Position numbers and translations under genes: made by a program
In this document: one piece after another, positions 1 through 38,152 of the stretch
Layout of the letters: each line of letters starts with the position of its first letter
Position numbering within the stretch: the stretch's first letter is position 1
UHGV virus genome: UHGV-1370838
Length of the DNA: 38,152 nt
Direction: 5' to 3' (one strand)
From: a virus
Notes under the pieces: model-generated
Databases searched by the model: none
Told to the model about the DNA's origin: nothing
The model's input: only the letters and a program-made list of their open reading frames with translations

Positions 1-25
1 AAATAATTAAAAACACAACACTTCC

Positions 26-2500
26 TTATTGCGGAGTGACATCCTGAGGTCGCCACCAGTATGTCTGGTTAAACTCTTTCTTCGAACGTTGCTCCATTTT
101 ACGCAAATAGCCTGGTGAAAAATACTCCTGCATCTGGTTAAAGATCATATGATCGAGAGCCGCCTTTAAGTACCAGAGATTCGCACCTGGCATCAAACCT
201 TTCCCCAGCTTCACCAGATCACCACCAGTCTGCTCACTCTTCCCTTCCACAGCATTTAACGGTATGCCCTGAGCAATCTTCACTACGTCATCAACCAGAC
301 CAGCTACCGGGCCAAGCATCGACGCCAGCGCGCCGCTTCCGTACCTAGTGTGATCTGACAATAAAAAGTCACCGTAAAGGCCAAGACCACCACCTTTCAG
401 TAGAGCACCAAGCCAAAATTTAGCAGCATCTTCTCCTGTCATCTCGCGAGGATTACGACCAGACGCAAGGTCGTTAAGTTGCTGCGACAAAGCGCCAAGA
501 ATGGTCGTACTGGCAATAAACGTCGCAATATATGCCGCACGCCCACCAGCAGACGGCATACCCATAGCGCGTGACCAGTGACGCATAACCACCGAGATAG
601 GGAACGATTTAAACAGGAAAACACTTCTCGTTAATTCACCTTTCCATGTTCCACGCTGAATACCAGAACCGGTTATCAGTTGCTCACGTGCTCCCGGTGT
701 AATAACAGCCATATCAACTTCTTCAGTTACGGCACCGAGCAGTTTACGCATTGCCTCAAATTTCACGCGTTCAGGCTCACCAAGATGTTTAACTGCTGAA
801 TCAGGGATACGCATAATGCTTTCCGGTGTCAGCATCGTATTATTGCCGTTCCCCCAGTCCTCCTGTTGCGCCAGCTTCCATACGCTCCAGTCTGTGTCAG
901 TAATCCCTTTGCTTTTCAGGATACGAAAATCAGAATCATCGAGGCTACGAAGGTCTGGTGTCCGTGACACTACTTCTCCCAGGCTTCCCATCATGGTTAC
1001 GCCATAGGCGCGCTTGTGCGCATCTGACCATGCTGTAAGCCCACTGGCACGCATTACCGCCGTTGCCGCCCAACGAGACACAGACGGCCCCATATTATCC
1101 ATCGCCCAGCGGTTAACGCTGCCAAGTAGAGATTCCATCGCCAGACCAGCGCGGCGCGCCCGCACAAGTTCTGTACGGTTCGTTGGGTCCATAGCTTCAA
1201 GCTGGTTGCGGAATAACTGGTTCATTGGAAGGTTGGTAACCTTCGCAGACAGATACATGGTTCCAAGATCAGAGAACGATGACAGCAACGCGGATCCGAG
1301 TCTGCTGGCAACCAGCCAGTTGCGGATATTGTCAGACCATCGCGCGATGTGCGGATTCGCTACAGGCTGTGTCTTTCCGGAAATAAAGTTGTACAGATTC
1401 TCTGTGTTGTTCGCCAGCCGCTCGACTTTACCGGTTTTACTCGGGTTAGCTGTTGCCGTTTCTGCCTTCACCTGATCAAGAAGAGAGCGGAAAACATGAT
1501 CGGGGTTTGGGCCATATGTTTCCACCAGTGCAATATCTTTACTGATACCTTCAAGGTGACCGACCATGATTTCCCATAGAGAGCGATCGCCATAAAGTTG
1601 CTGATATTGCAGATAGGAATCTGCATCTTTGAAATGTATCTGTCGTGATGCATTACCACGGTTAGCACGTGCGCCGGAAATTCGCATTCCGGTATCAGTA
1701 AGCTTATTCAGCCCACCAGTAGCGATCGTGTTATAAGCCTCTCCAAGAAATGCAGACAACTCGGCATCGTTCATCAGTTGTCCATCGGCTCGGGTATAAT
1801 ATTTGCGATCCAGCTTACCTATAACATCGCTAACCCATTTATCTTTTGATACCGCCCCAACCTTTTCCATAGAATGATGTTGAGGGATCCCCCAGTTTTC
1901 GAGATAGCCAATGTCCCCACCAGCATCATTAAACCGGCGGCGCAGCAGCTCTGTAACTTCTCTCCACGCCTTAGCACCTTTTCTTGCTTTAGCATTGCCA
2001 GTATTTTGCCCCCGCATTTCATATACCAGGTCACGTACGCCCGCTTCATCTTCAAACAGACCAAAAAAGCGAGGATCAACTGCTTCGAATGCCTCCTGCA
2101 ATTGACTCAATGCATAATCACGGGTGGCTTTTGTTCTGGATTCAACAGAGAGGAAATTCGATTTACCGTCTGCATTAAAAGCAATAGTACGGTTAAGAGC
2201 GCCAAGTTTCCCATCAGCCCCTTGATAGCTATTGATAAATTTATCCAATCTCTGACGTGCGGCTATAGTGAGGGCCACACGACGTTTCTTTAATGCCGCT
2301 TCTCGCTGTAATTCTTCAGATGCCAATTGTGCTGCACGATACAACCGTTCTGATTCGGAAAGTTGTCGCCACGACATCGGGTCATCACGAGCAATGGAGC
2401 GCATATTTCGATAAATGCGGTCTTCAATGTTCTGTATTTCTCGCGCCGTTAACGTGCGCTGCGCCGCCTGCTGGACCGCTTGTATACATTCCTGTCTCAT
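26..2500 (-). CDS. large internal virion / ejection protein (last gene of structural operon)
   Basis: 824-aa ORF; ATG at 2498-2500 preceded by GAGAGG SD; follows the other large virion proteins on the same strand. Confidence 0.6.
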   Translation of the reverse strand: MRQECIQAVQQAAQRTLTAREIQNIEDRIYRNMRSIARDDPMSWRQLSESERLYRAAQLASEELQREAALKKRRVALTIAARQRLDKFINSYQGADGKLGALNRTIAFNADGKSNFLSVESRTKATRDYALSQLQEAFEAVDPRFFGLFEDEAGVRDLVYEMRGQNTGNAKARKGAKAWREVTELLRRRFNDAGGDIGYLENWGIPQHHSMEKVGAVSKDKWVSDVIGKLDRKYYTRADGQLMNDAELSAFLGEAYNTIATGGLNKLTDTGMRISGARANRGNASRQIHFKDADSYLQYQQLYGDRSLWEIMVGHLEGISKDIALVETYGPNPDHVFRSLLDQVKAETATANPSKTGKVERLANNTENLYNFISGKTQPVANPHIARWSDNIRNWLVASRLGSALLSSFSDLGTMYLSAKVTNLPMNQLFRNQLEAMDPTNRTELVRARRAGLAMESLLGSVNRWAMDNMGPSVSRWAATAVMRASGLTAWSDAHKRAYGVTMMGSLGEVVSRTPDLRSLDDSDFRILKSKGITDTDWSVWKLAQQEDWGNGNNTMLTPESIMRIPDSAVKHLGEPERVKFEAMRKLLGAVTEEVDMAVITPGAREQLITGSGIQRGTWKGELTRSVFLFKSFPISVVMRHWSRAMGMPSAGGRAAYIATFIASTTILGALSQQLNDLASGRNPREMTGEDAAKFWLGALLKGGGLGLYGDFLLSDHTRYGSGALASMLGPVAGLVDDVVKIAQGIPLNAVEGKSEQTGGDLVKLGKGLMPGANLWYLKAALDHMIFNQMQEYFSPGYLRKMEQRSKKEFNQTYWWRPQDVTPQ

Positions 2501-2505
2501 TTAAT

Positions 2506-4308
2506 TTAACCTCTCAAGAAACACGCCACAGCAACATCAAACAGGCTGGAATCCTGTATTGCCTGCTCACTTTCCCTGTTCGCTTCATCCAGTACTTCAC
2601 GCGCACTGCGCGATTGTGGATTACCATCATCATCCAGCACGGTGATTATCATGTCAGGTGATTCAAGCAGCGAGTCTTCAGCTATGCGCAGATCAATATC
2701 TCCTGCCTGATCTGACATCATTTTTTGTTCTGCCTGTTGCAATATTTTATCAGGCTCAAAAGGAGCTACTTCGTCTGGCGTCCTGACCTCTGCTGTTTTA
2801 TAGAATGAAACAGCCTGAGCATTAAGTTCACTTTCTGCCTGCTGTCTCCGAGCCAGTTCTGCTCGAGCTTCAAAAAACTGACCGCCAGGCTCGTGCGGTG
2901 CCAACGCGTTACGGGAAAATTCCAGGCGTTCTTGTGCCTGCCGGATTCGTTGATCAATATCGCGAAGTCTGGCCTGTTTATCTGATCGAGCACGAGACAA
3001 AGCTTTACCGCTACCGGTTGGCTCTTCTGCAAGAATTTGTGCACGCTGTTCAGTGAGATTTTCAATAATTCGTTGGCTATTAGCGATTTCAGACTGGTAA
3101 ACCTGTCTATCTCCACGCGGCAAAAGCTGCGCGGCCTGTTCTTCAAGCAACCGATTTTCTATAGCGCGCGCCGTTACTCCATCATCTACAGATGACAGAG
3201 CCTCATTAACTGCCTGAGACAGCAGACTCTTGCGCCAAGGAATTTCACTGAAAGATGCAGACTCAACAATGCTGGCAACGTCTACAGGTCTCCCCTGGCT
3301 AACATCAGACATAGCTTTTCGCAGAGCCTGAATGTGAGAATTGCGCGAAAGCACGTTGATCGGCACGCCGGGCGCAATATCAATTTCAGCATGATGAGCG
3401 GCATTCGCCGCCAGTGCAGCATCGATATCAACTGGTGAAAAATTTGGTGCGTTTGTAGACTCGCCGCGAGAGTTAATAAATCTGCCGACACCACCAAACG
3501 CCACCCCAAGAACAGCATCAATAGCAATTGCCTGTCGATCCAACACATCATACTGGTTAGCCATTTCGCTATAGCCACCATCACGAAGTGTTTTTGCAGT
3601 AAGCCCACGCTGTGCCATACCGAACGCAATATTTGTACCTGCGGCATAGGCAATATCTGGCGTTGCACGTACTGCTGTTGCTGCGGCGCGTCGCACTGAA
3701 CTCTCACCCGTCCGCGCAAGCTGAGCCGCCACACCTTCCGCCAGCGCACCACCAGCACGTAACCCGAGGCTCATAGGGATCAGCGTTCCGGCACCAGCAG
3801 TAATGCCCTGCACTAATCCCGCTTCCTGCGCCGTCCTGAAATCAACACCCTGTGCTGTCAGCCGTTCAAACTCAGAAAAACCCTGTAGCGAAGTTACCGC
3901 CGCTGCACCTCCGACAGGACCACCGAGCGTTGTACCGACAACAGCCTGCCCGCCCATATCGAACAACCCATAAAGAACCTGCCCAGCGGTTCCAGTTGTC
4001 GCGGCATCAGGCGTCAGCCGCTTAACCTGCTGCTCTGCTAGTTTTCTCTGCTCAGCAATGTATGAAACTGAAGTGTCATTGAGCGAGGTGTTTTCGTTAA
4101 CAAACTGAGCAATCGGGGATACGATTTTATCCATCCCTGCCCATAGCAACTGATCTGGCTTTGCCACCAGCCCGGAGTACAAACCAGACAATGCCGCTCC
4201 TACAGCATTGTCGAAAAAACCAACATCGCTGTTAAAGCCAGCTGGATTTGATGCTGCTTCGTCAAGCTGCTGATTCTGGTTTACTGGATTAAGGCCAAAG
4301 TAACTCAT
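2506..4308 (-). CDS. internal virion / ejection protein, Gly/Ala-rich N-half and coiled-coil C-half
   Basis: 600-aa ORF; ATG at 4306-4308; sits between two other large virion proteins. Confidence 0.55.
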   Translation of the reverse strand: MSYFGLNPVNQNQQLDEAASNPAGFNSDVGFFDNAVGAALSGLYSGLVAKPDQLLWAGMDKIVSPIAQFVNENTSLNDTSVSYIAEQRKLAEQQVKRLTPDAATTGTAGQVLYGLFDMGGQAVVGTTLGGPVGGAAAVTSLQGFSEFERLTAQGVDFRTAQEAGLVQGITAGAGTLIPMSLGLRAGGALAEGVAAQLARTGESSVRRAAATAVRATPDIAYAAGTNIAFGMAQRGLTAKTLRDGGYSEMANQYDVLDRQAIAIDAVLGVAFGGVGRFINSRGESTNAPNFSPVDIDAALAANAAHHAEIDIAPGVPINVLSRNSHIQALRKAMSDVSQGRPVDVASIVESASFSEIPWRKSLLSQAVNEALSSVDDGVTARAIENRLLEEQAAQLLPRGDRQVYQSEIANSQRIIENLTEQRAQILAEEPTGSGKALSRARSDKQARLRDIDQRIRQAQERLEFSRNALAPHEPGGQFFEARAELARRQQAESELNAQAVSFYKTAEVRTPDEVAPFEPDKILQQAEQKMMSDQAGDIDLRIAEDSLLESPDMIITVLDDDGNPQSRSAREVLDEANRESEQAIQDSSLFDVAVACFLRG

Positions 4309-6818
4309 TGCGGAATATCTCCGGAGAATCTCTGACGTTTCTGTGTCAGATTAAGAACAACGGGAGAACCATCATCTTTCAGCAGATAACCAGTACCAAG
4401 TTTCACCAGGTACTGACTATCGCCGTAACTTTGCAAACCATACTGACCAGGCGGTGTTTTTATCCCGGAGCCGACAACTTGTTCATTCCAAGCCTGATTA
4501 ACCTGCTTATCGAATTGCTCTGCAGACATTCCCCACGGCAAAAGGACATTCCCCATTCCGTTATAGTCATGCACGCCACCTGTAGCTACGTTAACAGCCT
4601 GTTTCCAGATATCAGTGTCAATTTCGCCTGATATCACGCCTTTTTTCGCCATCACACCAGCGTAATAGTCCTTTGCGATCTCGTATGCCATTGATGCCCC
4701 CTGAGCATCACCAGCAAATGCATCCTTCACCATGTCAGAAAACTCAAGGCGAAGATCAGCATCTTTAGGCATCGGAATACCTTTCGCATCATCAGTACCT
4801 TTACGAGCCGCCGCGCCAGTAAGAATTGTCTGCGCAGCGGTTTCAGGAGACACGGAAACATCCGGATTAAACCAGTTTTTTTCTGCCAAAATACCACCAG
4901 GCTTGTCCATCAGTATCCCGGCAACGGCAGCAGATGGAGCGTTGGCACTGATCTGCTGTAGTGCTGACATATACACCTGCCCACCACCAGTGCTCTGCCT
5001 GATGGTATCGAGATATGCTGCCTGTTGGGAAACTGGAGCATCACGAAAAAAAACACCGATCTGATTGGCCTCGTCTTTGGAAAAGAACGTCAGTGGAGTG
5101 CCATATGACTTAGCAAGGTCACTGACCTGAGCGGCACGCAAGGCAACGCTCTGTCCAAAGTTATCCTTATTGCTCATGTCGATAGGCTTTGCCTGTCCAG
5201 AGGCAAGAGAGAACTGCACAGGATCAGACTGCCGCTGCTTTATCACCTGATTTGCAGCCGAAACAACGTTGTCATAAAGAGCTGCGCGAGCCGCATAACC
5301 CTCCCCTGTCTCACCAGTATCCGGGCGTAATTGCTCAACATATGCTGTAATGCTGCTTGTCGGCATGTTGCGGAAAGAGCCTATATACTGTCCGGCGATC
5401 TGCGTATTCTTAAACTCGGTATATCGCAGGTTTCCTTCTCTGACTCCATAAGCTGCAATAAAATCAGCCTCACCAGGTGGGTTAGGAAATTCAACGCCAC
5501 GCATATACGCAGCCGTCGCATCGCGAACCTGGCTGTCAATCATCGTTTTATATTCAGCCTGCTGCTGCCGACGCAGTTGATCCGCCTGCCGCATAAAACT
5601 TGCCTGAGCCTCAGGAGATGCCGCATCGAATGCTGCATTACCGGTATAGCGTTTGGTGTTGGTTGGAATTGTTGATAAACCAAGTGCTGCACTGACACCA
5701 GCAGTTAACTGCTGATCACTGTATGGCTGGCTACCGTTCTCATGATGGATAATGGCTGCACAAAGCGCCTTCAGGGTATCAGGATTTGATGCATCGAGAG
5801 GCTCATCAGCAGAAACGCCAAGTTGTTCGCACACTGCTTTGATATACGACATAGTGTCATTTTTATCAGTAGGCGGTGCCCAGCGATTAATTATCTCGCT
5901 GACGGTATCAATACCCTGCCGCTGATACGACATCAGGTTCCGCCCTAATGCACGAATCCCGTGTTCAGGTGTTTCGAATTTAGCAAATCTACCATCATCA
6001 CCGGTCTGGCCTACCCACGGATTAGTTTTGCTGTATTCGAGATTTCCGGGGTTATTGTTGCGTATGCCACGGACACGCTCGGAAGAGCCACTATCTGTTA
6101 CAGCACGGCGAGCTCCAGCAGCAGTATCACTTAACTCGCCATTACTTTGGATGAATGCGGTCGCATTGTTTGCCGACCACTGGGACAATGCTGCATCAGC
6201 AACCTTCTCTTTAAACTCGATTTTCTTGGCCTGTATTTGCTCGTCGCTCCAGCCATGTGCAGCACCGTACTCCTCAATTTGCTGGAAAGTTTGCTTATTA
6301 GCCAATACGTATGCGGCATTGTCGCCATACAATGCTGCGGCATTTTTACCATTGTTCAGCAGCGTCGCCTGAAACTGACCTTCTTCGTAGGCATTAATTT
6401 GCCCTATCTCGTGCCGCCCGGCCTGCGTAGTGAACTGAATGCGCTGCTGCTGCGCCTGCTGCATGAAAGCATTACGAGCCTGTTCATCCGGCAGCGACAT
6501 AGCCAGTTGTTCGACCTGAGCATCAAACTGCTGCGTATACTCATGGCCTTTTCCAATAGCATTTTTCCCTTCCAGGTTAAGCAAACCTGTTTCAGGGTTA
6601 TTCAGCAGATCACTGCTTATCTGACTGAGGTTAAGAGATGCCTCCTGAGCCAGAGCGATATTGGCACGCTGTTTTGCCTGCCCCAAAACATCAATTGCCT
6701 CTGTCCCTGCCCGAACAAAAGCATCACCAATACCTGGCTGAGAAAACGTCTGCAAGCCTGCTGACTGAACTCCACGGCTCTCAACCTGGCGTCCGGATAC
6801 TGTTGGTACGACTGGCAT
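4305..6818 (-). CDS. internal virion protein with putative muralytic domain
   Basis: Start moved to ATG at 6816-6818 (GGAGG SD; TAATG overlap with upstream stop); contains GIRNNNPGNL motif that I recall from virion-associated peptidoglycan hydrolase domains. Confidence 0.6.
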   Translation of the reverse strand: MPVVPTVSGRQVESRGVQSAGLQTFSQPGIGDAFVRAGTEAIDVLGQAKQRANIALAQEASLNLSQISSDLLNNPETGLLNLEGKNAIGKGHEYTQQFDAQVEQLAMSLPDEQARNAFMQQAQQQRIQFTTQAGRHEIGQINAYEEGQFQATLLNNGKNAAALYGDNAAYVLANKQTFQQIEEYGAAHGWSDEQIQAKKIEFKEKVADAALSQWSANNATAFIQSNGELSDTAAGARRAVTDSGSSERVRGIRNNNPGNLEYSKTNPWVGQTGDDGRFAKFETPEHGIRALGRNLMSYQRQGIDTVSEIINRWAPPTDKNDTMSYIKAVCEQLGVSADEPLDASNPDTLKALCAAIIHHENGSQPYSDQQLTAGVSAALGLSTIPTNTKRYTGNAAFDAASPEAQASFMRQADQLRRQQQAEYKTMIDSQVRDATAAYMRGVEFPNPPGEADFIAAYGVREGNLRYTEFKNTQIAGQYIGSFRNMPTSSITAYVEQLRPDTGETGEGYAARAALYDNVVSAANQVIKQRQSDPVQFSLASGQAKPIDMSNKDNFGQSVALRAAQVSDLAKSYGTPLTFFSKDEANQIGVFFRDAPVSQQAAYLDTIRQSTGGGQVYMSALQQISANAPSAAVAGILMDKPGGILAEKNWFNPDVSVSPETAAQTILTGAAARKGTDDAKGIPMPKDADLRLEFSDMVKDAFAGDAQGASMAYEIAKDYYAGVMAKKGVISGEIDTDIWKQAVNVATGGVHDYNGMGNVLLPWGMSAEQFDKQVNQAWNEQVVGSGIKTPPGQYGLQSYGDSQYLVKLGTGYLLKDDGSPVVLNLTQKRQRFSGDIPQ

Positions 6819-7363
6819 TATAATCCTCCGGGTAATCTGGTTCCTGCTGCTGCCCCGATTGGCGCAGGGGTGCTTTGAGTAAACGGACTCCACGTCCCAC
6901 CAAACATCTGGTACGCACCGTATGCCTTCAGAGGCGCAGTGAGCAATGTTGTTGCTGCTCCCACATTCCCCTGTTTACGGGCTGAACTGGCTTCTGCTTT
7001 ATAGTTGGCAGCCTGAACCTGATAACCGTAAGCCTCGCGTTGCGCGTTATTCACCGTCGTCAGCGAATCAAGAGCGCCAAACTGGGCAGTGTCGCCAAAT
7101 ATATCCAGCGCGTTACCTGTAGATAAATCAGCGCCGGTAGCCCCCATTGTCGCTGCCTGTGTACCAAGCCGCTGTCGGGTCTCTCTGCGCCGTTGCTCAG
7201 CTTCAGCGTTACCCCTGTTTATTGCATCATTTGCCTGAGCTGTGGCTATATCTGCGTTCGCTTCTGCAACCTTCGAGGCATACTTTCCCTGTTGGTACTG
7301 GGTGTATGCCTGAATGCCACTCATGGCGAGCATTGCGCCACCAGCAATAACCGGATCGCACAT
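6818..7363 (-). CDS. virion core protein (gp14-like position)
   Basis: 181-aa ORF; ATG with GGAGAG SD; Ala/Gln-rich. Confidence 0.5.
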   Translation of the reverse strand: MCDPVIAGGAMLAMSGIQAYTQYQQGKYASKVAEANADIATAQANDAINRGNAEAEQRRRETRQRLGTQAATMGATGADLSTGNALDIFGDTAQFGALDSLTTVNNAQREAYGYQVQAANYKAEASSARKQGNVGAATTLLTAPLKAYGAYQMFGGTWSPFTQSTPAPIGAAAGTRLPGGL

Positions 7364-7827
7364 TATTTTCTCTCCATGTGAAATCTGTGGAAATTAAGAC
7401 CAAGAGCACCATAAGGCGCGGCTTCTTCAAGCCTGAATCCAAGCCAGTGGAGCCATGCTTTGGCAACATGGTTTCGCTCGTCGACGTAGTTTTCCAGGCG
7501 CGGATAAACTGCCAGCATCTGCCGCAATACAGGGTGGCAGTGGCGAAGAAATGTCTTCTGATATTTTTCAATACGGCTGGTTCCTACCAGCCAGGGCGTA
7601 CCATTGCCACCGATCATTGACGCCGGAGATACACCAAACATGGTTACCAGTTCTCCGTTCGCGAACCCTGACCAGGCCATAGTCGCAGTGCGAAGACCAA
7701 CGCGCAGCGCATCTTCGGTAGTCATCAGCGATACCGCATACAGTTCGTCAATATCAGCCTGACGAACATCCGGCAAAATCATCTGAAGATGCTCTTCGGT
7801 AGCGGGAATAATTTGAACATCAATCAT
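7363..7827 (-). CDS. virion protein (gp13-like position)
   Basis: 154-aa ORF; ATG start; stop overlaps next start. Confidence 0.5.
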   Translation of the reverse strand: MIDVQIIPATEEHLQMILPDVRQADIDELYAVSLMTTEDALRVGLRTATMAWSGFANGELVTMFGVSPASMIGGNGTPWLVGTSRIEKYQKTFLRHCHPVLRQMLAVYPRLENYVDERNHVAKAWLHWLGFRLEEAAPYGALGLNFHRFHMERK

Positions 7828-10268
7828 CAGAATCCCCCAACAGTAAGGCGAGGAATAACGGCAAGAACAGACAGCGGCAACGGGTCAAGCTGACGGATTT
7901 TTACACGCCCGTTTTTGCCCCAGTTACTGTCCAGTTTCACTTCTACTTTTCCGGTAGCATCATCAACAGGATCATCGTAGAACTCGAATTCACGCTGTGG
8001 ATATTCGTACCATTTACCGCCAGGCGTAGTCGCCCAGATGCCGCGACTGGCATTCACAACCAGAGTAACGGATGGGATCACCTGTTTTTTGTCCAGCAGC
8101 GTTTCCTGTCCGTTAATGTTGATATCCAGTGTTTCGAATTCAGCAGTTATTGGCAGGCCGATGTGCACCACAGCCCCCGGAGATTCCAGCGTGACGGCAC
8201 CTCCGGAAACTACTTTCTGTGGTTCCACGTTCGCATCAGAGAGAATGTTTACGGTCTGGCCTTCAAGATGAGACAGGCCTCCAAATGTCCGGCGCGCCAT
8301 CTGCCAGTTCGTGGTGCCCACATTCCTGAGGGATGGCGGGACGTTCCTGTTAGCACGAACCACTACAGCGGTATTGCTGGTTACAGAAATGATGTCGCAA
8401 CGTAATTCATTTCCGGTATAAGGGAACTGTAGTTGCGCGCCGACATCACTACTGGTGAAGTACGCACCACCAGAAACACTGATTGTATATTCCGCGCGGT
8501 AATCCCATTCGCCAGAACCACCAGTGATGATCATCGTTCTGTCAGACGTATTTCTTCCATCATAGCTAAGGCCAGAATCAACAAAGAAAGCATCTTCATC
8601 GCTGGTAAATAAACGGCTGGACAGTCGCTCGATGTATCTCACTGTTTGCCCGTTAACGGTTCGGTTAACGACGAAATACACCGCATCTTCATTGCCTTCG
8701 CTGATACTGCATGTGCTTTCATATTTTCCGGTACTGGATTGTGGTGCCCATGCAAAAACCTGCTGATCACGCAAATAGGTCATCACCAGTAATTTACCGT
8801 CATCACGAATGCAAAAGGCACTGGAGTAAGGGACAATCGAGAAGCACCAGTCAACAATGCTGTGCTTCTGAAAAAGATGATTGGCAAGGATGGTCAGGTC
8901 GTTCCCCTGATAGCCGTCAACATCAAATGAGTAGGCCAGATCACGGACAACGCTGCCTTTCTCCTGGACGAACAGAGCAATATTCGCCACGGCAATTGGC
9001 GGGACGTTGCTTGAGCCATTTGATCCCTGAGAGCTGAATGCAAATGATGATGGGGTTAACACTTTGTTCTGGTCGCCGGTGATGACGTACTCACCTCCGG
9101 AAGTCAGTGCCACCAGCGAACCGACATCAATCAGGTGGCGGATCTCATTAACCTGACGCCCGGCATAGGTGTAGATAATTCTATCGTCATCCTGCGTAGG
9201 ATTGCTTTTGCCAAAATCCTTATAATCCCCAGTACGGCTGGCCCAGATAGTCTGAGGGAACGCAGTCGATGCGGCGAAGTAAAGACGCTGTTGATAATAA
9301 ACAACAGTGCCAGGATAACCATTAACACTGTTCCAGGCATATTTAGCCCATTTATAGCTGGCATTATCCTCGCCAACGACCTGCGAAGGGATATAGGAAA
9401 TCACCTCAGCAGTTGCAGTAGTGCCATTTGCAGCAGTGATACGGGCAATGCCAAAACCACTGTGCAGATACTCCCACTCAATGCCAGTATCATCATCACC
9501 GGATCCGCCCCAGCCATCCCATGATGTGCCTTCTGTATGCGAAGGGCGCAAAGTACCTGTTTTGCCTGCTGTAACGGCGCGATAGTAGTTACTGTCTGCA
9601 CGGCGAATATCGCCAATCGACGTACTCTTACTGGTTTCCCATACCGGTACTGAATCCACTGCAGGCTGTTCCAGATAGAACAATTTGCCTACCTGCTCCG
9701 CGCCAAAAATAGAGGCGCTTGCCGTTAACGTAATTGTCCCGGTGCTGGCGCTGGCATAAACCGTCACTGACTCATCAATATTGATATCTTCAAATGGCCC
9801 GTTCTTCGTTACCACATCAACCAGTTGCCAGTTGTCATGCGCATAGCGGCGCAGCTCTTTCGGCGGGTATGCCGGATGAACCAGCGTAAGCACGTCGGCG
9901 CTTTGCGTGAATTTAATTCGGAACAGATCGGCTTCAGTATATGGCGTGGCAATTTCATAAATAACATTGCTGCTGTTCAGCACCAACGCACCATCTTTGA
10001 TAACGCGCATGTACTGGTGTCCGAACTCCAGAGCGTAGGTCTGAACCGTCGAGAACTGGAACGGGATCAGGCGGCATTTCCGATTTGGGTATTTGGCGGC
10101 ACCGACAAAACGCGTACCAGGTCGATTCTCAACGCCGCCATACTGCCGCACGATAAAGTTATCGCACTTGCGCAATGCCACCTGGTACTTCGCCATGTCG
10201 ATACGACCGTACAACGACGGTCCAATCTCACCACCGGCAAAGCTGGGCTGGATCCAACTGATAGCCAT
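7827..10268 (-). CDS. tail tubular protein B-like (nozzle)
   Basis: 813-aa ORF directly downstream of a tail tube A-like gene; size and position match podovirus gp12-type protein. Confidence 0.6.
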   Translation of the reverse strand: MAISWIQPSFAGGEIGPSLYGRIDMAKYQVALRKCDNFIVRQYGGVENRPGTRFVGAAKYPNRKCRLIPFQFSTVQTYALEFGHQYMRVIKDGALVLNSSNVIYEIATPYTEADLFRIKFTQSADVLTLVHPAYPPKELRRYAHDNWQLVDVVTKNGPFEDINIDESVTVYASASTGTITLTASASIFGAEQVGKLFYLEQPAVDSVPVWETSKSTSIGDIRRADSNYYRAVTAGKTGTLRPSHTEGTSWDGWGGSGDDDTGIEWEYLHSGFGIARITAANGTTATAEVISYIPSQVVGEDNASYKWAKYAWNSVNGYPGTVVYYQQRLYFAASTAFPQTIWASRTGDYKDFGKSNPTQDDDRIIYTYAGRQVNEIRHLIDVGSLVALTSGGEYVITGDQNKVLTPSSFAFSSQGSNGSSNVPPIAVANIALFVQEKGSVVRDLAYSFDVDGYQGNDLTILANHLFQKHSIVDWCFSIVPYSSAFCIRDDGKLLVMTYLRDQQVFAWAPQSSTGKYESTCSISEGNEDAVYFVVNRTVNGQTVRYIERLSSRLFTSDEDAFFVDSGLSYDGRNTSDRTMIITGGSGEWDYRAEYTISVSGGAYFTSSDVGAQLQFPYTGNELRCDIISVTSNTAVVVRANRNVPPSLRNVGTTNWQMARRTFGGLSHLEGQTVNILSDANVEPQKVVSGGAVTLESPGAVVHIGLPITAEFETLDININGQETLLDKKQVIPSVTLVVNASRGIWATTPGGKWYEYPQREFEFYDDPVDDATGKVEVKLDSNWGKNGRVKIRQLDPLPLSVLAVIPRLTVGGF

Positions 10269-10873
10269 CAGGACAACCTCGCAATGGTAAACTCGTCAAC
10301 CGGTGGCTGTGGTTCCTGTGATTCATTCTGGCTATGCGAGCCAGCACTAAGAATCACGCGATTGTACATATTGAGAGCAAATGTACCGAGATCCGCATTC
10401 CCAGTCAGCGCCATGTTAATGGCTGCCGCAAGACGCCAGGCCAACGCCTCCATAAAAATGGCATCAAACATGTTCACATCTGAAACGCGAGAGACATACT
10501 TGAGCCATGCCTGCGGCTGGTCTGTGTAGATCAACTTTCCTGTTCCGTCGGTGTCTGCACCAACTTCGTACTGAACGCGCATTGCTGCTGTTGGATTGCG
10601 TACACCAGGAAGCATAATTTCAGTAATGCGCAGACAATCGGACGGGTACTGGTACGCATATTCCCAGTCAGGCGGTGGATTGCTCGTATCTGCAAGCGCC
10701 ACGCGTTTGGTAGCAAAGTTCCAGTCAAAATCAGAAAGCACAGCATCACGGCAGGCCTCAAAGTGCAGCGAACATTCCCCCGCTTCCTTGCTGGCTTCCG
10801 TCAGGCTGTTAATGCTGCGGCTATTGCCAATATTGGACAGCGCACGATTACAGATCTCTACTACAGAGGCCAT
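10268..10873 (-). CDS. tail tubular protein A-like / adaptor
   Basis: About 200 aa; ATG at 10871-10873 with GGAGGTGA SD; weak resemblance to T7 gp11 in length and N-terminal pattern. Confidence 0.5.
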   Translation of the reverse strand: MASVVEICNRALSNIGNSRSINSLTEASKEAGECSLHFEACRDAVLSDFDWNFATKRVALADTSNPPPDWEYAYQYPSDCLRITEIMLPGVRNPTAAMRVQYEVGADTDGTGKLIYTDQPQAWLKYVSRVSDVNMFDAIFMEALAWRLAAAINMALTGNADLGTFALNMYNRVILSAGSHSQNESQEPQPPVDEFTIARLS

Positions 10874-11196
10874 CACTCACCTCCGTTACCGTACAGAGTT
10901 TCAGCCGCTGATTTTTCTACATCCCCGGAAACAGGAGCGATCGCCATATCAGTGATCTGCAGATCGGCGCTGCGATTAACACCATCGTCAGTTTCTCTGG
11001 CAGACAGGCCTCGAATAACAGCCTTTGCAGTTATCATCACTTCTGTTCCGACGCCCTGAGGTTGTGCCTTCAGCTTATTCAATGTGTCGTTATTAAGAGT
11101 GATGCACAGCCCCCACGGGTATTCATCGCGAGTTCTGGTTTCTCCGCTCTCATCCTGGTAGCTGTCAGTGCCGGTTTTGAGGTTTACGAGTTCCAT
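10873..11196 (-). CDS. hypothetical virion protein
   Basis: ORF trimmed to ATG at 11194-11196 with AGGAG SD. Confidence 0.5.
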   Translation of the reverse strand: MELVNLKTGTDSYQDESGETRTRDEYPWGLCITLNNDTLNKLKAQPQGVGTEVMITAKAVIRGLSARETDDGVNRSADLQITDMAIAPVSGDVEKSAAETLYGNGGE

Positions 11197-11246
11197 ATAC
11201 ACTCCTGCAATAAAGGGGCCGAAGCCCCTTGTCTGATTCGCGAGGC

Positions 11247-11582
11247 TTACACGCCCAGTTCTTTACGCTTATCTGCGATCTTCTCGCGGAGCGTTTCGGC
11301 TTTGGCGTTATGGTGTGGCTTCTCGTTAAAGAGCAATTCGTACTCTTCACGGAGCTTATCCAGTTCACCATCATCTGACACATCGTTGATGATTTTGGTG
11401 CTGGTTGCTGCCATAGTCACCTTTCCTACTACCTTTGCTTTTGCCTGTCTGGCTGCATCGTTAACAGGTTCCAGTGCGCTACCAGGCTCACCTTCGTATT
11501 CGATTTCTGCCCCCTCCGGCCACAGTGTGTTATGGATATGAGAGAGGCGCAGAACGCGGTATCTTGGTTTCTCACCTGACAT
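11247..11582 (-). CDS. hypothetical virion protein
   Basis: ORF trimmed to ATG at 11580-11582 with AGGTGA SD. Confidence 0.5.
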   Translation of the reverse strand: MSGEKPRYRVLRLSHIHNTLWPEGAEIEYEGEPGSALEPVNDAARQAKAKVVGKVTMAATSTKIINDVSDDGELDKLREEYELLFNEKPHHNAKAETLREKIADKRKELGV

Positions 11583-11592
11583 CGAAATCACC

Positions 11593-12030
11593 TTAACCAG
11601 TTACTTTTGAGCGGATCGGGTACGGTGTATTGGCATCAACATCCAGACTAATACTCGCAGTGAATTTGCCGGCCGTTAGTGGGCCAGTTGCGACGGAGTA
11701 GTTAACACGCAGATATCGCTGAACACCGGCAGGCACCTTTGCAGAAACAACTCGTTTACCTGCTGTCAGGGTAGCCTTTGCCAGTGCGCCACTATCATAA
11801 ATAGTGGACCATGAGCTGTTATTCTCACTCGTCTGCAACTGGATGTTTACAGTTGCCTCACCACTTGCCGTGGCGGCTTCGTTAACCAGCACCCAAAACT
11901 CAAGCGGGTAACCTACACCGATATCGCGACGGTTTCCGTCAATTGGACCGAGATCGATTACGTCAGTTGAAGCCGCGGTATCAGTTACCGCCTGTGCTTC
12001 GGAGAACATCAACAGTTTGTCGGTGATCAT
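11593..12030 (-). CDS. beta-rich capsid-associated protein (possible decoration protein)
   Basis: 145-aa ORF immediately downstream of the major capsid gene; GGAG SD; Thr/Ser/Val-rich. Confidence 0.5.
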   Translation of the reverse strand: MITDKLLMFSEAQAVTDTAASTDVIDLGPIDGNRRDIGVGYPLEFWVLVNEAATASGEATVNIQLQTSENNSSWSTIYDSGALAKATLTAGKRVVSAKVPAGVQRYLRVNYSVATGPLTAGKFTASISLDVDANTPYPIRSKVTG

Positions 12031-12081
12031 CTTCTTTCTCCATTAGTGTGCCTGTTGCGGCCCACAGGTTAATAACAGGCG

Positions 12082-13068
12082 TTACACCACGCGGGCTTCT
12101 GTTTCCAGAAGCGCATCAGTTTCACGGATTGGTACACCACGGAATGAAGTCCACCACTCGCCTTCAGTCTCTTTTACGCTGATAGCCAGAGATGTTTTCT
12201 CCAGAGATTGCAGATCAAGAGCCTGGCCTACAGTGCGGTTCATGTAGAACACCGGGCGGCCCATGCCACGGTTTGGAATGCGATGCAGTGCTTTAACCAT
12301 CAACTTCGCAATATTTGCGGCAGAGGAAGGTTCTGAAAGATTGCTGACATCGATGTTTGCAATGCGAACAACATAACGCCAGTCACGCAGAGCAAGTCCG
12401 TTGTCCCATTTGTAATGGGTGCGATAGCCTTCGTACTTGCCGCCATTAGCATCTTCCAGTGTCACCTGGCCTTTATCTTCCATCTGGATGCCAGCCTTCT
12501 GCCCTTTCGGGAAGATGCCATGCACGGTGTTTTCGCCCCACACCACTAACCAGATTGAGGTGTTATCTGTACCCGTGCCACCAGCATCAATGATGTTCTG
12601 AGCATTACCCGCAGACAGGCTGGAATAGCGGGAGGACAGTCCCATAAACTGCTGAGGGTTAACGCTGGAATCACCATAAAACAGCGTCTGCGCCATCTGC
12701 TGATTCATCGCTTCAATAAATGCGCGGTCTTCAGACAGGCGGAATTCAGCGGTATTGCCGTTCAGATCAGCCAGTGACTTATCGACTTCAGCATAGGTTT
12801 CCAGCATGCCAACGGAATCGGTTACCTGCACTGTGGTTGATTTGCTTGGCTGTACGCCATAGTTCAGCAAACGCCAGGTAGCTGAAGGTAAACCAGAACG
12901 AATGGTGGTTCGGTGTCCGGTAGGAAGGTTCCCTTCGACAAAAGGCATATCCTGAAGGATCGGGTTAGTTTGACCGAGAAGCTCGATAATCTTATCGACT
13001 TTCCCGTTTGGATCGACGCGCTTACCCCAGTCAGCCAGCGTTAGCGCAGTTAAGCCTTTAACAGCCAT
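12082..13068 (-). CDS. major capsid protein
   Basis: 328-aa ORF after the scaffold gene; strong SD GAGAGG; canonical portal-scaffold-capsid order. Confidence 0.8.
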   Translation of the reverse strand: MAVKGLTALTLADWGKRVDPNGKVDKIIELLGQTNPILQDMPFVEGNLPTGHRTTIRSGLPSATWRLLNYGVQPSKSTTVQVTDSVGMLETYAEVDKSLADLNGNTAEFRLSEDRAFIEAMNQQMAQTLFYGDSSVNPQQFMGLSSRYSSLSAGNAQNIIDAGGTGTDNTSIWLVVWGENTVHGIFPKGQKAGIQMEDKGQVTLEDANGGKYEGYRTHYKWDNGLALRDWRYVVRIANIDVSNLSEPSSAANIAKLMVKALHRIPNRGMGRPVFYMNRTVGQALDLQSLEKTSLAISVKETEGEWWTSFRGVPIRETDALLETEARVV

Positions 13069-13082
13069 TGTTATTTCCTCTC

Positions 13083-13778
13083 TTATTTGCCATAGAGCAC
13101 TTCGGCCGCACTACGCTGGCCTTCATTACCACCGGTGACCATGCCATCCTCAGACATCGCCTTTCCGATTTTCACGAACGTTTTGACCAGATCAGGGTGA
13201 TTACCCAGTCCGGTGGTGTTCAGATATTCTTTGAGCTCAGGTGTCCCGAACTGGTCAAGCGCACGCTGTGCGGCGCTAAGGTTAGAAATCAACTTGTCGC
13301 CACCGATTTCTTTGTCAGCTTTTACATCAGCAGCCCACTGCTCGGTTGTTTTCTGCCAGGCTTCTGCCTGGCGCTGCTGCACACCTGCCAGAATCTTCGG
13401 ATAAGCATCAACCAGCTTTTGCGCTTGCTCGTTGGTCAGGTTTAGTTCTCGCGCCACCGGCTCGAATTCCTTCAACGCTTCTGTATCCAGCTCTACGCCT
13501 TCGGCAGCCTGAAACTCGTACTTCTCAGGCGCACCCTCAGGTTTATCGCCGTCCTTTTTTTCATCCTGCTTATCGTTTTCAGGCTTTTTGTCATCAGCAG
13601 GTTTATCGCCATCAGCAACAGGTTGTGGCTTATCACCTTCCTGTTGTGATGGATCACCAACTGGAGCAGGGTTATCACCTGCAGGCGCTGACGGTTCTGA
13701 CGCAGCCGGAGCTGCTCCACCATCGACTGGTTGCTCATTGCAAAGACGGCGATACAGCAAACGCTCAAATAAATTCAT
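13083..13778 (-). CDS. scaffolding protein
   Basis: Pro/Asp/Glu/Lys-rich low-complexity N-half and helical C-half; ATG at 13776-13778 with AGGAG SD. Confidence 0.7.
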   Translation of the reverse strand: MNLFERLLYRRLCNEQPVDGGAAPAASEPSAPAGDNPAPVGDPSQQEGDKPQPVADGDKPADDKKPENDKQDEKKDGDKPEGAPEKYEFQAAEGVELDTEALKEFEPVARELNLTNEQAQKLVDAYPKILAGVQQRQAEAWQKTTEQWAADVKADKEIGGDKLISNLSAAQRALDQFGTPELKEYLNTTGLGNHPDLVKTFVKIGKAMSEDGMVTGGNEGQRSAAEVLYGK

Positions 13779-13780
13779 GA

Positions 13781-14077
13781 TCACTCCTGTTCACTGGCCT
13801 CTTTGGCCATCTTCAAATACTGTGCAGGGCAATGCGCCATAACGCGCTGAAACAGTTCCAGCGCCAGATTGCGTTGCCCCTCATTAAATGCCATTGCCAT
13901 AGCGTCCATCGGTGAGATAGCGGAAAACACACGGCCTTTCTCCAGCACCGACCAGACAACGCGACGCCCCTGTTCACTGCTCATGACAAAGCGAATGTCA
14001 TCAATTTCACGCTGCGCCATGTCACGTTGCTTACGGGCGTTTTCTTCTTTCAGTTGATCGTCTTCGTAATCTGTCAT
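13781..14077 (-). CDS. small acidic protein between portal and scaffold
   Basis: 98-aa ORF; ATG overlaps portal stop (ATGA); acidic N-terminus. Confidence 0.5.
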   Translation of the reverse strand: MTDYEDDQLKEENARKQRDMAQREIDDIRFVMSSEQGRRVVWSVLEKGRVFSAISPMDAMAMAFNEGQRNLALELFQRVMAHCPAQYLKMAKEASEQE

Positions 14078-15753
14078 TGTGATTGCCCACCCTGACCACT
14101 AACTGCATTCGCCATAGCTGACAAAACACTCGGATCCGAAGTTTTAGCTTCGCTTAGCGTCTTGGCACCCTGTGCCGCCGCCATCCCCATCGCCATCATT
14201 TGTTGCTGCTGTTGTTGCTGTGCCCGTTGCTGGCGAGCCTGCTCAACCTGTTCCTGCGGAACAATGACGGTTGGAGACACTCCGGACATATCAGCGAATG
14301 CATCGATCGCCTGATCAACGTTGAGTTTGTCGAGAGCTTCTGGTTTCGCTTGCGCAAGTTGACCAATGAAGTTAACCGTGGACGCCAGACTGGACAGGCC
14401 GATAGACTTCTGCGCCTGAGCCATGACGGAAATGTATTCGACCTTCAGGGGCATACCTTCCATCGCGTCAGGCGGTGGCGGCAGCATGTTTTTACGCACC
14501 ATCATCGAGAAAGCGCGGTCAATGAGAGGGTTAAGACATTCGTCGTTCAGACGCTCCAGAACCGGCCCCAACATCAGAAGTTTTTCTTCTTTCATTTCGA
14601 TCACCGCTTCAACAGGCATCGAGCGGGTATTGATGTTCTGCAACATCATGAACAGATCGACAAAGTAGGCGCTGTTAATGATTTGACGAGTGTCCTGAAT
14701 GTCTGCTACCAGATCTGCTGTACTGGGGTTAACCAGATAAGCAGGCCTGAAACCATCCTGACCAGTAATCTGATCGATATACGTGATGTCGCCAGGAAGA
14801 AGGGAGGCGCGCTGATTCTTGAGGGAAGTCGGAGCAACCATCGGCGGATTGGTGGCTTTATCAATCAACTGCGACTTGCGCTTCTGGAGAAGCTGCAATG
14901 CCTTAACAGGTCCAAGCGCCAGCATACCCGGGCATGATGATCCATAAACATCTTCGCCATTAACTTCCCAGCGCGGAGCCATAATTGGAAACTCATCAAA
15001 TCCGGACTCACGCAACAACTTGTCGTTATCGCCACCAACCTCGTAATAAACCGATTTGAATGGCTTGTTCTTGCTATCCAGCTTCGATGTATCGCGGTCA
15101 ATGTTCGGGTAAACCGAATGCATCACGTCAATCCACTTCTCGTAGGTGCCGCTTTCCCACATGCTTTTTACGGATTCGCTGACGTTATTTAGCCCGAACT
15201 CCTGAACAAGCTGACGAACAGTCATAGAGAACTTGCGAAAACAGGTGTCCACACTGCCACGAGGTGAGTTAGCCAGGTAGTAACTGCCTATCGGGAATGG
15301 CATTGTGCGAATGATGTCCTCGTCATCCTCCAGCACCGCCATTGCACCAGTGCTGTATGTGCCGAGGCTTCCGTATAACTGCGGAAGAGACTGGTAGAGA
15401 TTCGACTTATTGAACATATCGTTCATGCGGCTCTGCACCGCCTCGAGCCACAACTTAACAGGACCATAATCCATCATTTCAGGATCTGGCGTAGCCAGGC
15501 GAAACCACGGACGCGCAGGGCTTGTGATGCCTGACATCATGCCGCTGGCGAGAGTGCGCGCCGCCATAGTCCCGGTCGAATCAATAATGCGTGTATTGCG
15601 TCGATCGTTACGGTTGACCTCAGAAGTCAGAAAGCGGGAACCACGCGGGTTGATGTAATCACTCAACTCGCGCCAGTGCGGCTCGAACGACTGACGCTCG
15701 CTTTCAAGTTGTGCGAACTGTTTGTTCAATCGCTCTTTAGTTGTTTCCGCCAT
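14074..15753 (-). CDS. portal protein (podovirus head-to-tail connector type)
   Basis: 559-aa ORF; GGAG SD; Gln/Ala/Met-rich C-terminal tail resembling T7 gp8-type portals; follows terminase. Confidence 0.85.
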   Translation of the reverse strand: MAETTKERLNKQFAQLESERQSFEPHWRELSDYINPRGSRFLTSEVNRNDRRNTRIIDSTGTMAARTLASGMMSGITSPARPWFRLATPDPEMMDYGPVKLWLEAVQSRMNDMFNKSNLYQSLPQLYGSLGTYSTGAMAVLEDDEDIIRTMPFPIGSYYLANSPRGSVDTCFRKFSMTVRQLVQEFGLNNVSESVKSMWESGTYEKWIDVMHSVYPNIDRDTSKLDSKNKPFKSVYYEVGGDNDKLLRESGFDEFPIMAPRWEVNGEDVYGSSCPGMLALGPVKALQLLQKRKSQLIDKATNPPMVAPTSLKNQRASLLPGDITYIDQITGQDGFRPAYLVNPSTADLVADIQDTRQIINSAYFVDLFMMLQNINTRSMPVEAVIEMKEEKLLMLGPVLERLNDECLNPLIDRAFSMMVRKNMLPPPPDAMEGMPLKVEYISVMAQAQKSIGLSSLASTVNFIGQLAQAKPEALDKLNVDQAIDAFADMSGVSPTVIVPQEQVEQARQQRAQQQQQQQMMAMGMAAAQGAKTLSEAKTSDPSVLSAMANAVSGQGGQSQ

Positions 15754-15767
15754 TTCAATGACTCCGG

Positions 15768-15974
15768 TTACTGACCAAGCAGCGTTTTACCGCTGGTATT
15801 AGCGGTTGATGTGTCGCCCTGAGAACCGGTAAGCAGCGTAGAACTACGACCAGCAGCAGCGCGACGGCGACGTGTTTCTTCGTCGCGGGCATCAACAACG
15901 GCGGCATCCTGCTCCTGTGGTGCTGCCTGAACTTCTGGTGTTGCAGGCACTGATGGTGAGCTACCCATGCACAT
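15768..15974 (-). CDS. small low-complexity protein upstream of portal
   Basis: 68-aa ORF; its ATG is preceded by the same 12-nt initiation region (CGGAGTCATTGA) as the portal gene. Confidence 0.4.
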   Translation of the reverse strand: MCMGSSPSVPATPEVQAAPQEQDAAVVDARDEETRRRRAAAGRSSTLLTGSQGDTSTANTSGKTLLGQ

Positions 15975-16042
15975 ATCAATGACTCCGTACGCAATTAAAT
16001 TATTACCAATTTAACCACATATGATTTATTTATCGTAGAAGG

Positions 16043-16079
16043 TTGACATTTAACGCGTGAATTATTACCTTTCAGGTAA
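16043..16079 (+). promoter_or_regulatory. -35-like TTGACA (16043-16048) followed by operator palindrome TTACCTTTCAGGTAA (16065-16079)
   Basis: Read directly; palindrome identical to the copy at 37304-37318. Confidence 0.45.
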
Positions 16080-16401
16080 CTAAAGAGCTCATTCTGGTTA
16101 CTAACCTGACTGGCTTGTCGTTAAATTAAACAGGTGGAGTGAGCTTTTATTTTGAGCAGTACGGCGTATGGCACATGCGCCGATAGCGGTCTGGATACGT
16201 TTAAGGGGCACCCTCCCTTGCTCGGGCAAACGAACCAGGTAGCCGGAATGTGCAAGTCGAGCGGTTTTATTCCGCGCACGGGGATTCACCATCCCGGCGA
16301 TTCGGTGTGACGCCTCGGAAGAGACGAGGGTACAACGATGAGAGCATTTATGGAGCCGCGACAAAGTGTGGCGCCTTAACAGGCTAAGTGCTCTCAGCGT
16401 T

Positions 16402-16478
16402 GTGGCATTAGCTCAGTCGGACAGAGCAACCGCCTTCTAAGCGGTTGGTCGCAGGTTCGAATCCTGCATGCCACGCCA
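16402..16478 (+). tRNA. tRNA-Arg (anticodon UCU)
   Basis: Cloverleaf folded by hand: acceptor GTGGCAT/ATGCCAC, D-stem GCTC/GAGC, anticodon stem ACCGC/GCGGT with loop CTTCTAA, T-stem GCAGG/CCTGC with TTCGAAT loop, discriminator G, encoded CCA. Confidence 0.9.
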
Positions 16479-16521
16479 GAATCACGCCTAAGGACCGTGA
16501 TGCCAGAAGTTCCAGGGGCTT

Positions 16522-16564
16522 GGCGGTGATGGTTTCCCTTGAAGGACTATCACCGCCCTTTTTA
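16522..16564 (+). terminator. intrinsic terminator downstream of tRNA
   Basis: GGCGGTGAT / ATCACCGCC stem with structured loop, followed by CTTTTT. Confidence 0.6.
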
Positions 16565-16641
16565 CAGCAGGACGCCATTGCGATGACTTCATGCTGTAAA
16601 CCCGTACAGCCACGGAAGGCATAACTCATTGCTTCCAGTTC

Positions 16642-16665
16642 GCCCGGTTCGCCGGGCATTTTTTT
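16642..16665 (+). terminator. hairpin GCCCGG-TTCG-CCGGGC plus T7 run, 11 nt upstream of next ATG
   Basis: Perfect 6-bp stem with TTCG tetraloop and ATTTTTTT. Confidence 0.65.
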
Positions 16666-16676
16666 AAGGTGAGATT

Positions 16677-17048
16677 ATGAACGACAAGCAAATCGAAAAA
16701 GAAATCGTTGAGAAAGGCAAAACGGCACCGCGCGTTACGCCAGACCATATCGAAGGAATTATTGCTCAGGAGGCATATTTCACAGCAGAAGATGGTGCCT
16801 TTGGCAAAGCCATAAAAGCGAAACATACTGGCGGAGAGGTAAACTACCAGCCGCACGAATCACTTTCTCTGCTGACGTTCTGCGTCCTGGTGCTGCGCAA
16901 CGGCTTCACCGTCACCGGAGAGAGCGCCTGTGCAAGCCCGGAAAACTTTGATGCAGAAATTGGTCGGAAGATTGCCCGGCAGAATGCTGTAAACAAAATC
17001 TGGATGCTCGAAGGTTACTTGCTGAAGCAGAAGCTAAGCGAGCAATAA
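16677..17048 (+). CDS. hypothetical phage protein (possibly gp49/gp66-like family)
   Basis: 123-aa ORF on opposite strand to flanking operon; AAGGTGAG SD; family assignment from memory only. Confidence 0.55.
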   Translation: MNDKQIEKEIVEKGKTAPRVTPDHIEGIIAQEAYFTAEDGAFGKAIKAKHTGGEVNYQPHESLSLLTFCVLVLRNGFTVTGESACASPENFDAEIGRKIARQNAVNKIWMLEGYLLKQKLSEQ

Positions 17049-17052
17049 CACC

Positions 17053-17064
17053 GTGACATGTCAC
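17053..17064. repeat. perfect 12-bp palindrome GTGACATGTCAC (copy 1 of 3)
   Basis: Read directly; 5 bp after stop of 16677-17048. Confidence 0.8.
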
Positions 17065-17068
17065 AAAC

Positions 17069-17097
17069 AGCCAGCCGATGAGCTGGCTTTGTTTTAT
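17069..17097 (+). terminator. intrinsic terminator
   Basis: AGCCAGC / GCTGGCT stem followed by TTTGTTTTAT. Confidence 0.6.
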
Positions 17098-17138
17098 CCT
17101 CATCAGAGGATATCAACGACATTATCCCCACCAGCGGA

Positions 17139-18614
17139 TTAAGCATAGGGATCGTAATCTGTGATGGCCTTGCCTTGCTGGTTCTGCTGCCCGGGAATTC
17201 GCAGACGCTTCGACACAGGGAACGCAAACGTCAGCAGTAGCGCATCGCCTTTACCAGGCGAACGCCCAAGCCGCTCCTTGATATCTTCCTTCGGTTCGAT
17301 AACGATTTTACCGTCCACTCGAACTTTGTACTCTGCCGCCGACAGATCGTCCGCTGTTTCCTGGTCATCCAGCATCCCGCCCAGCCTCAGCCATGTCTTG
17401 CATGAGTTGAACATCTCCCCACGCTTGTTGAGCATCTGCTGGTCAGTAGACGCGCCACCGAACGGAACAAGTTGCCATGTGCGCCCCCAACCGTCACCGA
17501 TTGACTTCAGACCGGTACCGTAACCAAAGTCGATGAACACTGCGTCAGCCTGATACAGGTCTTCAAAGTCAGCGATACGCTTCGCCATAATCAGATCGTC
17601 GGTAGTCTTGTTGCCAGTCCACAGCACCTTACTGTGTAGCCCCTGCCGCAGGTATATCACCGCGTCATCAACGCCTGAATATGCCGGGTCAACACCGATT
17701 ATCACCGGAGCATGCGCCACCTGCGCAGCGGTTACCACCCGTTTCATTGCCTCATCAGTAAGACCGGTAGGGATAAACTGCAATTCAGATGCATCAGGGA
17801 ATATGCCGCGCACACGGATTTTAACGAAGTCGCTGTCTTCCCCGTAGTCATCAACCCATTTCTGCAACTGCTGTTTGTTAGTGCCTTCCACCGTCCGGCT
17901 GTCAATCTGCGCAGTTTTCCAGCGGTGTTTATATTTGCGGAAACATTCACGGAATCGCCCGGTATTACGCGTCGGGTTTCCGAACGCCACCCAGATAATC
18001 TCAGTGTCTTCGTCCGTTAGCGCACCTTCGGCAACTTCCCACACCAGATCCGCAATGTTCGACGCTTCATCGAATACCACGATGATGCGTTTGCGCTCGT
18101 TGTGTAGTCCGGCGAATGCCTCAGTGTTGTGCTCAGACCAGGGGATTGCGTCAGCTCGCCACCGCTTGTCGTGCCCAGGATCATTGCTGTACATCGCGGT
18201 AGCGGTACAGGTAAACCAGTCTTTCGTGATAGCAAGGTTCGACCACTTGATAATTTCCGGCCAGGTCTTCGTTCGTAGCTGGTTGTCGGTGTTGGCGGTC
18301 ACCACGACCTTACAATCCTCGCAAGTGGACATGCCCCAGTTGATCAGCATTGAGATGAATGCGGATTTACCAATACCGTGACCAGAAGCGCGTGCCAGCA
18401 TAAGCGGCTGATAGCGCGTCTCTGGATTCTGCAGGTGATCACGTATCTCTCGGAACGCATCAGCCTGCCACTGACGTGGGCCGGTGGCATGTGCCAGTTC
18501 AGTCCCCTCTTCCCCCCACGGGAACGCATAGAGGGCATAGCCAAGCGGATCGTGAGTGAACCCTGCAATATCCTCGATCAACTGCTCTTCAGGAGATAAC
18601 GCTGTATCTGTCAC
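17139..18614 (-). CDS. terL: terminase large subunit
   Basis: 491-aa ORF with Walker A-like GHGIGKS; GTG start overlapping terS stop. Confidence 0.9.
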   Translation of the reverse strand: MTDTALSPEEQLIEDIAGFTHDPLGYALYAFPWGEEGTELAHATGPRQWQADAFREIRDHLQNPETRYQPLMLARASGHGIGKSAFISMLINWGMSTCEDCKVVVTANTDNQLRTKTWPEIIKWSNLAITKDWFTCTATAMYSNDPGHDKRWRADAIPWSEHNTEAFAGLHNERKRIIVVFDEASNIADLVWEVAEGALTDEDTEIIWVAFGNPTRNTGRFRECFRKYKHRWKTAQIDSRTVEGTNKQQLQKWVDDYGEDSDFVKIRVRGIFPDASELQFIPTGLTDEAMKRVVTAAQVAHAPVIIGVDPAYSGVDDAVIYLRQGLHSKVLWTGNKTTDDLIMAKRIADFEDLYQADAVFIDFGYGTGLKSIGDGWGRTWQLVPFGGASTDQQMLNKRGEMFNSCKTWLRLGGMLDDQETADDLSAAEYKVRVDGKIVIEPKEDIKERLGRSPGKGDALLLTFAFPVSKRLRIPGQQNQQGKAITDYDPYA

Positions 18615-19207
18615 TGATTACCATCCTGACGTTCTTTGAGTCGCTTCCTGGCTGCCGCTATGCGATCAGCAATTGTCACATTCACATTAACATCCAGGCG
18701 TTCTTTGAACGCGTTGACGTCGACGTGCTTACCAATCAGTTCGAGGTTCTTCACCTTGTCAGGCCATTTAATTTTTTTGAGGATTGTCTCTATCGAATCC
18801 TCGTTCATGTTCATGATGGTCGATGACAGATCAAAGCCACTAAGCGTAGTGCGCCAGATTTTCGGCCACTCGCGGATTGGCTTAAGGCTCCCATCGTCGT
18901 TGAGGATGTCGATCACGTCCATCTGGTCGATCTCCACCAGGCGCATGAGAACGTAATCAGCACTGACGCGCATTCGTTTGTTGCGCTCCTCCATCAACTC
19001 GGCAATCCGTTTTTGAATGCGTTCATCGCGCATCATGACACTGGCTTTAACTGCCGCTGTATTTGGGGAGAATCCTGCGTTAATCGCTGCCTGAGTCTGG
19101 TTTTCAGGCGTTTTGATGTATGACTGGCAATAAGCCTCCTGCATTGCTGTTAGTGGCTTAAATTGCGTTGATTTGCGTTTATAGGTTTTAGGTTCAGCAG
19201 GCATCAT
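18611..19207 (-). CDS. terS: terminase small subunit
   Basis: Start moved to the ATG ATG pair at 19202-19207; the longer ORF prefix is low-complexity Thr/Ile/Val translated from DNA repeats. Confidence 0.7.
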   Translation of the reverse strand: MMPAEPKTYKRKSTQFKPLTAMQEAYCQSYIKTPENQTQAAINAGFSPNTAAVKASVMMRDERIQKRIAELMEERNKRMRVSADYVLMRLVEIDQMDVIDILNDDGSLKPIREWPKIWRTTLSGFDLSSTIMNMNEDSIETILKKIKWPDKVKNLELIGKHVDVNAFKERLDVNVNVTIADRIAAARKRLKERQDGNQ

Positions 19208-19214
19208 AACCACC

Positions 19215-19246
19215 GTGGTAATAGTTACCGTTGTGGTAATAGTACC
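19215..19246. repeat. tandem GTGGTAATAGT(T)ACC repeats in terS leader
   Basis: Two copies at 19215-19229 and 19233-19246; GGTAA and TTACC half-sites in everted orientation. Confidence 0.5.
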
Positions 19247-19316
19247 ATGCAAAATAAAGCCGCCATAGTTGGCGGCAGTATTCAAAACCATCAAATTCAT
19301 CATGCATAATCTACTC

Positions 19317-19328
19317 GTGACATGTCAC
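19317..19328. repeat. perfect 12-bp palindrome GTGACATGTCAC (copy 2 of 3)
   Basis: Overlaps stop codon of 19325-19672, 14 bp upstream of the longest terS ORF. Confidence 0.8.
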
Positions 19329-19672
19329 ACTATTAATTTCGTTTCATGCCAGCCTTTAGTCACCCAGCATTGTGAGTCACCATTACACGGACATGAATTA
19401 ACTGGAACTCTCTCGCCGCACTTACCGCAAAGTTTTCTGCTGATCGATTTTATACGCCCGCGCACACGTGCATCATCCTGGCGGATCAGCAGCGCGATGT
19501 ACTCGGCCATTTCATAGGGATCGCGACCAGGGCGCCGGGCGGCGCAGTTCCGCGCCAGCATTTCCTGCTCCTGCTTATCCAGCACCAGTTCAATTTTGCG
19601 CTCACCGGCGGCGGACTGCCGAGCGCGCTGCGCGGCTTTGCGTTCTGCGGGGGATTTAGCCACGAATCGCAC
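19325..19672 (-). CDS. putative DNA-binding regulator (ribbon-helix-helix-like N-terminus, Cys-rich C-terminus)
   Basis: 115-aa ORF, GTG start; strand-helix-helix pattern KIELVLD...EMLARNCAARR...PYEMAEYIALL and CGKCG...CPC motif; immediately upstream of terminase genes. Confidence 0.45.
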   Translation of the reverse strand: MRFVAKSPAERKAAQRARQSAAGERKIELVLDKQEQEMLARNCAARRPGRDPYEMAEYIALLIRQDDARVRGRIKSISRKLCGKCGERVPVNSCPCNGDSQCWVTKGWHETKLIV

Positions 19673-19778
19673 TCCACGCCAGATTGATTAATGACTCCCA
19701 GGCAATATAAACCCGGATACCAGCAGCCAGGCCGAAACCAATCACCATGGCATAAAGCAGAGCGTTGCACTTGTTCAT
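19656..19778 (-). CDS. 40-aa single-pass membrane peptide
   Basis: ATG at 19776-19778 preceded by AGGAGGTGAAGTA; TAATG overlap with upstream stop; hydrophobic core. Confidence 0.45.
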   Translation of the reverse strand: MNKCNALLYAMVIGFGLAAGIRVYIAWESLINLAWSAIRG

Positions 19779-20320
19779 TACTTCACCTCCTGCGGCGGTT
19801 CCGGTAGCGGCATCCAGTGTGACGGTTTCCACGACGCACCAGGAATTATCCACCCATCATTAGCGTCAGGATGCCCCGGGATGTAAGTCGCCCATTTCAT
19901 TCGCCAGTCACCTTTCCTGTCAAACTCCACGGCAACAAGAACGGCTGTTTTGGTATTCGGCATTCGCTCACTACAGCTTATCCAACCATCCGGAGTTACC
20001 GGAGAGTTGCCATTTATATCGAAGTTTGGCTCTGCGTCCTGAACCAGGAGGATGTAACCATTCTTGGCAGTATCAAGTTCTAACGCCTCGGTGACGGTAC
20101 CGAAATAGCGATTACCTAAATCAGCATCACAAGTGCTTACATCAATGGAAACTTCCATCCCTTCGATTAATTCTGGCAAGTTGTAAGTTTGGCTTACAGG
20201 CTCTGCTTCCAGTGATGCCAGTGCAATTCGTGCCAGTTCCATTTGTTCGCCACGAGTAAGTCCGTTATCAAGCGGATTTTTAATGAATAATTCGATACGT
20301 TCTTTGGTTATAGCGCTCAT
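19778..20320 (-). CDS. DUF551-like protein
   Basis: C-terminal HWMPLPEPP motif typical of DUF551 as I recall it; ATG with AAAGGAGAG SD. Confidence 0.65.
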   Translation of the reverse strand: MSAITKERIELFIKNPLDNGLTRGEQMELARIALASLEAEPVSQTYNLPELIEGMEVSIDVSTCDADLGNRYFGTVTEALELDTAKNGYILLVQDAEPNFDINGNSPVTPDGWISCSERMPNTKTAVLVAVEFDRKGDWRMKWATYIPGHPDANDGWIIPGASWKPSHWMPLPEPPQEVK

Positions 20321-20321
20321 A

Positions 20322-20942
20322 TCACTCTCCTTTGATGCGAATGCCAGCGACGCGTGGCACATTAACTTCCACGATGCGCACAGTTGGTTTGTACATCTCA
20401 ATCGCTGTCAGCCAGTCAGCGCCAGTCATGCGCTTTTCTGCATCGCCATTAGTCCACTTAACCGGTACACCAATAGCCTTCATCGCGATTTCTATTTCCC
20501 CGGCAATGGCGCTTTTTCCGCAACCAGTAAAACCAGAAACAACGACAAGAACTTCGCCTTTGGCTGGTTTTATTTCCCGCGCTTCCAGTTCTGCTATGCG
20601 CTTCTCTGATGCTTCAAGTAACGCCTGCTTATCGCGTAGCGCTTCTTCCAGTTCAGCAACATGGCACTCACTATCAATAAGGTTGTTCTCTGCGGCTTCC
20701 AGCTCAACACGCAGCTTCCCTACCGTTAGCGCAATATCCTCGTTCTCCTGGTCGCGGGATTTGATGTATTGCTGGTTTCTTTCCCGTTCATCCAACAATA
20801 CCAGCGCGATATCTGGCGAAAAGTGCTTCATAAAATCGTTAAGCGCATTAATTCGCTGATCGAAAGGCATTACAGGTGCTTCACCAGCAATTTTTGTTTT
20901 TTCAGCGATTTCACGAAGCTTTTGATAATCAATCTTGCTCAC
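20322..20942 (-). CDS. Ead/Ea22-like protein with C-terminal P-loop motif
   Basis: Coiled-coil N-half; GFTGCGKS Walker A-like motif near C-terminus; GTG start overlapping upstream stop. Confidence 0.6.
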   Translation of the reverse strand: MSKIDYQKLREIAEKTKIAGEAPVMPFDQRINALNDFMKHFSPDIALVLLDERERNQQYIKSRDQENEDIALTVGKLRVELEAAENNLIDSECHVAELEEALRDKQALLEASEKRIAELEAREIKPAKGEVLVVVSGFTGCGKSAIAGEIEIAMKAIGVPVKWTNGDAEKRMTGADWLTAIEMYKPTVRIVEVNVPRVAGIRIKGE

Positions 20943-21694
20943 TGGTTGCCTCCTTTGCGAAGCTGGGCAGCAAAGTCAACTAACCACTCAGTCATTTCAA
21001 CCTTCCCTACCAAGTCTGAACCAGGGTGCATACAGCAATCACTCTGCGCCGCTTTGAAATCCTTATACTCATATTCTTGGGCCACCAGATTTTTTGCAGC
21101 TTCTATAGCAGCATCCACCCCCTGCGCCCGGACTTCAGCCAGGAAAGCGTCGGTGGCTGGGGTTTCGATATTAGGCAGAAGCGCATAATCGCAAATCGTA
21201 TCGATCGCAGGATCACAACAGTCATCCTCGTTGCGTGGTCGTTCGCCAACCTTCGTTGACGATTGCATGATGATTCCCCAGCAAATACTATCGACCTCTT
21301 CGCTCCATCCATCGCAAGCATCACCGCGATAGTCGTCGATTGCAGCCTCAGCCGATTCGATAGCTTCCTCAGCAGTTTTGTGCCATTCGAAATTATGCTC
21401 AGAGCCATATGAGAAATATGAATGTCCCGCCTTCAGCCCCGCATTCTCCGCCGCCAGCGCCGAAAACTTCTCGTGTGCCAACTTAACAGCCGAATCAGCC
21501 TGCTTAATTGACTCAATCGCTCTCTGGTGGTCTTCGGCCAGCGCATTAGCACGCACCAGTTGCACTTCCAGTTGCGTTGCCAAATCGCTGATCAGCTTTG
21601 CCACACTGCGCATATCAACGGCACCACATTCTGCTTTCAGTTCCGAAGCCATCTCATGCCCGGCGGCAACTAACCCTTTGATATTACTTTCCAT
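20939..21694 (-). CDS. Ead/Ea22-like Cys-rich protein
   Basis: 251-aa ORF; GAGGG SD; several CC/CxxC clusters. Confidence 0.55.
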   Translation of the reverse strand: MESNIKGLVAAGHEMASELKAECGAVDMRSVAKLISDLATQLEVQLVRANALAEDHQRAIESIKQADSAVKLAHEKFSALAAENAGLKAGHSYFSYGSEHNFEWHKTAEEAIESAEAAIDDYRGDACDGWSEEVDSICWGIIMQSSTKVGERPRNEDDCCDPAIDTICDYALLPNIETPATDAFLAEVRAQGVDAAIEAAKNLVAQEYEYKDFKAAQSDCCMHPGSDLVGKVEMTEWLVDFAAQLRKGGNQ

Positions 21695-21755
21695 CTTTAC
21701 CCTCGCTTATCCACATAACTTATTGATTACATTGATAACTAAAAAGATCGTCGAT

Positions 21756-22100
21756 TCAGAACTCTTCGATGTTCCAGCCACCACCTGCTTTCTTTGGCTT
21801 AACCGTTACCCCGATGATTCGGAACGGATACTGATCTGCGGCGACTTTGGTTTTCACCCTGGCGTCGTCGGTCCAGAAACCTTTCACTTCGTGCAGTTCC
21901 ATCTCGCCGGTGGCGAGCATCACAGCAAAATCGGGCGTATAGAACGTGTTGTCAGCTAACCGCAACTTGATACCCTCGAATCGATACCAGGCGATTTCCC
22001 CTGCACGTTTACGCTGCTCAAGGTGCTGGCAATACGCAGATTCTGTTTTGTTCATCTGGCCTGTTTTGAGTCGACCAAGAGCCTGTATCTGTTTTCTCAT
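21756..22100 (-). CDS. PD-(D/E)xK nuclease-like protein (DUF1064-like, putative resolvase)
   Basis: 114 aa; PDFAV...ELHEVKG motif; first gene after an operator pair. Confidence 0.55.
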   Translation of the reverse strand: MRKQIQALGRLKTGQMNKTESAYCQHLEQRKRAGEIAWYRFEGIKLRLADNTFYTPDFAVMLATGEMELHEVKGFWTDDARVKTKVAADQYPFRIIGVTVKPKKAGGGWNIEEF

Positions 22101-22103
22101 GAT

Positions 22104-22180
22104 TTACCTCTAAGGTAATTAGAAACCACATAAGACACGAAATCAATAGATTTTAGAATGTTTTGTTACCTGATAGGTAA
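22104..22180. promoter_or_regulatory. two operator palindromes TTACCTCTAAGGTAA (22104-22118) and TTACCTGATAGGTAA (22166-22180)
   Basis: Perfect TTACC-N5-GGTAA copies, centres 62 bp apart, between P-like stop and DUF1064 start. Confidence 0.6.
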
Positions 22181-22217
22181 TTATTGAGACGTAAAAAAAT
22201 GCGCTATCGCGCTGGTA

Positions 22218-23018
22218 TTACTTGATAAATCCTGCCGCCTTTCCCCGCCTGTATTCCTCCATCAGCCACTGCGCCGGTGTTATTCCCCCAAGGGTGGCGG
22301 CGTTAGGCATGCACCCGAAACTTCGCCCTGGTGGATGGTAAACGTCTCTCCCTGTGTCCGGAGGCGTACTCATGGGCTCTGGCTTTGCCTGTATGCTGAT
22401 CACCGGATCGGGTATCTGCTGTCCGGAAGCCACCTTTTTCGCCCAATCATCGAGCAGCCTGCGTGCGTGTTTCTCAACCTCAATCTCGCTAAGCTGGCGC
22501 TGATACATTGCACGGCGGGTATCACATACGACCCAGTACATAACCGGATGTCGCCACGGGAATCTTTCGGGACCACCAGGATATAAACTTTTTTCCTTGC
22601 TGTACCGGTGAAACTCCGCCATCACATCGTCAATGGTGACGCCAAGAACCATCTTGCTGTCTTTGCACCACTTGATAAATTGCCCTGGAGACGGCCAGAA
22701 CGGAGATTCACTGGCGCGGGCGTGGCGCATACCAGCAGAAACCTGTTCACGGGTTCGGATCCCCCCTTCGGCAAACGCAGCAATCCACTGCTGTTTTGCA
22801 GCAACTTCCTGCTCTGGCGTCTTCAGGTTGGTTACCACTGCCGCCGGAAACAGTTGTTTCAGCTGTTTAAAAAGGGCATCAACAAGCCTCTCTGCTGACA
22901 TGTTCACCACATTGTCATTGTTGACGTACTGATGCTCATAACCTGACATGCGAGAAAGGGCTTCTCCGTCACGGTTTTGTATCGCGGTAAAAACGTTGTT
23001 CACAAGAAATCCTCCCAT
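22218..23018 (-). CDS. replication protein P-like (helicase loader)
   Basis: GMRHARASESPFWPSPGQFIKWCKD closely matches the lambda P motif as recalled; start overlaps O-like gene. Confidence 0.8.
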   Translation of the reverse strand: MGGFLVNNVFTAIQNRDGEALSRMSGYEHQYVNNDNVVNMSAERLVDALFKQLKQLFPAAVVTNLKTPEQEVAAKQQWIAAFAEGGIRTREQVSAGMRHARASESPFWPSPGQFIKWCKDSKMVLGVTIDDVMAEFHRYSKEKSLYPGGPERFPWRHPVMYWVVCDTRRAMYQRQLSEIEVEKHARRLLDDWAKKVASGQQIPDPVISIQAKPEPMSTPPDTGRDVYHPPGRSFGCMPNAATLGGITPAQWLMEEYRRGKAAGFIK

Positions 23019-23815
23019 GCTTCAGGGCTGTTCCAGTGCGGAACGTTGTTATCAGGTAATGTTGATTGCTTCTGTCTGCTAATCTGCAGCCGCCTTGCCA
23101 GCTTCTGCTCCCACTGTGCCTGATGGTATGCCTTACCCTCAGCCATCCAGTAAATTCTGAACTCTGCAAGTTCCTGTGCCGTTGGCAGACTGTCCAGGTA
23201 GATCCCCTGCAATGAGCTTTTCCGAAGAAAGTCATCTGATGGCTGCCATTGTTCATGCATGACAAATTTGCCTAATTGCCCTGGCCCACCAGGAGGAACA
23301 AAGTTATTCATCACGGCGTTGTTTGCGCCGGGGTCATTAGGCACAGAATCCCCGCTTTTTGTCCTGCTCTCCCTCTCTTGGTTAAATGACTGGTTATATG
23401 ACTGGTTCTGGATCCCGTTTTTGGGATCATTCAACATCCCGTTTTTGGGATCATTCAACATCCCGTTTTTGGGTATATTCCCGTTTTCGGTAACATTACC
23501 GTTTTCGGGTTCATTACCCCCTTCTCGGTTGCCTTTAATGTTCCCGTTTTTGGTTATATTAAGAGAGAAAACCCGCACTCTTTTCGTCGCTCCCTTTCTC
23601 TCTCCGGTATCTGAAATAAGCCCCATTTTCATGAGCGATATAAGTCCGGCCTGCACGGTTTTTTTATTCAGGCAAGTGTCTTTAACGAGGCGTTCTATGC
23701 TGGGGTAGCAGAGGTTATATTCATCGGCTCTGTCAGCCATCGAGAGCAGTATGAGCTTTAATGATGAGCTACCTGGATCTGTCTCCCAGGCCCAATCTGT
23801 TGCATGTCTGCTCAT
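23000..23815 (-). CDS. replication initiator O-like protein
   Basis: N-terminal HTH-like domain; central NGN/KNG peptide repeats encoded by the DNA iterons; GGAG SD. Confidence 0.75.
   Translation of the reverse strand: MSRHATDWAWETDPGSSSLKLILLSMADRADEYNLCYPSIERLVKDTCLNKKTVQAGLISLMKMGLISDTGERKGATKRVRVFSLNITKNGNIKGNREGGNEPENGNVTENGNIPKNGMLNDPKNGMLNDPKNGIQNQSYNQSFNQERESRTKSGDSVPNDPGANNAVMNNFVPPGGPGQLGKFVMHEQWQPSDDFLRKSSLQGIYLDSLPTAQELAEFRIYWMAEGKAYHQAQWEQKLARRLQISRQKQSTLPDNNVPHWNSPEAWEDFL
23412..23560. repeat. replication origin iterons inside O-like gene
   Basis: ATCCCGTTTTTGGGATCATTCAAC twice in tandem, then degenerate copies (CCCGTTTTTGGGTAT, CCGTTTTCGGTAAC, CCGTTTTCGGGTTC, CCCGTTTTTGGTTAT); each has TCCC...GGGA dyad symmetry. 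Confidence 0.75.
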
Positions 23816-23830
23816 GATTAATCTCCGCTA

Positions 23831-24031
23831 TCAGCTTGAGTGTTGTGGGGAGGAATTAATCATGATCTGCTTAATCTCTGCCCTGATGCGACGGTTTGAT
23901 TCCATGGTGCACTCAACACAGTGTCCGTTGTAAACCCAGCGTTCACTGTCATGTCCGTGCTTACATGGTTTTCCGGTGTAGTAGCGTTTAAGTCCGCGCT
24001 TTGCGGCATCAATACGTGTAATGATTTCCAT
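23831..24031 (-). CDS. small zinc-finger-like protein at cII position
   Basis: ATG at 24029-24031; CKHGH...CVEC motif; between cro-like and O-like genes. Confidence 0.45.
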   Translation of the reverse strand: MEIITRIDAAKRGLKRYYTGKPCKHGHDSERWVYNGHCVECTMESNRRIRAEIKQIMINSSPQHSS

Positions 24032-24111
24032 GGTAAGCCCTGTTATTAGTATTGGGATTACGGTTATTTTGTGCTGACACAAAAAAAAGATCAACCATAT
24101 TTGGTTTTTTA

Positions 24112-24126
24112 TTACCTTTGAGGTAC
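24112..24126. promoter_or_regulatory. operator-like palindrome TTACCTTTGAGGTAC (1 mismatch)
   Basis: Read directly, upstream of Zn-finger/O/P genes. Confidence 0.45.
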
Positions 24127-24131
24127 GAATA

Positions 24132-24160
24132 GATATGAAAAGACCGCCGGATGGCGGTCT
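24132..24160 (-). terminator. hairpin AGACCGCC-GGAT-GGCGGTCT downstream of cro-like gene
   Basis: Perfect 8-bp stem; on minus strand followed by TTTTCAT. Confidence 0.55.
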
Positions 24161-24181
24161 ACAGAGGGTTGTGGCTGGATA

Positions 24182-24412
24182 TCATGAGTAGAAGAAGTAT
24201 GCCAGTTCTGCTTTTGAGCGCAGCCATTGTCTTGATTTACAGGCTTTAAAAAGCCCATCCATCAATACCTTACCTGGCATTTTGCGCTTACCTGTTAAGT
24301 GAGTCTGGATATAGTGACTCGTCGTTCCGGCTTCCTGTGCGAAGGCTTCACGCTCATCCGGAGTAAGTGCAAGCCAGTGCTTTTTGAAATCGAAATGTCC
24401 GTTATCGCTCAT
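24182..24412 (-). CDS. Cro-like HTH regulator
   Basis: 76 aa; HTH segment TSHYIQTHLTGKRKMP; divergent from CI-like gene across operator cluster. Confidence 0.7.
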   Translation of the reverse strand: MSDNGHFDFKKHWLALTPDEREAFAQEAGTTSHYIQTHLTGKRKMPGKVLMDGLFKACKSRQWLRSKAELAYFFYS

Positions 24413-24437
24413 AGCTATTGCCTGATATTTATTTCAG

Positions 24438-24511
24438 ATAATAAATATTCACCCATAAGGTAACAAAAATCAAGGATAGTTACCTATGGGGTGCATTTAC
24501 CTGTTGGGTAA
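24438..24511. promoter_or_regulatory. tripartite operator region between cro-like and CI-like genes
   Basis: Three operator copies at 24449-24463 (TCACCCATAAGGTAA), 24480-24494 (TTACCTATGGGGTGC), 24497-24511 (TTACCTGTTGGGTAA); minus-strand -10 TATTAT at 24438-24443 with -35 TTGTTA 17 bp upstream. Confidence 0.65.
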
Positions 24512-24566
24512 TATTGCTTTAAATTGAATCATCTACTGATTCATATATGAGGCGATTTTCCAGAAA

Positions 24567-25151
24567 ATGAAAAGTATCCAGGACGTCCGCAGGCAAAATC
24601 TCAACGACTTGATCGACCGTGAATTCAATGGTGTTCAGACGCGGATGGCAGAAAAACTTGGAACTCAGGCAAATCTGGTAAACCGCTGGGCTCTTGGCAA
24701 GAAGGTTATCGGCGACCAGGTTGCGCGAAAAATTGAAGCTGCCGCCAATAAACCCCGTAACTGGCTTGATATCGATCGCTCGCTTTCTCAGGAAGGTTTT
24801 CAGCCTGTCGGCCCAAGCGACATTGGTCAGCTGGCAGCTCACAACCTGGAACGCTGGATGAGTGAAAGCCGCGACCTTTCAACTCAGGGAAAACTTCACC
24901 GCGCATCCGGCGTCGCCCAGGTGACAATAAGCCGCCTGTTAAACAATGAGGTCAGCGTTTCCATTTCCACCCTGGAGAATGTTGCATCTGCATTCGGGCG
25001 TCACGGATATGAACTACTGATTCATCCGCATGACCCTGCGACCATCAACTATGATCGCTCGCGCTACGCATTGTTACCCGAAACCGAGAAAGCAAAGATC
25101 GAAAGTTACATTGAATTTGTCATCAACCAGAACGAAAAAAACAAACAATAA
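24567..25151 (+). CDS. CI-like prophage repressor with two HTH domains and no peptidase domain
   Basis: 194 aa; two XRE-type HTH segments (residues about 25-45 and 110-135); no Ser/Lys autopeptidase motif seen. Confidence 0.7.
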   Translation: MKSIQDVRRQNLNDLIDREFNGVQTRMAEKLGTQANLVNRWALGKKVIGDQVARKIEAAANKPRNWLDIDRSLSQEGFQPVGPSDIGQLAAHNLERWMSESRDLSTQGKLHRASGVAQVTISRLLNNEVSVSISTLENVASAFGRHGYELLIHPHDPATINYDRSRYALLPETEKAKIESYIEFVINQNEKNKQ

Positions 25152-25171
25152 AACCATATTTTTCAGTAAGT

Positions 25172-25196
25172 AAGCCGCCTTATGGCGGCTTTTTTA
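25172..25196 (+). terminator. intrinsic terminator after CI-like gene
   Basis: AAGCCGCC-TTAT-GGCGGCTT followed by TTTTTATT. Confidence 0.7.
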
Positions 25197-25208
25197 TTGC
25201 CTATTCGA

Positions 25209-25285
25209 TTACCTAACGGGTAATTTTTTTAACTCATATCTATTGACATCAAACCATATACGCATAATTATTACCTCAACGGTAA
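25209..25285 (+). promoter_or_regulatory. early-left promoter region with two operators
   Basis: TTACCTAACGGGTAA (25209-25223), -35 TTGACA (25243-25248), TTACCTCAACGGTAA (25271-25285) over the -10/+1 region; operator centres 62 bp apart. Confidence 0.6.
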
Positions 25286-25304
25286 CAGACCGAGGTAACA
25301 AGTT

Positions 25305-25457
25305 ATGCAGTGGAAAATCATCAACGGTTGGTACTGCGTTACTGCATGCGGATTCATGAGCTGGAAGTTCCGCACCTTACAGGAAGGCATTAAGTGGGCT
25401 TTCGTCAGCAAAGAAGCTCGCGATGTGGCCAACGATAACGAGATATGGGAGGGCTGA
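25305..25457 (+). CDS. small ORF, first gene of early-left operon
   Basis: 50 aa, not in the ORF track; ATG preceded by GAGGTAACAAGTT. Confidence 0.35.
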   Translation: MQWKIINGWYCVTACGFMSWKFRTLQEGIKWAFVSKEARDVANDNEIWEG

Positions 25458-25459
25458 TA

Positions 25460-25759
25460 ATGAACGTTAATCAGCAGAAAAATCTTCAAAAAATCATGCT
25501 GGCATTCGACAAGGACTACCGTCTGTCAGAACAGCTATATGACCGACAAGTTGAACTGATTGAGAGTATCCGGCTTCATCAACTGGCATCAACTTTCGAC
25601 GTTGTAACAGTTAAAGGCGTTCGCCAGGAAGTATTGGAGGCCGCTAAAGACAGCCCTGAGTTCGAAGAACTAATGGATGCCTACCGGCGCGAGGCAATGG
25701 CAATTATCGCCCGCTGGGATCTGGCTGATCAGCTTGATGGGCAGAGGGACGCGGCATGA
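25460..25759 (+). CDS. hypothetical early protein
   Basis: ATG with GGAGGG SD; directly upstream of the recombination pair. Confidence 0.5.
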   Translation: MNVNQQKNLQKIMLAFDKDYRLSEQLYDRQVELIESIRLHQLASTFDVVTVKGVRQEVLEAAKDSPEFEELMDAYRREAMAIIARWDLADQLDGQRDAA

Positions 25760-26577
25760 AACCGGGAATTTATTTCGACATCAGCAACGAAGACTACCAC
25801 GCCGGTGACGGCGTGAGTAAGTCGCAACTGGACATGGTTGCCAAGAATCCGGCGCTTCTTAAATGGGTTCAGGCAGCACCAGAAGACGAAGAGAAAAAGT
25901 CTGCACTGGATATGGGAACCGCATTGCACTGTCTGCTTCTGGAGCCTGGAGAGTTCGACAAACGCTTCATTGTTTCACCGAAATTCGATCGTCGGACGAA
26001 ACAAGGTAAAGCTGACGAAGAGGAATTTCTTCGTGATGTGGCGGATATGGGGATTACGGTACTTGATGCCGAGCAGTGGCGGAAACTGGAGCTGATGCGT
26101 GATAGCGCAATGGCTCACCCGGCGGCACGCTGGATGCTGGAAGCACCTGGTTACTGCGAAGCATCAATGTACTGGAACGATGAAGAGACGGGGGAGTTGT
26201 GCCGAATTCGTCCAGACAAATGGCTGAACGAGCACAACGTGATCGTCGACGTGAAAAAGGTTGCAGATATGGACCGTTTTGCACGCCACATCGAGGAATT
26301 CCGCTACCACGTGCAGGACGCAATGTACCGCGAAGGCGCAATGAGGGTTACTGGTCAGCCGCATGGTTTTTTCTTTCTTGCCGTGAGCGAAAGCATTGAT
26401 TGTGGTCGGTATCCGGTACGCGTGTTCGAGCTGGATGCGCAGGATGTCGATGCCGGGCACGCTCTGTTCCGCCGGGATCTGAATACCTATCACGAATGCC
26501 GCATCAATGATGAATGGGGCGGTGTGGAAATCATTAAACGCCCTGAGTGGGCACGCAAACAGGATATGTACATATGA
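25756..26577 (+). CDS. recombination exonuclease (RecE/YqaJ-like PD-(D/E)xK)
   Basis: 273 aa; D...VDVKK catalytic-like motif; translationally coupled to RecT-like gene. Confidence 0.65.
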   Translation: MKPGIYFDISNEDYHAGDGVSKSQLDMVAKNPALLKWVQAAPEDEEKKSALDMGTALHCLLLEPGEFDKRFIVSPKFDRRTKQGKADEEEFLRDVADMGITVLDAEQWRKLELMRDSAMAHPAARWMLEAPGYCEASMYWNDEETGELCRIRPDKWLNEHNVIVDVKKVADMDRFARHIEEFRYHVQDAMYREGAMRVTGQPHGFFFLAVSESIDCGRYPVRVFELDAQDVDAGHALFRRDLNTYHECRINDEWGGVEIIKRPEWARKQDMYI

Positions 26578-27515
26578 GCAACGACATCGCAAACATCAAC
26601 GCACCAGTAGACACAGCAATCGCTGGAACTGCTGCAACTATTTTCAGCCCAGACGGCTTGAACCAACTGATGAAATTCGCCGAGGTAATGGCGCAAAGCC
26701 GCGTAACGGTACCGGCGCACCTCGCCGGGAAACCAGCTGATTGCATGGCCGTGGCAATGCAGGCTGCGCAGTGGGGAATGAACCCGTTTGCCGTGGCTCA
26801 GAAAACCCATGTTGTGAACGGCACGCTAGGTTATGAAGCCCAATTAGTAAACGCAGTTATCTCAACGATGTCGCCAACAAAAGATCGCATCAACTACGAG
26901 TGGTTCGGGCCGTGGGAACGCGTGATCGGTAAGTTTGTTGAGAAAACATCCAAAAACGGCAATCCATATATCGCACCAGGCTGGACTCTAAAAGACGAAG
27001 AAGGCTGCGGTGTTCGCGTATGGGCAACCATGAAGGGCGAGGATCAACCTCGAGTGCTTGAGTTAATGCTGTCTCAAGCACAGGTAAGAAACTCCACACT
27101 TTGGGCCAGTGATCCGAAACAACAACTCGCATACCTTGCGACAAAACGCTGGTCTCGCCTGCACTGTCCTGACGTAATCATGGGCGTCTACACCCCAGAC
27201 GAATTACAGGAAACGGCACCGCGCGTTGAGCGAGACATTACTCCGCAAACGACCACTGCTGCGGGAATGAACAGTCTGATCAACGCTAAACCAGCGAAAA
27301 AGCCTGATGAGCAAACGCGTAAATCGGACAGCCGTGATCCAGAAGAAATGCTGATGGCCTTTACCAGCGCAGCGATGAATTACAGCACTGTCTCCGAACT
27401 GGATAAGGCTTACAAATACATTGCACAAAAACTTTCAGATGATGACGAACTGCTGGCAAAAGCAACCGACGTTTACAGCGTTCGTCGGGAAGAATTAAAC
27501 GAAACATCTATGTAA
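26574..27515 (+). CDS. recT: RecT/Bet-family single-strand annealing protein
   Basis: ATG overlaps upstream stop (ATGA); C-terminal ERDITPQ segment resembles lambda Bet as recalled. Confidence 0.7.
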   Translation: MSNDIANINAPVDTAIAGTAATIFSPDGLNQLMKFAEVMAQSRVTVPAHLAGKPADCMAVAMQAAQWGMNPFAVAQKTHVVNGTLGYEAQLVNAVISTMSPTKDRINYEWFGPWERVIGKFVEKTSKNGNPYIAPGWTLKDEEGCGVRVWATMKGEDQPRVLELMLSQAQVRNSTLWASDPKQQLAYLATKRWSRLHCPDVIMGVYTPDELQETAPRVERDITPQTTTAAGMNSLINAKPAKKPDEQTRKSDSRDPEEMLMAFTSAAMNYSTVSELDKAYKYIAQKLSDDDELLAKATDVYSVRREELNETSM

Positions 27516-27564
27516 CCACCACCGCGGCGCCACGTGCGCCGCACTGCAACCAAGAGAGGTATTC

Positions 27565-27813
27565 ATGAAAGGTGCATTAGGTAAGAAAGAACTCCTGGCG
27601 GTGGTGCCACTGTCATGGAGCACTATCGACCGTATGGAGCGCGCAGGGGAATTTCCTAAACGCTGGTATATCACCGATAAACGCTGCGCATGGAACCGTG
27701 ATGAAGTTGAGCGTTGGCTTGATGAACGTCAGGCAGCAAGCCCGGCAGAGTTCCAGGGTAAAAAGCCTCCTGTTCAGCAACGTGTATATCGTCCCGTGAG
27801 CAACGCTGCATGA
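27565..27813 (+). CDS. AlpA/excisionase-like HTH protein
   Basis: 82 aa; LSWSTIDRMERAGEFPKRWYITDKRCAWNRDEVERWL is typical of AlpA/Xis-type HTH. Confidence 0.7.
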   Translation: MKGALGKKELLAVVPLSWSTIDRMERAGEFPKRWYITDKRCAWNRDEVERWLDERQAASPAEFQGKKPPVQQRVYRPVSNAA

Positions 27814-27922
27814 GTGCGCTGCTAAGGCACTGGAGCAAATGGTCAGGATGGTACTTATTCCTGGCCTCTGTTTCAGCATGGCTTTATCTGCTGGCATTAA
27901 TTTTCAGAGAGGGTTGGATTAA

Positions 27923-28222
27923 GTGAGAAAGTTAAGCCGACTTGAAAAATATCACATGAATAAGGTTTCAATGCGCAGTCCGTCAAAGATTGTCGCCGTT
28001 ACTCCTGCGGCGATAGAGATCGAAAAACGCGCGATTGAAAGAGAGAAAAAAGGGCAATTCCGCATTGCCGCTCACCTTTGGCTTCAGTGTATGGATGTTG
28101 CTTCTGGTGATGTTGAACGTGCAAGGATCGCGGTTCGCAGGGACCAATGTATCACAAAAGGTAACGGCCTTCGCCGTGGCGACTATAGCGGCATAGGATG
28201 TTGTGGGGTGGTTTATGACTAA
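27923..28222 (+). CDS. small regulatory-like protein (possibly ANR family)
   Basis: AIEREKKGQFRIAAHLWLQ pattern; start uncertain (GTG 27923 or ATG 27974). Confidence 0.4.
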   Translation: MRKLSRLEKYHMNKVSMRSPSKIVAVTPAAIEIEKRAIEREKKGQFRIAAHLWLQCMDVASGDVERARIAVRRDQCITKGNGLRRGDYSGIGCCGVVYD

Positions 28223-28865
28223 GAAATACACACTAATCTATGCAGATCCACCCTGGGTATACCGGGACAAAGCCGCGGATGGTAATCGCGGTGCCGGTTT
28301 TAAATATCCGGTTATGAGTGTGCTGGATATTTGCCGCCTTCCTGTGTGGGATTTGGCCGATGAAAACTGTCTGTTGGCCATGTGGTGGGTGCCAACACAA
28401 CCACTCGAAGCACTAAAAGTTGTTGAAGCCTGGGGATTCCGTCTGATGACCATGAAGGGCTTCACGTGGATAAAATGTGGTAGTCGACAACCAGATAAAC
28501 TGGTTATGGGTATGGGACACATGACTCGCGCCAATAGTGAAGATTGCCTGTTTGCAGTAAAGGGAAAACTACCTCCACGCATTAATGCAGGGATCGTTCA
28601 GTCATTTACCGCACCGCGGCTTGAGCATTCAAGAAAACCAGATGTCGTTCGTGAAAAACTTGTGCAATTGTTAGGCGATGTTTCTCGCATTGAACTGTTC
28701 GCCCGCCAGTCGTCTCATGGTTTCGATGTTTGGGGTAATCAGTGCGAAGACCCGGCAGTGCAACTACATCCTGGATACGCGTTGGATATTGGCGGATTAA
28801 CAAATGCATTCAGCAATGCTCCGCTGTCACCAACAGACAACCAGGGGCGGGAGCGTGCAGCATGA
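28215..28865 (+). CDS. MT-A70 family N6-adenine DNA methyltransferase
   Basis: IYADPPW catalytic motif near N-terminus; ATG at 28215 with GGGGTGG SD. Confidence 0.8.
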
Positions 28866-29521
28866 ACCTATATCAACGCATCAATGGCGCTGACTGGTGC
28901 AATATCTTCGTCGTCGGCGATCTGCATGGGTGCTACACGCTGCTGATGAACGAACTCGACAAAGTTTCATTCGACCCGGCGCGCGATTTGCTTATTTCCG
29001 TTGGTGACCTTGTTGACCGCGGCGCTGAAAACGTCGAATGCCTGGATTTGATTACTATGCCGTGGTTCCGAGCTGTTCGTGGCAACCATGAGCAGATGAT
29101 GCTGGATGCACTGGTCAACGGCGGAAGTTTCGGACATTGGATGTCAAACGGCGGTGGATGGTGGCACCAACTTGATTCTGAGCAGGATGTGCAACTCAAA
29201 TACCTTCTGCCAAAGGTTACCAACCTCCCGATGATTATCGAACTGGTTACCGGCAATAAGAAGGTCGTCATCTGCCACGCAGACTACCCGCACAACGAAT
29301 ACGCATTCGATAAGCCAGTACCGGAAGAAATGGTGATATGGAATCGTGAGCGGGTTAGCGACGCGCAGGACGGTATTGTCTCGGAGATAACCGGTGCCGA
29401 TTTGTTCATCTTCGGTCATACGCCAGCACATCACCCACTGGTGTATGCAAACCAAATGTACATCGACACCGGCGCAGTGTTCTGCGGAAATCTGACGCTT
29501 ACCAAAGTCCAGGAAGGATAG
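28862..29521 (+). CDS. Ser/Thr protein phosphatase (lambda phosphatase-like metallophosphoesterase)
   Basis: GDLHG, GDLVDRG and GNHE metallophosphatase motifs; ATGA overlap with the methyltransferase. Confidence 0.8.
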
Positions 29522-29523
29522 AA

Positions 29524-30780
29524 TTATTTATTACTGTCTTCCATCCACCTCTCAAACTTCGACGGGGAGAACGGAATCAGATCCGTATGCTCCCCGTTAA
29601 TCCAGGAATCAATCATATCGGCCCACTGCTGCAACATGTAGGCGCGCTGTCTGGCGTATTCCGCTTTGTTATATACGGCGCGCACACCTTTCTGCTCATG
29701 TGCCAGAGCCTTTTCAATCCAGTCTGAAGGATAACCAGCCTCATGCAACAACGTACTGGCTGTACGGCGCATATCGTGTACGGTGAAGCCCTGAATATGC
29801 TCACCATCTTCATTTATTATTTTCACCGTTCTGTCGATCAGAGAGTTCAGCGCGGCATTAGATAATGGCTTCCGGAAATTGTAACGACCAGGAACCAGAT
29901 ATTCACTTCCACCAGCGCACATCTGCAACCCGACCAATATATCCTGAGCCTGTTTAGGCAGGTAAATAACGTGCGCCCGGCTTCCCTTCATGCGGTCTGA
30001 AGGAATTGTCCATGTCCATTTTTTAAAATCTATTTCATCCCACGTTGCGTTGGTGAATTCGCCTTTACGAACCATAGTGATAAGCACCAGCTTTAAAGCC
30101 ATTTTCATAGTGCCCATAGCACCAATGGCATCCAGCGTGCGGAAGAACAGGCCAATTTCTTCTGGTGTCAGTGTTCGCTCTCTTGGTTTAAATATGGCGA
30201 TAGACGAAGGTTTAATGTCAGCCGCAGGATTAAACAAACCATGACCACGGTCATTGGCGTGACGGTATACGCTGCTGATGATCTCCCTTGCCTGTACTGC
30301 TGTTGCCCGACCACCGCGTTCGACAATCCGGTCACACAAATCACGAACCATCGATGTGGTAATTTCAGTCATCATTTTGTTGCCAAGAACTGGAAGTATG
30401 TCACGGTCGATCACCGCCTGCTTCATTGCGCGGGTACTGTCAGCCAGGATGACGTGTTTCATATAACTGTCGGTATGTACCGTAAACGTCTCGGCACCAT
30501 GAATCTTTTTGATACCGTCACGTTTAGCCGCAGCCGGTGACTGGCCTGCTTTAAGCAGCTTCTTTGCAGCAATCAGTTCTTCTCGCGCTTCTGCCAGGCT
30601 GATACCGTCACGCCCATACTGCCCGATTACCAGTGTTTCGCGGCGACCGTTGATACGGTAGTCATAGCGAAACGAGACCGTGCCTGACGTAAGCACAGCT
30701 ACATACAGCCCGTCACGATCGGAGACCTTGTACAGTTTGTCCTGCGGCTTGAGGTTTTTTAATTTTGTATCGGTAAGCAC
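29524..30780 (-). CDS. int: tyrosine integrase (P4-like family)
   Basis: 418 aa; P4-type N-terminal arm-binding domain pattern and C-terminal catalytic domain; GTG start. Confidence 0.9.
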   Translation of the reverse strand: MLTDTKLKNLKPQDKLYKVSDRDGLYVAVLTSGTVSFRYDYRINGRRETLVIGQYGRDGISLAEAREELIAAKKLLKAGQSPAAAKRDGIKKIHGAETFTVHTDSYMKHVILADSTRAMKQAVIDRDILPVLGNKMMTEITTSMVRDLCDRIVERGGRATAVQAREIISSVYRHANDRGHGLFNPAADIKPSSIAIFKPRERTLTPEEIGLFFRTLDAIGAMGTMKMALKLVLITMVRKGEFTNATWDEIDFKKWTWTIPSDRMKGSRAHVIYLPKQAQDILVGLQMCAGGSEYLVPGRYNFRKPLSNAALNSLIDRTVKIINEDGEHIQGFTVHDMRRTASTLLHEAGYPSDWIEKALAHEQKGVRAVYNKAEYARQRAYMLQQWADMIDSWINGEHTDLIPFSPSKFERWMEDSNK

Positions 30781-30822
30781 AATTCACCCGTATAGAAACC
30801 ATTTTCATGACGGTATGAGAGT

Positions 30823-30837
30823 ATACCTTTAAGGTAA
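30823..30837. promoter_or_regulatory. operator-like palindrome ATACCTTTAAGGTAA (1 mismatch) upstream of int
   Basis: 43 bp upstream of int start; nested inside inverted repeat GACGGTAT...ATACCGTC. Confidence 0.45.
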
Positions 30838-30892
30838 TACCGTCACCTGTACCGCAGAAAAATATGGTGTAGAGTGAATAGAAATGAATACA

Positions 30893-30926
30893 TAAAAACA
30901 AAAACCCTCTGTAAAAACAGAGGGTT
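30893..30926 (-). terminator. intrinsic terminator ending the lysis operon
   Basis: AACCCTCTG-TAAAAA-CAGAGGGTT perfect 9-bp stem; minus-strand T-run TTTGTTTTT. Confidence 0.75.
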
Positions 30927-30979
30927 AAATTAGTATCTGAATAGGAATGAGTTGCTATGAGTTAGCTGTTAATCATTCC

Positions 30980-31016
30980 CACTCAATTATTTACGGACAC
31001 CATAACCAATTGAGTG
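30980..31016. repeat. 9-bp inverted repeat CACTCAATT / AATTGAGTG with 19-bp spacer (attP-region candidate)
   Basis: Read directly, in the noncoding stretch between int and lysis genes. Confidence 0.3.
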
Positions 31017-31097
31017 ATAACATTTTTCCAAAGATGAATTTTTCCCGTACCGTTTTATATACCGTCACCGGAAATCAGTACCATGAAAAATGCCATG

Positions 31098-31580
31098 CTA
31101 TCTGGTCAGGGTGTCGTACTGTTTTTCGCAGACTCTTCCGGCTTCGGCTGCCCGGTCAGCATACTCTGCCAGTTGTCTGTTTCTCTCGAGAGATTTGCTG
31201 AGCACGTCGGCAAGCAAAACTCCGGTATCTGCGGCTGACGACCCAGCGCCGACAATGGCGTTATAGTGCCTGAGCTGCTCACGGATGGCAACGAGCTGTT
31301 GCTGCAACCGGCCAGCGCGAGCGGCAGCATCAAGAGCATCATTGCGCGCCTGGTCGATCCTCTGCTGCGCTTCACGTTCATTGATCGATTTCTCCTGTTC
31401 GTAGTGCTGACGAACTCTCTCATCTTCGGTTTTGCGGTCTTCTTTCGCCTGTGCATACCCGGCGTCGTACTGACGACTGCCGTGCACATTCCAGGCAACA
31501 ACTCCTGATATGACCAGAACAGCAAGCACCGCCATGATAATCAACTGATTACGGTATGCTTTTACGAATGCCCAGATCAT
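31098..31580 (-). CDS. i-spanin (Rz-like)
   Basis: N-terminal TM segment then Gln/Arg/Ala-rich coiled coil; last gene of lysis cassette. Confidence 0.65.
31106..31381 (-). CDS. o-spanin (Rz1-like lipoprotein) nested in +1 frame
   Basis: Signal peptide with lipobox LAGC; Pro-rich mature part; start uncertain (31381 or 31342). Confidence 0.5.
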   Translation of the reverse strand: MNVKRSRGSTRRAMMLLMLPLALAGCSNSSLPSVSSSGTITPLSALGRQPQIPEFCLPTCSANLSRETDNWQSMLTGQPKPEESAKNSTTP

Positions 31581-32206
31581 ACGGCCAGCACCTTACTGGC
31601 AGTAACGTACCGCGCGCGCCGGTCGTCGATGCCGTTCCGGCCACCATTGATAATCAGAGTTACACGTGCAATATCTCCGGGATACTTCATGCAGCCTTTG
31701 CTGGAGAAGAACCACGCCGCGCTACGAGCCGCGTATTCGTCCTGCGTCAACAGCTCAGGATTCTCCAGCAGGTCCACTTTTAGACCGTTTCCGCAGTCAC
31801 GATAGTTATTCAAACCGGTAATCTGGATAAGCCCGCGCCCACGGTAAAACCAGCCGTCAGTCGGCCCGTTGTTCCCCATGCGCTTGCTATACACCAGATT
31901 GGCGATCGCACGCTGGCGCTCCAGCGGTAACGATGGCTCACCAGCACGACGGCCCAGCGCGTTGGCCTGGCCCTGAGTGAGGCGCCCGGCACGGACGAAT
32001 CCCGCCAGCCCAGTCACGCTGTAGTTGAAGTTCTCCTGCAGCCGGGTGAAGCCTCCAGACTCATGCCCGACCTGAGCAATAAACATTGCCTGATCTTCTG
32101 GTTTGCTGATACCAAACTCTTTCATCGCAGAAGTTATATGCGAGAACCAGCGTGCGGCCAGCGCCTCGCTAATACCAGCAGCTCGCTGGAATTGTTTAAT
32201 CTCCAT
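31577..32206 (-). CDS. endolysin, glycoside hydrolase family 19-like
   Basis: [16 protein letters not shown]-type GH19 motif; GAGG SD. Confidence 0.8.
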
Positions 32207-32504
32207 GTTTAGACCTCGTTATTTTGAAAATCTGAACGACGTTACCGCGAGTTTTAAGAACCGCAGCAAGCATGACAGCGTTGATAATGACCTCAGATAA
32301 ATCCACAGCCATTGGCGTGCGTAACCAGATTGCATAGACGACACGAACAGGAATACTGGCCGCAGCAACAATAAGGAAATAAGCAAGCCACCCTCCCCAC
32401 CTTCGATGTTGTGAACCGTTACGCCGGAATGTGACAACACGAATTGCTATGCCAGTACAAATAAGTGCATTGGTGATAAGCAAAACAAGCTCATTAGTTA
32501 CCAT
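32196..32504 (-). CDS. holin/antiholin-like membrane protein
   Basis: 102 aa with about 3 TM segments; between holin and endolysin. Confidence 0.55.
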
Positions 32505-32895
32505 CGCCTTTTCTCCCCGGAATTAACTCGCGTGGATTATCGGAACGGTGATAGAGCCAGATGCCAATTCGAACTGCAACGATTGCTGACACGAATGCAC
32601 CAGCAGAGAAAACAATCCCTTTCTCGAAAGAGTCCTGCGTGATGGTAGGGATCAGGCTGGCTATGCCGATAAGAATTGATGCTGCTGGTTTATAGAAAAG
32701 AAGTCCGCAGAGAAAGCTAAGCATCGATAAGAGTACGCGACGATGAATTGGGTACTCTACCGCAGAGGTAACAAAAATTACCGCACCAGCAAGAGCACCT
32801 AAAGCCACCTCAGGCGGTATACCAACGAACACGGACGCCAGTGCAGTCAGGCTTAACCCCTGATTTACTGACTCTGTTGTCAGCACATGCGCCAT
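32494..32895 (-). CDS. holin-like membrane protein
   Basis: ATG at 32893-32895 with GGTGG SD; multiple TM segments; first gene of lysis cassette. Confidence 0.6.
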   Translation of the reverse strand: MAHVLTTESVNQGLSLTALASVFVGIPPEVALGALAGAVIFVTSAVEYPIHRRVLLSMLSFLCGLLFYKPAASILIGIASLIPTITQDSFEKGIVFSAGAFVSAIVAVRIGIWLYHRSDNPRELIPGRKGDGN

Positions 32896-33000
32896 AGTGA
32901 CCACCGTTTATTGTGCATAAAGAACCCCCTTAGTTGGTGAGTTCATCATACACAATAAACCATATGTGGATTAATTTTGATCGGATAACTCTTAACGAAA

Positions 33001-33015
33001 TTACCCTAAAGGTGA
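33001..33015. promoter_or_regulatory. operator-like palindrome TTACCCTAAAGGTGA (1 mismatch)
   Basis: In divergent region between holin and acetyltransferase. Confidence 0.4.
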
Positions 33016-33051
33016 TATCATTAACGCATCTTACTCAAAACGATAGCGATT

Positions 33052-34911
33052 ATGTCTTCTTTAAAATACAGAACTGATATAGGCGGACTCAGGGCTATTG
33101 CTGTCATGGCAGTTGTCCTTTATCACTTCGGAGTCAAAGGGTTTTCTGGTGGGTTTTCAGGAGTAGATATATTCTTTGTTATATCAGGGTATCTGATGAC
33201 TGGAATAATTTACACAAAGATAGAAAATGAAAACTTTTCACTGTTAGGATTTTATCTTGATAGGGCAAGAAGGATTATACCTGCTTTAACTGTAGTTTCA
33301 GTTGCTGTTCTGATAGTTGGTTACTTCATTCTTTTACCTTCTGAATATGAATACCTGGCTCAACACGTAAGAAGTAGCCTTTTATTTTTCTCAAACGTTG
33401 AGTATTACCATAGCATTGATTATTTTGATACTGCATCAAAGCAGAAATGGCTTCTTCATACATGGTCGCTTTCTGTAGAGTGGCAGTTTTACATGGTATA
33501 TCCAATCATAATGATGGTAATTGCAAAGCTATTGGGCGCTAAGCATATAAGGTATGTTGTTGCCATCCTTGCAATTATATCATTTACTGCCTCAGTGTAT
33601 CTTTCTTATAATAATCAGGGGGCTGCATTTTATCTTCTGTCAAGCAGAGCTTGGGAGATGCTGGCTGGCGGCCTTGCCTACCTTCTTCCTACTATACAAA
33701 ATTCAAAACGCACTGCTGTATTTAGATGGATTGCCATAGCCTTTGCAGTATCGGGGATAGTCTTGCTTAACAGCTTAATGAAGTGGCCTGGGTATCTTGC
33801 CTTAATACCAGTCGTTTCTACTTTCTTTGTCATTTATCTTGGATGTAAAGATAACCTGTTACTTGATAATGCATTATCTCAATGGGTTGGGAAAATTTCA
33901 TACTCGGTATATCTGGTTCACTGGCCCATAGTTGTCTATATGTCAATGAATAAGATGGATGATATGGTTTATACAGTATCAGGTGTTGCCTTATCAATTC
34001 TTATTGGTGCCGCATCATTTTATTTAATTGAAAACCCTTCAAGAAAGGCACTTTCAAAATTTAAAAACGGCAGGTCCTTGAATGAATTAACTTTAATCGT
34101 GCTACCTGTAGGTGGTGTAGTTGGTTTGTGCTTCGCTGTACTATTGCTATCTGGAATTCCATCAAGGTTTTCGTTTGTCACAATGACGTCCGAACAGCTA
34201 AAAGAACAAATGAACAGGTATTGGGTTGATGGAGACAAGCCTCACCCTGTACCGAAGACAGGTGACAAAAAAATAGTAATAATCGGTAATTCTCATGGCA
34301 TAGATCTGACTTATGCACTTACTGAAAATGGGATGAAGGGTGATATAACTTATATAAGAACTACAAACTTATGTTCAAACTTTGGTTATACACCAAACGA
34401 CATGCCCTATGTAGAAAAGTGCAAAAAAATATTCAATGACGTGATCTCATCTCCAGCCATAGCTGAAGCTAACATTATAATCCTTCATGATGATTATGGC
34501 GTTGGCGATCTGTTCGGGATGCTTTACTCTATAGGCAAAATACAGGAGAGGACTAAAGGAGAAGTTATTGTATTTGGGCCTAAGATGAAGTTTACGGCAC
34601 AGCCAATGGAAATAATTAAGTCTGCTTTTAAATCTGGCGTAAACACAGTTGATGGGATAAATAAATACTCTAAAAAGTATTATGACAATAGTAGAGTTGA
34701 AATTAACAATACGATAAAAGGCTATCTTGGTAGCAACCAGCATTCGTATAAATACATAGATACGCTTGCCGAGCAGTGCGGAAAGTCAATGAATTGTGAC
34801 ATCCTTTCTACTAAAGGTGATTATCTTTACTTTGACAATAGTCATTTCACTCTAGAAGGCTCAAGGGAGTTTGGGAAAAAATTAAAAAATGACAAGCCAT
34901 TTATTTTTTAA
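33052..34911 (+). CDS. O-antigen acetyltransferase (acyltransferase-3 membrane domain fused to SGNH-like domain, OafA/Oac-type)
   Basis: 619 aa; N-terminal GGLRAIAV...LYHF motif and about 10 TM segments; C-terminal soluble domain with GNSH; visibly AT-rich versus flanks. Confidence 0.85.
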   Translation: MSSLKYRTDIGGLRAIAVMAVVLYHFGVKGFSGGFSGVDIFFVISGYLMTGIIYTKIENENFSLLGFYLDRARRIIPALTVVSVAVLIVGYFILLPSEYEYLAQHVRSSLLFFSNVEYYHSIDYFDTASKQKWLLHTWSLSVEWQFYMVYPIIMMVIAKLLGAKHIRYVVAILAIISFTASVYLSYNNQGAAFYLLSSRAWEMLAGGLAYLLPTIQNSKRTAVFRWIAIAFAVSGIVLLNSLMKWPGYLALIPVVSTFFVIYLGCKDNLLLDNALSQWVGKISYSVYLVHWPIVVYMSMNKMDDMVYTVSGVALSILIGAASFYLIENPSRKALSKFKNGRSLNELTLIVLPVGGVVGLCFAVLLLSGIPSRFSFVTMTSEQLKEQMNRYWVDGDKPHPVPKTGDKKIVIIGNSHGIDLTYALTENGMKGDITYIRTTNLCSNFGYTPNDMPYVEKCKKIFNDVISSPAIAEANIIILHDDYGVGDLFGMLYSIGKIQERTKGEVIVFGPKMKFTAQPMEIIKSAFKSGVNTVDGINKYSKKYYDNSRVEINNTIKGYLGSNQHSYKYIDTLAEQCGKSMNCDILSTKGDYLYFDNSHFTLEGSREFGKKLKNDKPFIF

Positions 34912-34919
34912 TTGATGAT

Positions 34920-34936
34920 GGGGAGCATTGCTCCCC
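34920..34936. other. hairpin GGGGAGC-ATT-GCTCCCC between convergent genes
   Basis: Perfect 7-bp stem; no U-tract on either strand. Confidence 0.4.
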
Positions 34937-34946
34937 ACGCATAACA

Positions 34947-37199
34947 TCAACCTATTTTAGTGTAAGTCCAGTTAAATGTTGCCGCGCCCTGACTTGTTAC
35001 CGCTACATTCCTTCCCGATGAAGAAAATGTTATGAATGCTCCGGCTTTTAATGGCGTTAGAGTTAATGAGCCATCATACATCGCTAGTTGTGTAGAAGAG
35101 TAGTTTGTGCCGCCGCCAGAACCCCATACACTAATGAGATACATCCCCTGCATATCAGGCAATGCAAACAATGTTGTTTCGGTGTTGGCATTTACGGATT
35201 GTGTTCCTTTTGCGGTGTAGAAACCAGGTGTCTGTAGCCCCGTTGATGATACTTGTTGAGTGTAACCGCCAGAAACAGTACCAGATATCGGGGTGCAGAA
35301 CCAGTTAACGTTACCCTGACTAACTACTGATAAAACCGGGGAGCCGCCTGCAGGCGCGCGCCAACGACCGCTGTACACGTCAATTCGGGATGTTGTGTCC
35401 TTAGCGTATAACGTAATAGGGTATCCACCAGTCCCGGAGTAAGGGATTGCGCTATCAGACAAGTCATCCTCAGAAGAATCGATTATAACCTGACTTGTCC
35501 CGGATGCCTTTATGAAAGAAACGACACCACTTGCCGCCGGGGCTACAGTTTTTAACTGATTTTGCCCTGCTGTGAGCCCGGATATTTTGCCATTAGTATT
35601 CTCAAAATGGAAAAGAGTTGCATCCCCACTACCATCTGTGGAAATTATATTTCCTTCCGCATCAAATCCCACAATGTTAACGCTGTGTGAGTTAATGAAA
35701 TGGACACCTGCTCCGCCGAATGAACCACCAGAAAGTGTAATGCTTGATTGGTCCATAGCGCAGTTGAGCATAGTTACAGACATAACGGCGCCAAATTGAT
35801 AAGGCGAGACGCATCCGGATGCGTAGCAAGTCTCCATCAAAATGGTCGTACCAAGCGCCTTAATAAAGCCGTCGTGGCAATTCCGCGCCCATACGTTTTG
35901 CAACTTAGTAAGGTAAGTTCCGGTGGCGTCGTAGAAACAGCGCCATGCACCATGTACTGTGCAGTTTTTAATCTCAGACATTTCAAGACCAGTAGTACCG
36001 GCTTCAGTGGAATAGAAATTAAATGCTATCTTCCCACCATCATCTTCAGGATTCGTTGGTGTGGTTCCTGGATCATAGAAAATATAAAGACCATCAATAA
36101 AAATCTGAATCATTTTTGTCGATAGGGAATCACCTTGATCTAAAGCAAAGGCTGATATATTCCCAACAATTGACATGAAAGACTGAGAACGGTTTATTGC
36201 ATCAGTCCCTTCACCAACAATTCTGACTGAATTATTAAATATAATTGTGGCATTATAATATCCAAGACCTTTTGGGATTAGCACCTTTTTACCAGTATTA
36301 CATGCGGCCTGCAGCGCCGCATAATCCAACGATTGCGTGAGAGACGTAACAAATGGATATACCATCTGAGCAGCTGATAGTGTTGAAAATATCTCGCTTA
36401 AAGGGTGAAGCGTTCCGTCAATTGTCGCTCCAAAATCAACAACACTAATGGCTTGTGCATTTTTTATATGCTGCGAAAGAGAAATTGCCCCCTGGTAAGG
36501 CTGCTTCACTGTTATCAGCGCATCACCTTTCCCGTCAGCGCTGCTGGCCAACTGGTTGAATACGTCCGCCGCCGTTCCTGAAGGCACAGGGAAAGGAACA
36601 GGCTTCCCGTTTTGAATGCCGATAATGCTGCCTTCAAGCTGAGCGAGTGGTGGCAGCGGATCGATATAAGCGTCAGGAACTCGGATGGTATGGTTGATGT
36701 TCGATAAAGCCGTGCTGTCCACATAATTCTTTGTGGCTGCATCCTGCGGGTTAACCGGGTCTTTCAGGTTCCGAATATAGTTGTTCAGCGCGTTATAATA
36801 ATTTGCTACGAATGACGGCTTGCGCAGCGCCAAGCTAAACCAACTTCGAACCTGCTGGATCAGCATCGTTAGCTTATCAAAAGCATCCTCATGCACTTCT
36901 GCAAAGAACTTACCCTGATTACGCAAATCAGTTTCCTGCGTAACCGGGAGGTCTCGTGATATAGAAATCTGATAACCGTTAGCTAACGCCTTCGACAGAA
37001 TTACATTACCGCCATTATATCCACCAGCCCCAGTGACAGTGTAATCAGTATCAAGAGCCAGCACAGCGATATTTTCGTCAAGGTCAACCACCTGTACTAC
37101 CAGATCAGATTCCTTGAAAACCCTAAAGGTATACGGAAATGATGTCGTAACGCCGTTACCTGTGTATTCGTTGTGGTCAACTTCGGTTGAGACCGTCAT
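34947..37199 (-). CDS. tailspike / tail fibre protein
   Basis: 750 aa; N-terminal particle-binding-type domain; Gly/Ser/Thr-rich beta-helix-like body; GGAG SD. Confidence 0.8.
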   Translation of the reverse strand: MTVSTEVDHNEYTGNGVTTSFPYTFRVFKESDLVVQVVDLDENIAVLALDTDYTVTGAGGYNGGNVILSKALANGYQISISRDLPVTQETDLRNQGKFFAEVHEDAFDKLTMLIQQVRSWFSLALRKPSFVANYYNALNNYIRNLKDPVNPQDAATKNYVDSTALSNINHTIRVPDAYIDPLPPLAQLEGSIIGIQNGKPVPFPVPSGTAADVFNQLASSADGKGDALITVKQPYQGAISLSQHIKNAQAISVVDFGATIDGTLHPLSEIFSTLSAAQMVYPFVTSLTQSLDYAALQAACNTGKKVLIPKGLGYYNATIIFNNSVRIVGEGTDAINRSQSFMSIVGNISAFALDQGDSLSTKMIQIFIDGLYIFYDPGTTPTNPEDDGGKIAFNFYSTEAGTTGLEMSEIKNCTVHGAWRCFYDATGTYLTKLQNVWARNCHDGFIKALGTTILMETCYASGCVSPYQFGAVMSVTMLNCAMDQSSITLSGGSFGGAGVHFINSHSVNIVGFDAEGNIISTDGSGDATLFHFENTNGKISGLTAGQNQLKTVAPAASGVVSFIKASGTSQVIIDSSEDDLSDSAIPYSGTGGYPITLYAKDTTSRIDVYSGRWRAPAGGSPVLSVVSQGNVNWFCTPISGTVSGGYTQQVSSTGLQTPGFYTAKGTQSVNANTETTLFALPDMQGMYLISVWGSGGGTNYSSTQLAMYDGSLTLTPLKAGAFITFSSSGRNVAVTSQGAATFNWTYTKIG

Positions 37200-37303
37200 G
37201 TTAAATCTCCAGATAGTCGCAGCACCCGTTGCGCCGCATATCTGGTTATTCTATTACCTGAAAAACCATATATGGATAGAAAGGCTGTAAATACGAATAG
37301 ATA

Positions 37304-37318
37304 TTACCTTTCAGGTAA
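37304..37318. promoter_or_regulatory. operator palindrome TTACCTTTCAGGTAA
   Basis: Perfect copy between tailspike start and the LexA-box gene. Confidence 0.55.
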
Positions 37319-37355
37319 TTTGCAAAACGTGCTGGATAGCAAACAAATTATTTGC

Positions 37356-37375
37356 TACTGTATAAATATACAGTT
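37356..37375 (+). promoter_or_regulatory. LexA (SOS) box TACTGTATAAATATACAGTT
   Basis: CTGT-N8-ACAG with AT-rich spacer, perfect dyad; immediately upstream of 37381/37396 ORF. Confidence 0.75.
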
Positions 37376-37395
37376 ATTGCATGGAGAAGATTAAG

Positions 37396-37653
37396 ATGCA
37401 GCAGTATCACTATCCACTGGAAGACGGATTTACCGAAAGGATTCACACGCCGGGAGGCGTCAGGTCACTGGTGGAGGGATCGCACTTGATGAAATTACTC
37501 CGGGATCTCGATAAGGATGGATTTAATGTCGATGGCCCACTTGCCGAACTGACTGCACTGATTAACTACGTCACCAGCTCACAGATGTCTATGCGGGATC
37601 TGCAAACACATCTCGACTATTGTGCCGAACAATTACGAAAACAAACCCGGTAA
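37396..37653 (+). CDS. SOS-regulated small protein, candidate antirepressor
   Basis: ATG at 37396 has GGAG SD (37381 ATG lacks one); 85-90 aa; LexA box overlaps its promoter. Confidence 0.5.
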   Translation: MQQYHYPLEDGFTERIHTPGGVRSLVEGSHLMKLLRDLDKDGFNVDGPLAELTALINYVTSSQMSMRDLQTHLDYCAEQLRKQTR

Positions 37654-37677
37654 ATTTAAAGGCCGCAAGAGCGGCCT

Positions 37678-37689
37678 GTGACATGTCAC
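37678..37689. repeat. perfect 12-bp palindrome GTGACATGTCAC (copy 3 of 3)
   Basis: 25 bp after stop of 37381-37653; preceded by hairpin GGCCGC-AAGA-GCGGCC. Confidence 0.8.
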
Positions 37690-37982
37690 GCTCTTTTTCT
37701 GAATGATAGCCATTCGAAAAATGATGACATTCCACCGCAGACAATAGCAAAGATGATCCCACCAAAGAAGAGAAGGCCAGCCTGCCACCACTCCCACCGC
37801 CATACATCCACAGCGCCAACCATACCAACAATCGCTCCAACAAATGGAATATAGCTCACGATGAAAGCAATGGGGGCTGCAATTATCCAGTGCAATCCCC
37901 ACCATGATTCAAGCCCAGCCATAATTGCTGCCAACTGAAAAAGACCAACGACGATATAAACAATGAATCCTATAGCTTGCAT
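37686..37982 (-). CDS. small Trp-rich integral membrane protein
   Basis: 98 aa; about 3 TM segments; AGGTGA SD. Confidence 0.55.
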   Translation of the reverse strand: MQAIGFIVYIVVGLFQLAAIMAGLESWWGLHWIIAAPIAFIVSYIPFVGAIVGMVGAVDVWRWEWWQAGLLFFGGIIFAIVCGGMSSFFEWLSFRKRA

Positions 37983-37993
37983 GTAGTCACCTA

Positions 37994-38152
37994 TTTACCC
38001 AGTAAAAATCAGAGGCCTCCCCTCAATAAGGCTTGCAACAAGAACTATTCCCTGCACAACAAAGATGAACCAGCAAATAGCTTGAGTCTGAGGGTTAAGA
38101 AAATATTTGTAGCGGTCAATAAATAACAACCCACCAGAAATTATCACACTCA
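37994..38152 (-). CDS. partial hydrophobic ORF running off the right edge
   Basis: Open minus-strand frame ending ...LIEGRPLIFTG; start lies outside the window. Confidence 0.3.

Follow-up and report, generated by a model that had tools for sequence, protein, structure and literature searches.

What is the function of a long untranslated leader that precedes a tRNA gene, two terminators and a small open reading frame, all oriented against the neighbouring genes? The question is raised by positions 15995-17138 of UHGV-1370838, an epsilon15/phiV10-like prophage whose whole 38,152 nt stretch is referred to here as the window. The unit lies between the terminase and portal genes and runs opposite to the surrounding structural genes. 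It is best explained as a phage-regulated early transcription unit whose main product is an RNA. Its features are listed in Table 1.

Table 1. Positions and properties of the features found in the opposed unit of the window.
Feature	Position	Strand	Properties
Sigma-70-type promoter	16043-16071	+	-35 TTGACA (16043-16048), 17-nt spacer, -10 TACCTT (16066-16071); read from sequence
Operator palindrome TTACCTTTCAGGTAA	16065-16079	.	overlaps -10 and start site
Leader 5' hairpin	16083-16148	+	fold -20.5 kcal/mol, z = -2.0
Conserved RNA core	16159-16333	+	covariance model R1, 135.5 bits, E = 6e-41; a match by construction, as the window sequence is among those used to build R1
Core P1	16162-16169 with 16175-16182	+	loop GGCAC
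Core PK1, possible pseudoknot	16171-16174 with 16250-16253	+	
Core P2	16190-16193 with 16236-16239	+	encloses a variable hairpin
Core 19-mer GGUAGCCGGAAUGUGCAAG (19 nt)	16238-16256	+	almost invariant
Core P3			variable
Core P4	16281-16284 with 16292-16295	+	loop UCACC
Core PK2, pseudoknot	16287-16290 with 16304-16307	+	
Core P5	16313-16317 with 16325-16329	+	loop GAAGAGA
3' three-way-junction domain	16334-16404	+	closed by CAACGAUGAGAGCA / UGCUCUCAGCGUUG; ends in GUUGUGG motif
tRNA-Arg(UCU), CCA encoded	16402-16478	+	ARAGORN; Rfam RF00005, 73.3 bits against a gathering threshold of 29
T1, terminator-like hairpin	16522-16566	+	14-bp hairpin (16522-16557), then CUUUUUACA; terminator scan, fold
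T2, strong intrinsic terminator	16642-16665	+	hairpin GCCCGGUUCGCCGGGC (16642-16657), then AUUUUUUU; terminator scan, fold
123-aa open reading frame, Phage_gp49_66	16677-17048	+	PF13876, E = 8.9e-35, 119.5 bits against a cutoff of 27, full profile
T3 hairpin	17069-17088	.	between the convergent Gp49 frame and the large terminase gene; terminator scan, fold

Promoter, terminators and tRNA of the unit

A first-pass annotation of this DNA had placed a TTGACA promoter with an operator at 16043-16079, and both are found there. The transcript is predicted to start near 16078-16080. The -10 hexamer is weak, and the promoter is absent from the list produced by a consensus scan; epsilon15 and one Klebsiella phage share its -35 element and its operator. 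The palindrome TTACC-N5-GGTAA is present in 14 copies in the window, against 0.54 expected. This excess, found mostly between genes, points to a real regulatory site. The homologous operator is annotated as a repressor binding site in the epsilon15 record, and the operator at the promoter appears to be bound by the prophage repressor.

The two hairpin and U-run terminators of the first-pass annotation, the second of which ends 11 nt before the ATG of the open reading frame, are confirmed. A third, T3, is also present and is annotated as a rho-independent terminator in the phiV10 record. Four terminator-like hairpins are found with 2.0 expected, a count that is not in itself above chance; T1 and T2 are conserved in homologues, with compensating changes in their stems. 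The T1 stem varies in sequence among relatives and retains its pairing. A conserved motif, CCGCCCUUUUUACA (16553-16566), spans its 3' strand and tail, and by sequence T1 looks like a terminator with a tail that resembles boxA. Of 84 distinct leaders, 39 have this motif, CCGCYCUUUUUACA, 3' of the core, whereas its background rate is 0.0015 per kb. At the position of T2, other epsilon15-like phages display GCCCACUUCGGUGGGC, GCCCGCCCCGUGCGGGC or similar stems, always followed by AUUUUUUU and then by an open reading frame.

This frame, named 'Gp49 family protein' in RefSeq, occupies a variable cargo slot in which relatives hold other proteins. The slot behind T2 is the sole variable part of the unit among epsilon15-like relatives (Gp49, DUF2829 and others), and the block of promoter, RNA, tRNA and terminators is kept in epsilon15-like phages of Escherichia, Klebsiella, Enterobacter and Salmonella. 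Some 600 nt, with two terminators, lie between the only promoter and the Gp49 frame. A consensus scan revealed no promoter-like site between the terminators and the ATG of this frame, and neither the scan nor a reading of the sequence turned up a promoter between T1 and T2. Lacking a promoter of its own, the frame depends on read-through for expression, as had been proposed.

The tRNA-Arg(UCU) that had been reported is real. It is carried, however, by only 29 of 130 loci of the RNA family described below, and the RNA, not the tRNA, is therefore the constant part. Same-strand tRNAs directly flank the RNA in 47 of the 130 loci. Among 93 distinct leaders, the tRNA starts exactly at GUU|GUGG in 20. 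In 24 others its place is taken by a cloverleaf-like domain with the closure GUGGUGA / UCACCAC, a stem of 6 bp or more, and one of these 24 has an anticodon-like CUUUUAA loop. A cloverleaf-like domain is also what lambdoid relatives have in the slot held here by the tRNA. An RNase P cut at the 5' end of the tRNA would free the upstream RNA.

The codon AGA makes up 5.9 of every 1000 codons in the prophage as a whole, and roughly 2 of every 1000 in E. coli. Its rate peaks in the tail genes, one lysis-region gene and the acyltransferase gene at 33052-34911, which has 8 AGA, 9 AGG and only 1 CGN codon. The enrichment expected by the first-pass annotation is thus present, but the suggested link of the tRNA to the acyltransferase is not supported. 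Behind a promoter with an apparent repressor operator the tRNA would be silent in the lysogen, and so it could not serve a lysogenic-conversion acyltransferase. The tRNA fits the AGA-rich tail and lysis genes better.

A structured RNA family in early leaders of temperate phages

The ~320 nt ahead of the tRNA had been described as lacking a credible open reading frame and as possibly encoding a structured RNA. Both statements stand, the second strongly so, on the evidence of pairing and compensatory change. In 138 distinct homologues no conserved reading frame was found; all six frames through the invariant core are interrupted, with a minimum of 5-20 and a median of 22-69 open codons per frame. 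A protein-coding leader was accordingly rejected on the lack of a conserved frame and on a blank Pfam search. An Rfam search of the leader and tRNA, which had also been suggested, matched the tRNA and left the leader unmatched: with Rfam 15, positions 16080-16400 gave no match even at E <= 10, riboswitches, ribozymes, sRNAs, GOLLD, ROOL, C4 and YrlA included. At gathering thresholds, no match was found at the RNA itself in 12 related loci. Over the window and these loci, the Rfam searches gave only tRNAs and unrelated C4, isrK and STnc100 RNAs elsewhere.

The core represents a large structured-RNA family that is uncatalogued in Rfam 15. The segment in the window displays the elements that define the family, namely P1, P2, P4, PK2 and P5 together with the near-invariant 19-mer, and independent support for model R1 comes from 76 further matches of 56-159 bits. 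In an alignment of 73 distinct sequences, ~97% of cells at paired positions can pair, against 25-43% in slid controls, and 13 pairs, including one in a pseudoknot, show compensatory changes (206 cells). When 39 sequences were aligned independently with MAFFT the figure was 94%, against 24-45% in slid controls, with 12 pairs changed on both sides. In the 73-sequence alignment, the PK2 pseudoknot displays a C-G to A-U exchange in 6 sequences. PK1 is invariant, and covariation speaks neither for it nor against it. RNAalifold proposed a long-range helix, GGCACAU/AUGUGCC, in place of P1. This was rejected, as P1 is backed by exchanges of G-C to A-U and C-G; the long-range contact is an unproven candidate for a 4-bp pseudoknot. 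An extension of P2 (columns 44-121 of the 73-sequence alignment) was also dropped, since it fails in 20 of 71 sequences.

The 3' strand of the 5' hairpin, GGAGUGAGCUU, resembles a strand that recurs in related leaders, and a homologue of the hairpin is present in the Klebsiella phage. The three-way-junction domain has a predicted fold of -37.4 kcal/mol (z = -6.0) and is optional within the family; where relatives have it, its closing stem is kept through compensating changes. Of 84 distinct leaders, 77 have a GUUGUGG-type motif 3' of the core; the background rate of this motif is 0.16 per kb.

Exact-word scans of public genomes detected the core RNA in 1839 of 5426 complete E. coli genomes, about a third, and it is annotated in none of them. 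Lambdoid carriers include the cdtI, mEp460, 2H10, Stx2c and Stx2a_1447 phages, where the order is the cI gene, a terminator, a near-consensus PL-like promoter with an operator palindrome, and then the RNA. Ten diverse proteins encoded upstream in the same orientation were tested, and all proved to be CI-type repressors, with several immunity types among them; in many loci the RNA starts 5-50 nt past a promoter that matches 9-11 of 12 consensus positions. In P1 and P7 the core is found inside the C1-controlled ban operon; in P1-like phages ban lies directly 3' of the core, and neither the T1 motif nor GUUGUGG is present. The orientation of the RNA is always that of the downstream genes. In three unrelated kinds of temperate phage, the RNA thus consistently comes first after a repressor-controlled early promoter. 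Some phages carry it in two copies. At some loci an open reading frame with a Shine-Dalgarno sequence begins ~25 nt past P5, with no terminator or processing signal between.

In lambdoid phages, core carriers display an untranslated gap of 640-780 nt at the position of N. No N gene is annotated in this gap in the carriers examined, and none of nine early-left proteins of mEp460 scanned against PHROG matches an antiterminator-named group. Hypothetical proteins are annotated across the RNA, on either strand, in the records of phiV10 (p04), mEp460 (gp037) and others. Current annotation practice either leaves the stretch blank or mislabels it in this way. No account of the RNA was found in the literature searched, on phiV10 and epsilon15, on the ban operon of P1, on structured RNAs of prophages and on antitermination of the put type, and an earlier description is possible.

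Possible functions of the RNA

Many lambdoid phages lack an N gene, which raises the question of how their early genes are expressed, and Casjens and colleagues point out that such phages may use RNA-mediated antitermination (PMC12315714). In HK022 and HK639, PL-adjacent RNA alone can achieve antitermination (PMC9378689), and the mEp phages were isolated as Nus-dependent (PMC11893012). By analogy, it is hypothesized that the core is a cis-acting early-leader RNA, an analogue of the nut and put sites, that would make RNA polymerase resistant to termination. This is a tentative reading, with a probability of about 0.4. The operator-overlapped promoter would drive a long untranslated precursor consisting of the 5' hairpin, the ~175-nt core, the three-way junction, the tRNA-Arg(UCU) and T1 with its boxA-like tail. 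The core might act in cis on the polymerase that has just made it, either alone or with host Nus factors recruited by the boxA-like tail, and passage of T1, T2 and Rho-dependent stops would be limited to transcripts begun at this promoter. It would be a functional analogue of lambda nut and HK022 put with a different fold. The tRNA would be a passenger in a well-transcribed, Rho-protected, untranslated leader and would help lytic genes by decoding AGA; RNase P, in processing this tRNA, would cut the RNA off from the remaining transcript.

Antitermination by the core would explain the expression of an open reading frame that lies behind terminators. The core is found 190-560 nt from the terminators, with unrelated modules, the tRNA among them, inserted between. 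Such spacing agrees with a processive mechanism, not with alternative pairing at short range, and it speaks against an ordinary local attenuator in the leader; the first-pass annotation had called the read-through attenuator-like. On the other hand, the case for this function is built from position and analogy, and the core is unrelated to put. The boxA-like tail, CGCCCUUUUUA, is off consensus when compared with the boxA of rrn, UGCUCUUUA, and of lambda, CGCUCUUA (PMC2724277). The P1-like arrangement, in which the core runs directly to ban with neither 3' motif, also speaks against this function, and a terminator-proof polymerase in the present unit would enter the terminase genes antisense if it were not halted at T3. 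The tRNA and most of the core have been lost from epsilon15, which is still a viable phage, so that the core RNA is dispensable, at least in the laboratory. PK1 is invariant, and repressor binding at the operator is itself something that we infer.

The ends that flanking tRNAs and tRNA-like domains would define fit a released, trans-acting RNA equally well, and this is the main rival, although a somewhat unlikely one. Here the core, with or without its 3' domain, would be cut from the precursor as a stable, processed early RNA. The 3' cut would be made by RNase P at the tRNA or the tRNA-like domain, and in P1 the 5' end would be set by maturation of an upstream tRNA. The freed RNA would bind a conserved host factor, as an agent of host takeover, a decoy for a defence nuclease or a sponge, and T1 and T2 would be the true end of the unit, with the open reading frame expressed by leakage only. 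The flanking tRNAs at 47 loci and the domains in the tRNA slot of 24 further leaders are consistent with this, as are the two copies in some phages and the strong terminators that come after the RNA in epsilon15-like phages. Long invariant single-stranded stretches suggest a conserved binding partner, and processing of phage RNAs by RNase P has precedents in P1 c4 and P4 CI. Yet the RNA almost always heads a multi-gene early operon and is not a free-standing gene, the P1 RNA runs straight into ban, and the loci where a frame with a Shine-Dalgarno sequence closely follows P5 show no terminator or processing signal. Improbable is a riboswitch-like sensor or attenuator, in which the core would act as an aptamer that recognizes a small molecule, protein or tRNA, setting the passage of T1 and T2 and coupling the lytic programme to host physiology. 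Its place in a 5' leader would suit such a role, and a compact pseudoknotted fold with invariant junction nucleotides and variable peripheral stems is typical of aptamers; a conserved terminator-like hairpin also lies 3' of the core. But the distance between core and terminator differs by hundreds of bases with whole modules inserted, no alternative pairing was seen between T1 or T2 and the core, ban in P1 is not preceded by a terminator, and the core resembles no Rfam riboswitch class.

The first-pass annotation regarded the unit as a moron. In its full form this would be a recent acquisition with a functionless leader, a tRNA compensating for AGA-rich acquired genes and a simple leaky attenuator, and it is very improbable. 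There is a likeness to morons in the opposed unit between terminase and portal genes, the exchangeable open reading frame and the terminator behind it; the tRNA is real, and AGA and AGG are enriched in the acyltransferase and some lytic genes. A moron frame is directly served by its own promoter and usually deviates in composition, whereas the Gp49 frame is promoterless behind two terminators and has a G+C of 0.49, the same as that of its neighbours. The conserved part is the RNA block, and the leader, with compensatory changes over 73 distinct sequences, is the most conserved part of all. The block is common to epsilon15-like phages of four genera, and the RNA is found in three unrelated phage types, mostly without any tRNA. 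The moron picture is already contradicted by the covariation and distribution results. Even less credible is the idea that the stretch is not an RNA at all but a small protein-coding gene, as annotated in phiV10 p04 and mEp460 gp037, or a site acting at the DNA level. It draws on the several records that place hypothetical proteins there on either strand, and it conflicts with the lack of a conserved frame, with substitutions that preserve base pairs and not codons, with the blank Pfam result for an 87-aa frame, and with an orientation that is always that of the downstream genes.

To return to antitermination, a broader form of this reading is held somewhat less firmly than the cis-acting role itself. 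The core might represent a third class of phage RNA, unrelated in structure to the others, that acts by reprogramming a conserved host machine. This would most plausibly be RNA polymerase, made resistant to terminators and to Rho with no phage protein involved. The core would at the same time be a mobile early-leader module common to epsilon15-like, lambdoid and P1-like temperate phages. If so, such an RNA has been overlooked in P1 and in one out of three complete E. coli genomes. To our knowledge, RNA-only control of elongation in phages is known from a single small family, put. The present family is well supported, lies at the position of nut and put sites and is found in Stx-converting phages, in P1 and in common prophages of E. 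coli, Klebsiella and Salmonella; it offers a concrete candidate for antitermination in phages without N. Action in trans would instead make it a phage RNA of very wide distribution with a conserved host factor as its binding partner.

Likeness to known RNA elements

The closest parallel in position is put (putL and putR of HK022, the putL-like RNA of HK639), which acts without any phage protein (PMC9378689). Both put and the core are structured RNAs immediately 3' of a repressor-controlled PL in lambdoid phages without an N gene, and both can be present as a single PL-side copy, as annotated in HK639. This position is found in the lambdoid relatives; in the window its equivalent is the operator-bearing promoter. 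The terminator resistance that put confers on RNA polymerase in cis depends on the beta-prime zinc-binding domain. The two differ in that put has two stem-loops in ~70 nt (126 nt in the HK639 annotation), whereas the core comprises five helices and one or more pseudoknots in ~150-180 nt and is found also in epsilon15-like podophages and P1-like phages. Model R1 gave no match in the PL and PR regions of HK022 or in the whole HK639 genome, annotated putL-like RNA included, and reading of the HK022 and HK639 regions revealed no motif shared with the core RNA. Kinship with put was therefore rejected.

As with nut sites and rrn leaders, the RNA is promoter-proximal in a long transcript, and a hairpin is followed by a boxA-like CGCYCUUUUUACA tail, with GU-rich UGUGG/UGUGUGG motifs further on. 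The order of hairpin, boxA-like tail and GU-rich motif is the same as boxB-boxA-boxC of the rrn leader, with a tail that departs from the rrn consensus boxA to which NusB and NusE bind, and tRNA genes embedded in an untranslated transcript are a further likeness to rrn. P5, with a 5-bp stem and a purine-rich GAAGAGA loop, resembles boxB, the lambda nutL boxB loop being GAAGA. However, the boxA-like tail forms part of a terminator-like hairpin, and neither nut nor the rrn leader has anything like the large pseudoknotted core. In a lambda-type nut site boxA precedes a boxB hairpin bound by N, a phage protein with an arginine-rich motif; here there is only the boxA-like element, which comes after a hairpin, and no N-like protein was found in the carriers examined or among the scanned mEp460 proteins.

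GOLLD and ROOL are likewise phage-borne, elaborately structured and often adjoin tRNAs. At ~600-800 nt they are far larger, they are found in other bacterial groups, and their Rfam models do not match the core RNA. The c4 RNAs of P1 and P7 and the CI RNA of P4 are small RNAs from repressor-linked operons that are matured by RNase P through tRNA-like features, and they share with the present family a tRNA or tRNA-like domain adjoining a core RNA. The Rfam C4 model misses the core RNA, but it finds matches elsewhere in the same lambdoid phages.

Prophage locus and control of the unit

By its sequence, the window is identified as an Escherichia coli prophage of the epsilon15/phiV10-like kind (Uetakevirus). 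Region 15900-17200 shares 95.6% identity with phiV10 and up to 99.9% with prophages of complete E. coli genomes, where it is labelled 'tRNA-Arg', 'Gp49 family protein', 'terminase' and 'portal protein'. The unit occupies a 1.16-kb gap, with the large terminase gene on one side and a small gene and the portal gene on the other. Every feature proposed in the first-pass annotation, i.e., the -35 element, operator, tRNA-Arg(UCU), terminator hairpins and open reading frame (ORF), was found; both ARAGORN and Rfam call the tRNA. Public records already annotate the tRNA, the Gp49 ORF and the terminator.

Features of the prophage, in window coordinates
Feature	Position	Strand	Remarks
Promoter -35, TTGACA	16043-16048	plus	17-nt spacer to -10
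Promoter -10, TACCTT	16066-16071	plus	read from sequence
Operator palindrome, TTACCTTTCAGGTAA	16065-16079		overlaps -10
TTACC-N5-GGTAA copies	16065, 19207, 19225, 22104, 22166, 24112, 24449, 24497, 25209, 25271, 30823, 32757, 33001, 37304
tRNA-Arg(UCU)	16402-16478	plus	two methods agree
Terminator 1, hairpin and U-run	16522-16557	plus
Terminator 2, hairpin and U-run	16642-16657	plus
Terminator 3, hairpin and U-run	17069-17088	plus
ORF, Phage_gp49_66 protein	16677-17048	plus	Pfam match
Portal gene	14074-15753	minus
Small gene	15768-15974	minus
Large terminase gene	17139-18614	minus
Acyltransferase gene	33052-34911		low GC (0.37); Acyl_transf_3 and SGNH domains

Palindromes of the form TTACC-N5-GGTAA number 14 in the window (0.54 expected) and are mostly intergenic; one lies directly 5′ of the acyltransferase gene. 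They are dispersed as are the many scattered operators of phage P1, unlike a single immunity region. Because the palindrome is over-represented and the homologous site in the epsilon15 record is labelled a repressor binding site, the promoter of the unit is taken to be under phage control and probably shut off in the lysogen. No promoter-like site was found between the terminators and the start of the ORF. In epsilon15-like phages terminator 2 is strong and always directly 5′ of an exchangeable ORF; its stem sequence varies among phages.

AGA makes up 5.9 of every 1000 codons in the prophage, about triple the E. coli average (∼2 per 1000). It is absent from the head, portal and terminase genes; its rate rises to 8-18 per 1000 codons in several tail genes and to 31 in one gene of the lysis region. 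In the acyltransferase gene, probably the O-antigen acetylase of the epsilon15/phiV10-like group, 17 of 18 arginine codons are AGA or AGG (8 AGA, 9 AGG, 1 CGN). The AGA/AGG enrichment proposed earlier thus holds, but the suggestion that the tRNA serves this gene fits poorly if the repressor binds this operator, which would keep the tRNA silent during lysogeny, just when conversion genes are normally expressed. For this reason, aid to lytic genes is the better fit.

A conserved leader RNA and its fold

The leader represents a family of phage early-leader RNAs with a fold unrelated to known examples. It is absent from Rfam 15 (a search of 16080-16400 gave no match even at E ≤ 10) and carries no RNA annotation in any record examined. 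No published description was found in the literature searched; an earlier report is possible. The leader DNA is conserved in Klebsiella, Enterobacter and Salmonella relatives. Unexpectedly, it also shares ∼82% identity with non-coding DNA of lambdoid phages (cdtI, mEp460, 2H10, Ayreon, Stx2c and Stx2a phages) and ∼80% with P1, P7, D6, SJ46 and RCS47. Scans of viral contigs detected an invariant 17-mer in at least 120 loci and a second conserved pattern in at least 120, and an exact 19-mer recurs across roughly a dozen Enterobacteriaceae genera. Of 5426 complete E. coli genomes, 1839 carry the 175-nt core, on chromosomes and P1-like plasmids and in at most four copies each; none of the 1839 annotates it. 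In several GenBank records (phiV10 p04, mEp460 gp037 and others) hypothetical proteins are drawn across the RNA or tRNA on either strand; these are likely mis-annotations.

The core model consists of helix P1 (loop GGCAC), helix P2 around a variable hairpin, the variable P3, helix P4, whose loop UCACC forms pseudoknot PK2 with a downstream GGUG, helix P5 (loop GAAGAGA) and a possible second pseudoknot, PK1. When 39 distinct sequences were aligned independently with MAFFT, invariant blocks alternated with variable stems, and 94% of cells paired versus 24-45% with slid partners; 12 pairs are changed on both sides, and none of 500 shuffles matched the score of the real alignment. In a covariance-model alignment of 73 distinct sequences, which is biased to nested helices and not to the pseudoknots (absent from the model), 97% of cells pair and 13 two-sided changed pairs cover 206 cells. 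Six sequences replace CACC:GGUG of PK2 by AACC:GGUU. PK1 shows no variation across the aligned sequences and is therefore kept as hypothetical. The early guess of a structured RNA is thus borne out by a large family with two-sided pair changes. A protein-coding leader is effectively excluded, as no conserved reading frame runs through it.

Two related loci (L161, 8821-8900; L176, 5506-5620) carry a half-size variant, in which only the 3′ half of the family core is kept (AUGYGCAAG, P3, P4, PK2 and P5), fused to an unrelated 5′ part behind a consensus promoter (TTGACA, 17-nt spacer, TAATAT). This suggests that the core is composed of two modules. One viral contig (L028, minus strand) has two copies of the RNA in the same orientation ∼800 nt apart (3996-4155 and 4803-4960; 123 and 159 bits). 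The type phage epsilon15 (locus L004, AY150271.2) keeps only helix P1 and the start of P2 (2293-2384), just beyond the record's 'RNaseIII' site (locus 2198-2297); a deletion has removed the remainder of the core along with the tRNA and one half of terminator 1.

Elements downstream of the core

A long hairpin ending in GUUGUGG usually lies 3′ of the core (77 of 84 distinct leaders; background 0.16 per kb). Farther 3′, 39 of the 84 have CCGCYCUUUUUACA, a hairpin 3′ strand plus tail (background 0.0015 per kb) that in the window is terminator 1; the element's sequence is more conserved than a terminator requires. It is similar to boxA of rrn (UGCUCUUUA) and lambda (CGCUCUUA) (PMC2724277), with no exact match.

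A real tRNA begins exactly at the GUU/GUGG point in 20 of 93 distinct leaders. In 24 others this slot holds a domain closed by a 6 or 7 bp stem, typically GUGGUGA/UCACCAC, that folds cloverleaf-like. The tRNA-Arg of epsilon15-like phages thus fills a slot held by a tRNA-like domain in lambdoid relatives, and both flanks are homologous between the two groups. Among 130 loci, tRNA-Arg(UCU) is just 3′ of the RNA in 29, a CAU-anticodon tRNA just 5′ in 18 (the P1-like ones), and 83 have no tRNA. Different tRNAs use the slot: in Phytobacter ursingii (L136) an ARAGORN tRNA-Ile(AAU) begins two bases past GUU/GUGG (∼437-515 nt past a point 90 nt downstream of the invariant segment), and locus L099 has, on the core's own strand and ∼370 nt farther 3′, an unusually long (127-nt) Rfam tRNA match. 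In one cloverleaf-like domain (L017, locus minus strand, RNA direction, ∼165-260 nt after the 17-mer) the acceptor-like stem is 7 bp long, and a 5-bp arm is capped by the 7-nt loop CUUUUAA, whose UUU resembles an anticodon. The domain also has a long extra arm, and its T-like arm ends in a 9-nt loop. It is not called as a tRNA by ARAGORN and could be an RNase P substrate or tRNA mimic.

Genomic context and possible function

The strongest hint of function comes from genomic position. Lambdoid carriers have a cI-type repressor gene with its terminator, then a near-consensus promoter that bears an operator palindrome, and next the RNA, ahead of the early-left operon. Ten diverse proteins encoded upstream are without exception repressors with HTH and S24 domains, or HTH alone, and span several immunity types. 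In P1/P7 the RNA is 18 nt 3′ of tRNA3 and ∼100 nt 5′ of ban, inside the operon under the C1 operator Op(ban), and in the window a dispersed operator overlies the leader promoter. In three unrelated kinds of temperate phage, therefore, the primary repressor appears to control the promoter from which the RNA is made, and in most cases the RNA is the first thing transcribed.

By analogy, the leader RNA may act in cis on transcription elongation, a reading to which a probability of roughly 40% is assigned. It sits where every studied lambdoid phage has nut or put. Hundreds of untranslated bases normally invite Rho, and the lambdoid carriers must cross an untranslated gap of 640-780 nt and terminator-like hairpins with no recognisable N: no N gene is annotated in them, and of the mEp460 early-left proteins compared with PHROGs, none was recognisable as N. 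In addition, mEp phages were isolated as Nus-dependent (PMC11893012), and in HK022/HK639 RNA adjoining PL can render polymerase terminator-resistant (PMC9378689). Antitermination in cis would allow expression of an ORF starting 11 nt past a textbook terminator, a puzzle raised in the first-pass annotation; the simple moron proposed there is effectively excluded. However, the leader is unrelated to put of HK022 and HK639, phage P1 lacks a terminator from the RNA to ban, and epsilon15 is viable though most of the core and the tRNA are lost.

The main rival, somewhat less probable, has the RNA acting in trans after processing, with RNase P cutting it free at the tRNA or tRNA-like domain beside it. 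An attenuator sensing a ligand or factor is a still less likely possibility; the distance from core to terminator is too variable for local alternative pairing, which favours the elongation role.

Two further observations concern relatives. Phages cdtI (L005, 777-965) and mEp460 (L007, 706-894) carry, on the minus strand, two neighbouring Rfam RNAs, the C4 antisense RNA and isrK, which lie inside or beside the antirepressor gene on the PR side. In loci of the Stenotrophomonas phage BUCT709 type (L010, L078), many P5-like hairpin repeats with loops GGAAAGAC or GGGAAGAC (e.g., CAGCCCGGAAAGACGGGCG) flank the core on both sides, reminiscent of boxB-type protein-binding hairpins.

Follow-up and report, generated by a model that had tools for sequence, protein, structure and literature searches.

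The 38,152-nt window, the whole stretch of phage DNA analysed here, carries a two-fold symmetric palindrome, (A)TTACC-N5-GGTAA(T), at approximately 14 sites in nine regions, all at operon boundaries. Judged from its sequence and surroundings, this repeat is almost certainly the operator of the ε15/phiV10-type repressor Rep, and it heads nearly every operon. We put the probability of the whole explanation, comprising the predicted operators, DNA looping and induction through the antirepressor Ant and LexA, at about 75%. The window is a phiV10-like Uetakevirus, ~98% identical to PAS61, phiv142-3 and phiV10. A first-pass annotation had noticed the palindrome upstream of the immunity, replication, nin/terminase, portal, tailspike, lysis and int units, and had read it as a network in which a single repressor directly gates every operon. 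The observation is confirmed; the interpretation is partly supported, in that a repressor operator is common to the immunity region and the operon heads, but not in its claims of a single regulator and of direct control over every operon.

Distribution and conservation of the palindrome

The core TTACC-N5-GGTAA has 8 exact matches in the window, compared with 0.00 in 100 shuffles and 0.017 expected from 300 Markov simulations; the chance expectation is as low as had been claimed (0.04 then, ~0.02 by simulation here). Six further copies have one mismatch (0.65 expected in Markov simulations), and the stricter form TTACCT-N3-AGGTAA, with up to two mismatches, has 17 matches (0.81 expected). The seven copies first described as perfect are all perfect for the core, but only four of them (16065, 22104, 22166 and 37304) are so for the stricter form under which they were announced. 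All of the original coordinates are correct, but that list of 12 copies missed a perfect site at 19225 and its one-mismatch neighbour at 19207. This tandem pair (19207..19239, 18 bp apart) falls inside the long open reading frame of the small terminase gene, TerS. Because the conserved TerS start, MPAEPK, lies at ~19204, downstream of an intrinsic terminator at 19276–19259, the pair between them is non-coding. With that start corrected, 8/8 perfect copies reside in non-coding DNA, which makes up ~7% of the window, and the claim that perfect copies are intergenic holds. Position 32757 is the only one-mismatch copy within true coding sequence, and the 16-kb structural operon (26–15974) contains no site with 0 or 1 mismatch to the core.

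The spacing of the sites is regular. Two pairs, at PL (25209/25271) and at Pnin (22104/22166), share the 62-bp spacing reported earlier, and adjacent sites at OR-A/B and TerS are 17–18 bp apart. The motif occupies syntenic positions in phiV10, ε15, SPC32H, Tyrion and BUCT711, and the 62-bp spacing is kept in these five genomes (63 bp at the BUCT711 PL pair). Conservation is restricted to the A/T centre and the two 5-bp half-sites, whereas flanks and spacer drift, which is the pattern of a protein-binding site rather than of a recombination linker. In the ε15 record (AY150271.2), seven such sites are labelled ‘repressor’ and all seven have positional equivalents in the window; the distributed layout is sound but largely a known feature.

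The half-sites follow the DNA-binding domain of Rep beyond the genus. Two unrelated phages, PseuP_224 and pOW20-A, combine a Rep-type N-terminal domain with TACC/GGTA half-sites. PseuP_224 lacks every other regulator looked for (Cro-like, p55, Ant and p42), whereas pOW20-A also carries a Cro-like homologue, and its operators read TACCT-N3-AGGTA. In both phages, which are annotated with a Q-like antiterminator, the operators are confined to the surroundings of cI. Because these outgroups keep the half-sites only there, the genome-wide spread of operators is specific to the genus. No sites occur in two phages that lack Rep, AH07 (in which p55 is present) and the lytic relative AF.

Rep and its predicted operators

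The rep gene (24567..25151, + strand) encodes 194 amino acids and is a full-length match to SPC32H Rep (phmmer against PDB 5D50_A: E 4e-42, residues 1–190 aligned to 2–197). A Pfam scan finds HTH families only, an HTH_3 at 106–147 and a weak HTH at 21–61, and no Peptidase_S24 self-cleavage domain. The protein had been described as a dual-HTH repressor; in the accessible part of the literature, however, the domain order is DBD-MDD-TetDloop, with an N-terminal HTH that binds DNA, a middle HTH_3-like domain that serves dimerisation, and a C-terminal domain for tetramerisation and Ant binding, a fold associated with looping. Although the Reps share only ~43% identity, NLVNRW, the putative recognition helix, does not vary among them. 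For a repressor identical to Rep, that of ZX5, overexpression is reported to lower holin and endolysin mRNA by 99.97–99.99%. Divergent from rep, the first gene from PR encodes a small Cro-like HTH protein (p41, ε15 gp39; 24182..24412, − strand) that matches phrog_35, ‘transcriptional repressor’, and whose helix AGTTSHYIQ-HLT is invariant in five genomes. The Cro-like protein is as conserved as Rep and could use the same sites.

Starting from the rep side, OR consists of site A (24497..24511, perfect core), site B (TTACCTATGGGGTGC, 24480..24494), which lies 17 bp from site A and has two core mismatches but perfect equivalents in ε15, SPC32H and BUCT711, and site C (TCACCCATAAGGTAA, 24449..24463), which overlaps the PR −35 element (TTGTTA, 24466–24461) and the spacer. 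On the other side of rep, the predicted distal PL operator (25209..25223) directly follows the rep terminator (25172–25191), and the predicted proximal operator (25271..25285) shares its first T with the end of the −10 element (AATTAT, 25266–25271); the −35 element is TTGACA at 25243–25248, and this geometry is kept in six genomes. Pnin is bracketed in the same manner, by a predicted distal operator after the P-like replication gene (22166..22180) and a predicted proximal operator (22104..22118); the −35 element is TTGATT (22146–22141) and the −10 element TCTAAT (22123–22118). The DUF1064 gene takes its ribosome-binding GAGG from the right half of the proximal site.

The remaining transcription units are headed by single sites, in addition to the TerS pair, whose ε15 equivalent is annotated as repressor-binding (12–27). 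A one-mismatch site at 24112..24126 lies between the cro-like terminator (24160–24141) and the p42/replication genes. In the divergent region between portal and tRNA-Arg (16402–16478), a perfect site (16065..16079) follows, 16 nt downstream, a conserved TTGACA (16043–16048, + strand) directed towards the tRNA. Another perfect site (37304..37318) separates the tailspike gene (34947–37199, − strand) from ant, and its ε15 equivalent, 19895–19911, is likewise annotated as repressor-binding. The site at 33001..33015, between the lysis cassette (from 32904, − strand) and an acyltransferase gene (33052, + strand), has one core mismatch, and its ε15 equivalent (24704) is perfect. Position 33001 also falls within the spacer of the predicted promoter of the O-antigen acyltransferase, a gene expected to be on in lysogens, which counts against the operator reading. 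The site upstream of int (30823..30837) is doubtful. It has the same single mismatch in all genomes compared, has inverted ATACCGTCA repeats on either side within the attP arm, and lies ~150 bp from the attP core (30971–30987). As ε15 annotates integrase-binding and RNase III sites at the matching position, and given the flanking repeats, it may be an integrase or RNA element rather than a repressor site.

By sequence, promoter elements are overlapped at PL, Pnin, PR and the tRNA promoter, and at none of the late operons, contrary to the earlier view that every operon is directly gated. At portal, tailspike and lysis, the site is 28–40 bp upstream of a conserved promoter-like block and does not overlap it. 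TerS and p42 have no recognisable promoter, and their sites come behind terminators; a weak promoter-like GTGACA-18-CATGAT (9/12) upstream of TerS overlaps a p55 palindrome (below) and is not a conserved feature in ε15.

From this arrangement we infer how Rep would act. Repressors of the SPC32H/ε15 family would bind the palindromes as operators and, because a tetramer presents two pairs of DNA-binding domains, sites tend to occur in twos. The 62-bp pairs, about six helical turns apart, bracket PL and Pnin and could close a small repression loop. In a lysogen, Rep would occlude four promoters: PR, through a site that covers the −35 element; PL and Pnin, through sites that extend from the −10 element past the start point; and that of tRNA-Arg. 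The sites heading the TerS, replication, portal, tailspike and lysis units, and possibly the int unit, would provide another, local layer of locking, acting either as upstream anchors or as roadblocks placed behind terminators, and a single protein, Rep, would silence the entire genome.

Induction would need no repressor cleavage. The Ant homologue (37381..37653, + strand) shares 87% identity with SPC32H Ant (E 4e-56), and its promoter contains TACTGTATAAATATACAGT (37356–37374) between TTGCTA and TATTGC, including a consensus LexA box, CTGTATAAATATACAG (37358–37373). As far as the available text on SPC32H goes, Rep is a tetramer when it binds palindromic DNA, and Ant takes that tetramer apart. 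DNA damage would release LexA from the ant promoter, and the Ant then made would dismantle Rep tetramers and free all operators together. For its timing, late expression probably depends on additional factors, for which two further palindromes and the protein p55 provide candidates.

Further palindromes, p55 and competing readings

A second conserved palindrome, CCATATATGGTT, is placed at late operon heads. On the tailspike side, it follows the Rep site 28 bp downstream (37264..37275, − strand), with further copies at portal (16013–16024), lysis (32958–32969) and p42 (24093–24104), and weaker copies in the spacers of Pnin (22124–22135) and PL (25252–25263). A third, GTGAC-N2-GTCAC (GTGACATGTCAC), occurs three times in the window (0.002 expected), each time beside a terminator. 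One copy (19317–19328) contains the stop codon of p55 (phrog_536; 19325..19672, − strand), a small, basic, Cys-rich candidate regulator encoded by the last gene of the early-right operon. The second (17053..17064) adjoins the terminator at 17069–17088, at the convergent p03/TerL junction, and the third (37678..37689) abuts the terminator at 37677–37660, at the end of the structural operon. The palindrome travels with p55 across phages: in Pantoea AH07, a Yersinia P2-like phage, Klebsiella NAR688 and a Vibrio phage, it overlaps the stop codon of the gene for the p55 homologue, and Vibrio K308 has a copy directly upstream of TerS.

These elements lend some weight to a reading, possible though on balance doubtful, in which read-through from PR and Pnin drives the late genes, p55 acts at GTGAC-N2-GTCAC as an antiterminator or termination modulator, and the outer Rep sites serve as roadblocks or looping anchors rather than as promoter operators. 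The minus strand carries all of the cro-like, replication, nin, p55, TerS/TerL, portal-to-tail, tailspike, lysis and int genes, a series broken only by opposite-strand morons, and a terminator is followed by a Rep site at TerS, p42, PL, Pnin and int. However, no similarity of p55 to Q, N or any solved structure could be detected, and its structure model is of low confidence (pLDDT 64). In AH07, the p55 homologue adjoins xis/int and the phage has its own annotated antiterminator; in the window, the TerL-end palindrome, read in the late direction, follows the hairpin instead of preceding it. A broader and rather speculative version is that Uetakeviruses replace the lambda Q cascade with three palindromes: Rep operators at operon heads, (AA)CCATATATGG(TT) at late heads, and GTGAC-N2-GTCAC, bound by p55 as a new family, at terminators. 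If so, phrog_536 would comprise undescribed, widespread small phage regulators, with a basic N terminus, a Cys-rich C terminus and genes that end within their own binding site, and would control termination or read-through into late genes.

The strong form of the single-regulator reading, in which Rep, Cro or both alone gate the own promoter of every operon as in L5, with neither antitermination nor an activator, seems distinctly unlikely. It agrees with the sites at all operon heads, with the lack of distributed sites in relatives that have a Q-like antiterminator, and with the results of Pfam, PHROGs and NCBIfam searches, which identified no Q or N family protein among the regulator candidates and early genes, as the first-pass annotation had found. 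But the same boundaries are also marked by p55, a conserved candidate regulator, and by two more conserved palindrome families, the late sites coincide with no recognisable sigma-70 promoter, a lone repressor would give no early/late timing after infection, and the features that define L5 stoperators are missing.

It is very unlikely that the Cro-like protein is the main binder outside OR and OL, lowering early and middle promoters during lytic growth while Rep acts only in the immunity region. The invariance of the Cro-like HTH across the genus fits such a role, as does pOW20-A, which pairs a Cro-like homologue with matching operators. In lambdoid phages, Cro and CI use common operators. Against this, PseuP_224 has the half-sites and the Rep-type domain with no Cro-like homologue, Rep overexpression alone abolishes lysis-gene transcripts, and the ε15 annotation gives the sites to the repressor. 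That the outer copies are merely conserved junctions of modular recombination is extremely improbable: they do sit at module boundaries where the gene content of relatives differs, but conservation is limited to half-sites and A/T centre, and the 62-bp and 17–18-bp spacings are maintained.

Relation to other repressor systems and significance

Operators of Rep, distributed but sharing their boundaries with other elements, can be compared with several systems. The closest is ε15, of the same genus, which has ATTACC-N5-GGTAAT at TerS, gp3/portal, tailspike, OL (three) and the nin junction. Its record differs in listing neither the OR, lysis and int copies nor the second nin site, its annotated sites are predictions as opposed to mapped binding sites, and its Rep is only 42% identical to that of the window. 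SPC32H (PDB 5D50, 5D4Z) has the motif at the same genome positions and a LexA box at the ant promoter, with a full-length Rep homologue that is only ~42% identical. In the portions of the published SPC32H work at hand, the subject is tetramer assembly and Ant rather than a genome-wide operator set, and the repression mechanism is reportedly little characterised.

Similar to the window, the cluster A phage L5 uses one repressor (gp71) with many sites, including in late regions, to silence the whole prophage. The sites themselves are unlike. Those of L5 are 13 bp, asymmetric, bound by a monomer and active in one orientation only, and number more than 20, many in short gaps within operons; those of the window are symmetric and hence without orientation, would be bound by a repressor that the accessible literature describes as a tetramer, and number ~14, none inside the structural operon. 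The proposal that the phage follows L5 rather than lambda survives as far as the departure from the lambda plan is concerned, which is real because relatives sharing the Rep domain and carrying a Q-like antiterminator keep their operators around cI, and not in the likeness to L5. At TerS and p42, behind terminators, the sites could by analogy still serve as stops for elongating RNA polymerase.

PseuP_224 and pOW20-A resemble the window in their divergent rep/cro arrangement, three OR sites and an OL/PL unit downstream of the repressor gene, but their CIs have, as read from sequence, a C terminus typical of the LexA/λ-CI S24 self-cleaving domain in place of the tetramerisation/Ant-binding one. 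Rco of the Bacillus plasmid pLS20 shares with Rep, in the part of its literature available, an N-terminal DNA-binding domain, a TetDloop and a protein antagonist, and cooperative binding across a DNA loop has been proposed there, comparable to the loops that Rep may form at the 62-bp pairs. Rco differs in being a regulator of plasmid conjugation, in another host and with other operators.

The side observations, on the terminator-associated p55 palindromes and the second motif of the late operons, may offer the more original lead. Annotation of the genus would gain from the operator list and the corrected TerS start. There is a practical use as well: derivatives of phiV10 and SPC32H serve as reporter and detection phages, and the operator map indicates where control by Rep has to be removed or kept. 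More generally, the phage is a compact temperate case in which the operators of one repressor, no longer confined to the immunity region, have reached almost all transcription units, and the contrast with relatives that have the same DNA-binding domain, cI-only operators and a Q-like antiterminator makes this evolutionary transition testable.

A palindrome repeated across the Uetakeviruses

The window is a phiV10-like Uetakevirus, the genus of ε15-like podoviruses, and is 97–98% identical in its immunity and structural regions to Escherichia phages PAS61, phiv142-3, phiV10 and ZX5. In a gene map combining the ORF list with the phiV10 annotation, the minus strand encodes the entire early-right and late complement (cro-like, replication, nin-like, p55, TerS/TerL, portal to tail, tailspike, lysis and int), and the plus strand encodes rep and the early-left operon together with tRNA-Arg/p03, ant and the acyltransferase. 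The acyltransferase (33052–34911) has 619 amino acids, as in the SPC32H and Tyrion O-antigen acetylases, whereas phiV10 Oac has 338, so the conversion module is unlike that of phiV10. tRNA-Arg(UCU) (16402–16478, plus strand) overlaps an ORF on the minus strand (16408–16659), the equivalent of phiV10 p04, which is therefore probably spurious. Within the DnaT-like replication gene, tandem repeats at 23379–23518 (a 24-bp unit × 2.6 with 100% matches, 18-bp × 3.1 and 12-bp × 2.4) look like replication-origin iterons inside an initiator gene, as in lambda O.

The palindrome TTACC-N5-GGTAA occurs in 8 exact copies in the window, against 0.017 expected from simulations and none in 100 shuffled sequences, the control proposed in the first-pass annotation, and the repeat is thus real. 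Six further copies carry one core mismatch (0.65 expected), and the stricter form TTACCT-N3-AGGTAA, under which the repeat was first described, gives 17 matches with up to two mismatches (0.81 expected). The symmetrised profile reads A-TTACC-(W-rich N5, centre almost always A/T)-GGTAA-T. The MqsA palindrome, which we take to be ACCT-N3-AGGT, resembles this motif; we do not count the likeness as evidence.

Seven of the eight perfect copies are intergenic, though coding sequence takes up about 93% of the window. The copies reported in the first pass are borne out, but a pair was missed: the eighth perfect copy, at 19225, and its neighbour at 19207, both within the 5′-extended part of the TerS ORF. 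The long ORF (18611–19303) is annotated as such in the phiV10 RefSeq record (L001 41–715), and the ATG of a conserved MPAEPK lies at about 19204. The TerS proteins of ε15, SPC32H and Tyrion begin at this MPAEPK, and the extension holds, in order, an intrinsic terminator (19276–19259), the two sites and then ATGATG, so the pair is non-coding.

The same site classes are common to phiV10, ε15, SPC32H, Tyrion and BUCT711: a tandem pair at TerS; one site each at portal/tRNA, ant/tailspike, lysis, int and cro to p42; three sites in OR, between rep and the cro-like gene; and a pair spaced by 62 bp both at nin and at OL/PL, downstream of rep (63 bp at OL/PL in BUCT711). Between genomes the flanks and central five bases vary while site positions are fixed, the pattern expected of a protein-binding site under selection. 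In ε15, the GenBank record lists ‘protein_bind: repressor’ features at 7 places (ahead of TerS, ahead of gp3/portal, in the gp19–tailspike gap, at the nin junction and at three points in OL), reading ATTACC-N5-GGTAAT; the phiV10 RefSeq record has no repressor-site features. The distributed layout was thus predicted earlier for the type phage and, as the Rep–Ant switch has been studied in SPC32H, novelty here is low.

Rep as the predicted binder

The 194-residue product of 24567–25151 (plus strand) is a full-length match to the SPC32H repressor Rep (PDB 5D50; E 4e-42). Published accounts describe Rep as a tetramer in which palindromic DNA is bound by DNA-binding domains from different dimers. 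Each chain is described as comprising a DNA-binding domain, a middle dimerisation domain and, at the C-terminus, a TetDloop, whose fold has been linked to DNA looping; the repression mechanism is described as little characterised. The Pfam HTH_3 match at residues 106–147, initially read as a second HTH, corresponds to the middle dimerisation domain.

Although identity among Reps of the genus is only about 43%, the helix NLVNRW does not vary, matching the invariant half-site, and we infer that it is the recognition helix. For ε15, whose Rep is 42% identical, a different operator was anticipated; the same operator was found, together with the invariant putative recognition helix. Covariation within the genus is therefore uninformative, and outgroups carrying the Rep N-terminal domain were used instead. 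Two unrelated phages have this domain (38–39% identity, E 3e-12 and 2e-10). Pseudomonas PseuP_224 has three perfect copies and one near copy of TTACC-N4-GGTAA, and Psychrobacter pOW20-A four perfect copies and one near copy of TACCT-N3-AGGTA; all flank the cI gene, and both phages have an annotated Q-like antiterminator. PseuP_224 shares only the Rep-type N-terminal domain with the window, having no homologue of the Cro-like protein (24182–24412, minus strand), p55, Ant or p42, while pOW20-A additionally has a Cro-like homologue. The sites are absent from Rep-less phages, namely AF, a lytic structural relative, and Pantoea AH07, which has p55. This pattern indicates that half-site and Rep DNA-binding domain occur together, and the confinement of the outgroup sites to cI flanks marks genome-wide spread as specific to Uetakeviruses. 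We put the probability that the palindromes are Rep operators, forming a predicted genus-wide regulon, at roughly 90%.

In PseuP_224 and pOW20-A the Rep-type N-terminal domain (L008 11010–11747 and L014 8905–9603) is fused to a LexA/λ-CI S24-like C-terminal region, and in Uetakeviruses to a dimerisation and TetDloop/Ant-binding module. Judged from these sequences, the induction module is swapped on a conserved operator-reading domain.

Sites at promoters, and the route to induction

PL (TTGACA-17-AATTAT) and Pnin, the nin-operon promoter (TTGATT-17-TCTAAT), are good sigma-70 promoters, each bracketed by sites 62 bp apart. In both, the first T of the proximal site is also the last base of the −10 element, so that this site covers the start point, and the distal site is centred near −62, a geometry kept in the six genomes (the window and its five relatives). 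At PR, site C (24449) overlaps the −35 element TTGTTA. In the portal region, all six genomes keep a TTGACA (16043–16048 in the window; TTGACC in BUCT711) at a constant 16 nt from the site. It is directed toward tRNA-Arg, opposite to the portal gene, and its −10 region carries the Rep site. At PL, Pnin, PR and the tRNA promoter the sequence gives good support for classical promoter occlusion by predicted Rep operators. The first-pass annotation had one repressor directly gating every operon; direct occlusion holds up at these four promoters.

At TerS and p42 the sites directly follow terminators, with no recognisable promoter, and at portal, tailspike and lysis a conserved block extending to the start codon begins 40, 28 and 31 bp, respectively, downstream of them. 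Promoter prediction and manual reading gave no convincing sigma-70 promoter overlapping the late-operon sites, whose contribution would probably be a local lock of the roadblock or anchor kind. Overexpression of the ZX5 repressor, 100% identical to the Rep of the window, has been reported to lower holin and endolysin transcripts by 99.97–99.99%. The site at 33001 falls within the spacer of the predicted acyltransferase promoter, an awkward position for a lysogenic-conversion gene.

The product of 37381–37653 is 87% identical to SPC32H Ant, described in the literature as a tetrameric antirepressor that dismantles Rep. A consensus LexA box (CTGTATAAATATACAG, 37358–37373) lies between the −35 and −10 elements of ant, and Rep has no S24 domain. 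Together with the published description, these features point to an induction pathway that would run from LexA through Ant to Rep disassembly. Klebsiella phage BUCT711 has an extra gene between p55 and TerS (L004 about 363–440), which may be a second SOS-controlled gene, given a consensus LexA box (TACTGTTTAAATATACAGTA) in promoter-like sequence ahead of it.

In the attP arm, inverted ATACCGTCA repeats flank the int site at 30823, a position where ε15 annotates integrase and RNase III sites. The attP core ATTGAGTGGGAATGATT lies at 30971–30987 (region 30800–31070). Three copies of ATACCGTCA(CC), at 30808–30816 (inverted), 30837–30847 and 31059–31069, look like integrase arm-type sites and enclose the Rep-like site.

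Further conserved motifs and p55

A second palindrome, CCATAT(A/G)TGGTT, starts the conserved blocks at late operon heads. With at most one mismatch it occurs at four loci (16013–16024, 24093–24104, 32958–32969 and 37264–37275), giving 7 strand matches against 0.37 expected, with weaker copies in the spacers of Pnin (22124–22135) and PL (25252–25263). It lies downstream of the Rep site, by 28–40 bp at portal, tailspike and lysis and by 7 bp at p42. Its positions are kept in the six genomes, and it is absent from AH07, AF and PseuP_224. Binding by p55 or a PerC-like protein is disfavoured, as AH07 has homologues of both without the motif, and binding by the Cro-like protein is unsupported, the motif being absent from the pOW20-A immunity region.

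A third motif, the perfect 12-bp palindrome GTGACATGTCAC, has three copies (17053–17064, 19317–19328 and 37678–37689; 0.002 expected), each at the end of an operon and adjoining an intrinsic terminator, with one overlapping the stop codon of p55 (19325–19672, minus strand; phrog_536). In four unrelated phage backbones (Pantoea AH07, a Yersinia P2-like phage, Klebsiella NAR688 and one Vibrio phage) the p55 homologue likewise has its stop codon overlapped by GTGAC-N2-GTCAC, and in a further two Vibrio phages the palindrome follows the homologue within about 300 bp, once just upstream of TerS (positions in the comparison sequences: L007 22826, L010 3288, L012 3324, L016 2758, L011 3499 and 6214). 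In one Aeromonas phage the 5-kb region examined has no copy, and a literature search with the GTGACATGTCAC string found nothing. From this association, palindromes of the GTGAC-N2-GTCAC type are probably the cognate site of the p55 family.

The protein has a basic N-terminus and a Cys-rich C-terminus, with no Pfam, NCBIfam or PDB match; its AlphaFold model is of low confidence (pLDDT 64), and Foldseek returned only ribbon-helix-helix antitoxins (E ~4). In AH07 the homologue adjoins xis/int. A role for p55 as a Q-like antiterminator is not established, given these results. As the first pass had it, no Q- or N-family member was recognised among the candidate regulators and most early-gene products scanned.

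The earlier analogy to mycobacteriophage L5 stoperators survives as ‘one repressor, many sites’. L5 stoperators are asymmetric, bound by a monomer, orientation-dependent and located inside operons; the Rep sites of the window share none of these properties. Of the proposed single-repressor network, the predicted Rep sites stand genus-wide, whereas a strictly single-regulator circuit is unlikely in view of p55 and the second and third conserved motifs. Greater originality lies in the association of p55 with its palindrome and in the second motif.

Follow-up and report, generated by a model that had tools for sequence, protein, structure and literature searches.

The matS site of the host protein MatP (GTGACRNYGTCAC, 13 bp; matS19 is GTGACACTGTCAC) is one of the closest described counterparts of a palindrome that recurs in an epsilon15/phiV10-like (Uetakevirus) phage genome, UHGV-1370838, whose whole analysed stretch of 38,152 nucleotides we refer to as the window. 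The 5-bp half-sites GTGAC and GTCAC are identical in the two elements, the purine/pyrimidine rule alongside them is followed by most phage copies, and the phages encoding the gp49-family protein considered below share the host clade of MatP. However, the phage site has a 2-bp spacer, whereas that of matS is 3 bp. MatP, like the phage protein model described below, reportedly contains a ribbon-helix-helix (RHH) domain; its four-helix bundle and coiled coil are missing from the phage protein. The SlmA binding site (GTGAGTACTCAC) is also a 12-bp perfect palindrome (PMC3020112). It has the same outer GTGA...TCAC as the phage palindrome, but GTAC in place of CATG at the centre, and SlmA is a TetR-type helix-turn-helix protein.

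A second set of relevant systems consists of RHH repressor/operator pairs (P22 Arc, Mnt, CopG, MetJ, AmrZ and the antitoxins ParD and TacA). The phage protein, a putative small dimer, is predicted to have the strand-helix-helix N-terminal fold of these proteins, which are the top structural matches to its model; the phage site is likewise short and dyad-symmetric, and residues of the predicted strand appear to change together with the bases in the middle of the dyad. Unlike these families, the phage protein gives no significant Pfam/NCBIfam RHH sequence match, and it carries two additional parts, a conserved basic helix at the N-terminus and a Cys-rich domain at the C-terminus. Its putative site lies at the 3' end of its own gene instead of in the promoter, and there are 1–4 dispersed single sites and no tandem arrays.

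Cluster A mycobacteriophages possess stoperators, asymmetric and orientation-dependent sites present at 20–30 per genome, which are bound by the immunity repressor and are thought to halt elongating polymerase. Like stoperators, the phage sites are short and specific and are scattered over the genome of a temperate phage where genes and transcription units end; unlike them they are symmetric, number 1–4 per genome and are distinct from the immunity operator. Finally, LacI bound to an operator at the 3' end of lacI is reported to act as a roadblock, leading to truncated lacI mRNA and tmRNA tagging. In the phage, too, the putative operator extends over the end of the regulator's coding sequence, and by analogy a bound protein would stop polymerase short of the stop codon. 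The proteins belong to unrelated families, and the likeness serves only as an analogy for the autoregulation proposed below.

The window contains three exact copies of the palindrome GTGACATGTCAC, at the positions and in the gene contexts given in the preliminary description (Table 1), compared with 0/100 in dinucleotide-preserving shuffles. Allowing up to two mismatches added a single match, at 14014, which is probably due to chance, and the relaxed form GTGACNNGTCAC with at most one mismatch matched four times (0.81 expected). Every copy is preceded by a pyrimidine and followed by a purine, which in effect extends the dyad to 14 bp (Y-GTGAC-AT-GTCAC-R) with the 12-mer as its core. The flanks of the three copies displayed no extended similarity when compared in either orientation. 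The copies are therefore not remnants of a longer duplicated segment, in agreement with the first reading.

Table 1. Copies of the palindrome in the window and the features adjoining them.
Feature	Position	Strand	Remarks
Copy 1 (site B)	17053..17064		between convergent terL (minus) and accessory ORF 16677-17048 (plus)
Copy 2 (site A)	19317..19328		gp49-family gene stops inside it (TGA 19325-19327, minus strand)
Copy 3 (site C)	37678..37689		last minus-strand ORF ahead of the terminator stops (TGA) inside it; late operon end
Gene of the proposed binder	19325..19672	-	115 aa (probably 112 aa); gp49/PhiV10p55/N15 gp46 family, PHROG 536
Accessory (moron) ORF	16677..17048	+	Pfam Phage_gp49_66; ends TAA-CACC-palindrome
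98-aa ORF	37686..37982	-	PHROG 3075; stop codon within copy 3
Intrinsic-terminator-like hairpin and T-tract	17069..17088	+	directly 3' of copy 1; ends the accessory gene
Intrinsic-terminator-like hairpin and T-tract	19259..19276	-	downstream of copy 2; early-right operon end
Intrinsic-terminator-like hairpin and T-tract	37660..37677	-	abuts copy 3; ends the late operon

Read in the direction of the gene that ends there, each copy is followed after 0–40 nt by a terminator-like hairpin. Copy 1 starts 4 nt past the TAA of the accessory ORF, which adjoins a tRNA-Arg (16402-16478), and 4 nt ahead of that ORF's terminator, which is annotated as such in phiV10 (2238-2257). Going in the late direction from copy 2, a terminator comes after 40 nt, together with two Rep-operator-like sites and terS; the homologue of this terminator is annotated in epsilon15 (39646-39672). 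Copy 3 lies downstream of, and convergent with, an ant-like ORF (37381-37653) that is preceded by a perfect LexA box (37358-37373). The opposite-strand ORF whose TGA falls inside this copy had been overlooked in the preliminary description.

The 12-mer was invariant across Uetakeviruses of E. coli, Salmonella and Klebsiella, whereas its flanks diverged. It usually lay at one of three landmarks: where the gp49-like gene stops, at the terL/moron junction, or where the late operon ends. Site A was kept in position in 77 of 80 IMG/VR relatives, beginning exactly 1 nt ahead of the stop codon, and also in epsilon15, SPN1S, Kp4865-1, phiv142-3 and BUCT711. Equivalents of site B were found in phiV10, epsilon15, SPN1S, Kp4865-1 and 51 IMG/VR loci, and those of site C in epsilon15 (19517), SPN1S (19662), phiV10 (19493), phiv142-3 (7086) and BUCT711 (18526). 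Relatives have unrelated last late genes at site C; the stop codons of epsilon15 gp18 and phiv142-3 Orf12 fall within the palindrome too, and in phiV10 and SPN1S the last late gene stops 7 nt ahead of it. The rare variants of the site are single changes. A search of relatives had been proposed at the outset, with absence of the motif counting against it, and nearly all relatives turned out to carry it. Three copies versus 0/100 shuffles, together with identity of the 12-mer despite differing flanks, demonstrate that the element is non-random and selectively kept.

The site also followed the gene beyond Uetakevirus. N15, P2-like, lambda-like, ZF40 and Vibrio phages encode homologues of the 115-aa protein, with identities as low as about 28%, and these almost always have GTGAC-N2-GTCAC on or just past their own stop codon, plus 0–3 copies elsewhere. 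Such a site at or near the stop was found in at least nine other phage backbones. It overlaps the stop codon in N15 gene 46, in gp14 of a Yersinia P2-like phage and in L096 (about 28% identity), follows it by 1–6 nt in ZF40, lambda-like Chlobot and the loci L087-L091, and lies within about 230 nt in L086 and Vibrio K308. In Aeromonas phage AhyVDH1 a copy with one mismatch sits on the stop. The chance of an exact site per 250-nt window is about 2e-4 per lineage. The 1.99 Mb of DNA examined contained 169 sites with a 2-bp spacer (1.9 expected), in contrast to 0–4 sites for each of the spacers 0, 1 and 3–7. The lambda and P2 genomes contain neither a homologue nor a site, and homologues without a site were found in L097/L098 and L057. 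The gene-plus-site pair thus recurs in many unrelated temperate phages and apparently has not been described before. The data show that such a class of sites exists, that it is conserved and that it is tightly linked to the gene family.

The location at gene 3' ends, noted for the three copies in the preliminary description, does not extend to all copies outside the window. N15 repA, ZF40 gp08 and gp12 and a Klebsiella gp13-like gene contain copies within their coding sequence, far from any terminator, so that the term boundary element does not suit every member.

A confident model of the 115-aa protein has an RHH-like N-terminal half and a Cys-rich C-terminal half, with a basic N-terminal helix, a strand, two helices and the Cys-rich domain in this order, and in structure comparison RHH proteins were its closest matches. 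No curated Pfam or NCBIfam RHH family matched the protein at threshold; RHH_5, RHH_1 and RepB-RCR_reg matched just 1–2 of 54 family members (E 0.013–0.07). When the C-terminal half was compared as a profile with the PDB, TraR and YbiI were the top, weak, matches (E 0.05–0.08). Alignment of the family with TraR by hhalign likewise gave a weak match over the C-terminal 60 residues (probability 58.8%, E 9.4e-5), Pfam zf-dskA_traR gave no hit, and the second Cys pair differs from the CxxC spacing of TraR. No homology to E. coli MatP was detectable using the family profile (hhalign probability 0.2%; MatP sequence verified against PDB 4D8J).

The type of β-strand tracked the central dinucleotide of the site. 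The strand [RT]K[ILF]E[LV]xL is paired with an AT centre (Uetakevirus, ZF40, Chlobot), xE[ILV]Rx[KR] with GC, AC or GT (YenM, L086, L089, L090, K308) and TR[RV][DE] with TG or AG (N15, L096), a covariation that spans only about three phylogenetically separate groups.

On balance, these sequence patterns lead us to favour, with moderate confidence, a reading of the palindrome as the operator of the phage's gp49-family protein, bound by a symmetric dimer and marking transcription-unit boundaries. The preliminary description had pointed to a dimeric DNA-binding protein and to the adjacent RHH-like product as a candidate. The first suggestion gains from the 14-bp dyad and the weak folding of the 12-mer (below), the second from the recurrence of the site near the homologues' own stop codons in at least nine other backbones and from the RHH-like model; the gp49-family protein is probably the binder. 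An RHH-type β-ribbon would read the central bases of the dyad, and the invariant GTGAC half-sites would be contacted by invariant arginines in the basic helix at the N-terminus. One site is part of the regulator gene's 3' end, with the TGA stop inside a half-site, and in this phage the remaining two cap two further transcription units. All three closely precede intrinsic terminators where early, accessory/SOS-type and late transcription meet, and bound protein may act on RNA polymerase reaching these boundaries. As to the effect, we tentatively prefer roadblock or boundary control over antitermination or another activity. The protein could act as a roadblock or insulator that reinforces termination, and could also feed back on its own mRNA, as described for LacI at the lacI 3'-end operator.

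The immunity repressor was rejected as the reader of the palindrome, since its annotated sites in epsilon15 (ATTACC-N5-GGTAAT) are unlike it. The window holds 14 such sites (1.2 expected), none of which overlaps the palindrome.

An operator of the gp49-family protein would matter beyond this genome. PHROG 536 (epsilon15 gp49, phiV10 p55, N15 gp46) is widespread, with members in podo-, sipho- and myoviruses that infect enteric bacteria, Vibrio and Aeromonas; it has no curated domain model or known function, and would gain a specific, testable DNA target. An operator sitting on the stop codon of its own regulator, and retained where protein identity has fallen to about 28%, would be an unusual regulatory architecture and would point to control at the ends of transcription units, not at promoters. 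Moreover, the sites mark swap points of accessory genes, including LexA-box-preceded ones, which is useful for annotating and engineering epsilon15/phiV10-type phages for O157 and Salmonella work.

The same binder could have the opposite effect, being loaded from the DNA onto passing RNA polymerase to permit terminator read-through, with the palindrome as a Q/QBE- or RfaH/ops-like loading site. Transcription arriving from the early-right operon would thereby switch on terS and the late genes, and the tail-fibre gene past the copy-3 terminator would be switched on as well. The arrangement at copies 2 and 3 fits, as site, terminator and late genes (terS and the tail-fibre gene 34947-37199, respectively) follow one another in the same orientation. 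Like lambda Q with its DBE, the gp49-family gene ends the early operon just ahead of a terminator and late genes, and in L090 it precedes the lysis cassette. Its product, putatively zinc-binding like TraR/DksA, weakly resembles these RNA-polymerase-binding zinc-finger proteins in its C-terminal half. Nevertheless we regard antitermination as unlikely. At copy 1 read-through would merely produce antisense RNA to terL. Past the terminator, terS has a promoter region of its own that is covered by operators, and in K308 and L086 the site lies past a T-tract, 11–19 nt ahead of the terS start codon. The protein has no homology to Q proteins, its second Cys pair is not that of TraR, and the family occurs alongside a bona fide Q gene in N15 and Chlobot and alongside an Ogr-like regulator in the Yersinia phage. 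A Q-type antiterminator with a DNA binding element was rejected in particular; no convincing promoter is present at the site, where weak matches do not exceed those in shuffles, and annotated Q genes coexist with the family.

If the palindrome were read by a host protein, of which MatP is the obvious candidate, the phage gene would be a mere neighbour. The site does equal the matS half-sites with one central base fewer, and K308 carries one true 13-bp matS match in addition. The family-bearing phages all infect Enterobacterales, Vibrionales, Aeromonadales or Alteromonadales, to our knowledge the orders possessing MatP. The 12-bp spacing, however, never satisfies the matS consensus: the spacer is 2 bp in all three window copies and at the 169 sites of the loci, against a single 3-bp spacer site (K308), so the palindrome was rejected as matS. 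In addition, the site tracks the phage gene and is no general feature of phages infecting these hosts, as it is absent from lambda and P2, and its centre covaries with the strand of the phage protein. Prophages moreover avoid true matS (PMC3603311). Recognition by a host protein such as MatP is quite improbable.

As a long shot, the protein and its GTGAC-N2-GTCAC sites could represent a deliberate one-base-shifted copy of MatP/matS, or the protein could be a DNA-tethered TraR-like factor that brings a secondary-channel module to RNA polymerase at fixed points of the genome. With a shifted copy, the phage protein might bind host matS, or MatP the phage sites, and the phage would interfere with Ter organisation, MukBEF unloading or division timing. 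Alternatively, the shift would keep an organising or insulating site of a temperate phage invisible to MatP, which would fit the reported avoidance of true matS in prophages. Given the near-identity to matS, an experiment would be cheap and its pay-off potentially large.

We also give little credence to an element acting as RNA, in which a small hairpin would stack on that of the terminator, or lie between the stop codon of one gene and the ribosome-binding site of the following one, and affect 3'-end stability, termination efficiency or translational coupling. On its own the 12-mer folds with only -1.2 kcal/mol, no better than shuffles (z = -0.03), and lacks a T-tract, so that it was also rejected as an intrinsic terminator; the preliminary description had likewise judged it a poor RNA hairpin. 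In the Rfam 15 search (covariance models, gathering threshold) the window yielded only the tRNA-Arg (16402-16475), with no match at the palindrome. Proximity to RNA signals is evident, since copies 1 and 3 lie 0–4 nt from terminator stems and are predicted to fold as one of two adjacent hairpins, the half-sites themselves form the terminator stem in L089 and L095, and a ribosome-binding site and start codon follow within 9–19 nt in N15, Chlobot, L009, K308 and L086. However, an RNA stem would tolerate compensatory changes, whereas the half-sites are invariant in very distant phages, only the centre varies, and the rare variants are uncompensated. That the dyad symmetry is complete, Y/R flanks included, is a signature of double-stranded DNA.

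The preliminary description, whose interpretation is partly supported overall, had also raised a module-boundary recombination or nuclease site. The copies do lie at mosaic junctions. Similarity among relatives ends 2–7 nt from the palindrome, as in the conserved boundary linkers of temperate phages, where similarity breaks at a short element between modules. When 60-nt flanks were clustered, site A had one main upstream cluster (73/76) and at least three downstream, and site B one main upstream cluster (41/51) followed by at least seven different accessory genes, most of them joined by a shared TAA-C[AG]C[CT] linker; the last late gene at site C is variable too. A primary role as the exchange point, whether as a linker or as the target of a site-specific nuclease or recombinase, is nonetheless very improbable. 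We found no sign of a dedicated enzyme associated with the site, the variable cassettes have the palindrome on one side only, and the copies inside conserved coding genes are not junctions. A functionally constrained island amid fast-changing DNA would look identical, and could serve as incidental microhomology.

Lastly, that the palindrome consists of back-to-back -35-like hexamers (GTGACA, 5/6 versus TTGACA) of divergent promoters is hardly credible. The promoter scan listed GTGACA-18-CATGAT (minus) at copy 2 and GTGACA-18-AATGAT (plus) at copy 3, 9/12 each, and GTGACA-17-TAAATT was read by eye past epsilon15 gp49. However, promoter-like hits in the scan are no more numerous than in shuffles, a correctly spaced -10 is missing at copy 1 and in most relatives, whose downstream sequence differs, and the copy-3 candidate would drive the late operon antisense.

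The window represents an epsilon15/phiV10-like temperate podovirus of the genus Uetakevirus, with a nearly complete, circularly permuted genome whose late genes lie on the minus strand. The palindrome GTGACATGTCAC is present in three exact copies, and dinucleotide-preserving shuffles of the window never contained it. The flanks of the copies share no common sequence in either orientation. Every copy is preceded by a pyrimidine and followed by a purine, making the effective dyad 14 bp long. The preliminary description of three exact copies in unrelated surroundings was thus confirmed. Tolerating two mismatches yielded a single additional match (14014-14025), probably by chance. This is the drifted counterpart of a near-copy, GTGACATGGCAC, which many relatives conserve within the small gene that follows the portal gene, at ~5.7-6 kb downstream from the regulator gene, and which is probably just coding sequence.

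All three copies follow the order gene end, palindrome, terminator. Copy 2 ends the gene for a 115-aa protein, assigned to PHROG 536 ('transcriptional regulator'), and is followed in the late direction by a terminator-like hairpin, two immunity-operator-like sites and the true terS start. On the minus strand this start is the ATG at 19207 or 19204, so that the ORF called mechanically for terS (18611-19303) runs too far, across the terminator and both operators. The window holds two LexA-box matches; both units they precede face the late operon head-on, and each terminates at a palindrome copy.

Palindrome copies and neighbouring elements in the window, and sites at homologues of the regulator gene in other phages
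Genome or record	Element	Position	Setting	Further copies
Window	Copy 1	17053-17064	Between terL and a convergent accessory ORF (Phage_gp49_66 family); 4 nt past the ORF stop, 4 nt before the ORF's terminator	
Window	Copy 2	19317-19328	Holds the TGA stop of the 115-aa gene, homologue of epsilon15 gp49 and phiV10 p55	
Window	Copy 3	37678-37689	Holds the stop of the last minus-strand late-operon ORF; abuts the late-operon terminator; convergent with the LexA-box-preceded ant-like ORF	
Window	Terminator-like hairpin	19276-19259	After copy 2	
Window	Repressor-operator-like tandem pair	19240-19206	Covers the real terS start	
Window	LexA-box match CTGTAAACCCGTACAG	16594-16609	Upstream of accessory ORF 16677-17048	
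Window	Perfect LexA box CTGTATAAATATACAG	37358-37373	Upstream of ant-like ORF 37381-37653	
Window	tRNA-Arg (anticodon tct)	16402-16478	In the accessory region flanked by terL and the portal gene; overlaps mechanical ORF 16408-16659	
N15	GTGACTGGTCAC		Over the stop of gene 46	2
Yersinia P2-like	GTGACGCGTCAC		Over the stop of gp14	None
ZF40	Exact GTGACATGTCAC		2 nt past the homologue stop	2
Lambda-like Chlobot	Exact GTGACATGTCAC		6 nt past the homologue stop	None
Lambda-like contigs L087-L091	TGTGACGCGTCACA or GTGACGTGTCAC		At the homologue 3' end	None in the 6-20 kb fetched
L086	Three sites altogether		None on the homologue stop	
Vibrio K308	Three sites altogether		None on the homologue stop	
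L096 (~28% identity)	Site		Over the homologue stop	1
Aeromonas AhyVDH1	One-mismatch copy		Over the homologue stop	None

Within the genus, the identical 12-mer occupied the same landmarks in epsilon15 (2142, 19517 and 39612) and SPN1S, and phiV10 carried two exact copies and, at the p55 stop, a copy that differs by one base. It was also found in phiv142-3 and two Klebsiella phages, where the flanking sequence has diverged. In 77 of 80 IMG/VR relatives the site starts exactly one base before the regulator stop codon; of the three exceptions, one is a contig end, one has a deletion and in one the gene ends differently. Rare variants of the 12-mer were single, uncompensated substitutions. In the detailed annotation of epsilon15, sites for repressor, IHF, RNase III and integrase are given, and the palindrome element is absent. 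The phiV10 record is cut within the palindrome position (39101-39104 joined to 1-8, reading GTGACATGTTAC with one mismatch) and has a 'terminator' feature at its very last base; an artefact of genome ends was dismissed, the record start inside the position of copy 2 being a numbering convention that begins after the p55 stop. An additional exact copy lies inside the gene for a gp13-like internal virion protein in two Klebsiella Uetakeviruses (L084, 24674-24685; L104, 26462-26473) and was not found there in the fetched E. coli and Salmonella phages.

Among the relatives, the regulator side of copy 2 and the terL side of copy 1 each formed essentially one sequence cluster. The opposite sides fell into at least three clusters at copy 2 and at least seven at copy 1, similarity splitting within 2-7 nt of the palindrome, which bears out the suggestion that the copies mark module boundaries. 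Different accessory genes at copy 1 mostly terminate in TAA-C[AG]C[CT]-palindrome. At copy 2 the variation consists of a 70-aa ORF that is present or lost, the window retaining just its last codons. Only MHDEFDGF and the stop are left between copy 2 and the terminator (19284-19310, minus strand); 28 of 76 relatives retain the whole ORF (for example L009, 10366-10578), and the deletion breakpoint lies 2 nt past the palindrome. Each cassette has the palindrome at just one of its two sides, and some copies elsewhere are intragenic; we take the junctions to result from a constrained island serving as anchor or microhomology.

The decisive evidence for the link between gene and site comes from sequence comparison beyond the genus. 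An exhaustive HMMER search placed 147 cluster representatives in the protein family, a profile search run from distant members yielded just seven proteins, and tblastn located homologues in 157 phage records spanning Vibrio, Escherichia, Salmonella, Klebsiella, Yersinia, Aeromonas, Enterobacter, Pectobacterium and Pantoea. In backbones unrelated to that of the window, the 3' end of the homologue again carried GTGAC-N2-GTCAC. The 1.99 Mb of fetched DNA contained 169 sites with the two-base spacer, against ~1.9 expected by chance, and 0-4 sites for each spacer of 0, 1 or 3-7. The half-site was invariant, variation being confined to the central dinucleotide. Two loci (L097 and L098) had the homologue without any site, and neither gene nor site was found in lambda or P2. 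The comparisons show a spacing-specific dyad under strong selection that stays physically coupled to a single protein family in many types of phage.

The N15 sites (GTGAC-TG/CA-GTCAC at 28550, 33237 and 39269) lie at the gene 46 stop, inside repA, and between gene 33 and a terminator upstream of the anti-repressor genes. At two loci of distant homologues, an intrinsic terminator sits immediately past the gene stop and takes its stem from the half-sites. In one (L089, 10345-10375) the site is lengthened by GGGTT/AGCCC and a T-tract; in the other (L095, 10338-10385) a 20-nt loop separates the half-sites, and TTTTTT comes next.

The 115-aa protein had no significant sequence match in Pfam, NCBIfam or PDB (phmmer against PDB gave none), and Foldseek of its confident AlphaFold model (pLDDT 93.5) found no significant match in PDB or BFVD. 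In an alignment of 54 diverse members, R11 and R16 are nearly invariant within a basic N-terminal segment; a strand of alternating hydrophobic residues comes next, then two helices and a C-terminal part rich in Cys. The C-terminal 60 residues gave weak, consistent matches to TraR/YbiI, with the second Cys pair spaced differently. The strand K-[ILF]-E-[LV] accompanied an AT site centre, E-[ILV]-R-x-[KR] accompanied GC, AC or GT, and T-R-[RV]-[DE] accompanied TG or AG. This tracking, over only about three independent groups, matches the prediction for a ribbon that would read the centre of the dyad. The regulator protein probably binds this dyad in dimeric form. RHH-type regulators that have a dyad operator are already known as a kind; new are the predicted domain combination, a putative operator embedded in a stop codon and conserved across backbones, and matS-like half-sites. 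The 12-mer was not found in the literature searched, and no curated family covers the protein.

More tentatively, the bound protein might in the window phage act on polymerase reaching the three transcription-unit ends. It would then strengthen termination, or shield the late operon from early-right transcription and from accessory/SOS-type transcription that meets it head-on. Polymerase blocked at the stop codon of the protein's own gene would also limit its synthesis, for which LacI, bound to an operator within the lacI 3' end, is a described precedent. The main rival is the mirror image, in which an antiterminator would load immediately ahead of the terminator. In its favour are the TraR-like match and the order of elements at copies 2 and 3, whereas copy 1, the coverage of the terS promoter region by operators and the coexistence of the family with Q speak against it.

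Coexistence with Q or Ogr-like regulators also led us to reject a general late activator. A pac or terminase site, suggested by the bracketing of terS-terL by copies 1 and 2 in the window, was rejected: in the cos phages N15, Chlobot and P2-like Yersinia, gene and site lie together, far away from the terminase genes. An operator of the immunity repressor was rejected, since those annotated in epsilon15 have the form ATTACC-N5-GGTAAT and the window has a separate set of them (14 matches with up to two mismatches, 1.2 expected, made up of the tandem pair over the terS start and 12 at other places). A LexA box was rejected as well, the LexA boxes lying elsewhere. A stable RNA hairpin (-1.2 kcal/mol for the 12-mer, z = 0; no Rfam match), a promoter -35 element (weak, unconserved matches) and an SlmA site, which shares only the outer four bases and differs in the central four, were dismissed. 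matS (GTGACRNYGTCAC), which has the same half-sites, was rejected too: the palindrome spacer is one base shorter and the protein profile has no similarity to MatP. Vibrio phage K308, in addition to its three 12-bp sites, carries GTGACACCGTCAC (19491-19503), which fits the true 13-bp matS consensus and overlaps the stop of gene 19249-19494 just before a hairpin.

Follow-up and report, generated by a model that had tools for sequence, protein, structure and literature searches.

A 12-bp palindrome, GTGACATGTCAC, is repeated at three terminator-adjacent places in the phage genome analysed here, and its pattern, GTGAC-N2-GTCAC, co-occurs with a family of small phage proteins predicted to combine a ribbon-helix-helix (RHH) fold with a zinc ribbon (RHH-Zn); both observations are new. 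The best overall explanation, to which we give a probability of roughly 0.4, is that a dimeric RHH protein with a Cys4 zinc ribbon has GTGAC-N2-GTCAC as its cognate site and acts there as a boundary or roadblock regulator.

The genome and the RHH-Zn locus

The DNA studied (UHGV virus genome UHGV-1370838, 38,152 nucleotides; this whole stretch is referred to as the window) comes from a temperate podovirus of the epsilon15/phiV10 type (Uetakevirus) and represents its genome, complete or nearly so, in circularly permuted form. The late and early-right genes are mostly carried on the minus strand. In the order of that strand, replication genes and the DUF1064, Ea22-like and DUF551 genes are followed by the gene for a 40-aa peptide, the RHH-Zn gene, terS and terL; after terL come a convergent gp49/66-family gene on the plus strand and then the structural operon. 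The features that concern us are as follows.

19656..19778, minus strand: gene for a 40-aa single-pass membrane peptide (phrog_5525)
19325..19663, minus strand: RHH-Zn gene, 112 aa, predicted RHH and zinc-ribbon protein (phrog_536; relative of N15 gp46)
19325..19672, minus strand: mechanical ORF for the RHH-Zn gene, 115 aa
19317..19328, no strand: S1, palindrome GTGACATGTCAC, holding the TGA stop (19327..19325) of the RHH-Zn gene
19259..19276, minus strand: T1, intrinsic terminator (GCCGCC-AACTAT-GGCGGC and a T-run), between S1 and terS
19207..19239, no strand: two repressor-type operators, TTACC-N5-GGTAA, just ahead of where terS likely starts
~19204..18611, minus strand: terS, likely start at 19204
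18614..17139, minus strand: terL
17069..17088, plus strand: T2, terminator hairpin
17053..17064, no strand: S2, identical palindrome, between the ends of terL (minus) and the convergent gp49/66-family gene (plus)
37678..37689, no strand: S3, identical palindrome, where the structural operon ends
37660..37677, minus strand: T3, intrinsic terminator

The RHH-Zn gene is the counterpart of phiV10 p55 and epsilon15 gp49, which are the final genes ahead of terS in those phages, and the epsilon15 record remarks on the similarity of gp49 to N15 gp46. An Rfam scan of the whole window returned one tRNA and no other RNA element.

Three identical palindromes adjoin terminators

The exact 12-mer is present in three copies in the 38 kb window (at 17053, 19317 and 37678). 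By our own estimate, a sequence of this length should contain about 0.002 exact copies by chance, and the recurrence is therefore far above chance. The TGA stop codon of the RHH-Zn gene corresponds to positions 2-4 of S1, in agreement with the preliminary description, made from the sequence alone, which had placed this stop inside a palindrome; S1 itself starts 8 nt outside the range covered by that description (19325-19778). S3 likewise includes a TGA stop, that of a gene for a 98-aa membrane protein (37686..37982, minus strand), with which the structural operon closes.

Terminators adjoin all three palindromes. S1 comes first and is followed 40 nt later by T1; the epsilon15 record has a rho-independent terminator stem-loop annotated at the equivalent place, and the phiV10 record carries a one-base 'putative rho-independent terminator' feature at its last base. 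T2 lies 4 nt from S2. The scan reported this hairpin on the plus strand alone, and its bidirectional reading comes from inspection of the sequence: in the reverse direction, in which it comes after terL, an A-run precedes the stem and GTTTG follows it. By our own reading, T2 may thus be a bidirectional terminator. T3 directly abuts S3. S1 thus lies where the early operon ends, S2 at the 3′ end of the terS-terL operon and S3 at that of the structural operon.

Several known elements were considered for the palindrome and rejected. TGTGA-N4-TCAC has the wrong spacing for a CRP site, and the CTGT-N8-ACAG of a LexA site is absent. There is no Rfam match to a known RNA element, and as RNA the palindrome would form merely a 4-bp hairpin. 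Within the literature library searched, no paper contained GTGACATGTCAC.

The RHH-Zn gene and its predicted product

A 115-aa protein had been described from the sequence, and the ORF is present as described (19325..19672, minus strand), but it is probably three codons too long. Considering that nearly all homologues are 112 aa long and begin with MAKSPAERK, and that GGAG lies 8 nt upstream of a GTG at 19663, the true gene is most likely 19325..19663 (112 aa). That this start codon is GTG and not ATG is due to its overlap with the final codons of the peptide gene (CGT GGC TAA).

The protein gave a full-length match to the HMM of phrog_536 (E 1.2e-53, residues 5-114 against profile positions 3-114 of 115); the 'transcriptional regulator' label of that profile is an annotation, not an assayed function. 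Database searches recovered ~730 clusters of the family at 90% identity, or 147 representatives when the cut-off is 50%; almost all members are 105-130 aa long, and they come from prophages of Escherichia, Salmonella, Klebsiella, Citrobacter, Yersinia, Serratia, Vibrio and Pseudomonas. Existing labels are 'hypothetical' or, evidence-free, 'transcriptional regulator', the latter being the RefSeq label in the phiV10 and epsilon15 records. The ZX5 and phiV10 papers are silent on the gene.

An alignment of 56 diverse members, with identity down to 24%, showed conservation of a basic N-terminal helix (ERKxxQRxR), a strand (G-x4-E-x2-L) followed by two helices, an invariant CxxCG..LP motif and two more cysteines. 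C79 and C82, which make up the CxxC, are invariant and C99 is almost invariant, while the fourth cysteine is found at 91/93, for a family spacing of CxxC-x8-C(xC)-x5-C. The N-terminal half is predicted to adopt the beta-strand/helix/helix arrangement of an RHH fold. An RHH-like N-terminus and a C-terminal Cys cluster had both been noted previously; the predicted fold supports the first, and the CxxC, invariant across the 56 homologues, bears out the second. Taken together, the structural predictions support a 112-aa product with a putative RHH DNA-binding fold and a C-terminal Cys4 zinc ribbon.

The AF2 model built from close homologues was poor (pLDDT 62.6) and a model from diverse homologues was used in its place. 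Foldseek comparisons with the PDB and BFVD gave matches limited to one RHH protein (TTHA0139) and a fragment of the same family. The window protein had no Pfam or NCBIfam match and no Pfam RHH model above threshold; sub-threshold Pfam matches to RHH_5, RHH_1 or RepB-RCR_reg were seen in just 2-3 of the 56 members. A direct search of PDB sequences with the protein gave no significant match, Pfam, NCBIfam and PADLOC all failed to match the 40-aa peptide, PADLOC had no match to the RHH-Zn protein either, and no convincing structural match was obtained for the zinc cluster.

When the family profile was compared with PDB sequences, weak matches to TraR and YbiI were found (E 0.06-0.11). A long helix followed by a CxxCGxxhP zinc motif is common to RHH-Zn and the DksA/TraR C4 zinc finger, but the latter has CxxC-x17-CxxC, whereas the RHH-Zn family lacks the second CxxC and spaces its cysteines differently. 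Pfam zf-dskA_traR matched 0 of the 56 members, and we rejected this relationship; the resemblance may be generic to zinc ribbons. With the RHH repressors and antitoxins (Arc, Mnt, CopG, ParD, MazE, TacA), the protein shares the predicted beta-alpha-alpha fold and a probable association with short symmetric DNA sites. It differs from them in its additional conserved basic N-terminal helix and C-terminal zinc ribbon, in having no partner toxin and in that its sites are not at its own promoter.

The stop-codon palindrome is conserved in epsilon15-like phages

In epsilon15, the exact palindrome is found at the same three places as in the window, with the equivalents of S2 and S3 at 2142 and 19517. 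phiV10 contains two exact copies, the equivalents of S2 (2262) and S3 (19493); a third was inferred across the record ends, and an end-joining check did not recover it. The RHH-Zn stop codon lies inside the same palindrome in 69 of 70 related viral loci. In these loci the last codons of the gene vary (KLIV, KLSV, KLPL and others) and the DNA 3′ of S1 can differ wholly, with a 70-aa gene inserted in 24 loci and a umuD-like moron in one. Since the palindrome is kept despite variable last codons and variable downstream DNA, the palindrome itself is under selection. A second site is located 1.8-3.2 kb downstream of the RHH-Zn gene in 48 of 69 related loci. SPC32H was considered as a natural knockout and rejected: although its protein has had the N-terminal helix replaced, the remainder of the gene persists, as do S1 and S2.

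Site and protein occur together in distant phages

Distant RHH-Zn homologues were studied on the contigs encoding them and in complete phage records. Homologues with 35-46% identity in N15, P2-like, Serratia and several Vibrio-type phages are accompanied by GTGAC-N2-GTCAC:

N15 (gp46): three sites, GTGAC(TG/CA)GTCAC
N15-like plasmid prophage (L086): one site, inside repA
Yersinia P2-like phage YenM_201.16: one site, GTGACGCGTCAC
P2-like prophage (L089): one site, GTGACATGTCAC
Salinivibrio-type locus (L091): three sites
Vibrio phage K308: three sites
Vibrio phage VPHZ6: two sites
Serratia phage-plasmid-like locus (L092): two sites, in tandem

The partial loci around distant homologues contain seven sites in 58.7 kb, compared with 0.056 expected, and when half-sites at spacing 2 are ranked, GTGAC comes first or joint first of the 1024 possible 5-nt sequences. 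No GTGAC half-sites at spacing 1 or 3 were found in the window, epsilon15, phiV10 or the first set of distant loci. In N15 and the Yersinia phage, too, the spacer is always 2 bp, and there are no sites at spacing 3. Vibrio phage K308 has one unrelated N3 site.

The position on the stop codon also recurs. The stop lies inside a site in three lineages (Uetakevirus, N15 and the Yersinia P2-like phage); in VPHZ6, the site begins 1 nt after the RHH-Zn stop, and in another locus (L090) a one-mismatch site is found directly 3′ of it. A Pseudomonas lineage whose homologues are ~25-30% identical has a hybrid, GTGACAGGTAAC, on the stop codon and also carries 4-6 copies of GTTAC-N2-GTAAC. Three copies of GTGACCGGACAC are present in an Aeromonas phage with a weak RHH-Zn homologue. 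In all, the family and GTGAC-N2-GTCAC co-occur in at least seven phage lineages, and both are absent from P2 and lambda.

This co-occurrence suggests that the RHH-Zn protein and the palindrome are probably a protein and its cognate site. The gene and its sites would, as the best explanation of their distribution, travel as a small mobile unit through many temperate phages, laid out with one site on or just after the stop codon of the gene and one to a few copies elsewhere. An RHH strand pattern, E-x-R-x-K/R, goes with GC or AC site centres in four loci; this covariation of the beta-strand with the central dinucleotide is suggestive only, as its register is uncertain and the sample small.

A proposed boundary or roadblock function at operon ends

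The RHH-Zn gene is the last gene of the early rightward operon in the window phage, and it is this terminal position, together with the terminators found beside the sites at the ends of three operons, that leads us to favour a boundary or roadblock function. We infer that an RHH-Zn dimer would bind the palindromes, with its basic helix and beta-ribbon reading the half-sites and the centre. Once made, the protein would occupy its sites and halt RNA polymerase there. At S1, polymerase would be halted just ahead of the protein's own stop codon, resulting in negative feedback through truncated non-stop transcripts, and the same block would keep early transcription out of terS. Protein bound at S2 and S3 would reinforce the terminators that separate convergent units.

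There are precedents for this. One report describes LacI as autoregulating by a roadblock at O3, an operator located, like S1, at the 3′ end of the regulator's own gene (PMC3711431). Another describes DNA-bound proteins that stop RNA polymerase before the stop codon, in complexes rescued by trans-translation (PMC13584721). LacI differs from the protein studied here in that it is a LacI/GalR HTH protein, not an RHH protein, and in that O3 acts with O1 by looping; the RHH-Zn site, for its part, actually contains the stop codon, and its roadblock effect would be by analogy with O3. We give this mechanism, roadblock with LacI/O3-like feedback, about one chance in three.

Several observations count against it. 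Sites are found inside genes elsewhere, in N15 repA and in a parA-like gene in L091, and in terS, portal and head genes of the Pseudomonas lineage if GTTAC-N2-GTAAC is its site, so that a tight roadblock would be harmful in these lineages. In K308 and L091, one site lies 10-20 nt before the terS start codon, where a roadblock would imply repression of packaging genes. A polymerase coming from terL would meet the terminator before it reached S2, the mechanism does not account for the zinc domain, and in SPC32H both S1 and S2 have been kept with a protein whose N-terminal helix is replaced.

Comparison with MatP and matS

E. coli MatP is an RHH protein whose site, matS, is GTGAC[AG]N[TC]GTCAC (PMC3603311, PMC6907758). 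The half-sites of matS and of the phage site are identical; matS is 13 bp long (GTGACRNYGTCAC, with an RNY centre), whereas the phage site, with N2, has 12 bp and a spacer one base pair shorter. At the level of DNA recognition, the RHH-Zn protein may by analogy work like MatP. One alternative is that the protein, bound to dispersed palindromes, organises or marks phage DNA rather than controlling transcription, possibly by bridging or looping sites, by keeping SMC complexes (MukBEF) off, or as a scaffold related to segregation or packaging. In addition to the matS half-sites (PMC3603311), such a role would account for sites in any context, including the insides of genes, for sites that bracket the early region in N15, L091 and VPHZ6, and for the ~2.5-6.5 kb distances between sites in the Pseudomonas lineage. 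Also in its favour, tight linkage of a gene to its cis-site is typical of DNA-transaction systems such as parS/parB.

Against this, alignment of a 56-sequence RHH-Zn profile to E. coli MatP with hhalign gave a probability of 0.2%, that is, no sequence homology, and MatP was not among the PDB sequence matches of the profile. The four-helix bundle and C-terminal coiled coil of MatP are absent from RHH-Zn, which has a Cys4 zinc ribbon instead. With no profile homology and without the flanking domains of MatP, the RHH-Zn protein does not belong to the MatP family. It further differs from MatP in being phage-encoded and in having the stop codon of its gene inside a site. The 12-bp spacing is strict in the enterobacterial phage genomes examined, in which the 13-bp matS spacing was never met, and one to three sites per genome are few for an organiser. 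The RHH-Zn family is present in Pseudomonas too, which, to our knowledge, has neither MatP nor MukBEF. On balance, we consider an architectural role of this kind unlikely.

A stronger version, in which the family is a phage-borne MatP/matS counterpart that shares its origin with MatP and organises or marks phage and phage-plasmid DNA, seems to us more doubtful still. An earlier survey reported no 13-bp matS in prophages (PMC3603311), and a 12-bp variant would escape it because that survey looked for the 13-bp pattern. If such a counterpart were real, it could loop the early or morphogenetic region or exclude SMC-type complexes, and the site embedded in the stop codon would ensure joint inheritance and loading of the protein with its site.

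A possible late-gene regulator

Owing to its position, the RHH-Zn protein might alternatively be a late-gene regulator like lambda Q or RinA that binds a site 3′ of its own gene and activates or antiterminates the late genes. The arrangement is the same as for RinA, whose gene is the final early one, placed immediately ahead of the late or terS operon and followed by a DNA site (PMC3152322). In Uetakevirus, K308, L091, L107/L108 and VPHZ6, the RHH-Zn gene comes last or almost last among the early genes, directly ahead of terS or the lysis genes, and a site separates it from the first late gene. The order of gene, promoter-like GTGACA-18-CATGAT at S1, T1 and terS resembles that of Q, PR′ and tR′. 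Q proteins also have a zinc-binding domain. Furthermore, Q-type family models match none of the early-region proteins scanned, in line with the preliminary description, which had recognised no Q-like late regulator, and no Q family protein was found in the window.

The RHH-Zn protein and its family, however, do not match the Q models either (Pfam Phage_antitermQ, Antiterm and Phage_antiter_Q), and, unlike Q and RinA, they have additional sites at operon ends and inside genes. The promoter-like sequence is weak (9/12) and at chance level, with two matches found against 2.6 expected, and it is lost in the 24 loci with a small gene directly after the site; a conserved late promoter 3′ of S1 was therefore rejected. 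S2 and S3 lie between convergent gene ends and not ahead of genes, and the K308 and L091 sites preceding terS are too close to its start codon to serve an activator. Besides gp46, N15 encodes a Q of its own (gp40), and in the P2-like phages that carry the family control is of the Ogr type.

The late operons of the window phage also carry their own repressor-type operators. The direct repeats ahead of terS are due to the two TTACC-N5-GGTAA operators listed above, and the epsilon15 record annotates their equivalents as binding sites for the repressor. Exact operators are found just upstream of terS, the structural operon and the tailspike gene or operon; the lysis region has one-mismatch matches only. 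Since the late operons have operators of their own, a separate late activator is not obviously needed, and we regard a Q- or RinA-like role as rather improbable.

Sites near the packaging genes

A packaging accessory that marks DNA near terS, cos or pac for terminase is a very improbable reading of the same positions. The terS-terL pair is flanked by sites in the window phage, the K308 and L091 sites precede terS closely, and the site in the P2-like prophage L089 falls in a large intergenic region close to the portal gene, the expected location of cos. In N15, however, neither cos nor terS has a site nearby; S3 and the repA and parA sites have no connection with packaging, and the L092/L093 sites are 2.6 kb from Nu1.

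The 40-aa peptide is a neighbour of the protein and site

The preliminary description had pointed to a translationally coupled 40-aa hydrophobic peptide with a strong AGGAGG, and the gene and its Shine-Dalgarno sequence are present as it stated. AGGAGG lies 7 nt ahead of the ATG, which shares bases with the stop codon of the preceding DUF551 gene (TAATG), and the 3′ end overlaps the RHH-Zn start by 8 nt, the arrangement of a gene translationally coupled, as judged from these overlaps, on both sides. The peptide matches the phrog_5525 HMM over its full length (E 7e-30, positions 1-40 of 40). Its family comprises ~45 protein clusters, in which the length is kept at 40-41 aa, and is characterised by a hydrophobic N-terminal stretch and a conserved WESLINLAW tail.

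The slot directly upstream of the RHH-Zn gene was compared across 75 loci. It is occupied by an ASCH-domain gene in ~42, by the peptide gene in 16 (window included) and by NinX/DUF2591 in four; the remaining loci have other genes, among them two different small hydrophobic peptides. Every gene in the slot ends ...G-TAA and overlaps the RHH-Zn start, so the coupling is generic to the slot and speaks against a dedicated toxin-antitoxin or exclusion pair. The RHH-Zn family lacks the peptide as a companion in at least six other phage types, N15, P2-like, Vibrio and Pseudomonas phages among them; conversely, the P1-like phage SJ46 encodes a peptide homologue with 53% identity, near which no RHH-Zn relative was detected. 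Neither protein matched any toxin or defence model, and no conserved two-gene unit with a recognisable toxin partner, as in type II systems, was found.

An earlier suggestion that the pair is a toxin-antitoxin or exclusion module, the peptide being the toxin and the RHH protein its antitoxin or regulator, could draw on the adjacency and coupling of the two genes, kept in Citrobacter and Klebsiella prophages with peptides 65-78% identical, but did not hold up and is now extremely improbable: the slot is variable, each gene occurs without the other, the palindromes are not at the promoter of the gene pair, and gene order and peptide size do not fit type II systems. Because the slot holds many different genes, we favour a protein and cognate-site system over a toxin-antitoxin pair, next to which the peptide would be an interchangeable accessory membrane peptide, a neighbour and not a partner.

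Implications

The matS-like half-sites raise the question of cross-talk or common ancestry with the Ter-organising system of the host. Since the family is now linked to a defined 12-bp site, the function of RHH-Zn is directly testable, and knowing it would supply a missing piece of the gene-expression programme of epsilon15-like phages, which is poorly understood although some of these phages serve as reporter and biocontrol phages. If the boundary or roadblock reading is true, a binding site conserved on the stop codon of its own regulator would be a natural, recurrent example of LacI/O3-type feedback.

Variation at the RHH-Zn gene, its stop-codon palindrome and the upstream gene position

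Phages of the SPN1S/SPC32H type carry an RHH-Zn gene, coding for the ribbon-helix-helix and zinc-ribbon protein, in which the N-terminal basic helix has been swapped out by recombination (SPC32H, locus L109, 38179-38632). The SPC32H reading frame begins MATTTTRRQNLLELELVLD, and its GenBank annotation covers the C-terminal 78 aa only. Despite this N-terminal replacement, both S1 (the GTGAC-N2-GTCAC copy at the RHH-Zn stop codon) and the further copy S2 are kept. In two IMG/VR loci, L043 and L082, different DNA is joined exactly at the palindrome, directly after S1. The gene inserted in L043 is umuD-like and brings a promoter of its own and a LexA box, and a TTGACT-type promoter-like sequence resembling that of L043 follows S1 in L082. 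The S1 palindrome marks a mosaic junction in these two loci. Upstream of RHH-Zn, the position held in the window by a 40-aa membrane peptide is taken by other, unrelated small hydrophobic peptides of 56 aa (L032) and 28 aa (L039) in two IMG/VR loci.

Other palindromes in the window and in compared loci

Searches of the window and the compared loci also returned palindromes of other sequence:

Window 2234, 10152 and 12985: GATAA-NN-TTATC, three copies, all inside structural genes
L086 (N15-like prophage) 1065, 1336, 3804, 8151, 9481 and 12236: GGGACC-NN-GGTCCC, six copies in 12 kb

The GATAA-NN-TTATC palindrome likewise occurs three times in phiV10, and its copies may reflect chance or an AT-rich bias. 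The L086 repeats are similar to the F/N15 sopC centromere repeats and have no relation to RHH-Zn and its palindrome. The Pseudomonas phage-plasmid-like contigs L107 and L108 contain CGTTAC-NN-GTAACG (six and four copies, respectively, in 20 kb), spaced ∼2.5–6.5 kb apart and often within late genes, as well as an 11-bp GTGAC-N-GTCAC (three and two copies). These palindromes may reflect a shifted specificity of the RHH-Zn family, or else a different protein may recognise them.

Other genes and the ends of the window

Three genes outside the RHH-Zn region were located:

16402-16475, plus strand: tRNA gene, scored at 73 bits by Rfam, with the gp49/66-family gene on one side and the structural operon on the other
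33052-34911, plus strand: gene for an AT3 acyltransferase with a fused SGNH domain, located where phiV10 has its O-antigen acetyltransferase
37381-37653, plus strand: 90-aa gene in the position of epsilon15 gp19, with a LexA-type box just upstream

At the position of the window tRNA, SPC32H carries a tRNA-Arg. The AT3-SGNH gene probably serves in serotype conversion and superinfection immunity. The LexA-type box, CTGTATAAATATACAG (37358-37373, plus strand), is perfect, and the 90-aa gene converges on the structural operon and on S3, the third GTGAC-N2-GTCAC copy. It probably encodes the SOS-controlled antirepressor of SPC32H-like phages. The last gene of the structural operon lies at the high end (37686-37982, minus strand), and the gene just upstream of it is found at the low end (26-2500, minus strand); the window therefore appears to be a complete, circularly permuted genome of about 38 kb.

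Repressor-type operators and the terS reading frame

Inverted repeats of the type annotated in epsilon15 as repressor operators were found at the following positions:

16065, 19207, 19225, 22104, 22166, 24497, 25209, 25271 and 37304: TTACC-N5-GGTAA
24112, 24449, 30823, 32757 and 33001: the same repeat with one mismatch

A 230-aa terS reading frame (18611-19303, minus strand) runs through operators and through T1, the intrinsic terminator between S1 and terS. In relatives, terS is annotated as 197 aa, with its start at 19204, and the Pfam match begins at residue 51; the longer form is probably an artefact. The TTACC-N5-GGTAA repeats occupy the immunity region and also directly precede terS, the structural operon and the tailspike gene, and because of these latter positions the late operons may be under the direct control of the prophage repressor.

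Follow-up and report, generated by a model that had tools for sequence, protein, structure and literature searches.

Genomic context of the replication genes

The DNA analysed here (UHGV-1370838; 38,152 nucleotides, hereafter called the window) was identified by Megablast as the nearly complete genome of a phiV10-like temperate podophage of Escherichia coli (Uetakevirus, epsilon15-like), with a nucleotide identity of 97–99% to phiV10, EC.W1-9, phiv142-3, and PAS61. A replication-initiator gene encoding 271 residues (23000–23815, minus strand) was recognized as an open reading frame with matches to Pfam HTH_36 and DnaT and to phrog_1032, "replication initiation protein" (1.4e-108). Directly downstream, as in the architecture of lambda ori, lies a gene of the lambda P family of helicase loaders (22218–23018, minus strand). 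This gene had been called a P-like loader in the initial annotation, which is borne out by its matches to Pfam Phage_lambda_P (E = 1.5e-56) and phrog_109, "P-like helicase loader" (4.7e-92). Taken as the longest ORF, it overlaps the end of the initiator gene; with the start annotated in phiV10, the overlap is 4 nt.

The initiator gene contains an array of direct repeats, in a region that 422 of the 5426 complete E. coli genomes searched also possess. None of the database records examined has an origin annotated at the array locus, and the RefSeq entry of phiV10 lists terminators with no rep_origin. Literature searches on the iteron sequence, on phiV10 and epsilon15 origins, and on replication modules yielded no account of this origin, nor any binding, unwinding, or autonomous replication experiments for the phage or its relatives. 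DnaA boxes are absent near the array, the nearest one being located at 21707; lambda ori likewise needs no DnaA box. The cumulative GC skew of the whole window reaches its minimum at 23630, a weak hint for an origin that is confounded by a switch in gene orientation ~0.8 kb away.

Domain composition of the initiator

The N-terminal domain of the initiator spans approximately residues 1–86 and includes an HTH_36 winged-helix-type domain at residues 18–67 (Pfam, 1.8e-10), while a DnaT-like domain is found at residues 184–252 (Pfam, 1.2e-15). The C-terminal 70–85 residues also match DnaT C-domains from the PDB (9zbt, 6aep, and 4ou6; E ~1e-20). The two domains are joined by a low-complexity linker (residues 87–180) whose coding sequence carries the candidate origin elements described below; it consists to 81% of N, G, P, E, K, Q, S, D, T, and R, a composition resembling that of disordered sequence. 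An AlphaFold model of the protein, based on a shallow alignment of near-identical homologues, had a mean pLDDT of 35.

GenBank records name this protein "primosomal protein I / DnaT". Its identification as DnaT itself was rejected, as the NCBIfam equivalog NF002770 reaches 85 bits, below its cutoff of 201, and covers residues 181–264 only. Judged by its domain matches, the initiator is a phage protein with a borrowed DnaT C-domain and not DnaT.

Assignment to the lambda O family (Pfam PF04492, Phage_rep_O) was also rejected: one of the five initiator family members tested matches, with E = 0.034, whereas HTH_36 matches all five. Weak matches to Pfam RP-C (plasmid Rep) were obtained for two of the five. 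No significant similarity between the initiator and lambda O was detected by BLASTP. An hhalign comparison of a 30-sequence profile with lambda O aligned the HTH plus wing at a probability of 18%, and this alignment stops at the start of the iterons in both proteins. A lambda-type C-terminal (P-binding) domain was not found, the C-domain here being DnaT-like. The name "O-like", given to the gene at first, is apt by analogy of layout but not by family, the protein being composed of HTH_36 and DnaT rather than Phage_rep_O. A search of viral contigs for relatives of lambda O yielded sequences identical to lambda only.

An array of direct repeats in the linker-coding part of the gene

Six direct repeats of the same orientation (23412–23553, minus strand) were located by Tandem Repeats Finder, a repeat search, a motif scan, and shuffles; lambda ori architecture calls for at least three such repeats within the linker-coding part of the initiator gene, which is where they lie. 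Tandem Repeats Finder reported the unit ATCCCGTTTTTGGGATCATTCAAC in 2.6 copies at 23412–23473 with 100% matches, and an 18-nt period at 23463–23518, and the repeat search returned six copies with a start-to-start spacing of 24, 24, 18, 18, and 45. Exact CCGTTTTYGG cores (plus strand) are present at 23415–23424, 23439–23448, 23463–23472, 23481–23490, 23499–23508, and 23544–23553; outside the array, the 38 kb contain a single further exact match, at 26950 (minus strand). In sense-strand orientation, the cores read CC(A/G)AAAACGG and the complete iteron ATCCCAAAAACGGGAT. When three mismatches or fewer are allowed, the dyad-bearing 16-mer ATCCCGTTTTTGGGAT occurs three times, a number reached in 0 of 100 shuffles. 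A candidate seventh copy, CCCTTCTCGG at 23519–23528, appears decayed, with two mismatches and out of phase, and is highly polymorphic among close relatives.

The tandem 24-bp iterons with additional degenerate copies that had been proposed from the initial inspection are therefore present as 2.6 perfect 24-mers and six exact cores between 23415 and 23553. Every copy had also been credited with a TCCC...GGGA dyad; this is correct for the three 24-mer copies, while the other three retain CC(G)...(C)GG only. All six cores share one reading frame in the window, and the array corresponds to residues 88–134 of 271, translated as ...NITKNGNIKGNREGGNEPENGNVTENGNIPKNGMLNDPKNGMLNDPKNGIQNQ..., with the cores encoding ...TKNGN...PENGNVTENGNIPKNGMLNDPKNGMLNDPKNGIQ.... 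This translation of ORF 23000–23815 (minus strand) agrees with the NGN/KNG peptide repeats expected from the initial annotation, as does the position of the array inside the initiator gene. The array sits between the N-domain and the C-domain, as in lambda O.

Three GATC sites lie within 42 bp of the array. As a signal this cluster was rejected, with 147 sites in the window against 146 expected from shuffles and comparable clusters elsewhere; we regard the cluster near the array as a by-product of GGGATC.

The repeats might instead act as RNA or for another protein, either through hairpins that affect translation or termination of the initiator mRNA or an antisense transcript, or as part of an antisense gene (ORF 23259–23708, plus strand). 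The sense-strand RNA does have a fold z of −3.9, and terminator-like hairpins were scored at 23422–23465 on the plus strand; such hairpins, however, follow trivially from tandem dyads, and the terminator scan gave 5 hits against 3.4 expected. The dyad arms are short (3–5 nt) around an asymmetric central A5C, and an Rfam scan of the window matched the phage tRNA alone, with no family at the array. Although one GenBank record calls the product of the antisense ORF a membrane protein, it has no Pfam or PHROG match, and the frame-shifted spacings seen in relatives would break the ORF. We consider a role of this kind very unlikely.

Variation within the lineage

Among near-identical phages the number of cores varies in frame from 4 to 11, with proteins of 263–311 residues, in answer to the suggestion in the initial annotation that iteron number be compared across relatives. 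In 78 viral contigs there are 4–9 cores, and 59 of these contigs share the modal layout (45, 18, 18, 24, 24); the 11 cores belong to one E. coli protein of 311 residues. Units of 24 nt and of 18 nt both expand and contract.

Polymorphism was assessed in 45 distinct near-identical genes of the modal layout with at most 60 differences from the reference. Variable sites in the N-domain are 18 synonymous and 3 nonsynonymous, those in the linker mostly nonsynonymous. Within the linker, the iteron cores together with the 12-mers of the second element described below are the least variable part, with 4 variable sites out of 101 compared with 28 out of 181 (p = 0.003).

Conservation of the repeats as DNA across relatives

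Repeats that vary freely in number while staying in frame, in a linker of disordered-like composition and with all six cores of the window in one frame, could be read as a slippage-prone low-complexity linker repeat that has no function as DNA and in which the peptide repeat or its length is what matters. A wider comparison bears on this explanation. We collected 80 diverse genomic loci with an N-domain identity of 41–87% from Vibrio, Pseudoalteromonas, Marinomonas, Acinetobacter, Providencia, Edwardsiella, Sphingomonadales, Desulfovibrionaceae, and others. In phages related through the N-domain only (Edwardsiella GF-2, Vibrio Her, and the Acinetobacter AP22 and PPompW prophages), arrays of the related motifs TCCCAAAATTGGGA, CCGAAAACGG, and ACCCAAATTTGGGT occupy the same position. 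The peptides they encode vary (PKIG, PENG, PKFG, PIYG) and the DNA retains CCC-(A/T-rich 6)-GGG.

Over the 80 loci the zone that follows the N-domain contains 7.7 copies of the motif per kb, compared with 0.44 per kb elsewhere. The motif is read in at least two frames in 43 of the 80 loci and in all three in 10 of them, which turns the same DNA into unrelated peptides (PKNG / QKR / PKTE). A test made without reference to any motif, in the 300 nt after the N-domain of the 75 testable loci, found at least three copies of some 9-mer in 75 of 75 loci and at least four in 69; for the latter threshold, the controls gave 0 of 75 upstream and 6 of 75 downstream.

Codon choice within the (K/E)NG repeats points in the same direction. 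Lys is encoded by AAA in 66 of 66 cases compared with 65% elsewhere in the same genes, Asn by AAC in 100 of 104 compared with 55%, and Pro by CCC in 75 of 75 compared with 14%. Common descent and tandem duplication connect the instances behind the frame and codon counts, so that p-values overstate their independence; the direction and breadth of both effects are nevertheless unambiguous in these sequences. A repeat maintained for its peptide or its length would not account for the fixed synonymous positions, for the change of peptide (KNG, KIG, KFG, IYG, ENG) under a constant CCC-W6-GGG pattern in the DNA, or for a motif that persists where N-domain identity is just 41–60%, and we hold this explanation to be highly improbable. 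The repeats are conserved as DNA, independently of reading frame and synonymous codon choice.

Arrays were found in all N-domain relatives tested (75 of 75), whatever their C-domain, which may be DnaT, Phg_2220_C, or none detected by Pfam. The C-terminal half of the GF-2 initiator is presumably lambda-O-like. Conversely, an array was looked for and was absent in SPN1S and Tyrion, which are related through the C-domain only. By these comparisons the repeats are inherited with the DNA-binding N-domain and not with the C-domain, and the variable C-domains would fit a modular cassette of DNA-binding domain plus origin that is combined with different helicase-recruiting domains.

A second repeat element next to the iterons

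Following the iterons in the sense direction is a second repeat element (23379–23411, minus strand), which was not part of the initial description. It reads ATCCA-GAACCAGTCATA-TAACCAGTCATT-TAACC on the sense strand and was reported by Tandem Repeats Finder as a 12-mer in 2.4 copies at 23379–23407. Three (G/T)AACC pentamers are spaced at 12 nt, the first of them beginning exactly 5 nt after the last iteron; phiV10 has one additional 12-mer unit compared with the window. The relatives possess a GAAYC-type element of two to three copies, 12–13 nt apart, and in 47 of 52 distinct arrays the first [GT]AAYC again begins 5 nt past the last iteron. Because the spacing may be either 12 or 13 nt, the copies occupy more than one reading frame in 34 arrays (NQ/NL compared with EP/ES). 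The GAAYC element, like the iterons, is conserved as DNA. The analogy with the 13-mers of oriC and RK2 makes it a candidate for unwinding or for ssDNA binding.

Flanks of the array

The flanks of the array had been described as AT-rich. This is inexact, as they are just mildly less stable than average (z ~1.1–1.8) and the truly AT-rich spots nearby, at 24422, 24518, 22139, and 24084, are intergenic. What brackets the array is a pair of polypurine tracts, each with 30 purines out of 35 on the sense strand, which rank first in purine skew among all 35-mers of the window; 35-mers this rich (30 purines or more) account for a fraction of 5e-5 of it. The first (23349–23383, minus strand) comes after the repeats and reads AACCAAGAGAGGGAGAGCAGGACAAAAAGCGGGGA. 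The second (23571–23605, minus strand) lies on the N-domain side, where it overlaps the coding sequence for the conserved N-domain wing and holds a short inverted repeat (23562–23570 / 23595–23603).

In the window, the 30 nt next to the repeats are 43% AT and 90% purine, whereas the relatives average 66% AT. Their corresponding 30 nt contain 44% A and 66% AT; for the remainder of the gene these values are 30% and 53%. The tract at 23349–23383 takes the place of this A-rich tract, with G+A instead in the lineage of the window. Its position is also that of the AT-rich region of lambda ori, which is strand-asymmetric (PMC5043065).

The location of the least stable DNA is relevant to a further explanation, namely that the repeats bind the initiator mainly for autoregulation, copy control, or incompatibility (titration or handcuffing), with initiation taking place elsewhere, for example at ~24420–24550 or 22100–22200. 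Around the replication genes, DNA stability is indeed lowest in intergenic regions and not beside the array, and plasmid iterons are also known in control functions (PMC5043065). Against this, the AT-rich regions correspond to a divergent-promoter/operator region and a gene-end region, without copies of the iteron, and the GAAYC repeats at a fixed distance (47 of 52 arrays) together with the A-rich or purine tract have the look of an origin core. A purely regulatory array seems unlikely to us.

Interpretation as a replication origin

All computational tests run agree with origin iterons located in the initiator gene beside a P-like loader, and this arrangement is supported by them. A point against it is that no strongly AT-rich unwinding element was found next to the array in the lineage of the window. 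We consider it likely that the array represents the initiator-binding iterons of the phage replication origin, embedded as in lambda in the part of the initiator gene that codes for the linker. From this layout we infer origin activity, a theta mode of replication, and dependence on DnaB.

In the mechanism that we propose, an early transcript from the immunity region would yield the 271-residue initiator, and its N-terminal HTH_36 domain would bind the six CC(A/G)AAAACGG repeats to form an O-some-like complex. Given the CCC...GGG dyad, the domain would probably bind in dimeric form. The resulting strain could be released in the adjoining GAACC/TAACC 12-mers and the polypurine tract just downstream, where the DnaT-like C-domain may touch ssDNA, the P-like loader, or both, and the loader would deliver host DnaB. 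Transcription of the initiator gene would itself cross the origin, comparable to pR transcription in lambda. As the linker peptide would be loosely constrained, slippage could alter the number of iterons in frame and leave the protein intact.

One circular E. coli plasmid record of 8.46 kb contains a repressor, cro, ydaT, a related initiator with four cores, and P. Its resemblance to a lambda-dv-type mini-replicon is a weak hint; it is a single record, and the same prophage segment is chromosomal in other genomes.

More tentatively, the N-domain, the iterons of the CCCAAAAACGGG type, and the GAAYC 12–13-mer triplet at its fixed offset may form one conserved, mobile, in-gene origin cassette that is common to a large family of temperate phages, with hosts ranging from Enterobacteria to Acinetobacter, Vibrio, and Sphingomonadales, and is combined with swapped C-terminal helicase-recruiting domains. 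The GAAYC repeats would then be a new sequence-specific element for unwinding, ssDNA binding, or helicase loading, the phage counterpart of the oriC/RK2 13-mers. We put this forward as a possibility that is somewhat less probable than its opposite.

Lambda established long ago that an origin can lie within the initiator gene, and our finding extends existing knowledge without changing it. Its most novel parts are the conserved GAAYC element and how broadly the family is distributed. If correct, the interpretation would give a defined origin to phiV10/epsilon15-like phages, which include O157 reporter and typing phages, and to many prophages of Acinetobacter, Vibrio, and Edwardsiella, and it would correct the routine mis-annotation of the initiator as "primosomal protein DnaT". 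The locus would also be a case of overlapping codes, in which the coding frame tolerates the needs of the DNA element, so that the same motif occurs in three frames. As the place where a non-lambda initiator might bring about unwinding or loading, the GAAYC repeats are a candidate that can be tested.

Comparison with known systems

The closest parallel is lambda ori, whose iterons likewise occupy the central, linker-coding part of the initiator gene, flanked by the codons for a DNA-binding N-domain and a C-domain. Lambda has four of them (ATCCCTCAAAACGAGGGA and variants), at residues 117–145 of the 299 residues of O, and an A-rich tract follows. Both systems have direct repeats with the character of a TCCC...A-rich...GGGA dyad (ATCCCTCAAAACGAGGGA in lambda, ATCCCAAAAACGGGAT here) and the gene for a P-family loader next in line. 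They also share a strand-asymmetric, purine-rich tract on the C-terminal side (PMC7466680, PMC5043065). The differences lie in the initiator, which here falls outside Phage_rep_O and has a DnaT-like C-domain, and in the iterons, which are 12–16 bp long compared with 18–19 bp in lambda and number six at a spacing of 18/24 nt. The window furthermore has the additional GAAYC 12-mer element, and in its lineage the adjoining tract is G+A-rich rather than AT-rich. Seen through these sequence comparisons, the architecture is that of lambda with a different or very distantly related DNA-binding domain.

In Stx phages, six iterons are accompanied by a correspondingly longer O (PMC7466680). As in the phages studied here, iteron number differs between related Stx phages and extra iterons lengthen the initiator (933W, P27; PMC7466680). 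Unlike the protein described here, which is known from sequence, the Stx phage initiators are true lambda O homologues with 19-bp iterons and experimentally shown O binding.

The 13-mers of oriC and RK2 oriV serve as the unwinding element, and the initiator binds them in single-stranded form (PMC5043065). In number, period, and position the GAAYC repeats agree with them, being 12–13-nt direct repeats beside initiator sites, but they are part of a coding sequence, show no particular AT-richness here, and have no sequence in common with the 13-mers (GATCTnTTnTTTT). E. coli DnaT, finally, shares the C-domain with the initiator, whose N-terminal half consists instead of HTH_36 and an iteron-coded linker.

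Initiator gene and the overlapping antisense frame

The initiator gene (23000–23815, minus strand) and its homologues are widely named "primosomal protein I / DnaT" or "DnaT-like ssDNA-binding domain-containing protein" in GenBank and RefSeq. The DnaT-like part comprises only the last ~85 residues, and the name therefore masks the role of the gene as a phage initiator. One homologue, 459 aa long and from a Sphingomonadales MAG (L096), carries a GIY-YIG-like motif, YVYRLIHPETGQYYIGVRS, in a stretch inserted in frame between the N-domain and the iterons (about nt 1760–2050 of that locus); the domain junction may here have received an insertion of the homing-endonuclease type.

Opposite the initiator gene runs an ORF of 149 aa (23259–23708, plus strand), in which reading the iterons in reverse yields hydrophobic IPFLGSFN repeats. 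Its equivalent is labelled "putative membrane protein" in one GenBank record (CP025713), and the frame had no match in Pfam or PHROG; it is probably spurious.

Related segments in other records

A related initiator with four iteron cores is found in an 8461 bp circular E. coli "plasmid" (L179; NZ_CP148379.1) built of a prophage segment, together with a dicA-like repressor, cro, ydaT, P (the lambda-P-family loader gene), hokD/rem, and defence-like genes. It has no listed replicon type, and the segment takes plasmid form in this single record and is chromosomal in the other genomes. It is either a natural mini-replicon of the lambda-dv kind or an assembly artefact.

A phiV10-like replication/immunity segment also lies near one end of PP488543.1 (phage BP9, 138 kb, classified as Vequintavirus) and of PP350014.1 (PH444, 115 kb); both records are probably chimeric assemblies or contain co-assembled prophage DNA. 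The window itself carries a phage-borne tRNA-Arg with anticodon TCT (16402–16478, plus strand), which is annotated too in O157 typing phages 9 and 10.

Transcription and strand asymmetry around the candidate origin

The cro-like gene (24182–24412) is separated from the replication genes by a strong terminator-like hairpin on the minus strand (24141–24160; 8-bp stem with six GC pairs, followed by a T-run), and a matching hairpin is present in the phiV10 annotation. Read-through or antitermination may be needed for transcription into the initiator gene, and hence across the candidate origin. The minimum of cumulative GC skew over the whole 38-kb window falls at 23630, about 100 bp or less from the iteron array, which is suggestive of an origin, though confounded by the switch in gene orientation near 24.4–24.6 kb.

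Inverted repeats and GATC sites

Short polypurine/polypyrimidine inverted repeats bracket the whole array (plus-strand sequences TCCCTCTCTT at 23370–23379, AAGAGAGAAA at 23561–23570, and TTTCTCTCT at 23595–23603), and these pair in folds of both ssDNA (z −2.1) and RNA (z −3.9). L018, the nearest distinct relative among those inspected, shows a comparable pair; in more distant relatives, the upstream tract encodes different residues.

Many enterobacterial and Vibrio relatives conserve the Dam site AAAGATCT directly after the GAAYC repeats, the second element next to the iterons (loci L014, L012, L026, L044, L061, L070, L071, L085, and L091). The window lacks AAAGATCT, and its GATC sites fall within the iterons (23411, 23425, and 23449). 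The conserved AAAGATCT of these relatives recalls origin repeats that contain GATC.

Follow-up and report, generated by a model that had tools for sequence, protein, structure and literature searches.

The virus genome analysed here (the window, 38,152 nucleotides) encodes a repressor and a small antirepressor that are very probably the phiV10-lineage orthologues of the Rep-Ant antirepression switch of Salmonella phage SPC32H, under the control of LexA. The window is the complete genome, in non-integrated form, of a phiV10-like phage (Uetakevirus), and the host is E. coli. The switch itself is already known, having been published and its structure solved in SPC32H, a phage of the same genus, and its mechanism is set out in PMC9638917, PMC9986798 and PMC7380047. 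An earlier note on this DNA had proposed an uncleavable repressor and, to inactivate it, a small antirepressor under LexA repression. Both proteins match chains of the SPC32H Rep-Ant complex, and this homology to the one system where such antirepression was shown supports the proposal, which is right but not new, since the same pair has been solved and tested in the Salmonella relative. Every sequence feature on which the proposal was built is present, at most 1-2 nt from where it had been placed.

Rep and Ant match two chains of one crystal complex

The two genes and their parts were located as follows.
24567..25151, plus strand: rep, predicted lysogeny repressor and SPC32H Rep orthologue, 194 aa (PDB and Pfam matches)
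aa 1-72 (24567-24782), plus strand: predicted DNA-binding HTH domain of Rep (alignment to solved homologue)
aa 89-152 (24831-25022), plus strand: predicted middle HTH_3-like dimerisation domain of Rep (alignment to solved homologue)
aa 153-190 (25023-25136), plus strand: predicted C-terminal tetramerisation and Ant-binding domain of Rep (alignment to solved homologue)
37383..37386, plus strand: Shine-Dalgarno sequence GGAG of ant (read from the sequence; invariant in the 10-phage alignment)
37396..37653, plus strand: ant, predicted antirepressor and SPC32H Ant orthologue, 85 aa (5D50_E match, tblastn, phrog_450)
37660..37677, no strand: GC-rich hairpin (terminator) in the gap where ant and the membrane-protein gene converge (sequence scan)

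The SPC32H Rep-Ant antirepression system was reportedly described by Kim & Ryu in 2013 and by Kim et al. in 2016 (PDB 5D50, 5D4Z). Searches of the PDB with phmmer aligned Rep residues 1-190 with residues 2-197 of 5D50_A (E 4e-42, 42-43% identity to SPC32H Rep), and Rep also matched 5D4Z (C-terminal half, E 4e-20). Ant matched 5D50_E (PDB search, E 1.4e-46, 87% identity), with 86.7% identity to SPC32H ant (KC911856) by tblastn. The structures matched by Rep and Ant are two chains of one crystal complex, 5D50, a hetero-octamer in which SPC32H Ant is bound to Rep. The start codon of ant is the ATG at 37396, 9 nt after the GGAG, in agreement with the annotated SPC32H ant start; a longer reading from the ATG at 37381 was rejected, as it has no Shine-Dalgarno sequence.

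Pfam matches to Rep were of HTH type only, namely a YdaS-like HTH (residues 21-61) and HTH_3, matched in two stretches of which 106-147 scored best (E 1.2e-9). The profile search that the earlier note had called for found no match to Peptidase_S24 (PF00717) in the 194-aa protein, even at E<=1, which agrees with the absence of a visible S24 Ser/Lys motif that it had noted. Its description of a dual-HTH repressor holds for two HTH-type segments and fails for two DNA-binding units, the second being the dimerisation domain in the solved homologue. In that homologue the N-terminal HTH binds DNA, the middle HTH-like region dimerises, and a C-terminal p53-like domain both tetramerises and binds Ant (PMC9986798). 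Identity to SPC32H Rep is 53/34/47% for the DNA-binding, middle and C-terminal domains, respectively. Among five members of the Rep family, 69 columns are invariant, across all three domains, and the C-terminal Ant-binding domain has 14 invariant positions. Binding of Ant by Rep would be expected here from this homology, although Rep is 34% (middle) and 47% (Ant-binding domain) identical to its counterpart, against 86-87% for Ant. Rep is 100% identical to ORF21 of vB_EcoP_ZX5 and to the phiV10 repressor, and overexpression of ZX5 ORF21 shut down lytic genes, with endolysin and holin transcripts reduced by >99.9% (PMC9782041).

Comparison with SPC32H, epsilon15 and other antirepressors

SPC32H and the phage studied here share the genus, Rep and Ant proteins homologous over their full length, a rep gene beside a cro-like gene, the operator ATTACC-N5-GGTAAT and a LexA box 21-22 nt before the ant ATG. 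The gene order tailspike (minus)/ant (plus) and the position of the LexA box are equal in the alignment; ant is divergent from the tailspike gene, and rep from the cro-like gene, with flanking operators. The two phages differ in the conservation of the pair (Rep 42-43% identical, Ant 87%), in the host (E. coli here, Salmonella for SPC32H), in Ant being one N-terminal residue shorter here, and in the module downstream of ant, where the gene present here lies on the opposite strand and codes for a membrane protein of 98 aa.

Rep and Ant were found together in the same 35 phage records. Ant identity is 78-99% across Escherichia, Salmonella and Enterobacter phages and 60-65% in Klebsiella phages; the Reps fall to 42-45%. 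The LexA box, the operator, the Shine-Dalgarno sequence and the tailspike (minus)/ant (plus) order are kept in 10 Uetakeviruses of these four host genera. Epsilon15 is said to have been treated by Kropinski et al. in 2007. Its record (AY150271.2) annotates seven dispersed repressor-binding sites, one of which, with an IHF site, lies beside gp19, the Ant orthologue; the record notes the similarity of repressor gp38 to 5D50_A, labels gp19 hypothetical and leaves the LexA box unannotated.

The earlier note had likened the system to Gifsy-type and 186 (Tum) prophages. In Gifsy-1/-3, Fels-2 and 186 Tum, which are siphovirus and myovirus systems, a LexA-repressed small antirepressor inactivates a non-cleaved repressor by the same logic as Ant; the Gifsy-1/-3 and Fels-2 antirepressors were reportedly described by Lemire et al. 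in 2011. The likeness stands as a functional analogy, and the homologous system is SPC32H Rep-Ant. According to the abstract of Kim & Ryu 2013, SPC32H Ant is said to be structurally distinct from the Gifsy/Fels-2/Tum antirepressors. Searches of PHROG, Pfam, NCBIfam and PDB with Ant returned phrog_450, phrog_15539, SPC32H Ant and, as a weak match, the C-terminal end of phrog_1760; neither Pfam nor NCBIfam has a model that matched, and none of the matches in the four databases was labelled Tum, a result that concerns the labels of the matches. A further likeness lies in the Bro-N 'anti-repressors' (ZX5 ORF4, Tyrion gp20, TL-2011b, phiV10 p23), which are encoded downstream of ant in relatives. 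They consist of two domains, Bro-N at the N-terminus and, at the C-terminus, ~75 residues that share 40-43% identity with Ant.

A LexA box precedes ant

37356..37375, plus strand: LexA (SOS) box TACTGTATAAATATACAGTT, lying over the candidate core promoter of ant (20-mer scan, 10-phage alignment)

The box TACTGTATAAATATACAGTT agrees with the consensus at 18/20 positions (two mismatches to TACTGTATATATATACAGTA), has its CTGT-N8-ACAG core at 37358-37373 and is followed 22 nt later by the ant start codon. No other site in the window comes within 3 mismatches of TACTGTATATATATACAGTA, and 0/100 shuffles contained one; the other CTGT-N8-ACAG matches (12052, 16594) have GC-rich spacers and failed the 20-mer test. 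In the alignment, 10 phages of four host genera have the box in this place. SPC32N is reportedly constitutively lytic, with a constitutive-Ant phenotype given in the abstract of Kim & Ryu 2013. In the aligned intergenic region of ~219 nt, SPC32N and SPC32H are identical except for one C>A change in SPC32N, located in the ACAG arm of the homologous LexA box, which agrees with that phenotype.

A strict sigma-70 scan found no promoter over the LexA box, and a looser weight-matrix scan gave three weak promoter candidates, 3/3 of which overlap it. A near-consensus box before the small ORF, as the earlier note described it, is present; its placement directly on the promoter comes from position and the SPC32H literature rather than from the sequence itself. 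Occupancy of the box by LexA is likewise to be expected from that literature and from homology.

Rep operators and the site between the tailspike gene and ant

The operator motif ATTACC-N5-GGTAAT (17 bp) has the same consensus in SPC32H. The window contains 14 copies of TTACC-N5-GGTAA (<=1 mismatch) against 0.54 expected, a number that 0/100 shuffles reached; most are intergenic and four flank rep.
16064..16080, no strand: one of the dispersed Rep operators, before the portal/head operon (motif scan)
19206-19222 and 19224-19240, no strand: Rep operators before terS (motif scan)
22103-22119 and 22165-22181, no strand: Rep operators of the replication region (motif scan)
24111-24127, no strand: further Rep operator copy (motif scan)
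24182..24412, minus strand: small regulator of the cro-like type, divergent from rep (match to phrog_35, transcriptional repressor, E 8.7e-13)
24448..24512, no strand: rep/cro intergenic operator pair, TTCACCCATAAGGTAAC at 24448-24464 and TTTACCTGTTGGGTAAT at 24496-24512 (motif scan)
25172..25191, plus strand: rho-independent terminator 3' of rep (sequence scan)
25208..25286, plus strand: two operators, 25208-25224 (perfect) and 25270-25286, bracketing the early promoter (motif and promoter scans)
25243-25271, plus strand: early promoter TTGACA-17-AATTAT, driving the exo/recT early operon (promoter scan)
30822-30838, no strand: Rep operator on the int/attP side (motif scan)
33000-33016, no strand: Rep operator before the O-antigen acetylase gene (motif scan)
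37253..37258, no strand: invariant ATTACC half-site on the tailspike side, inside a conserved block at ~37250-37283 (10-phage alignment)
37303..37319, no strand: perfect Rep operator ATTACCTTTCAGGTAAT between tailspike (minus) and ant (plus) (motif scan; conserved in 10 phages)

The cro-like gene occupies the position of SPC32H_042 and epsilon15 gp39, and both of these phages have equivalent perfect operators downstream of rep. At the early promoter an operator overlaps the -10. The operator next to ant is annotated in epsilon15 AY150271.2 as a repressor protein_bind site with an IHF site adjacent. Here it ends at least 13 nt upstream of the leftmost candidate -35 of ant. Its centre lies 54.5 bp from that of the LexA box in 7 phages and 53.5 bp in 3 Klebsiella phages; its spacing to the half-site is exactly 50 bp in 10/10 phages. 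On the minus strand the half-site reads GGTAATAGAAT, with a -10-like TAGAAT.

The earlier note saw in this operator a second control layer on ant. The operator is real and conserved, but a second lock on ant is unproven, given that the operator lies upstream of the ant core promoter, is common to ant and the divergent tailspike gene, and stands exactly 50 bp from the tailspike-side half-site. The fixed half-site spacing, set against the variable LexA-box spacing, points to the tailspike promoter as its target. We tentatively consider that the operator may serve the divergent tailspike (late) promoter, leaving ant under LexA alone. A Rep tetramer would then bridge operator and half-site over an IHF-bent spacer and occlude the -10-like TAGAAT of the tailspike gene. 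The strict spacing and the invariant block TCTATTACC...AACC.TATATG.AT are in keeping with this, as are the epsilon15 IHF site annotated between operator and half-site and the other single operators in front of late operons (portal, terS). Against it, the proposed tailspike promoter lacks a good -35, and the half-site, whose role is putative, is half an operator.

It is possible, but rather unlikely, that the ant promoter is repressed as well by Rep sitting at 37303-37319. Loss of LexA would then release a trickle of Ant that strips Rep from the ant promoter region, a positive feedback giving a sharp, committed switch. The operator is a perfect copy and is kept beside ant in 10/10 phages, and a Rep tetramer, with two DNA-binding pairs, could loop DNA. 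However, the operator overlaps no candidate core promoter element of ant, in contrast to the early-promoter operator; its distance to the LexA box shifts by 1 bp in the Klebsiella lineage, whereas the 50-bp half-site spacing is held across a divergent IHF-site spacer; and in a lysogen full of Rep, tight repression of ant by Rep would prevent induction.

A broader proposal is doubtful: that Ant is a near-universal, cross-acting inducer throughout the genus, its fold reused in the Bro-N C-terminal domain, and that the array of operator, IHF site and half-site lets a single Rep tetramer link the repression of late genes with the output of ant. Such coupling, if true, would be a feedback not described for SPC32H.

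Proposed route of induction

In a lysogen, Rep would occupy 17-bp operators surrounding rep, as well as those at several further promoters, and keep the lytic genes off, and host LexA would sit on the near-consensus SOS box over the ant core promoter, ~25 kb from rep in the integrated prophage. DNA damage would lead to self-cleavage of LexA and to ant transcription. By homology, tetrameric Ant would bind the Rep C-terminal domains and split the Rep tetramer into dimers, and Rep would be released from its operators, allowing lytic growth. Disassembly of the tetramer and release from operator DNA are expected from the SPC32H literature and homology to 5D50; in SPC32H, Ant acts by disassembling the Rep tetramer via the Rep C-terminal domain (PMC9638917, PMC9986798, PMC7380047). 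Since Rep has no LexA-like autopeptidase domain, RecA* should be unable to inactivate it directly, and Rep probably escapes cleavage during SOS induction, as judged from the same literature and homology.

It is improbable that the small LexA-controlled protein is SOS-induced without being the inducer, for instance if a diverged Rep no longer binds it and induction takes another route. Rep has indeed diverged to 42% identity with Ant still at 87%, and relatives encode the Bro-N protein as well, whose C-terminal domain resembles Ant; overexpression of the one in ZX5, ORF4, promoted lytic growth (PMC9782041). Against this, no Bro-N or second Ant-like gene is present in the 38,152 nucleotides of the window, the Ant-binding domain of Rep retains its invariant positions, and Rep and Ant co-occur in every genus member examined, with the LexA box preserved. 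Cleavage of Rep after RecA activation as in lambda, with ant an accessory gene, is more improbable still: nothing favours it beyond the general prevalence of the mechanism, Rep was rejected as a lambda CI/LexA-like cleavable repressor since PF00717 is missing and its C-terminal half matches the domains through which 5D50/5D4Z dimerise and tetramerise, and in accounts of the homologue it is Ant, rather than cleavage, that inactivates it (PMC9638917, PMC9986798, PMC7380047).

Value for annotation

The mechanistic gain is very small, and the practical value lies in annotation. The ant region occurs in 531/5426 complete E. coli genomes and is called 'hypothetical protein' in every row among the matches listed. 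A 2022 study of the near-identical E. coli phage ZX5 sought an antirepressor and tested the Bro-N protein only (PMC9782041); the ZX5 GenBank record leaves the Ant orthologue as a hypothetical protein. Prophages of the phiV10 type, which encode an O-antigen acetylase, are frequent in pathogenic E. coli, and a microcin that damages DNA induced those of the phiV10 species 21-47-fold (bioRxiv 10.64898/2026.05.26.727859). The presence of ant behind a LexA box would explain why phiV10-type prophages respond to DNA-damaging antibiotics and bacteriocins.

Repressor and antirepressor

24567-25151 (+): rep, gene of the 194-aa lysogeny repressor (Rep)
37303-37319: Rep operator, 17 bp
37356-37375: LexA box
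37396-37653 (+): ant, gene of the predicted 85-aa antirepressor (Ant)

The product of rep was described in an earlier note as a CI-like protein with two HTH segments and no visible S24 peptidase motif, and a profile-HMM search of the 194-aa protein for that domain was proposed. The search bore the description out: Pfam domains in Rep were solely of the HTH type (HTH_3 in two stretches, the best at residues 106-147, and a YdaS-like HTH at 21-61), and no match to Peptidase_S24 was found in Pfam even at E≤1.

Residues 1-190 of Rep align with chain A ('Repressor') of PDB 5D50 (E 4e-42), and its C-terminal half also matches 5D4Z. Ant, which starts at ATG 37396 with a GGAG upstream at 9-nt spacing, aligns with chain E ('Anti-repressor protein') of the same crystal complex (E 1.4e-46), which by homology supports the proposal that the small LexA-box-controlled ORF encodes an antirepressor. 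In both cases the match is to a protein of Salmonella phage SPC32H, its Rep and its Ant; rep and ant are the gene names in the SPC32H GenBank record. The likeness to phage 186 Tum and the Gifsy antirepressors, put forward as the model for this switch, is functional; by descent the system is a member of the already known SPC32H Rep-Ant system, every testable defining feature of which was found.

Rep is 42-43% identical overall to SPC32H Rep (53% in the DNA-binding, 34% in the middle and 47% in the C-terminal domain), and 14 invariant positions are kept in its C-terminal domain in an alignment of five family members. In SPC32H Rep, DNA is bound by the N-terminal domain, the middle domain is for dimerisation, and the C-terminal one, a p53-like tetramerisation domain, also binds Ant (PMC9986798). 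Because the middle domain serves dimerisation, the second HTH is not a second DNA reader in the solved homolog; the 'dual HTH' reading holds for the two HTH-type segments in Pfam, but not for their function. Rep is 100% identical to ORF21 of E. coli phage vB_EcoP_ZX5 (ZX5), overexpression of which gave no free phage and reduced endolysin and holin transcripts by >99.9% (PMC9782041).

Ant is 86-87% identical to SPC32H Ant, and the 35 phage records with Rep are also those with Ant. Escherichia phages vB_EcoP_PAS61, phiV10, ZX5 and others share 97-98% identity with the immunity region; these phages belong to Uetakevirus, a genus of epsilon15-like temperate podoviruses. In genus alignments, Ant keeps 78-99% identity among Escherichia, Salmonella and Enterobacter phages, but identity of Rep goes down to 42%. 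Such unequal rates would fit an Ant that works across immunity types (prophage cross-talk), or an exchange of the two modules independently of each other.

The LexA box and candidate ant promoters

The near-consensus LexA box noted before the small ORF was recovered as TACTGTATAAATATACAGTT (37356-37375), with two non-core mismatches to the E. coli LexA consensus 20-mer. No other site in the window comes as close as three mismatches to that consensus, and shuffled sequences gave none. CTGT-N8-ACAG also occurs at 12052 and 16594, with GC-rich spacers and >3 mismatches to the 20-mer, and these two sites were rejected.

A strict scan of 37150-37750 gave no sigma-70 promoter at ant. A weight-matrix scan gave three weak candidates, all lying over the LexA box and none over the operator; as these are weak and kept in position in only some phages, no -35/-10 was assigned. 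LexA box, operator, Shine-Dalgarno sequence and ATG stand in register in the tailspike-ant intergenic alignment of ten Uetakeviruses (the window, phiV10, SPC32H, SPC32N, epsilon15, Tyrion, BUCT554 and three Klebsiella phages), with the left arm of the box reading ATGT, not CTGT, in the Klebsiella phages. SPC32N, a constitutively lytic relative, differs from SPC32H in this region by a single base, the ACAG arm of the box carrying a C>A change. It is reportedly the natural experiment from which Kim & Ryu concluded in 2013 that Ant becomes constitutive when LexA binding is lost.

The operator beside ant

37250-37283: conserved block in the tailspike-ant spacer, TCTATTACC..AAACC.TATATG.AT, holding an ATTACC half-site

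The phage operator noted beside the small ORF is a perfect ATTACC-N5-GGTAAT (37303-37319). The 15-bp operator core with ≤1 mismatch occurs 14 times in the window against 0.54 expected; the copies are mostly intergenic, and four flank rep. A longer repeat shared by the identical cores at 16064 and 37303 was rejected, the alignment being limited to the 17-bp operator. The copy next to ant is real and conserved but not new: in the epsilon15 record AY150271.2 it is already marked as bound by the repressor and as lying next to an IHF site, and it is among the seven scattered operators listed there.

Control of the divergent tailspike promoter is a tentative reading of this operator, ranked somewhat more likely than a role at ant. 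On the tailspike side, the distance between the full operator and an invariant ATTACC half-site (37253-37258) is exactly 50 bp in 10/10 phages, across a diverged spacer. On the tailspike (minus) strand the half-site block reads GGTAATAGAAT, which is -10-like and could be a tailspike -10 overlapped by the Rep half-site. That Rep bound at 37303-37319 acts as a second lock on ant, as had been suggested, appears somewhat less likely: the operator ends at least 13 nt upstream of the leftmost candidate -35, where it overlaps no candidate promoter, and its centre-to-centre distance to the LexA box shifts from 54.5 bp (seven phages) to 53.5 bp (the Klebsiella phages, three in number). Taken together, the operator position, the candidate promoters, the fixed half-site spacing and the -10-like block somewhat favour tailspike control over an ant lock, although the two roles would not be mutually exclusive.

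Other Rep operators are scattered at 16064-16080, 19206-19240, 22103-22181, 24111-24127, 30822-30838 and 33000-33016. They precede the portal/head operon, terS and the replication region, and also lie on the int/attP side and immediately upstream of an O-antigen acetylase moron (33052-34911). Their placement suggests that Rep may directly control late and conversion genes; the operator set annotated in epsilon15 is similar.

The strand opposite the late operon carries a tRNA-Arg(UCU) gene (16402-16478, +; ARAGORN, Rfam tRNA 73 bits). Upstream of it, also on the + strand, is a TTGACA (16041-16046), and the -10 position that goes with this hexamer falls on the 16064 operator. The 83-aa ORF that overlaps the tRNA (16408-16659, -; phrog_4647) may be spurious. 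The GC-rich non-coding stretch of ~270 nt before the tRNA (16130-16400) gave no Rfam match.

Genome form

The attP core ATTGAGTGGGAATGATT, known from phiV10, epsilon15 and ZX5 (PMC9782041), is unbroken at 30971-30987, with the integrase on one side and the lysis genes on the other. The window ends (1-30 and 38120-38152), with a gp17-like gene (26-2500, -) and a small membrane-protein gene (37995-38147, -), abut like the homologous SPC32H genes, and no terminal direct repeat was found. An intact attP and ends that join as in SPC32H point to the window being a circularly permuted phage genome in the non-integrated state, whole or nearly so. Integration would put rep ~6 kb inside one prophage end and ant ~6.5 kb inside the other, so that placing ant on 'the other side of the genome' was fair.

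Converging on ant is the gene of a predicted 98-aa membrane protein (37686-37982, -; phrog_3075, weak holin-like Pfam match). Relatives carry an ash/Bro-N antirepressor module or other cargo there, and the position looks like a variable moron slot.

Proposed switch

The sequence analysis shows that both proteins have homologs, that no S24 domain is present, and that the LexA box is strong, conserved and unique in the window. In the most likely scheme, Rep would occupy its operators in the lysogen, and LexA the box at the ant promoter. DNA damage would remove LexA and allow Ant to be made; Ant would then grip the Rep C-terminal domain and dismantle the tetramer, releasing Rep from DNA. That LexA occupies the box, that Rep stays intact and that Ant binds it is predicted from homologs, with the caveat of unequal divergence from the SPC32H proteins (Rep 42-43%, Ant 86-87% identity). 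According to secondary literature, SPC32H Ant is produced once LexA has cleaved itself, and disables the repressor through protein-protein contact (PMC7380047), and SPC32H Rep is a tetramer on DNA, which tetrameric Ant breaks by taking two Rep dimers (PMC9638917). For prophages of the Uetakevirus phiV10 species, induction by a DNA-damaging microcin was 21-fold and 47-fold (bioRxiv 10.64898/2026.05.26.727859). The original observation is thus confirmed and its interpretation supported, with corrections.

Bro-N relatives and the annotation of ant

Bro-N proteins with an Ant-like C-terminus, coordinates of the relatives' loci
ZX5 ORF4: 2674-3366
Tyrion gp20: 2073-2774
TL-2011b: 4906-5601
phiV10 p23: 2071-2652

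In relatives, Bro-N proteins are encoded just downstream of ant on the same strand. Their C-terminal ~75 residues form an Ant-like domain (40-43% identity) that covers almost the whole of Ant; phiV10 p23 is truncated within this domain. No LexA box was found before these genes, each locus having one box, that at ant. The circularised window holds no second Ant-like or Bro-N gene. ZX5 ORF4 promotes lytic growth (PMC9782041); its C-terminal 75 residues are Ant-like (43% identity), and this domain probably explains its activity.

No Pfam or NCBIfam model for Ant was found. The ant region (37200-37660) has a match in 531 of the 5426 complete E. coli genomes; identity is mostly 95-99%, and the one match at 100% is in strain FT130. 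Among the matches listed, ant is annotated as 'hypothetical protein' throughout, as is its ortholog in the ZX5 GenBank record. The one experimental study on an E. coli member tested only the Bro-N protein as 'anti-repressor' (PMC9782041). The switch itself is already known; what remains is the annotation gap for ant.

Follow-up and report, generated by a model that had tools for sequence, protein, structure and literature searches.

The window, a stretch of 38,152 bp, very probably represents one complete genome unit of a guaA-targeting phage that resembles phiV10 and epsilon15. It would derive from a circular assembly that was opened at an arbitrary point within a small membrane-protein gene, with the gap between the integrase gene (int) and the lysis genes forming the center of attP. 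The result is of use mainly for annotation, in which the window may be described as a complete Uetakevirus genome whose attP core is at 30971–30987 and whose attB lies at the guaA 3′ end.

Relationship to phiV10 and epsilon15

Judged by nucleotide similarity, the window is a phiV10/epsilon15-like temperate podophage and belongs to Uetakevirus, the genus that comprises the epsilon15/phiV10 group. Positions 1–25000 match phiV10 at 97.6% identity with 94% coverage in a nucleotide similarity search, and taking the Escherichia phages phiV10 and phiv142-3 together, the values for the first 25 kb are 97.6–97.7% identity and 94–95% coverage. The remaining 13 kb is mosaic and matches phiV10 at 94.6% identity over 63% of its length. 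The stretches that are unmatched in phiV10 correspond to the tailspike and the O-antigen-modification module, where the window encodes a 619-aa AT3-SGNH acyltransferase. The gene order agrees with that of the phiV10 record, relative to which the window is rotated and reverse-complemented, and the length of 38,152 bp may be compared with 38.4–41.8 kb for Uetakevirus relatives. The small terminase subunit was identified as Pfam Terminase_2. A scan of the whole window against Rfam returned a tRNA as its sole match and none in the attP region.

Closure of the genome

The closure of the window was examined by joining its last 900 bases to its first 900 and searching the product against all complete E. 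coli genomes. This artificial junction was matched over 1800 of 1800 bases and in a single piece by at least 22 E. coli prophages among the matches listed, the best at 99.9% identity. A search of the window for a terminal direct repeat or duplication found none. Because prophages run unbroken through the junction and there is no terminal repeat, the last base directly precedes the first in real phage DNA and the window is exactly one unit. A phage of the same type has also been deposited as a circular record of 38,709 bp (pNADC1036guaAphage). The FT130 prophage was considered as a full-length reference and discarded, as it is a deletion derivative of approximately 29.5 kb. The genes at the edges of the window are as follows.

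26–2500, left edge: 824-aa virion-protein ORF, equivalent to PhiV10p20 in position and length
37686–37982 and 37995–38152, right edge: small membrane-protein ORFs
16 to 1 then 38152 to 37995, minus strand: junction-spanning small hydrophobic ORF of 57 aa, GTG start at 16–14

The initial annotation had described a probably complete permuted phage genome with phage genes at both edges and no host flanks, rather than an integrated prophage in view. Phage genes do occupy both edges, and the two ends are contiguous with each other in E. coli prophages. The seamless junction and the lack of a terminal repeat also support a genome that is complete and circular, while the term "permuted" can be upheld for the sequence record alone. 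It had further been predicted that the partial ORF at the right edge would continue across the junction and start at a GTG in the first 25 bp, and the minus-strand GTG at 16–14 is such a start. The resulting 57-aa ORF is hydrophobic (GRAVY = +1.35) and begins 10 nt past the stop codon of the 824-aa gene, which is the same offset as PhiV10p21 in phiV10. PhiV10p21 has 46 aa and two transmembrane helices. While both proteins are small and hydrophobic, their sequences have no visible similarity; as a result, homology was discarded and only the positional equivalence was kept.

An internal attP, with int beside the lysis genes, also arises in tandem prophages, and the window might be a one-unit slice of two such chromosomal copies instead of a free or circular genome. 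Tandem arrays do exist, as the chromosome of E. coli 97-3250 has an unbroken int-attP-lysis stretch and three matching places in its record. This origin is nevertheless highly improbable for the window, which is exactly one unit and has ends that join without gap, overlap or terminal duplication. Such seamless closure is unexpected of an arbitrary slice of a chromosome and is explained directly by circular assembly.

The attP core and its insertion site in guaA

The attP region lies between int and the last gene of the holin-endolysin-spanin cassette, an Rz-like spanin gene that forms its right boundary.

29524–30780, minus strand: tyrosine integrase of 418 aa, P4/CP4-like, GTG start, transcribed away from attP
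30781–31097: noncoding gap of 317 bp between the GTG start of int and the stop of the DUF2514/Rz-like ORF
30971–30987, minus strand: attP common core of 17 bp, AATCATTCCCACTCAAT on the plus strand, from prophage junctions, the end of the guaA CDS and a published 17-mer
31098–31580, minus strand: Rz-like spanin (DUF2514), from Pfam DUF2514 (4.4e-41) and homologue annotation

Matches to window positions 29000–33000 were found in 578 of 5426 complete E. coli genomes (~11%), usually in two places. In the E. coli chromosomes, the int-side prophage matches end at window position 30987 and are followed by guaA, and the lysis-side matches start at 30971 with yfgI adjoining. When the phage, the int-side junction and the lysis-side junction are read side by side, a 17-bp block is common to phage and host. 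When rebuilt from the host sequence on either side, the attB site is found intact in 4463 of the 5426 genomes, at up to 100% identity, and is split at the core in the other 963 (~18%). Integration puts the phage between guaA and yfgI. The expectation that attP would be found in the 317-bp gap is supported by the split of the prophage matches at 30971–30987, and none of the tests spoke against it. Of the two junctions that were to be sought in bacterial genomes as attL and attR, one adjoins guaA and the other yfgI.

Reverse-complemented, the core AATCATTCCCACTCAAT gives ATTGAGTGGGAATGATT, which is the guaA 3′ end. On the minus strand it reads ATT GAG TGG GAA TGA TT, which is I-E-W-E-stop and the two following bases, and the annotated E. 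coli guaA CDS terminates within it. A suggested check for core identity with a host gene is answered by these last four codons and stop codon. Since the phage brings an identical set of 15 coding bases, integration does not alter GuaA. The core is present once in the phage genome, at a distance of 190 bp from the int start (30780 to 30971), and it shares eight bases with the left arm of a 9-bp inverted repeat that is considered below. No convincing close inverted pair of core-type Int sites was found in or around the 17 bp.

For phage vB_EcoP_ZX5, the reported attP/attB core is attgagtgggaatgatt; it is separated from the int 5′ end by 190 bp and is located at the guaA 3′ end, and the integration junctions of this phage were verified by PCR and Sanger sequencing (PMC9782041). 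The same core is stated to be the attP of phiV10 and epsilon15 (PMC9782041), an attribution that rests on this statement and on features of the epsilon15 GenBank record. The attP core and its spacing from int are already known for phiV10, epsilon15 and vB_EcoP_ZX5; as such, the present finding is correct but not new. From attP and int sequences that are 97% identical, we infer that the window phage would also integrate at guaA.

The exact 17-mer occurs at guaA ends in genomes of many phyla (at least 120 loci), which fits with guaA being a widely used target. Other mobile elements, such as GIsul2 and streptococcal ICEs/IMEs, also insert at the guaA 3′ end. Elements of this kind are the subject of two papers (PMC9376610, PMC4701971). 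As a common integration site, the guaA 3′ end is useful for calling prophage boundaries.

The integrase and a candidate excisionase

The int product matched Pfam Arm-DNA-bind_3 (4e-20, residues 2–87), Phage_int_M and Phage_integrase (5.5e-19). A sequence comparison to the PDB identified the N-domains of CP4-like integrases (3ju0 and 3jtz), with lambda Int matching weakly in the catalytic half. The motifs VRKGE, HDMRRT, LAH and AVY, corresponding to the R / HxxR / H / Y residues, were located by eye. A second protein that may take part in recombination is encoded to the left of int.

27565–27813, plus strand: AlpA-family small HTH protein of 82 aa, Pfam Phage_AlpA (3.1e-05, above the curated cutoff)

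PhiV10p36, its equivalent in phiV10, is annotated as Phage_AlpA. By family assignment, the 82-aa protein is a candidate excisionase or directionality factor.

A scan of positions 30400–31400 found no sigma-70 consensus for an int promoter. A possible −10 element was noted by eye at 30820–30825 (AGTATA on the plus strand, TATACT on the minus strand and TATAAT in epsilon15) with no acceptable −35 element. Given this and the empty scan, a claim for an int promoter was dropped.

A repeated motif in the arms of attP

The 9-mer ATACCGTCA has seven copies in the window where 0.17 would be expected, and none of 100 shuffles reached seven. Five of the seven are found within 560 bp around the core.

30512–30520, plus strand: arm-type motif copy inside int that encodes R-D-G-I, from enrichment and epsilon15 annotation
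30602–30610, plus strand: arm-type motif copy inside int that encodes R-D-G-I, from enrichment, conservation and epsilon15 annotation
30808–30816, minus strand: candidate arm-type Int site, inverted (TGACGGTAT on the plus strand), from enrichment, conservation and a 9-bp inverted repeat
30837–30845, plus strand: candidate arm-type Int site ATACCGTCA in the int-side (P) arm, with a TACCG half-copy 12 bp later
31059–31067, plus strand: candidate arm-type Int site in the lysis-side (P′) arm, with a TACCG half-copy 12 bp earlier

Conservation was assessed from an alignment of eight Uetakeviruses from Escherichia, Salmonella, Enterobacter and Klebsiella that covers the copies at 30602, 30808, 30837 and 31059. 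The copies at 30602, 30837 and 31059 are invariant in all eight phages, and the inverted one at 30808 shows almost no variation. At the 30837 copy, GTAATACCGTCA is invariant across the eight phages and their four host genera. At the 31059 copy, TACCGTTTTATATACCGTCAC is likewise invariant (8/8) next to a variable spacer; indeed, the spacer to the right of the core varies freely. The copy at 30602 lies within 11 consecutive invariant bases that include third codon positions, while the adjacent codons vary.

In the GenBank record of epsilon15, the homologous stretch is annotated with four "integrase" sites, three IHF sites, RNase III sites and a terminator. The "integrase" protein_bind features are at the positions homologous to the copies at 30512, 30602, 30837 and 31059. 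Taken together, the enrichment, the conservation and the epsilon15 predictions suggest that the ATACCGTCA copies are putative arm-type Int sites.

The gap had also been said to hold an operator-like site, which was given without coordinates. The only candidate is the TGACGGTAT (30808–30816) and ATACCGTCA (30837–30845) pair, a 9-bp inverted repeat that brackets the possible int −10 element. The pair does exist as a candidate; its function, however, is more probably that of integrase arm-type sites. A role as a repressor operator for int in place of an arm-type site is quite improbable, even with the position of the repeat around TATACT (TATAAT in epsilon15) in its favor. In phage P4, the binding of Int to the attP arm has the further effect of repressing the int promoter, and one site could serve both roles in a similar way. 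Against an operator, the same 9-mer recurs in direct orientation across the core and twice more inside int, a pattern that suits arm-type sites, given that the integrase possesses an arm-binding domain, and does not suit a repressor operator. In addition, the phage repressor is encoded 6 kb away (24567–25151), and a scan of the whole window placed none of the seven copies in the repressor/cro-like divergent region. The assignment as arm-type sites is therefore preferred.

Repeats beside the core

In addition to the arm motif, the attP region contains inverted and direct repeats.

30980–31016, no strand assigned: perfect 9-bp inverted repeat, CACTCAATT at 30980–30988 and AATTGAGTG at 31008–31016
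30875–30887 and 30938–30950, plus strand: direct repeats TGAATAGRAATGA, 63 bp apart, in invariant columns of the eight-phage alignment

The 9-bp inverted repeat at 30980–31016 had been called by the initial annotation and both of its arms were recovered here. It extends to 17 nt at 82% complementarity and is one of three distinct 9-bp inverted repeats in the 317-bp gap. When the 317 bp were shuffled by mononucleotides, 118 of 2000 shuffles contained at least one 9-bp inverted repeat, which makes a single repeat weak evidence. The 19-bp spacer exceeds what a classical C-O-C′ arrangement would allow. Each arm contains ACTCAAnnnnTTA, a partial match to the IHF consensus, and two overlapping stretches homologous to 30980–31016 are annotated as IHF sites in epsilon15 by prediction. 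In the right arm, ATTGA-T is invariant within an otherwise variable spacer in the eight-phage alignment. From these comparisons, the two ACTCAAnnnnTTA elements are candidate IHF-like bending sites. The TGAATAGRAATGA repeats have the opposite orientation to TCATTCCCACTCA of the core and are candidates for binding by an accessory protein.

The inverted repeat may also be considered at the level of RNA. A minus-strand transcript from 31025 to 30885 is calculated to fold into three hairpins with an energy of −44.4 kcal/mol (z = −7.0), a stability that none of 200 shuffles attained, and the 30980–31016 repeat constitutes the first of these hairpins. RNase III sites are annotated in this stretch of the epsilon15 record. 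The repeat, along with a pairing between GGGAATGA of the core and TCATTCC (30944–30950), could then act mainly as hairpins for processing or stability in the untranslated 3′ portion of the lysis transcript, and not as DNA sites for IHF or Int. This appears rather unlikely. Much of the z-score is contributed by the terminator, and the partly conserved right arm carries changes that are without compensation in the left arm, which guaA constrains to be invariant. The RNA-level and DNA-level roles of the repeat are not mutually exclusive.

The terminator and its E. coli counterpart

The strong terminator that had been reported in the gap was located on the minus strand, and its pattern is unique within the window.

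30903–30926, minus strand: Rho-independent terminator, stem AACCCTCTGT/ACAGAGGGTT, tail TTTGTTTTTA

It consists of a perfect 10-bp stem, a 4-nt loop and a T-rich tail. The terminator pattern was found once in the window and in 0 of 100 shuffles. The stem is invariant in the eight phages apart from single mismatches, and the terminator is annotated in the records of both phiV10 and epsilon15. In the geometry of the lysogen, it is positioned 44 bp past the guaA stop codon.

A comparison may be made to the guaA terminator of E. coli itself, which lies on the yfgI side of attB. The phage-arm terminator (AACCCTCTGT-AAAA-ACAGAGGGTT) and the E. coli guaA terminator (AACCCTCTGT-AGTA-ACAGAGGGTT) have an identical stem and differ in their loops.

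The pattern CCCTCTGTNNNNACAGAGGG was present in none of 120 guaA-end loci of other species among the matches listed, which were retrieved with the core and did not include Salmonella. The stems in the flanks of Raoultella, Citrobacter, Enterobacter, Pantoea and Rahnella are of an unrelated GCCCGC type. Among the phages, the CCCTCTGT-type stem is kept in all eight regardless of host, bar single mismatches. From the sequences, it is conceivable, if somewhat doubtful, that the two terminators are homologous and that DNA was exchanged between the arm of the phage and the flank of the host. In one direction, an ancestral phage might have captured the Escherichia guaA terminator, perhaps via imprecise excision, and the Uetakeviruses of Salmonella, Klebsiella and Enterobacter would now all carry it. 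In the other direction, E. coli would keep the scar of an old integration. With either direction, like would be swapped for like upon integration, so that guaA would retain an equivalent terminator. The identity of the terminator stems may serve as a small and possibly unreported case of a phage that preserves the 3′ regulatory context of its target gene.

A proposed mechanism

By analogy with lambda and P4, Int would connect the core to the repeated ATACCGTCA motif of the arms. The arm sites would comprise two copies on the int side (30837 and, inverted, 30808), one on the lysis side (31059) and two more inside int, and the intasome would extend from approximately −170 to +95 bp relative to the core. 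The candidate IHF-like sites beside the core probably bend the DNA, and the AlpA-family protein encoded at 27565–27813 probably directs excision. In the phage state, the terminator at 30903–30926 would stop transcription of the lysis operon before it reaches int. In the integrated state, the same terminator would end guaA transcription and shield int from read-through.

Comparison with known systems

The closest likeness is to phiV10, epsilon15 and ZX5, in which the lysis cassette, attP and int appear in the same gene order with the same terminator and arm motifs as in the window. The attP region of the window is 96.5–97.3% identical to those of phiV10 and ZX5 and 83.8% identical to that of epsilon15, with differences limited to point changes in the variable spacer to the right of the core. 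The window departs from these phages in its serotype-conversion and tailspike module, which contains the 619-aa AT3-SGNH acyltransferase and a different tailspike.

As in lambda, the integrase of the window has separate arm- and core-binding domains and the short core is held in common with the host site. Repeated arm-type sites, here predicted from sequence, are present on both sides of the core, and their span of about −170 to +95 bp is similar to the −160 to +80 of the lambda attP arms. In contrast to lambda, Int is of the P4/CP4 type (Arm-DNA-bind_3), int is transcribed away from attP and not towards it, the end of a protein-coding gene is targeted, and the candidate directionality factor is of the AlpA type.

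P4 provides a further parallel. The integrases belong to the same subfamily, with phiV10 Int annotated as INT_P4, int adjoins attP, the arm of which includes the sequence upstream of int, and there is a small AlpA/Vis-like HTH partner. The target is different, however, as P4 integrates into a tRNA-Leu gene and the window phage would integrate at guaA. Finally, GIsul2 and the streptococcal ICEs/IMEs follow the same target logic, the end of a universally conserved gene, whereas the elements themselves and their integrases are unrelated to those of the window phage.

Terminators flanking the attachment sites

The terminator in the int-side arm of the phage and the native terminator of E. coli guaA, which sits across attB from the position of the former, share an identical 10-bp stem. 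The two differ solely in their loops, which are AAAA in the phage arm and AGTA in E. coli.

30903-30926 of the window: terminator of the int-side arm
2953-2976 of L002, an E. coli locus with the yfgI-side flank of attB: native guaA terminator

The stem pattern was not found in the 120 listed guaA-end loci from other species, and the flanks of five other Enterobacterales contain GCCCGC-type stems instead. Since the stem is common to the phage and E. coli yet absent from the other species sampled, the comparison of these sequences suggests that the phage arm and the flanking host sequence may have exchanged DNA.

Repeats and outlying motif copies

A conserved direct repeat, TGAATAGRAATGA, is in inverted orientation relative to TCATTCCCACTCA of the core, and its key positions are unchanged across eight phages. 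The repeat could be a site for an accessory protein, or it could contribute to an RNA hairpin which, in lysogens, also takes in the stop codon of guaA. The candidate arm-type integrase motif ATACCGTCA also has two exact copies away from attP.

30875-30887 and 30938-30950: direct repeat TGAATAGRAATGA, copies 63 bp apart
5900-5908, minus strand: ATACCGTCA, inside a virion-protein gene
30260-30268, minus strand: ATACCGTCA, deeper within int

Distribution of the core and related prophages

A scan of genome contigs for the exact 17-bp core, ATTGAGTGGGAATGATT, returned, among the matches listed, many bacterial phyla and some archaeal metagenome-assembled genomes. The matches amount to at least 120 loci, with the position at the end of guaA confirmed for a handful of aligned Enterobacterales loci only. 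This wide occurrence fits the universal conservation of the carboxy terminus of GuaA (...IEWE) and the frequent targeting of guaA by mobile elements.

In the chromosome of E. coli 97-3250 (NZ_CP027599.1, 1515307-1525304), the int-attP-lysis segment is unbroken and 93% identical to the window. The record matches the window in three places, and is most simply explained by two phiV10/epsilon15-like prophages in tandem at guaA. Of the prophages listed, that of E. coli FT130 (L005, 12003-41480) is the closest match to the end/start junction of the window (99.9%). It is a deletion derivative of approximately 29.5 kb in which the genes for terminase and replication and the nin-like genes are missing, and the stem of its arm terminator has a T-to-C mismatch.

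Some deposited "complete phage genomes" of the phiV10/epsilon15 group begin or end at or beside attP (MN187550.1, JQ011317.1, OR424387.1, OQ921333.1). The final base of the phiv142-3 record matches window position 30987, while the first base of the TL-2011b record matches 30971. Such ends evidently derive from prophage coordinates and not from virion ends.

Other genes of the window

Two further features lie elsewhere in the window.

16402-16478, plus strand: tRNA-Arg, anticodon UCU (ARAGORN; Rfam, 73 bits)
33052-34911, plus strand, and 34947-37199, minus strand: low-GC region, approximately 37%

The tRNA-Arg is placed between the terminase and portal regions, and one is annotated at the equivalent position in pNADC1036guaAphage. 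The low-GC region encodes a 619-aa protein in which an AT3 acyltransferase is joined to an SGNH domain and, beside it, a tailspike unlike that of phiV10. It is a swapped module for serotype conversion and host range.
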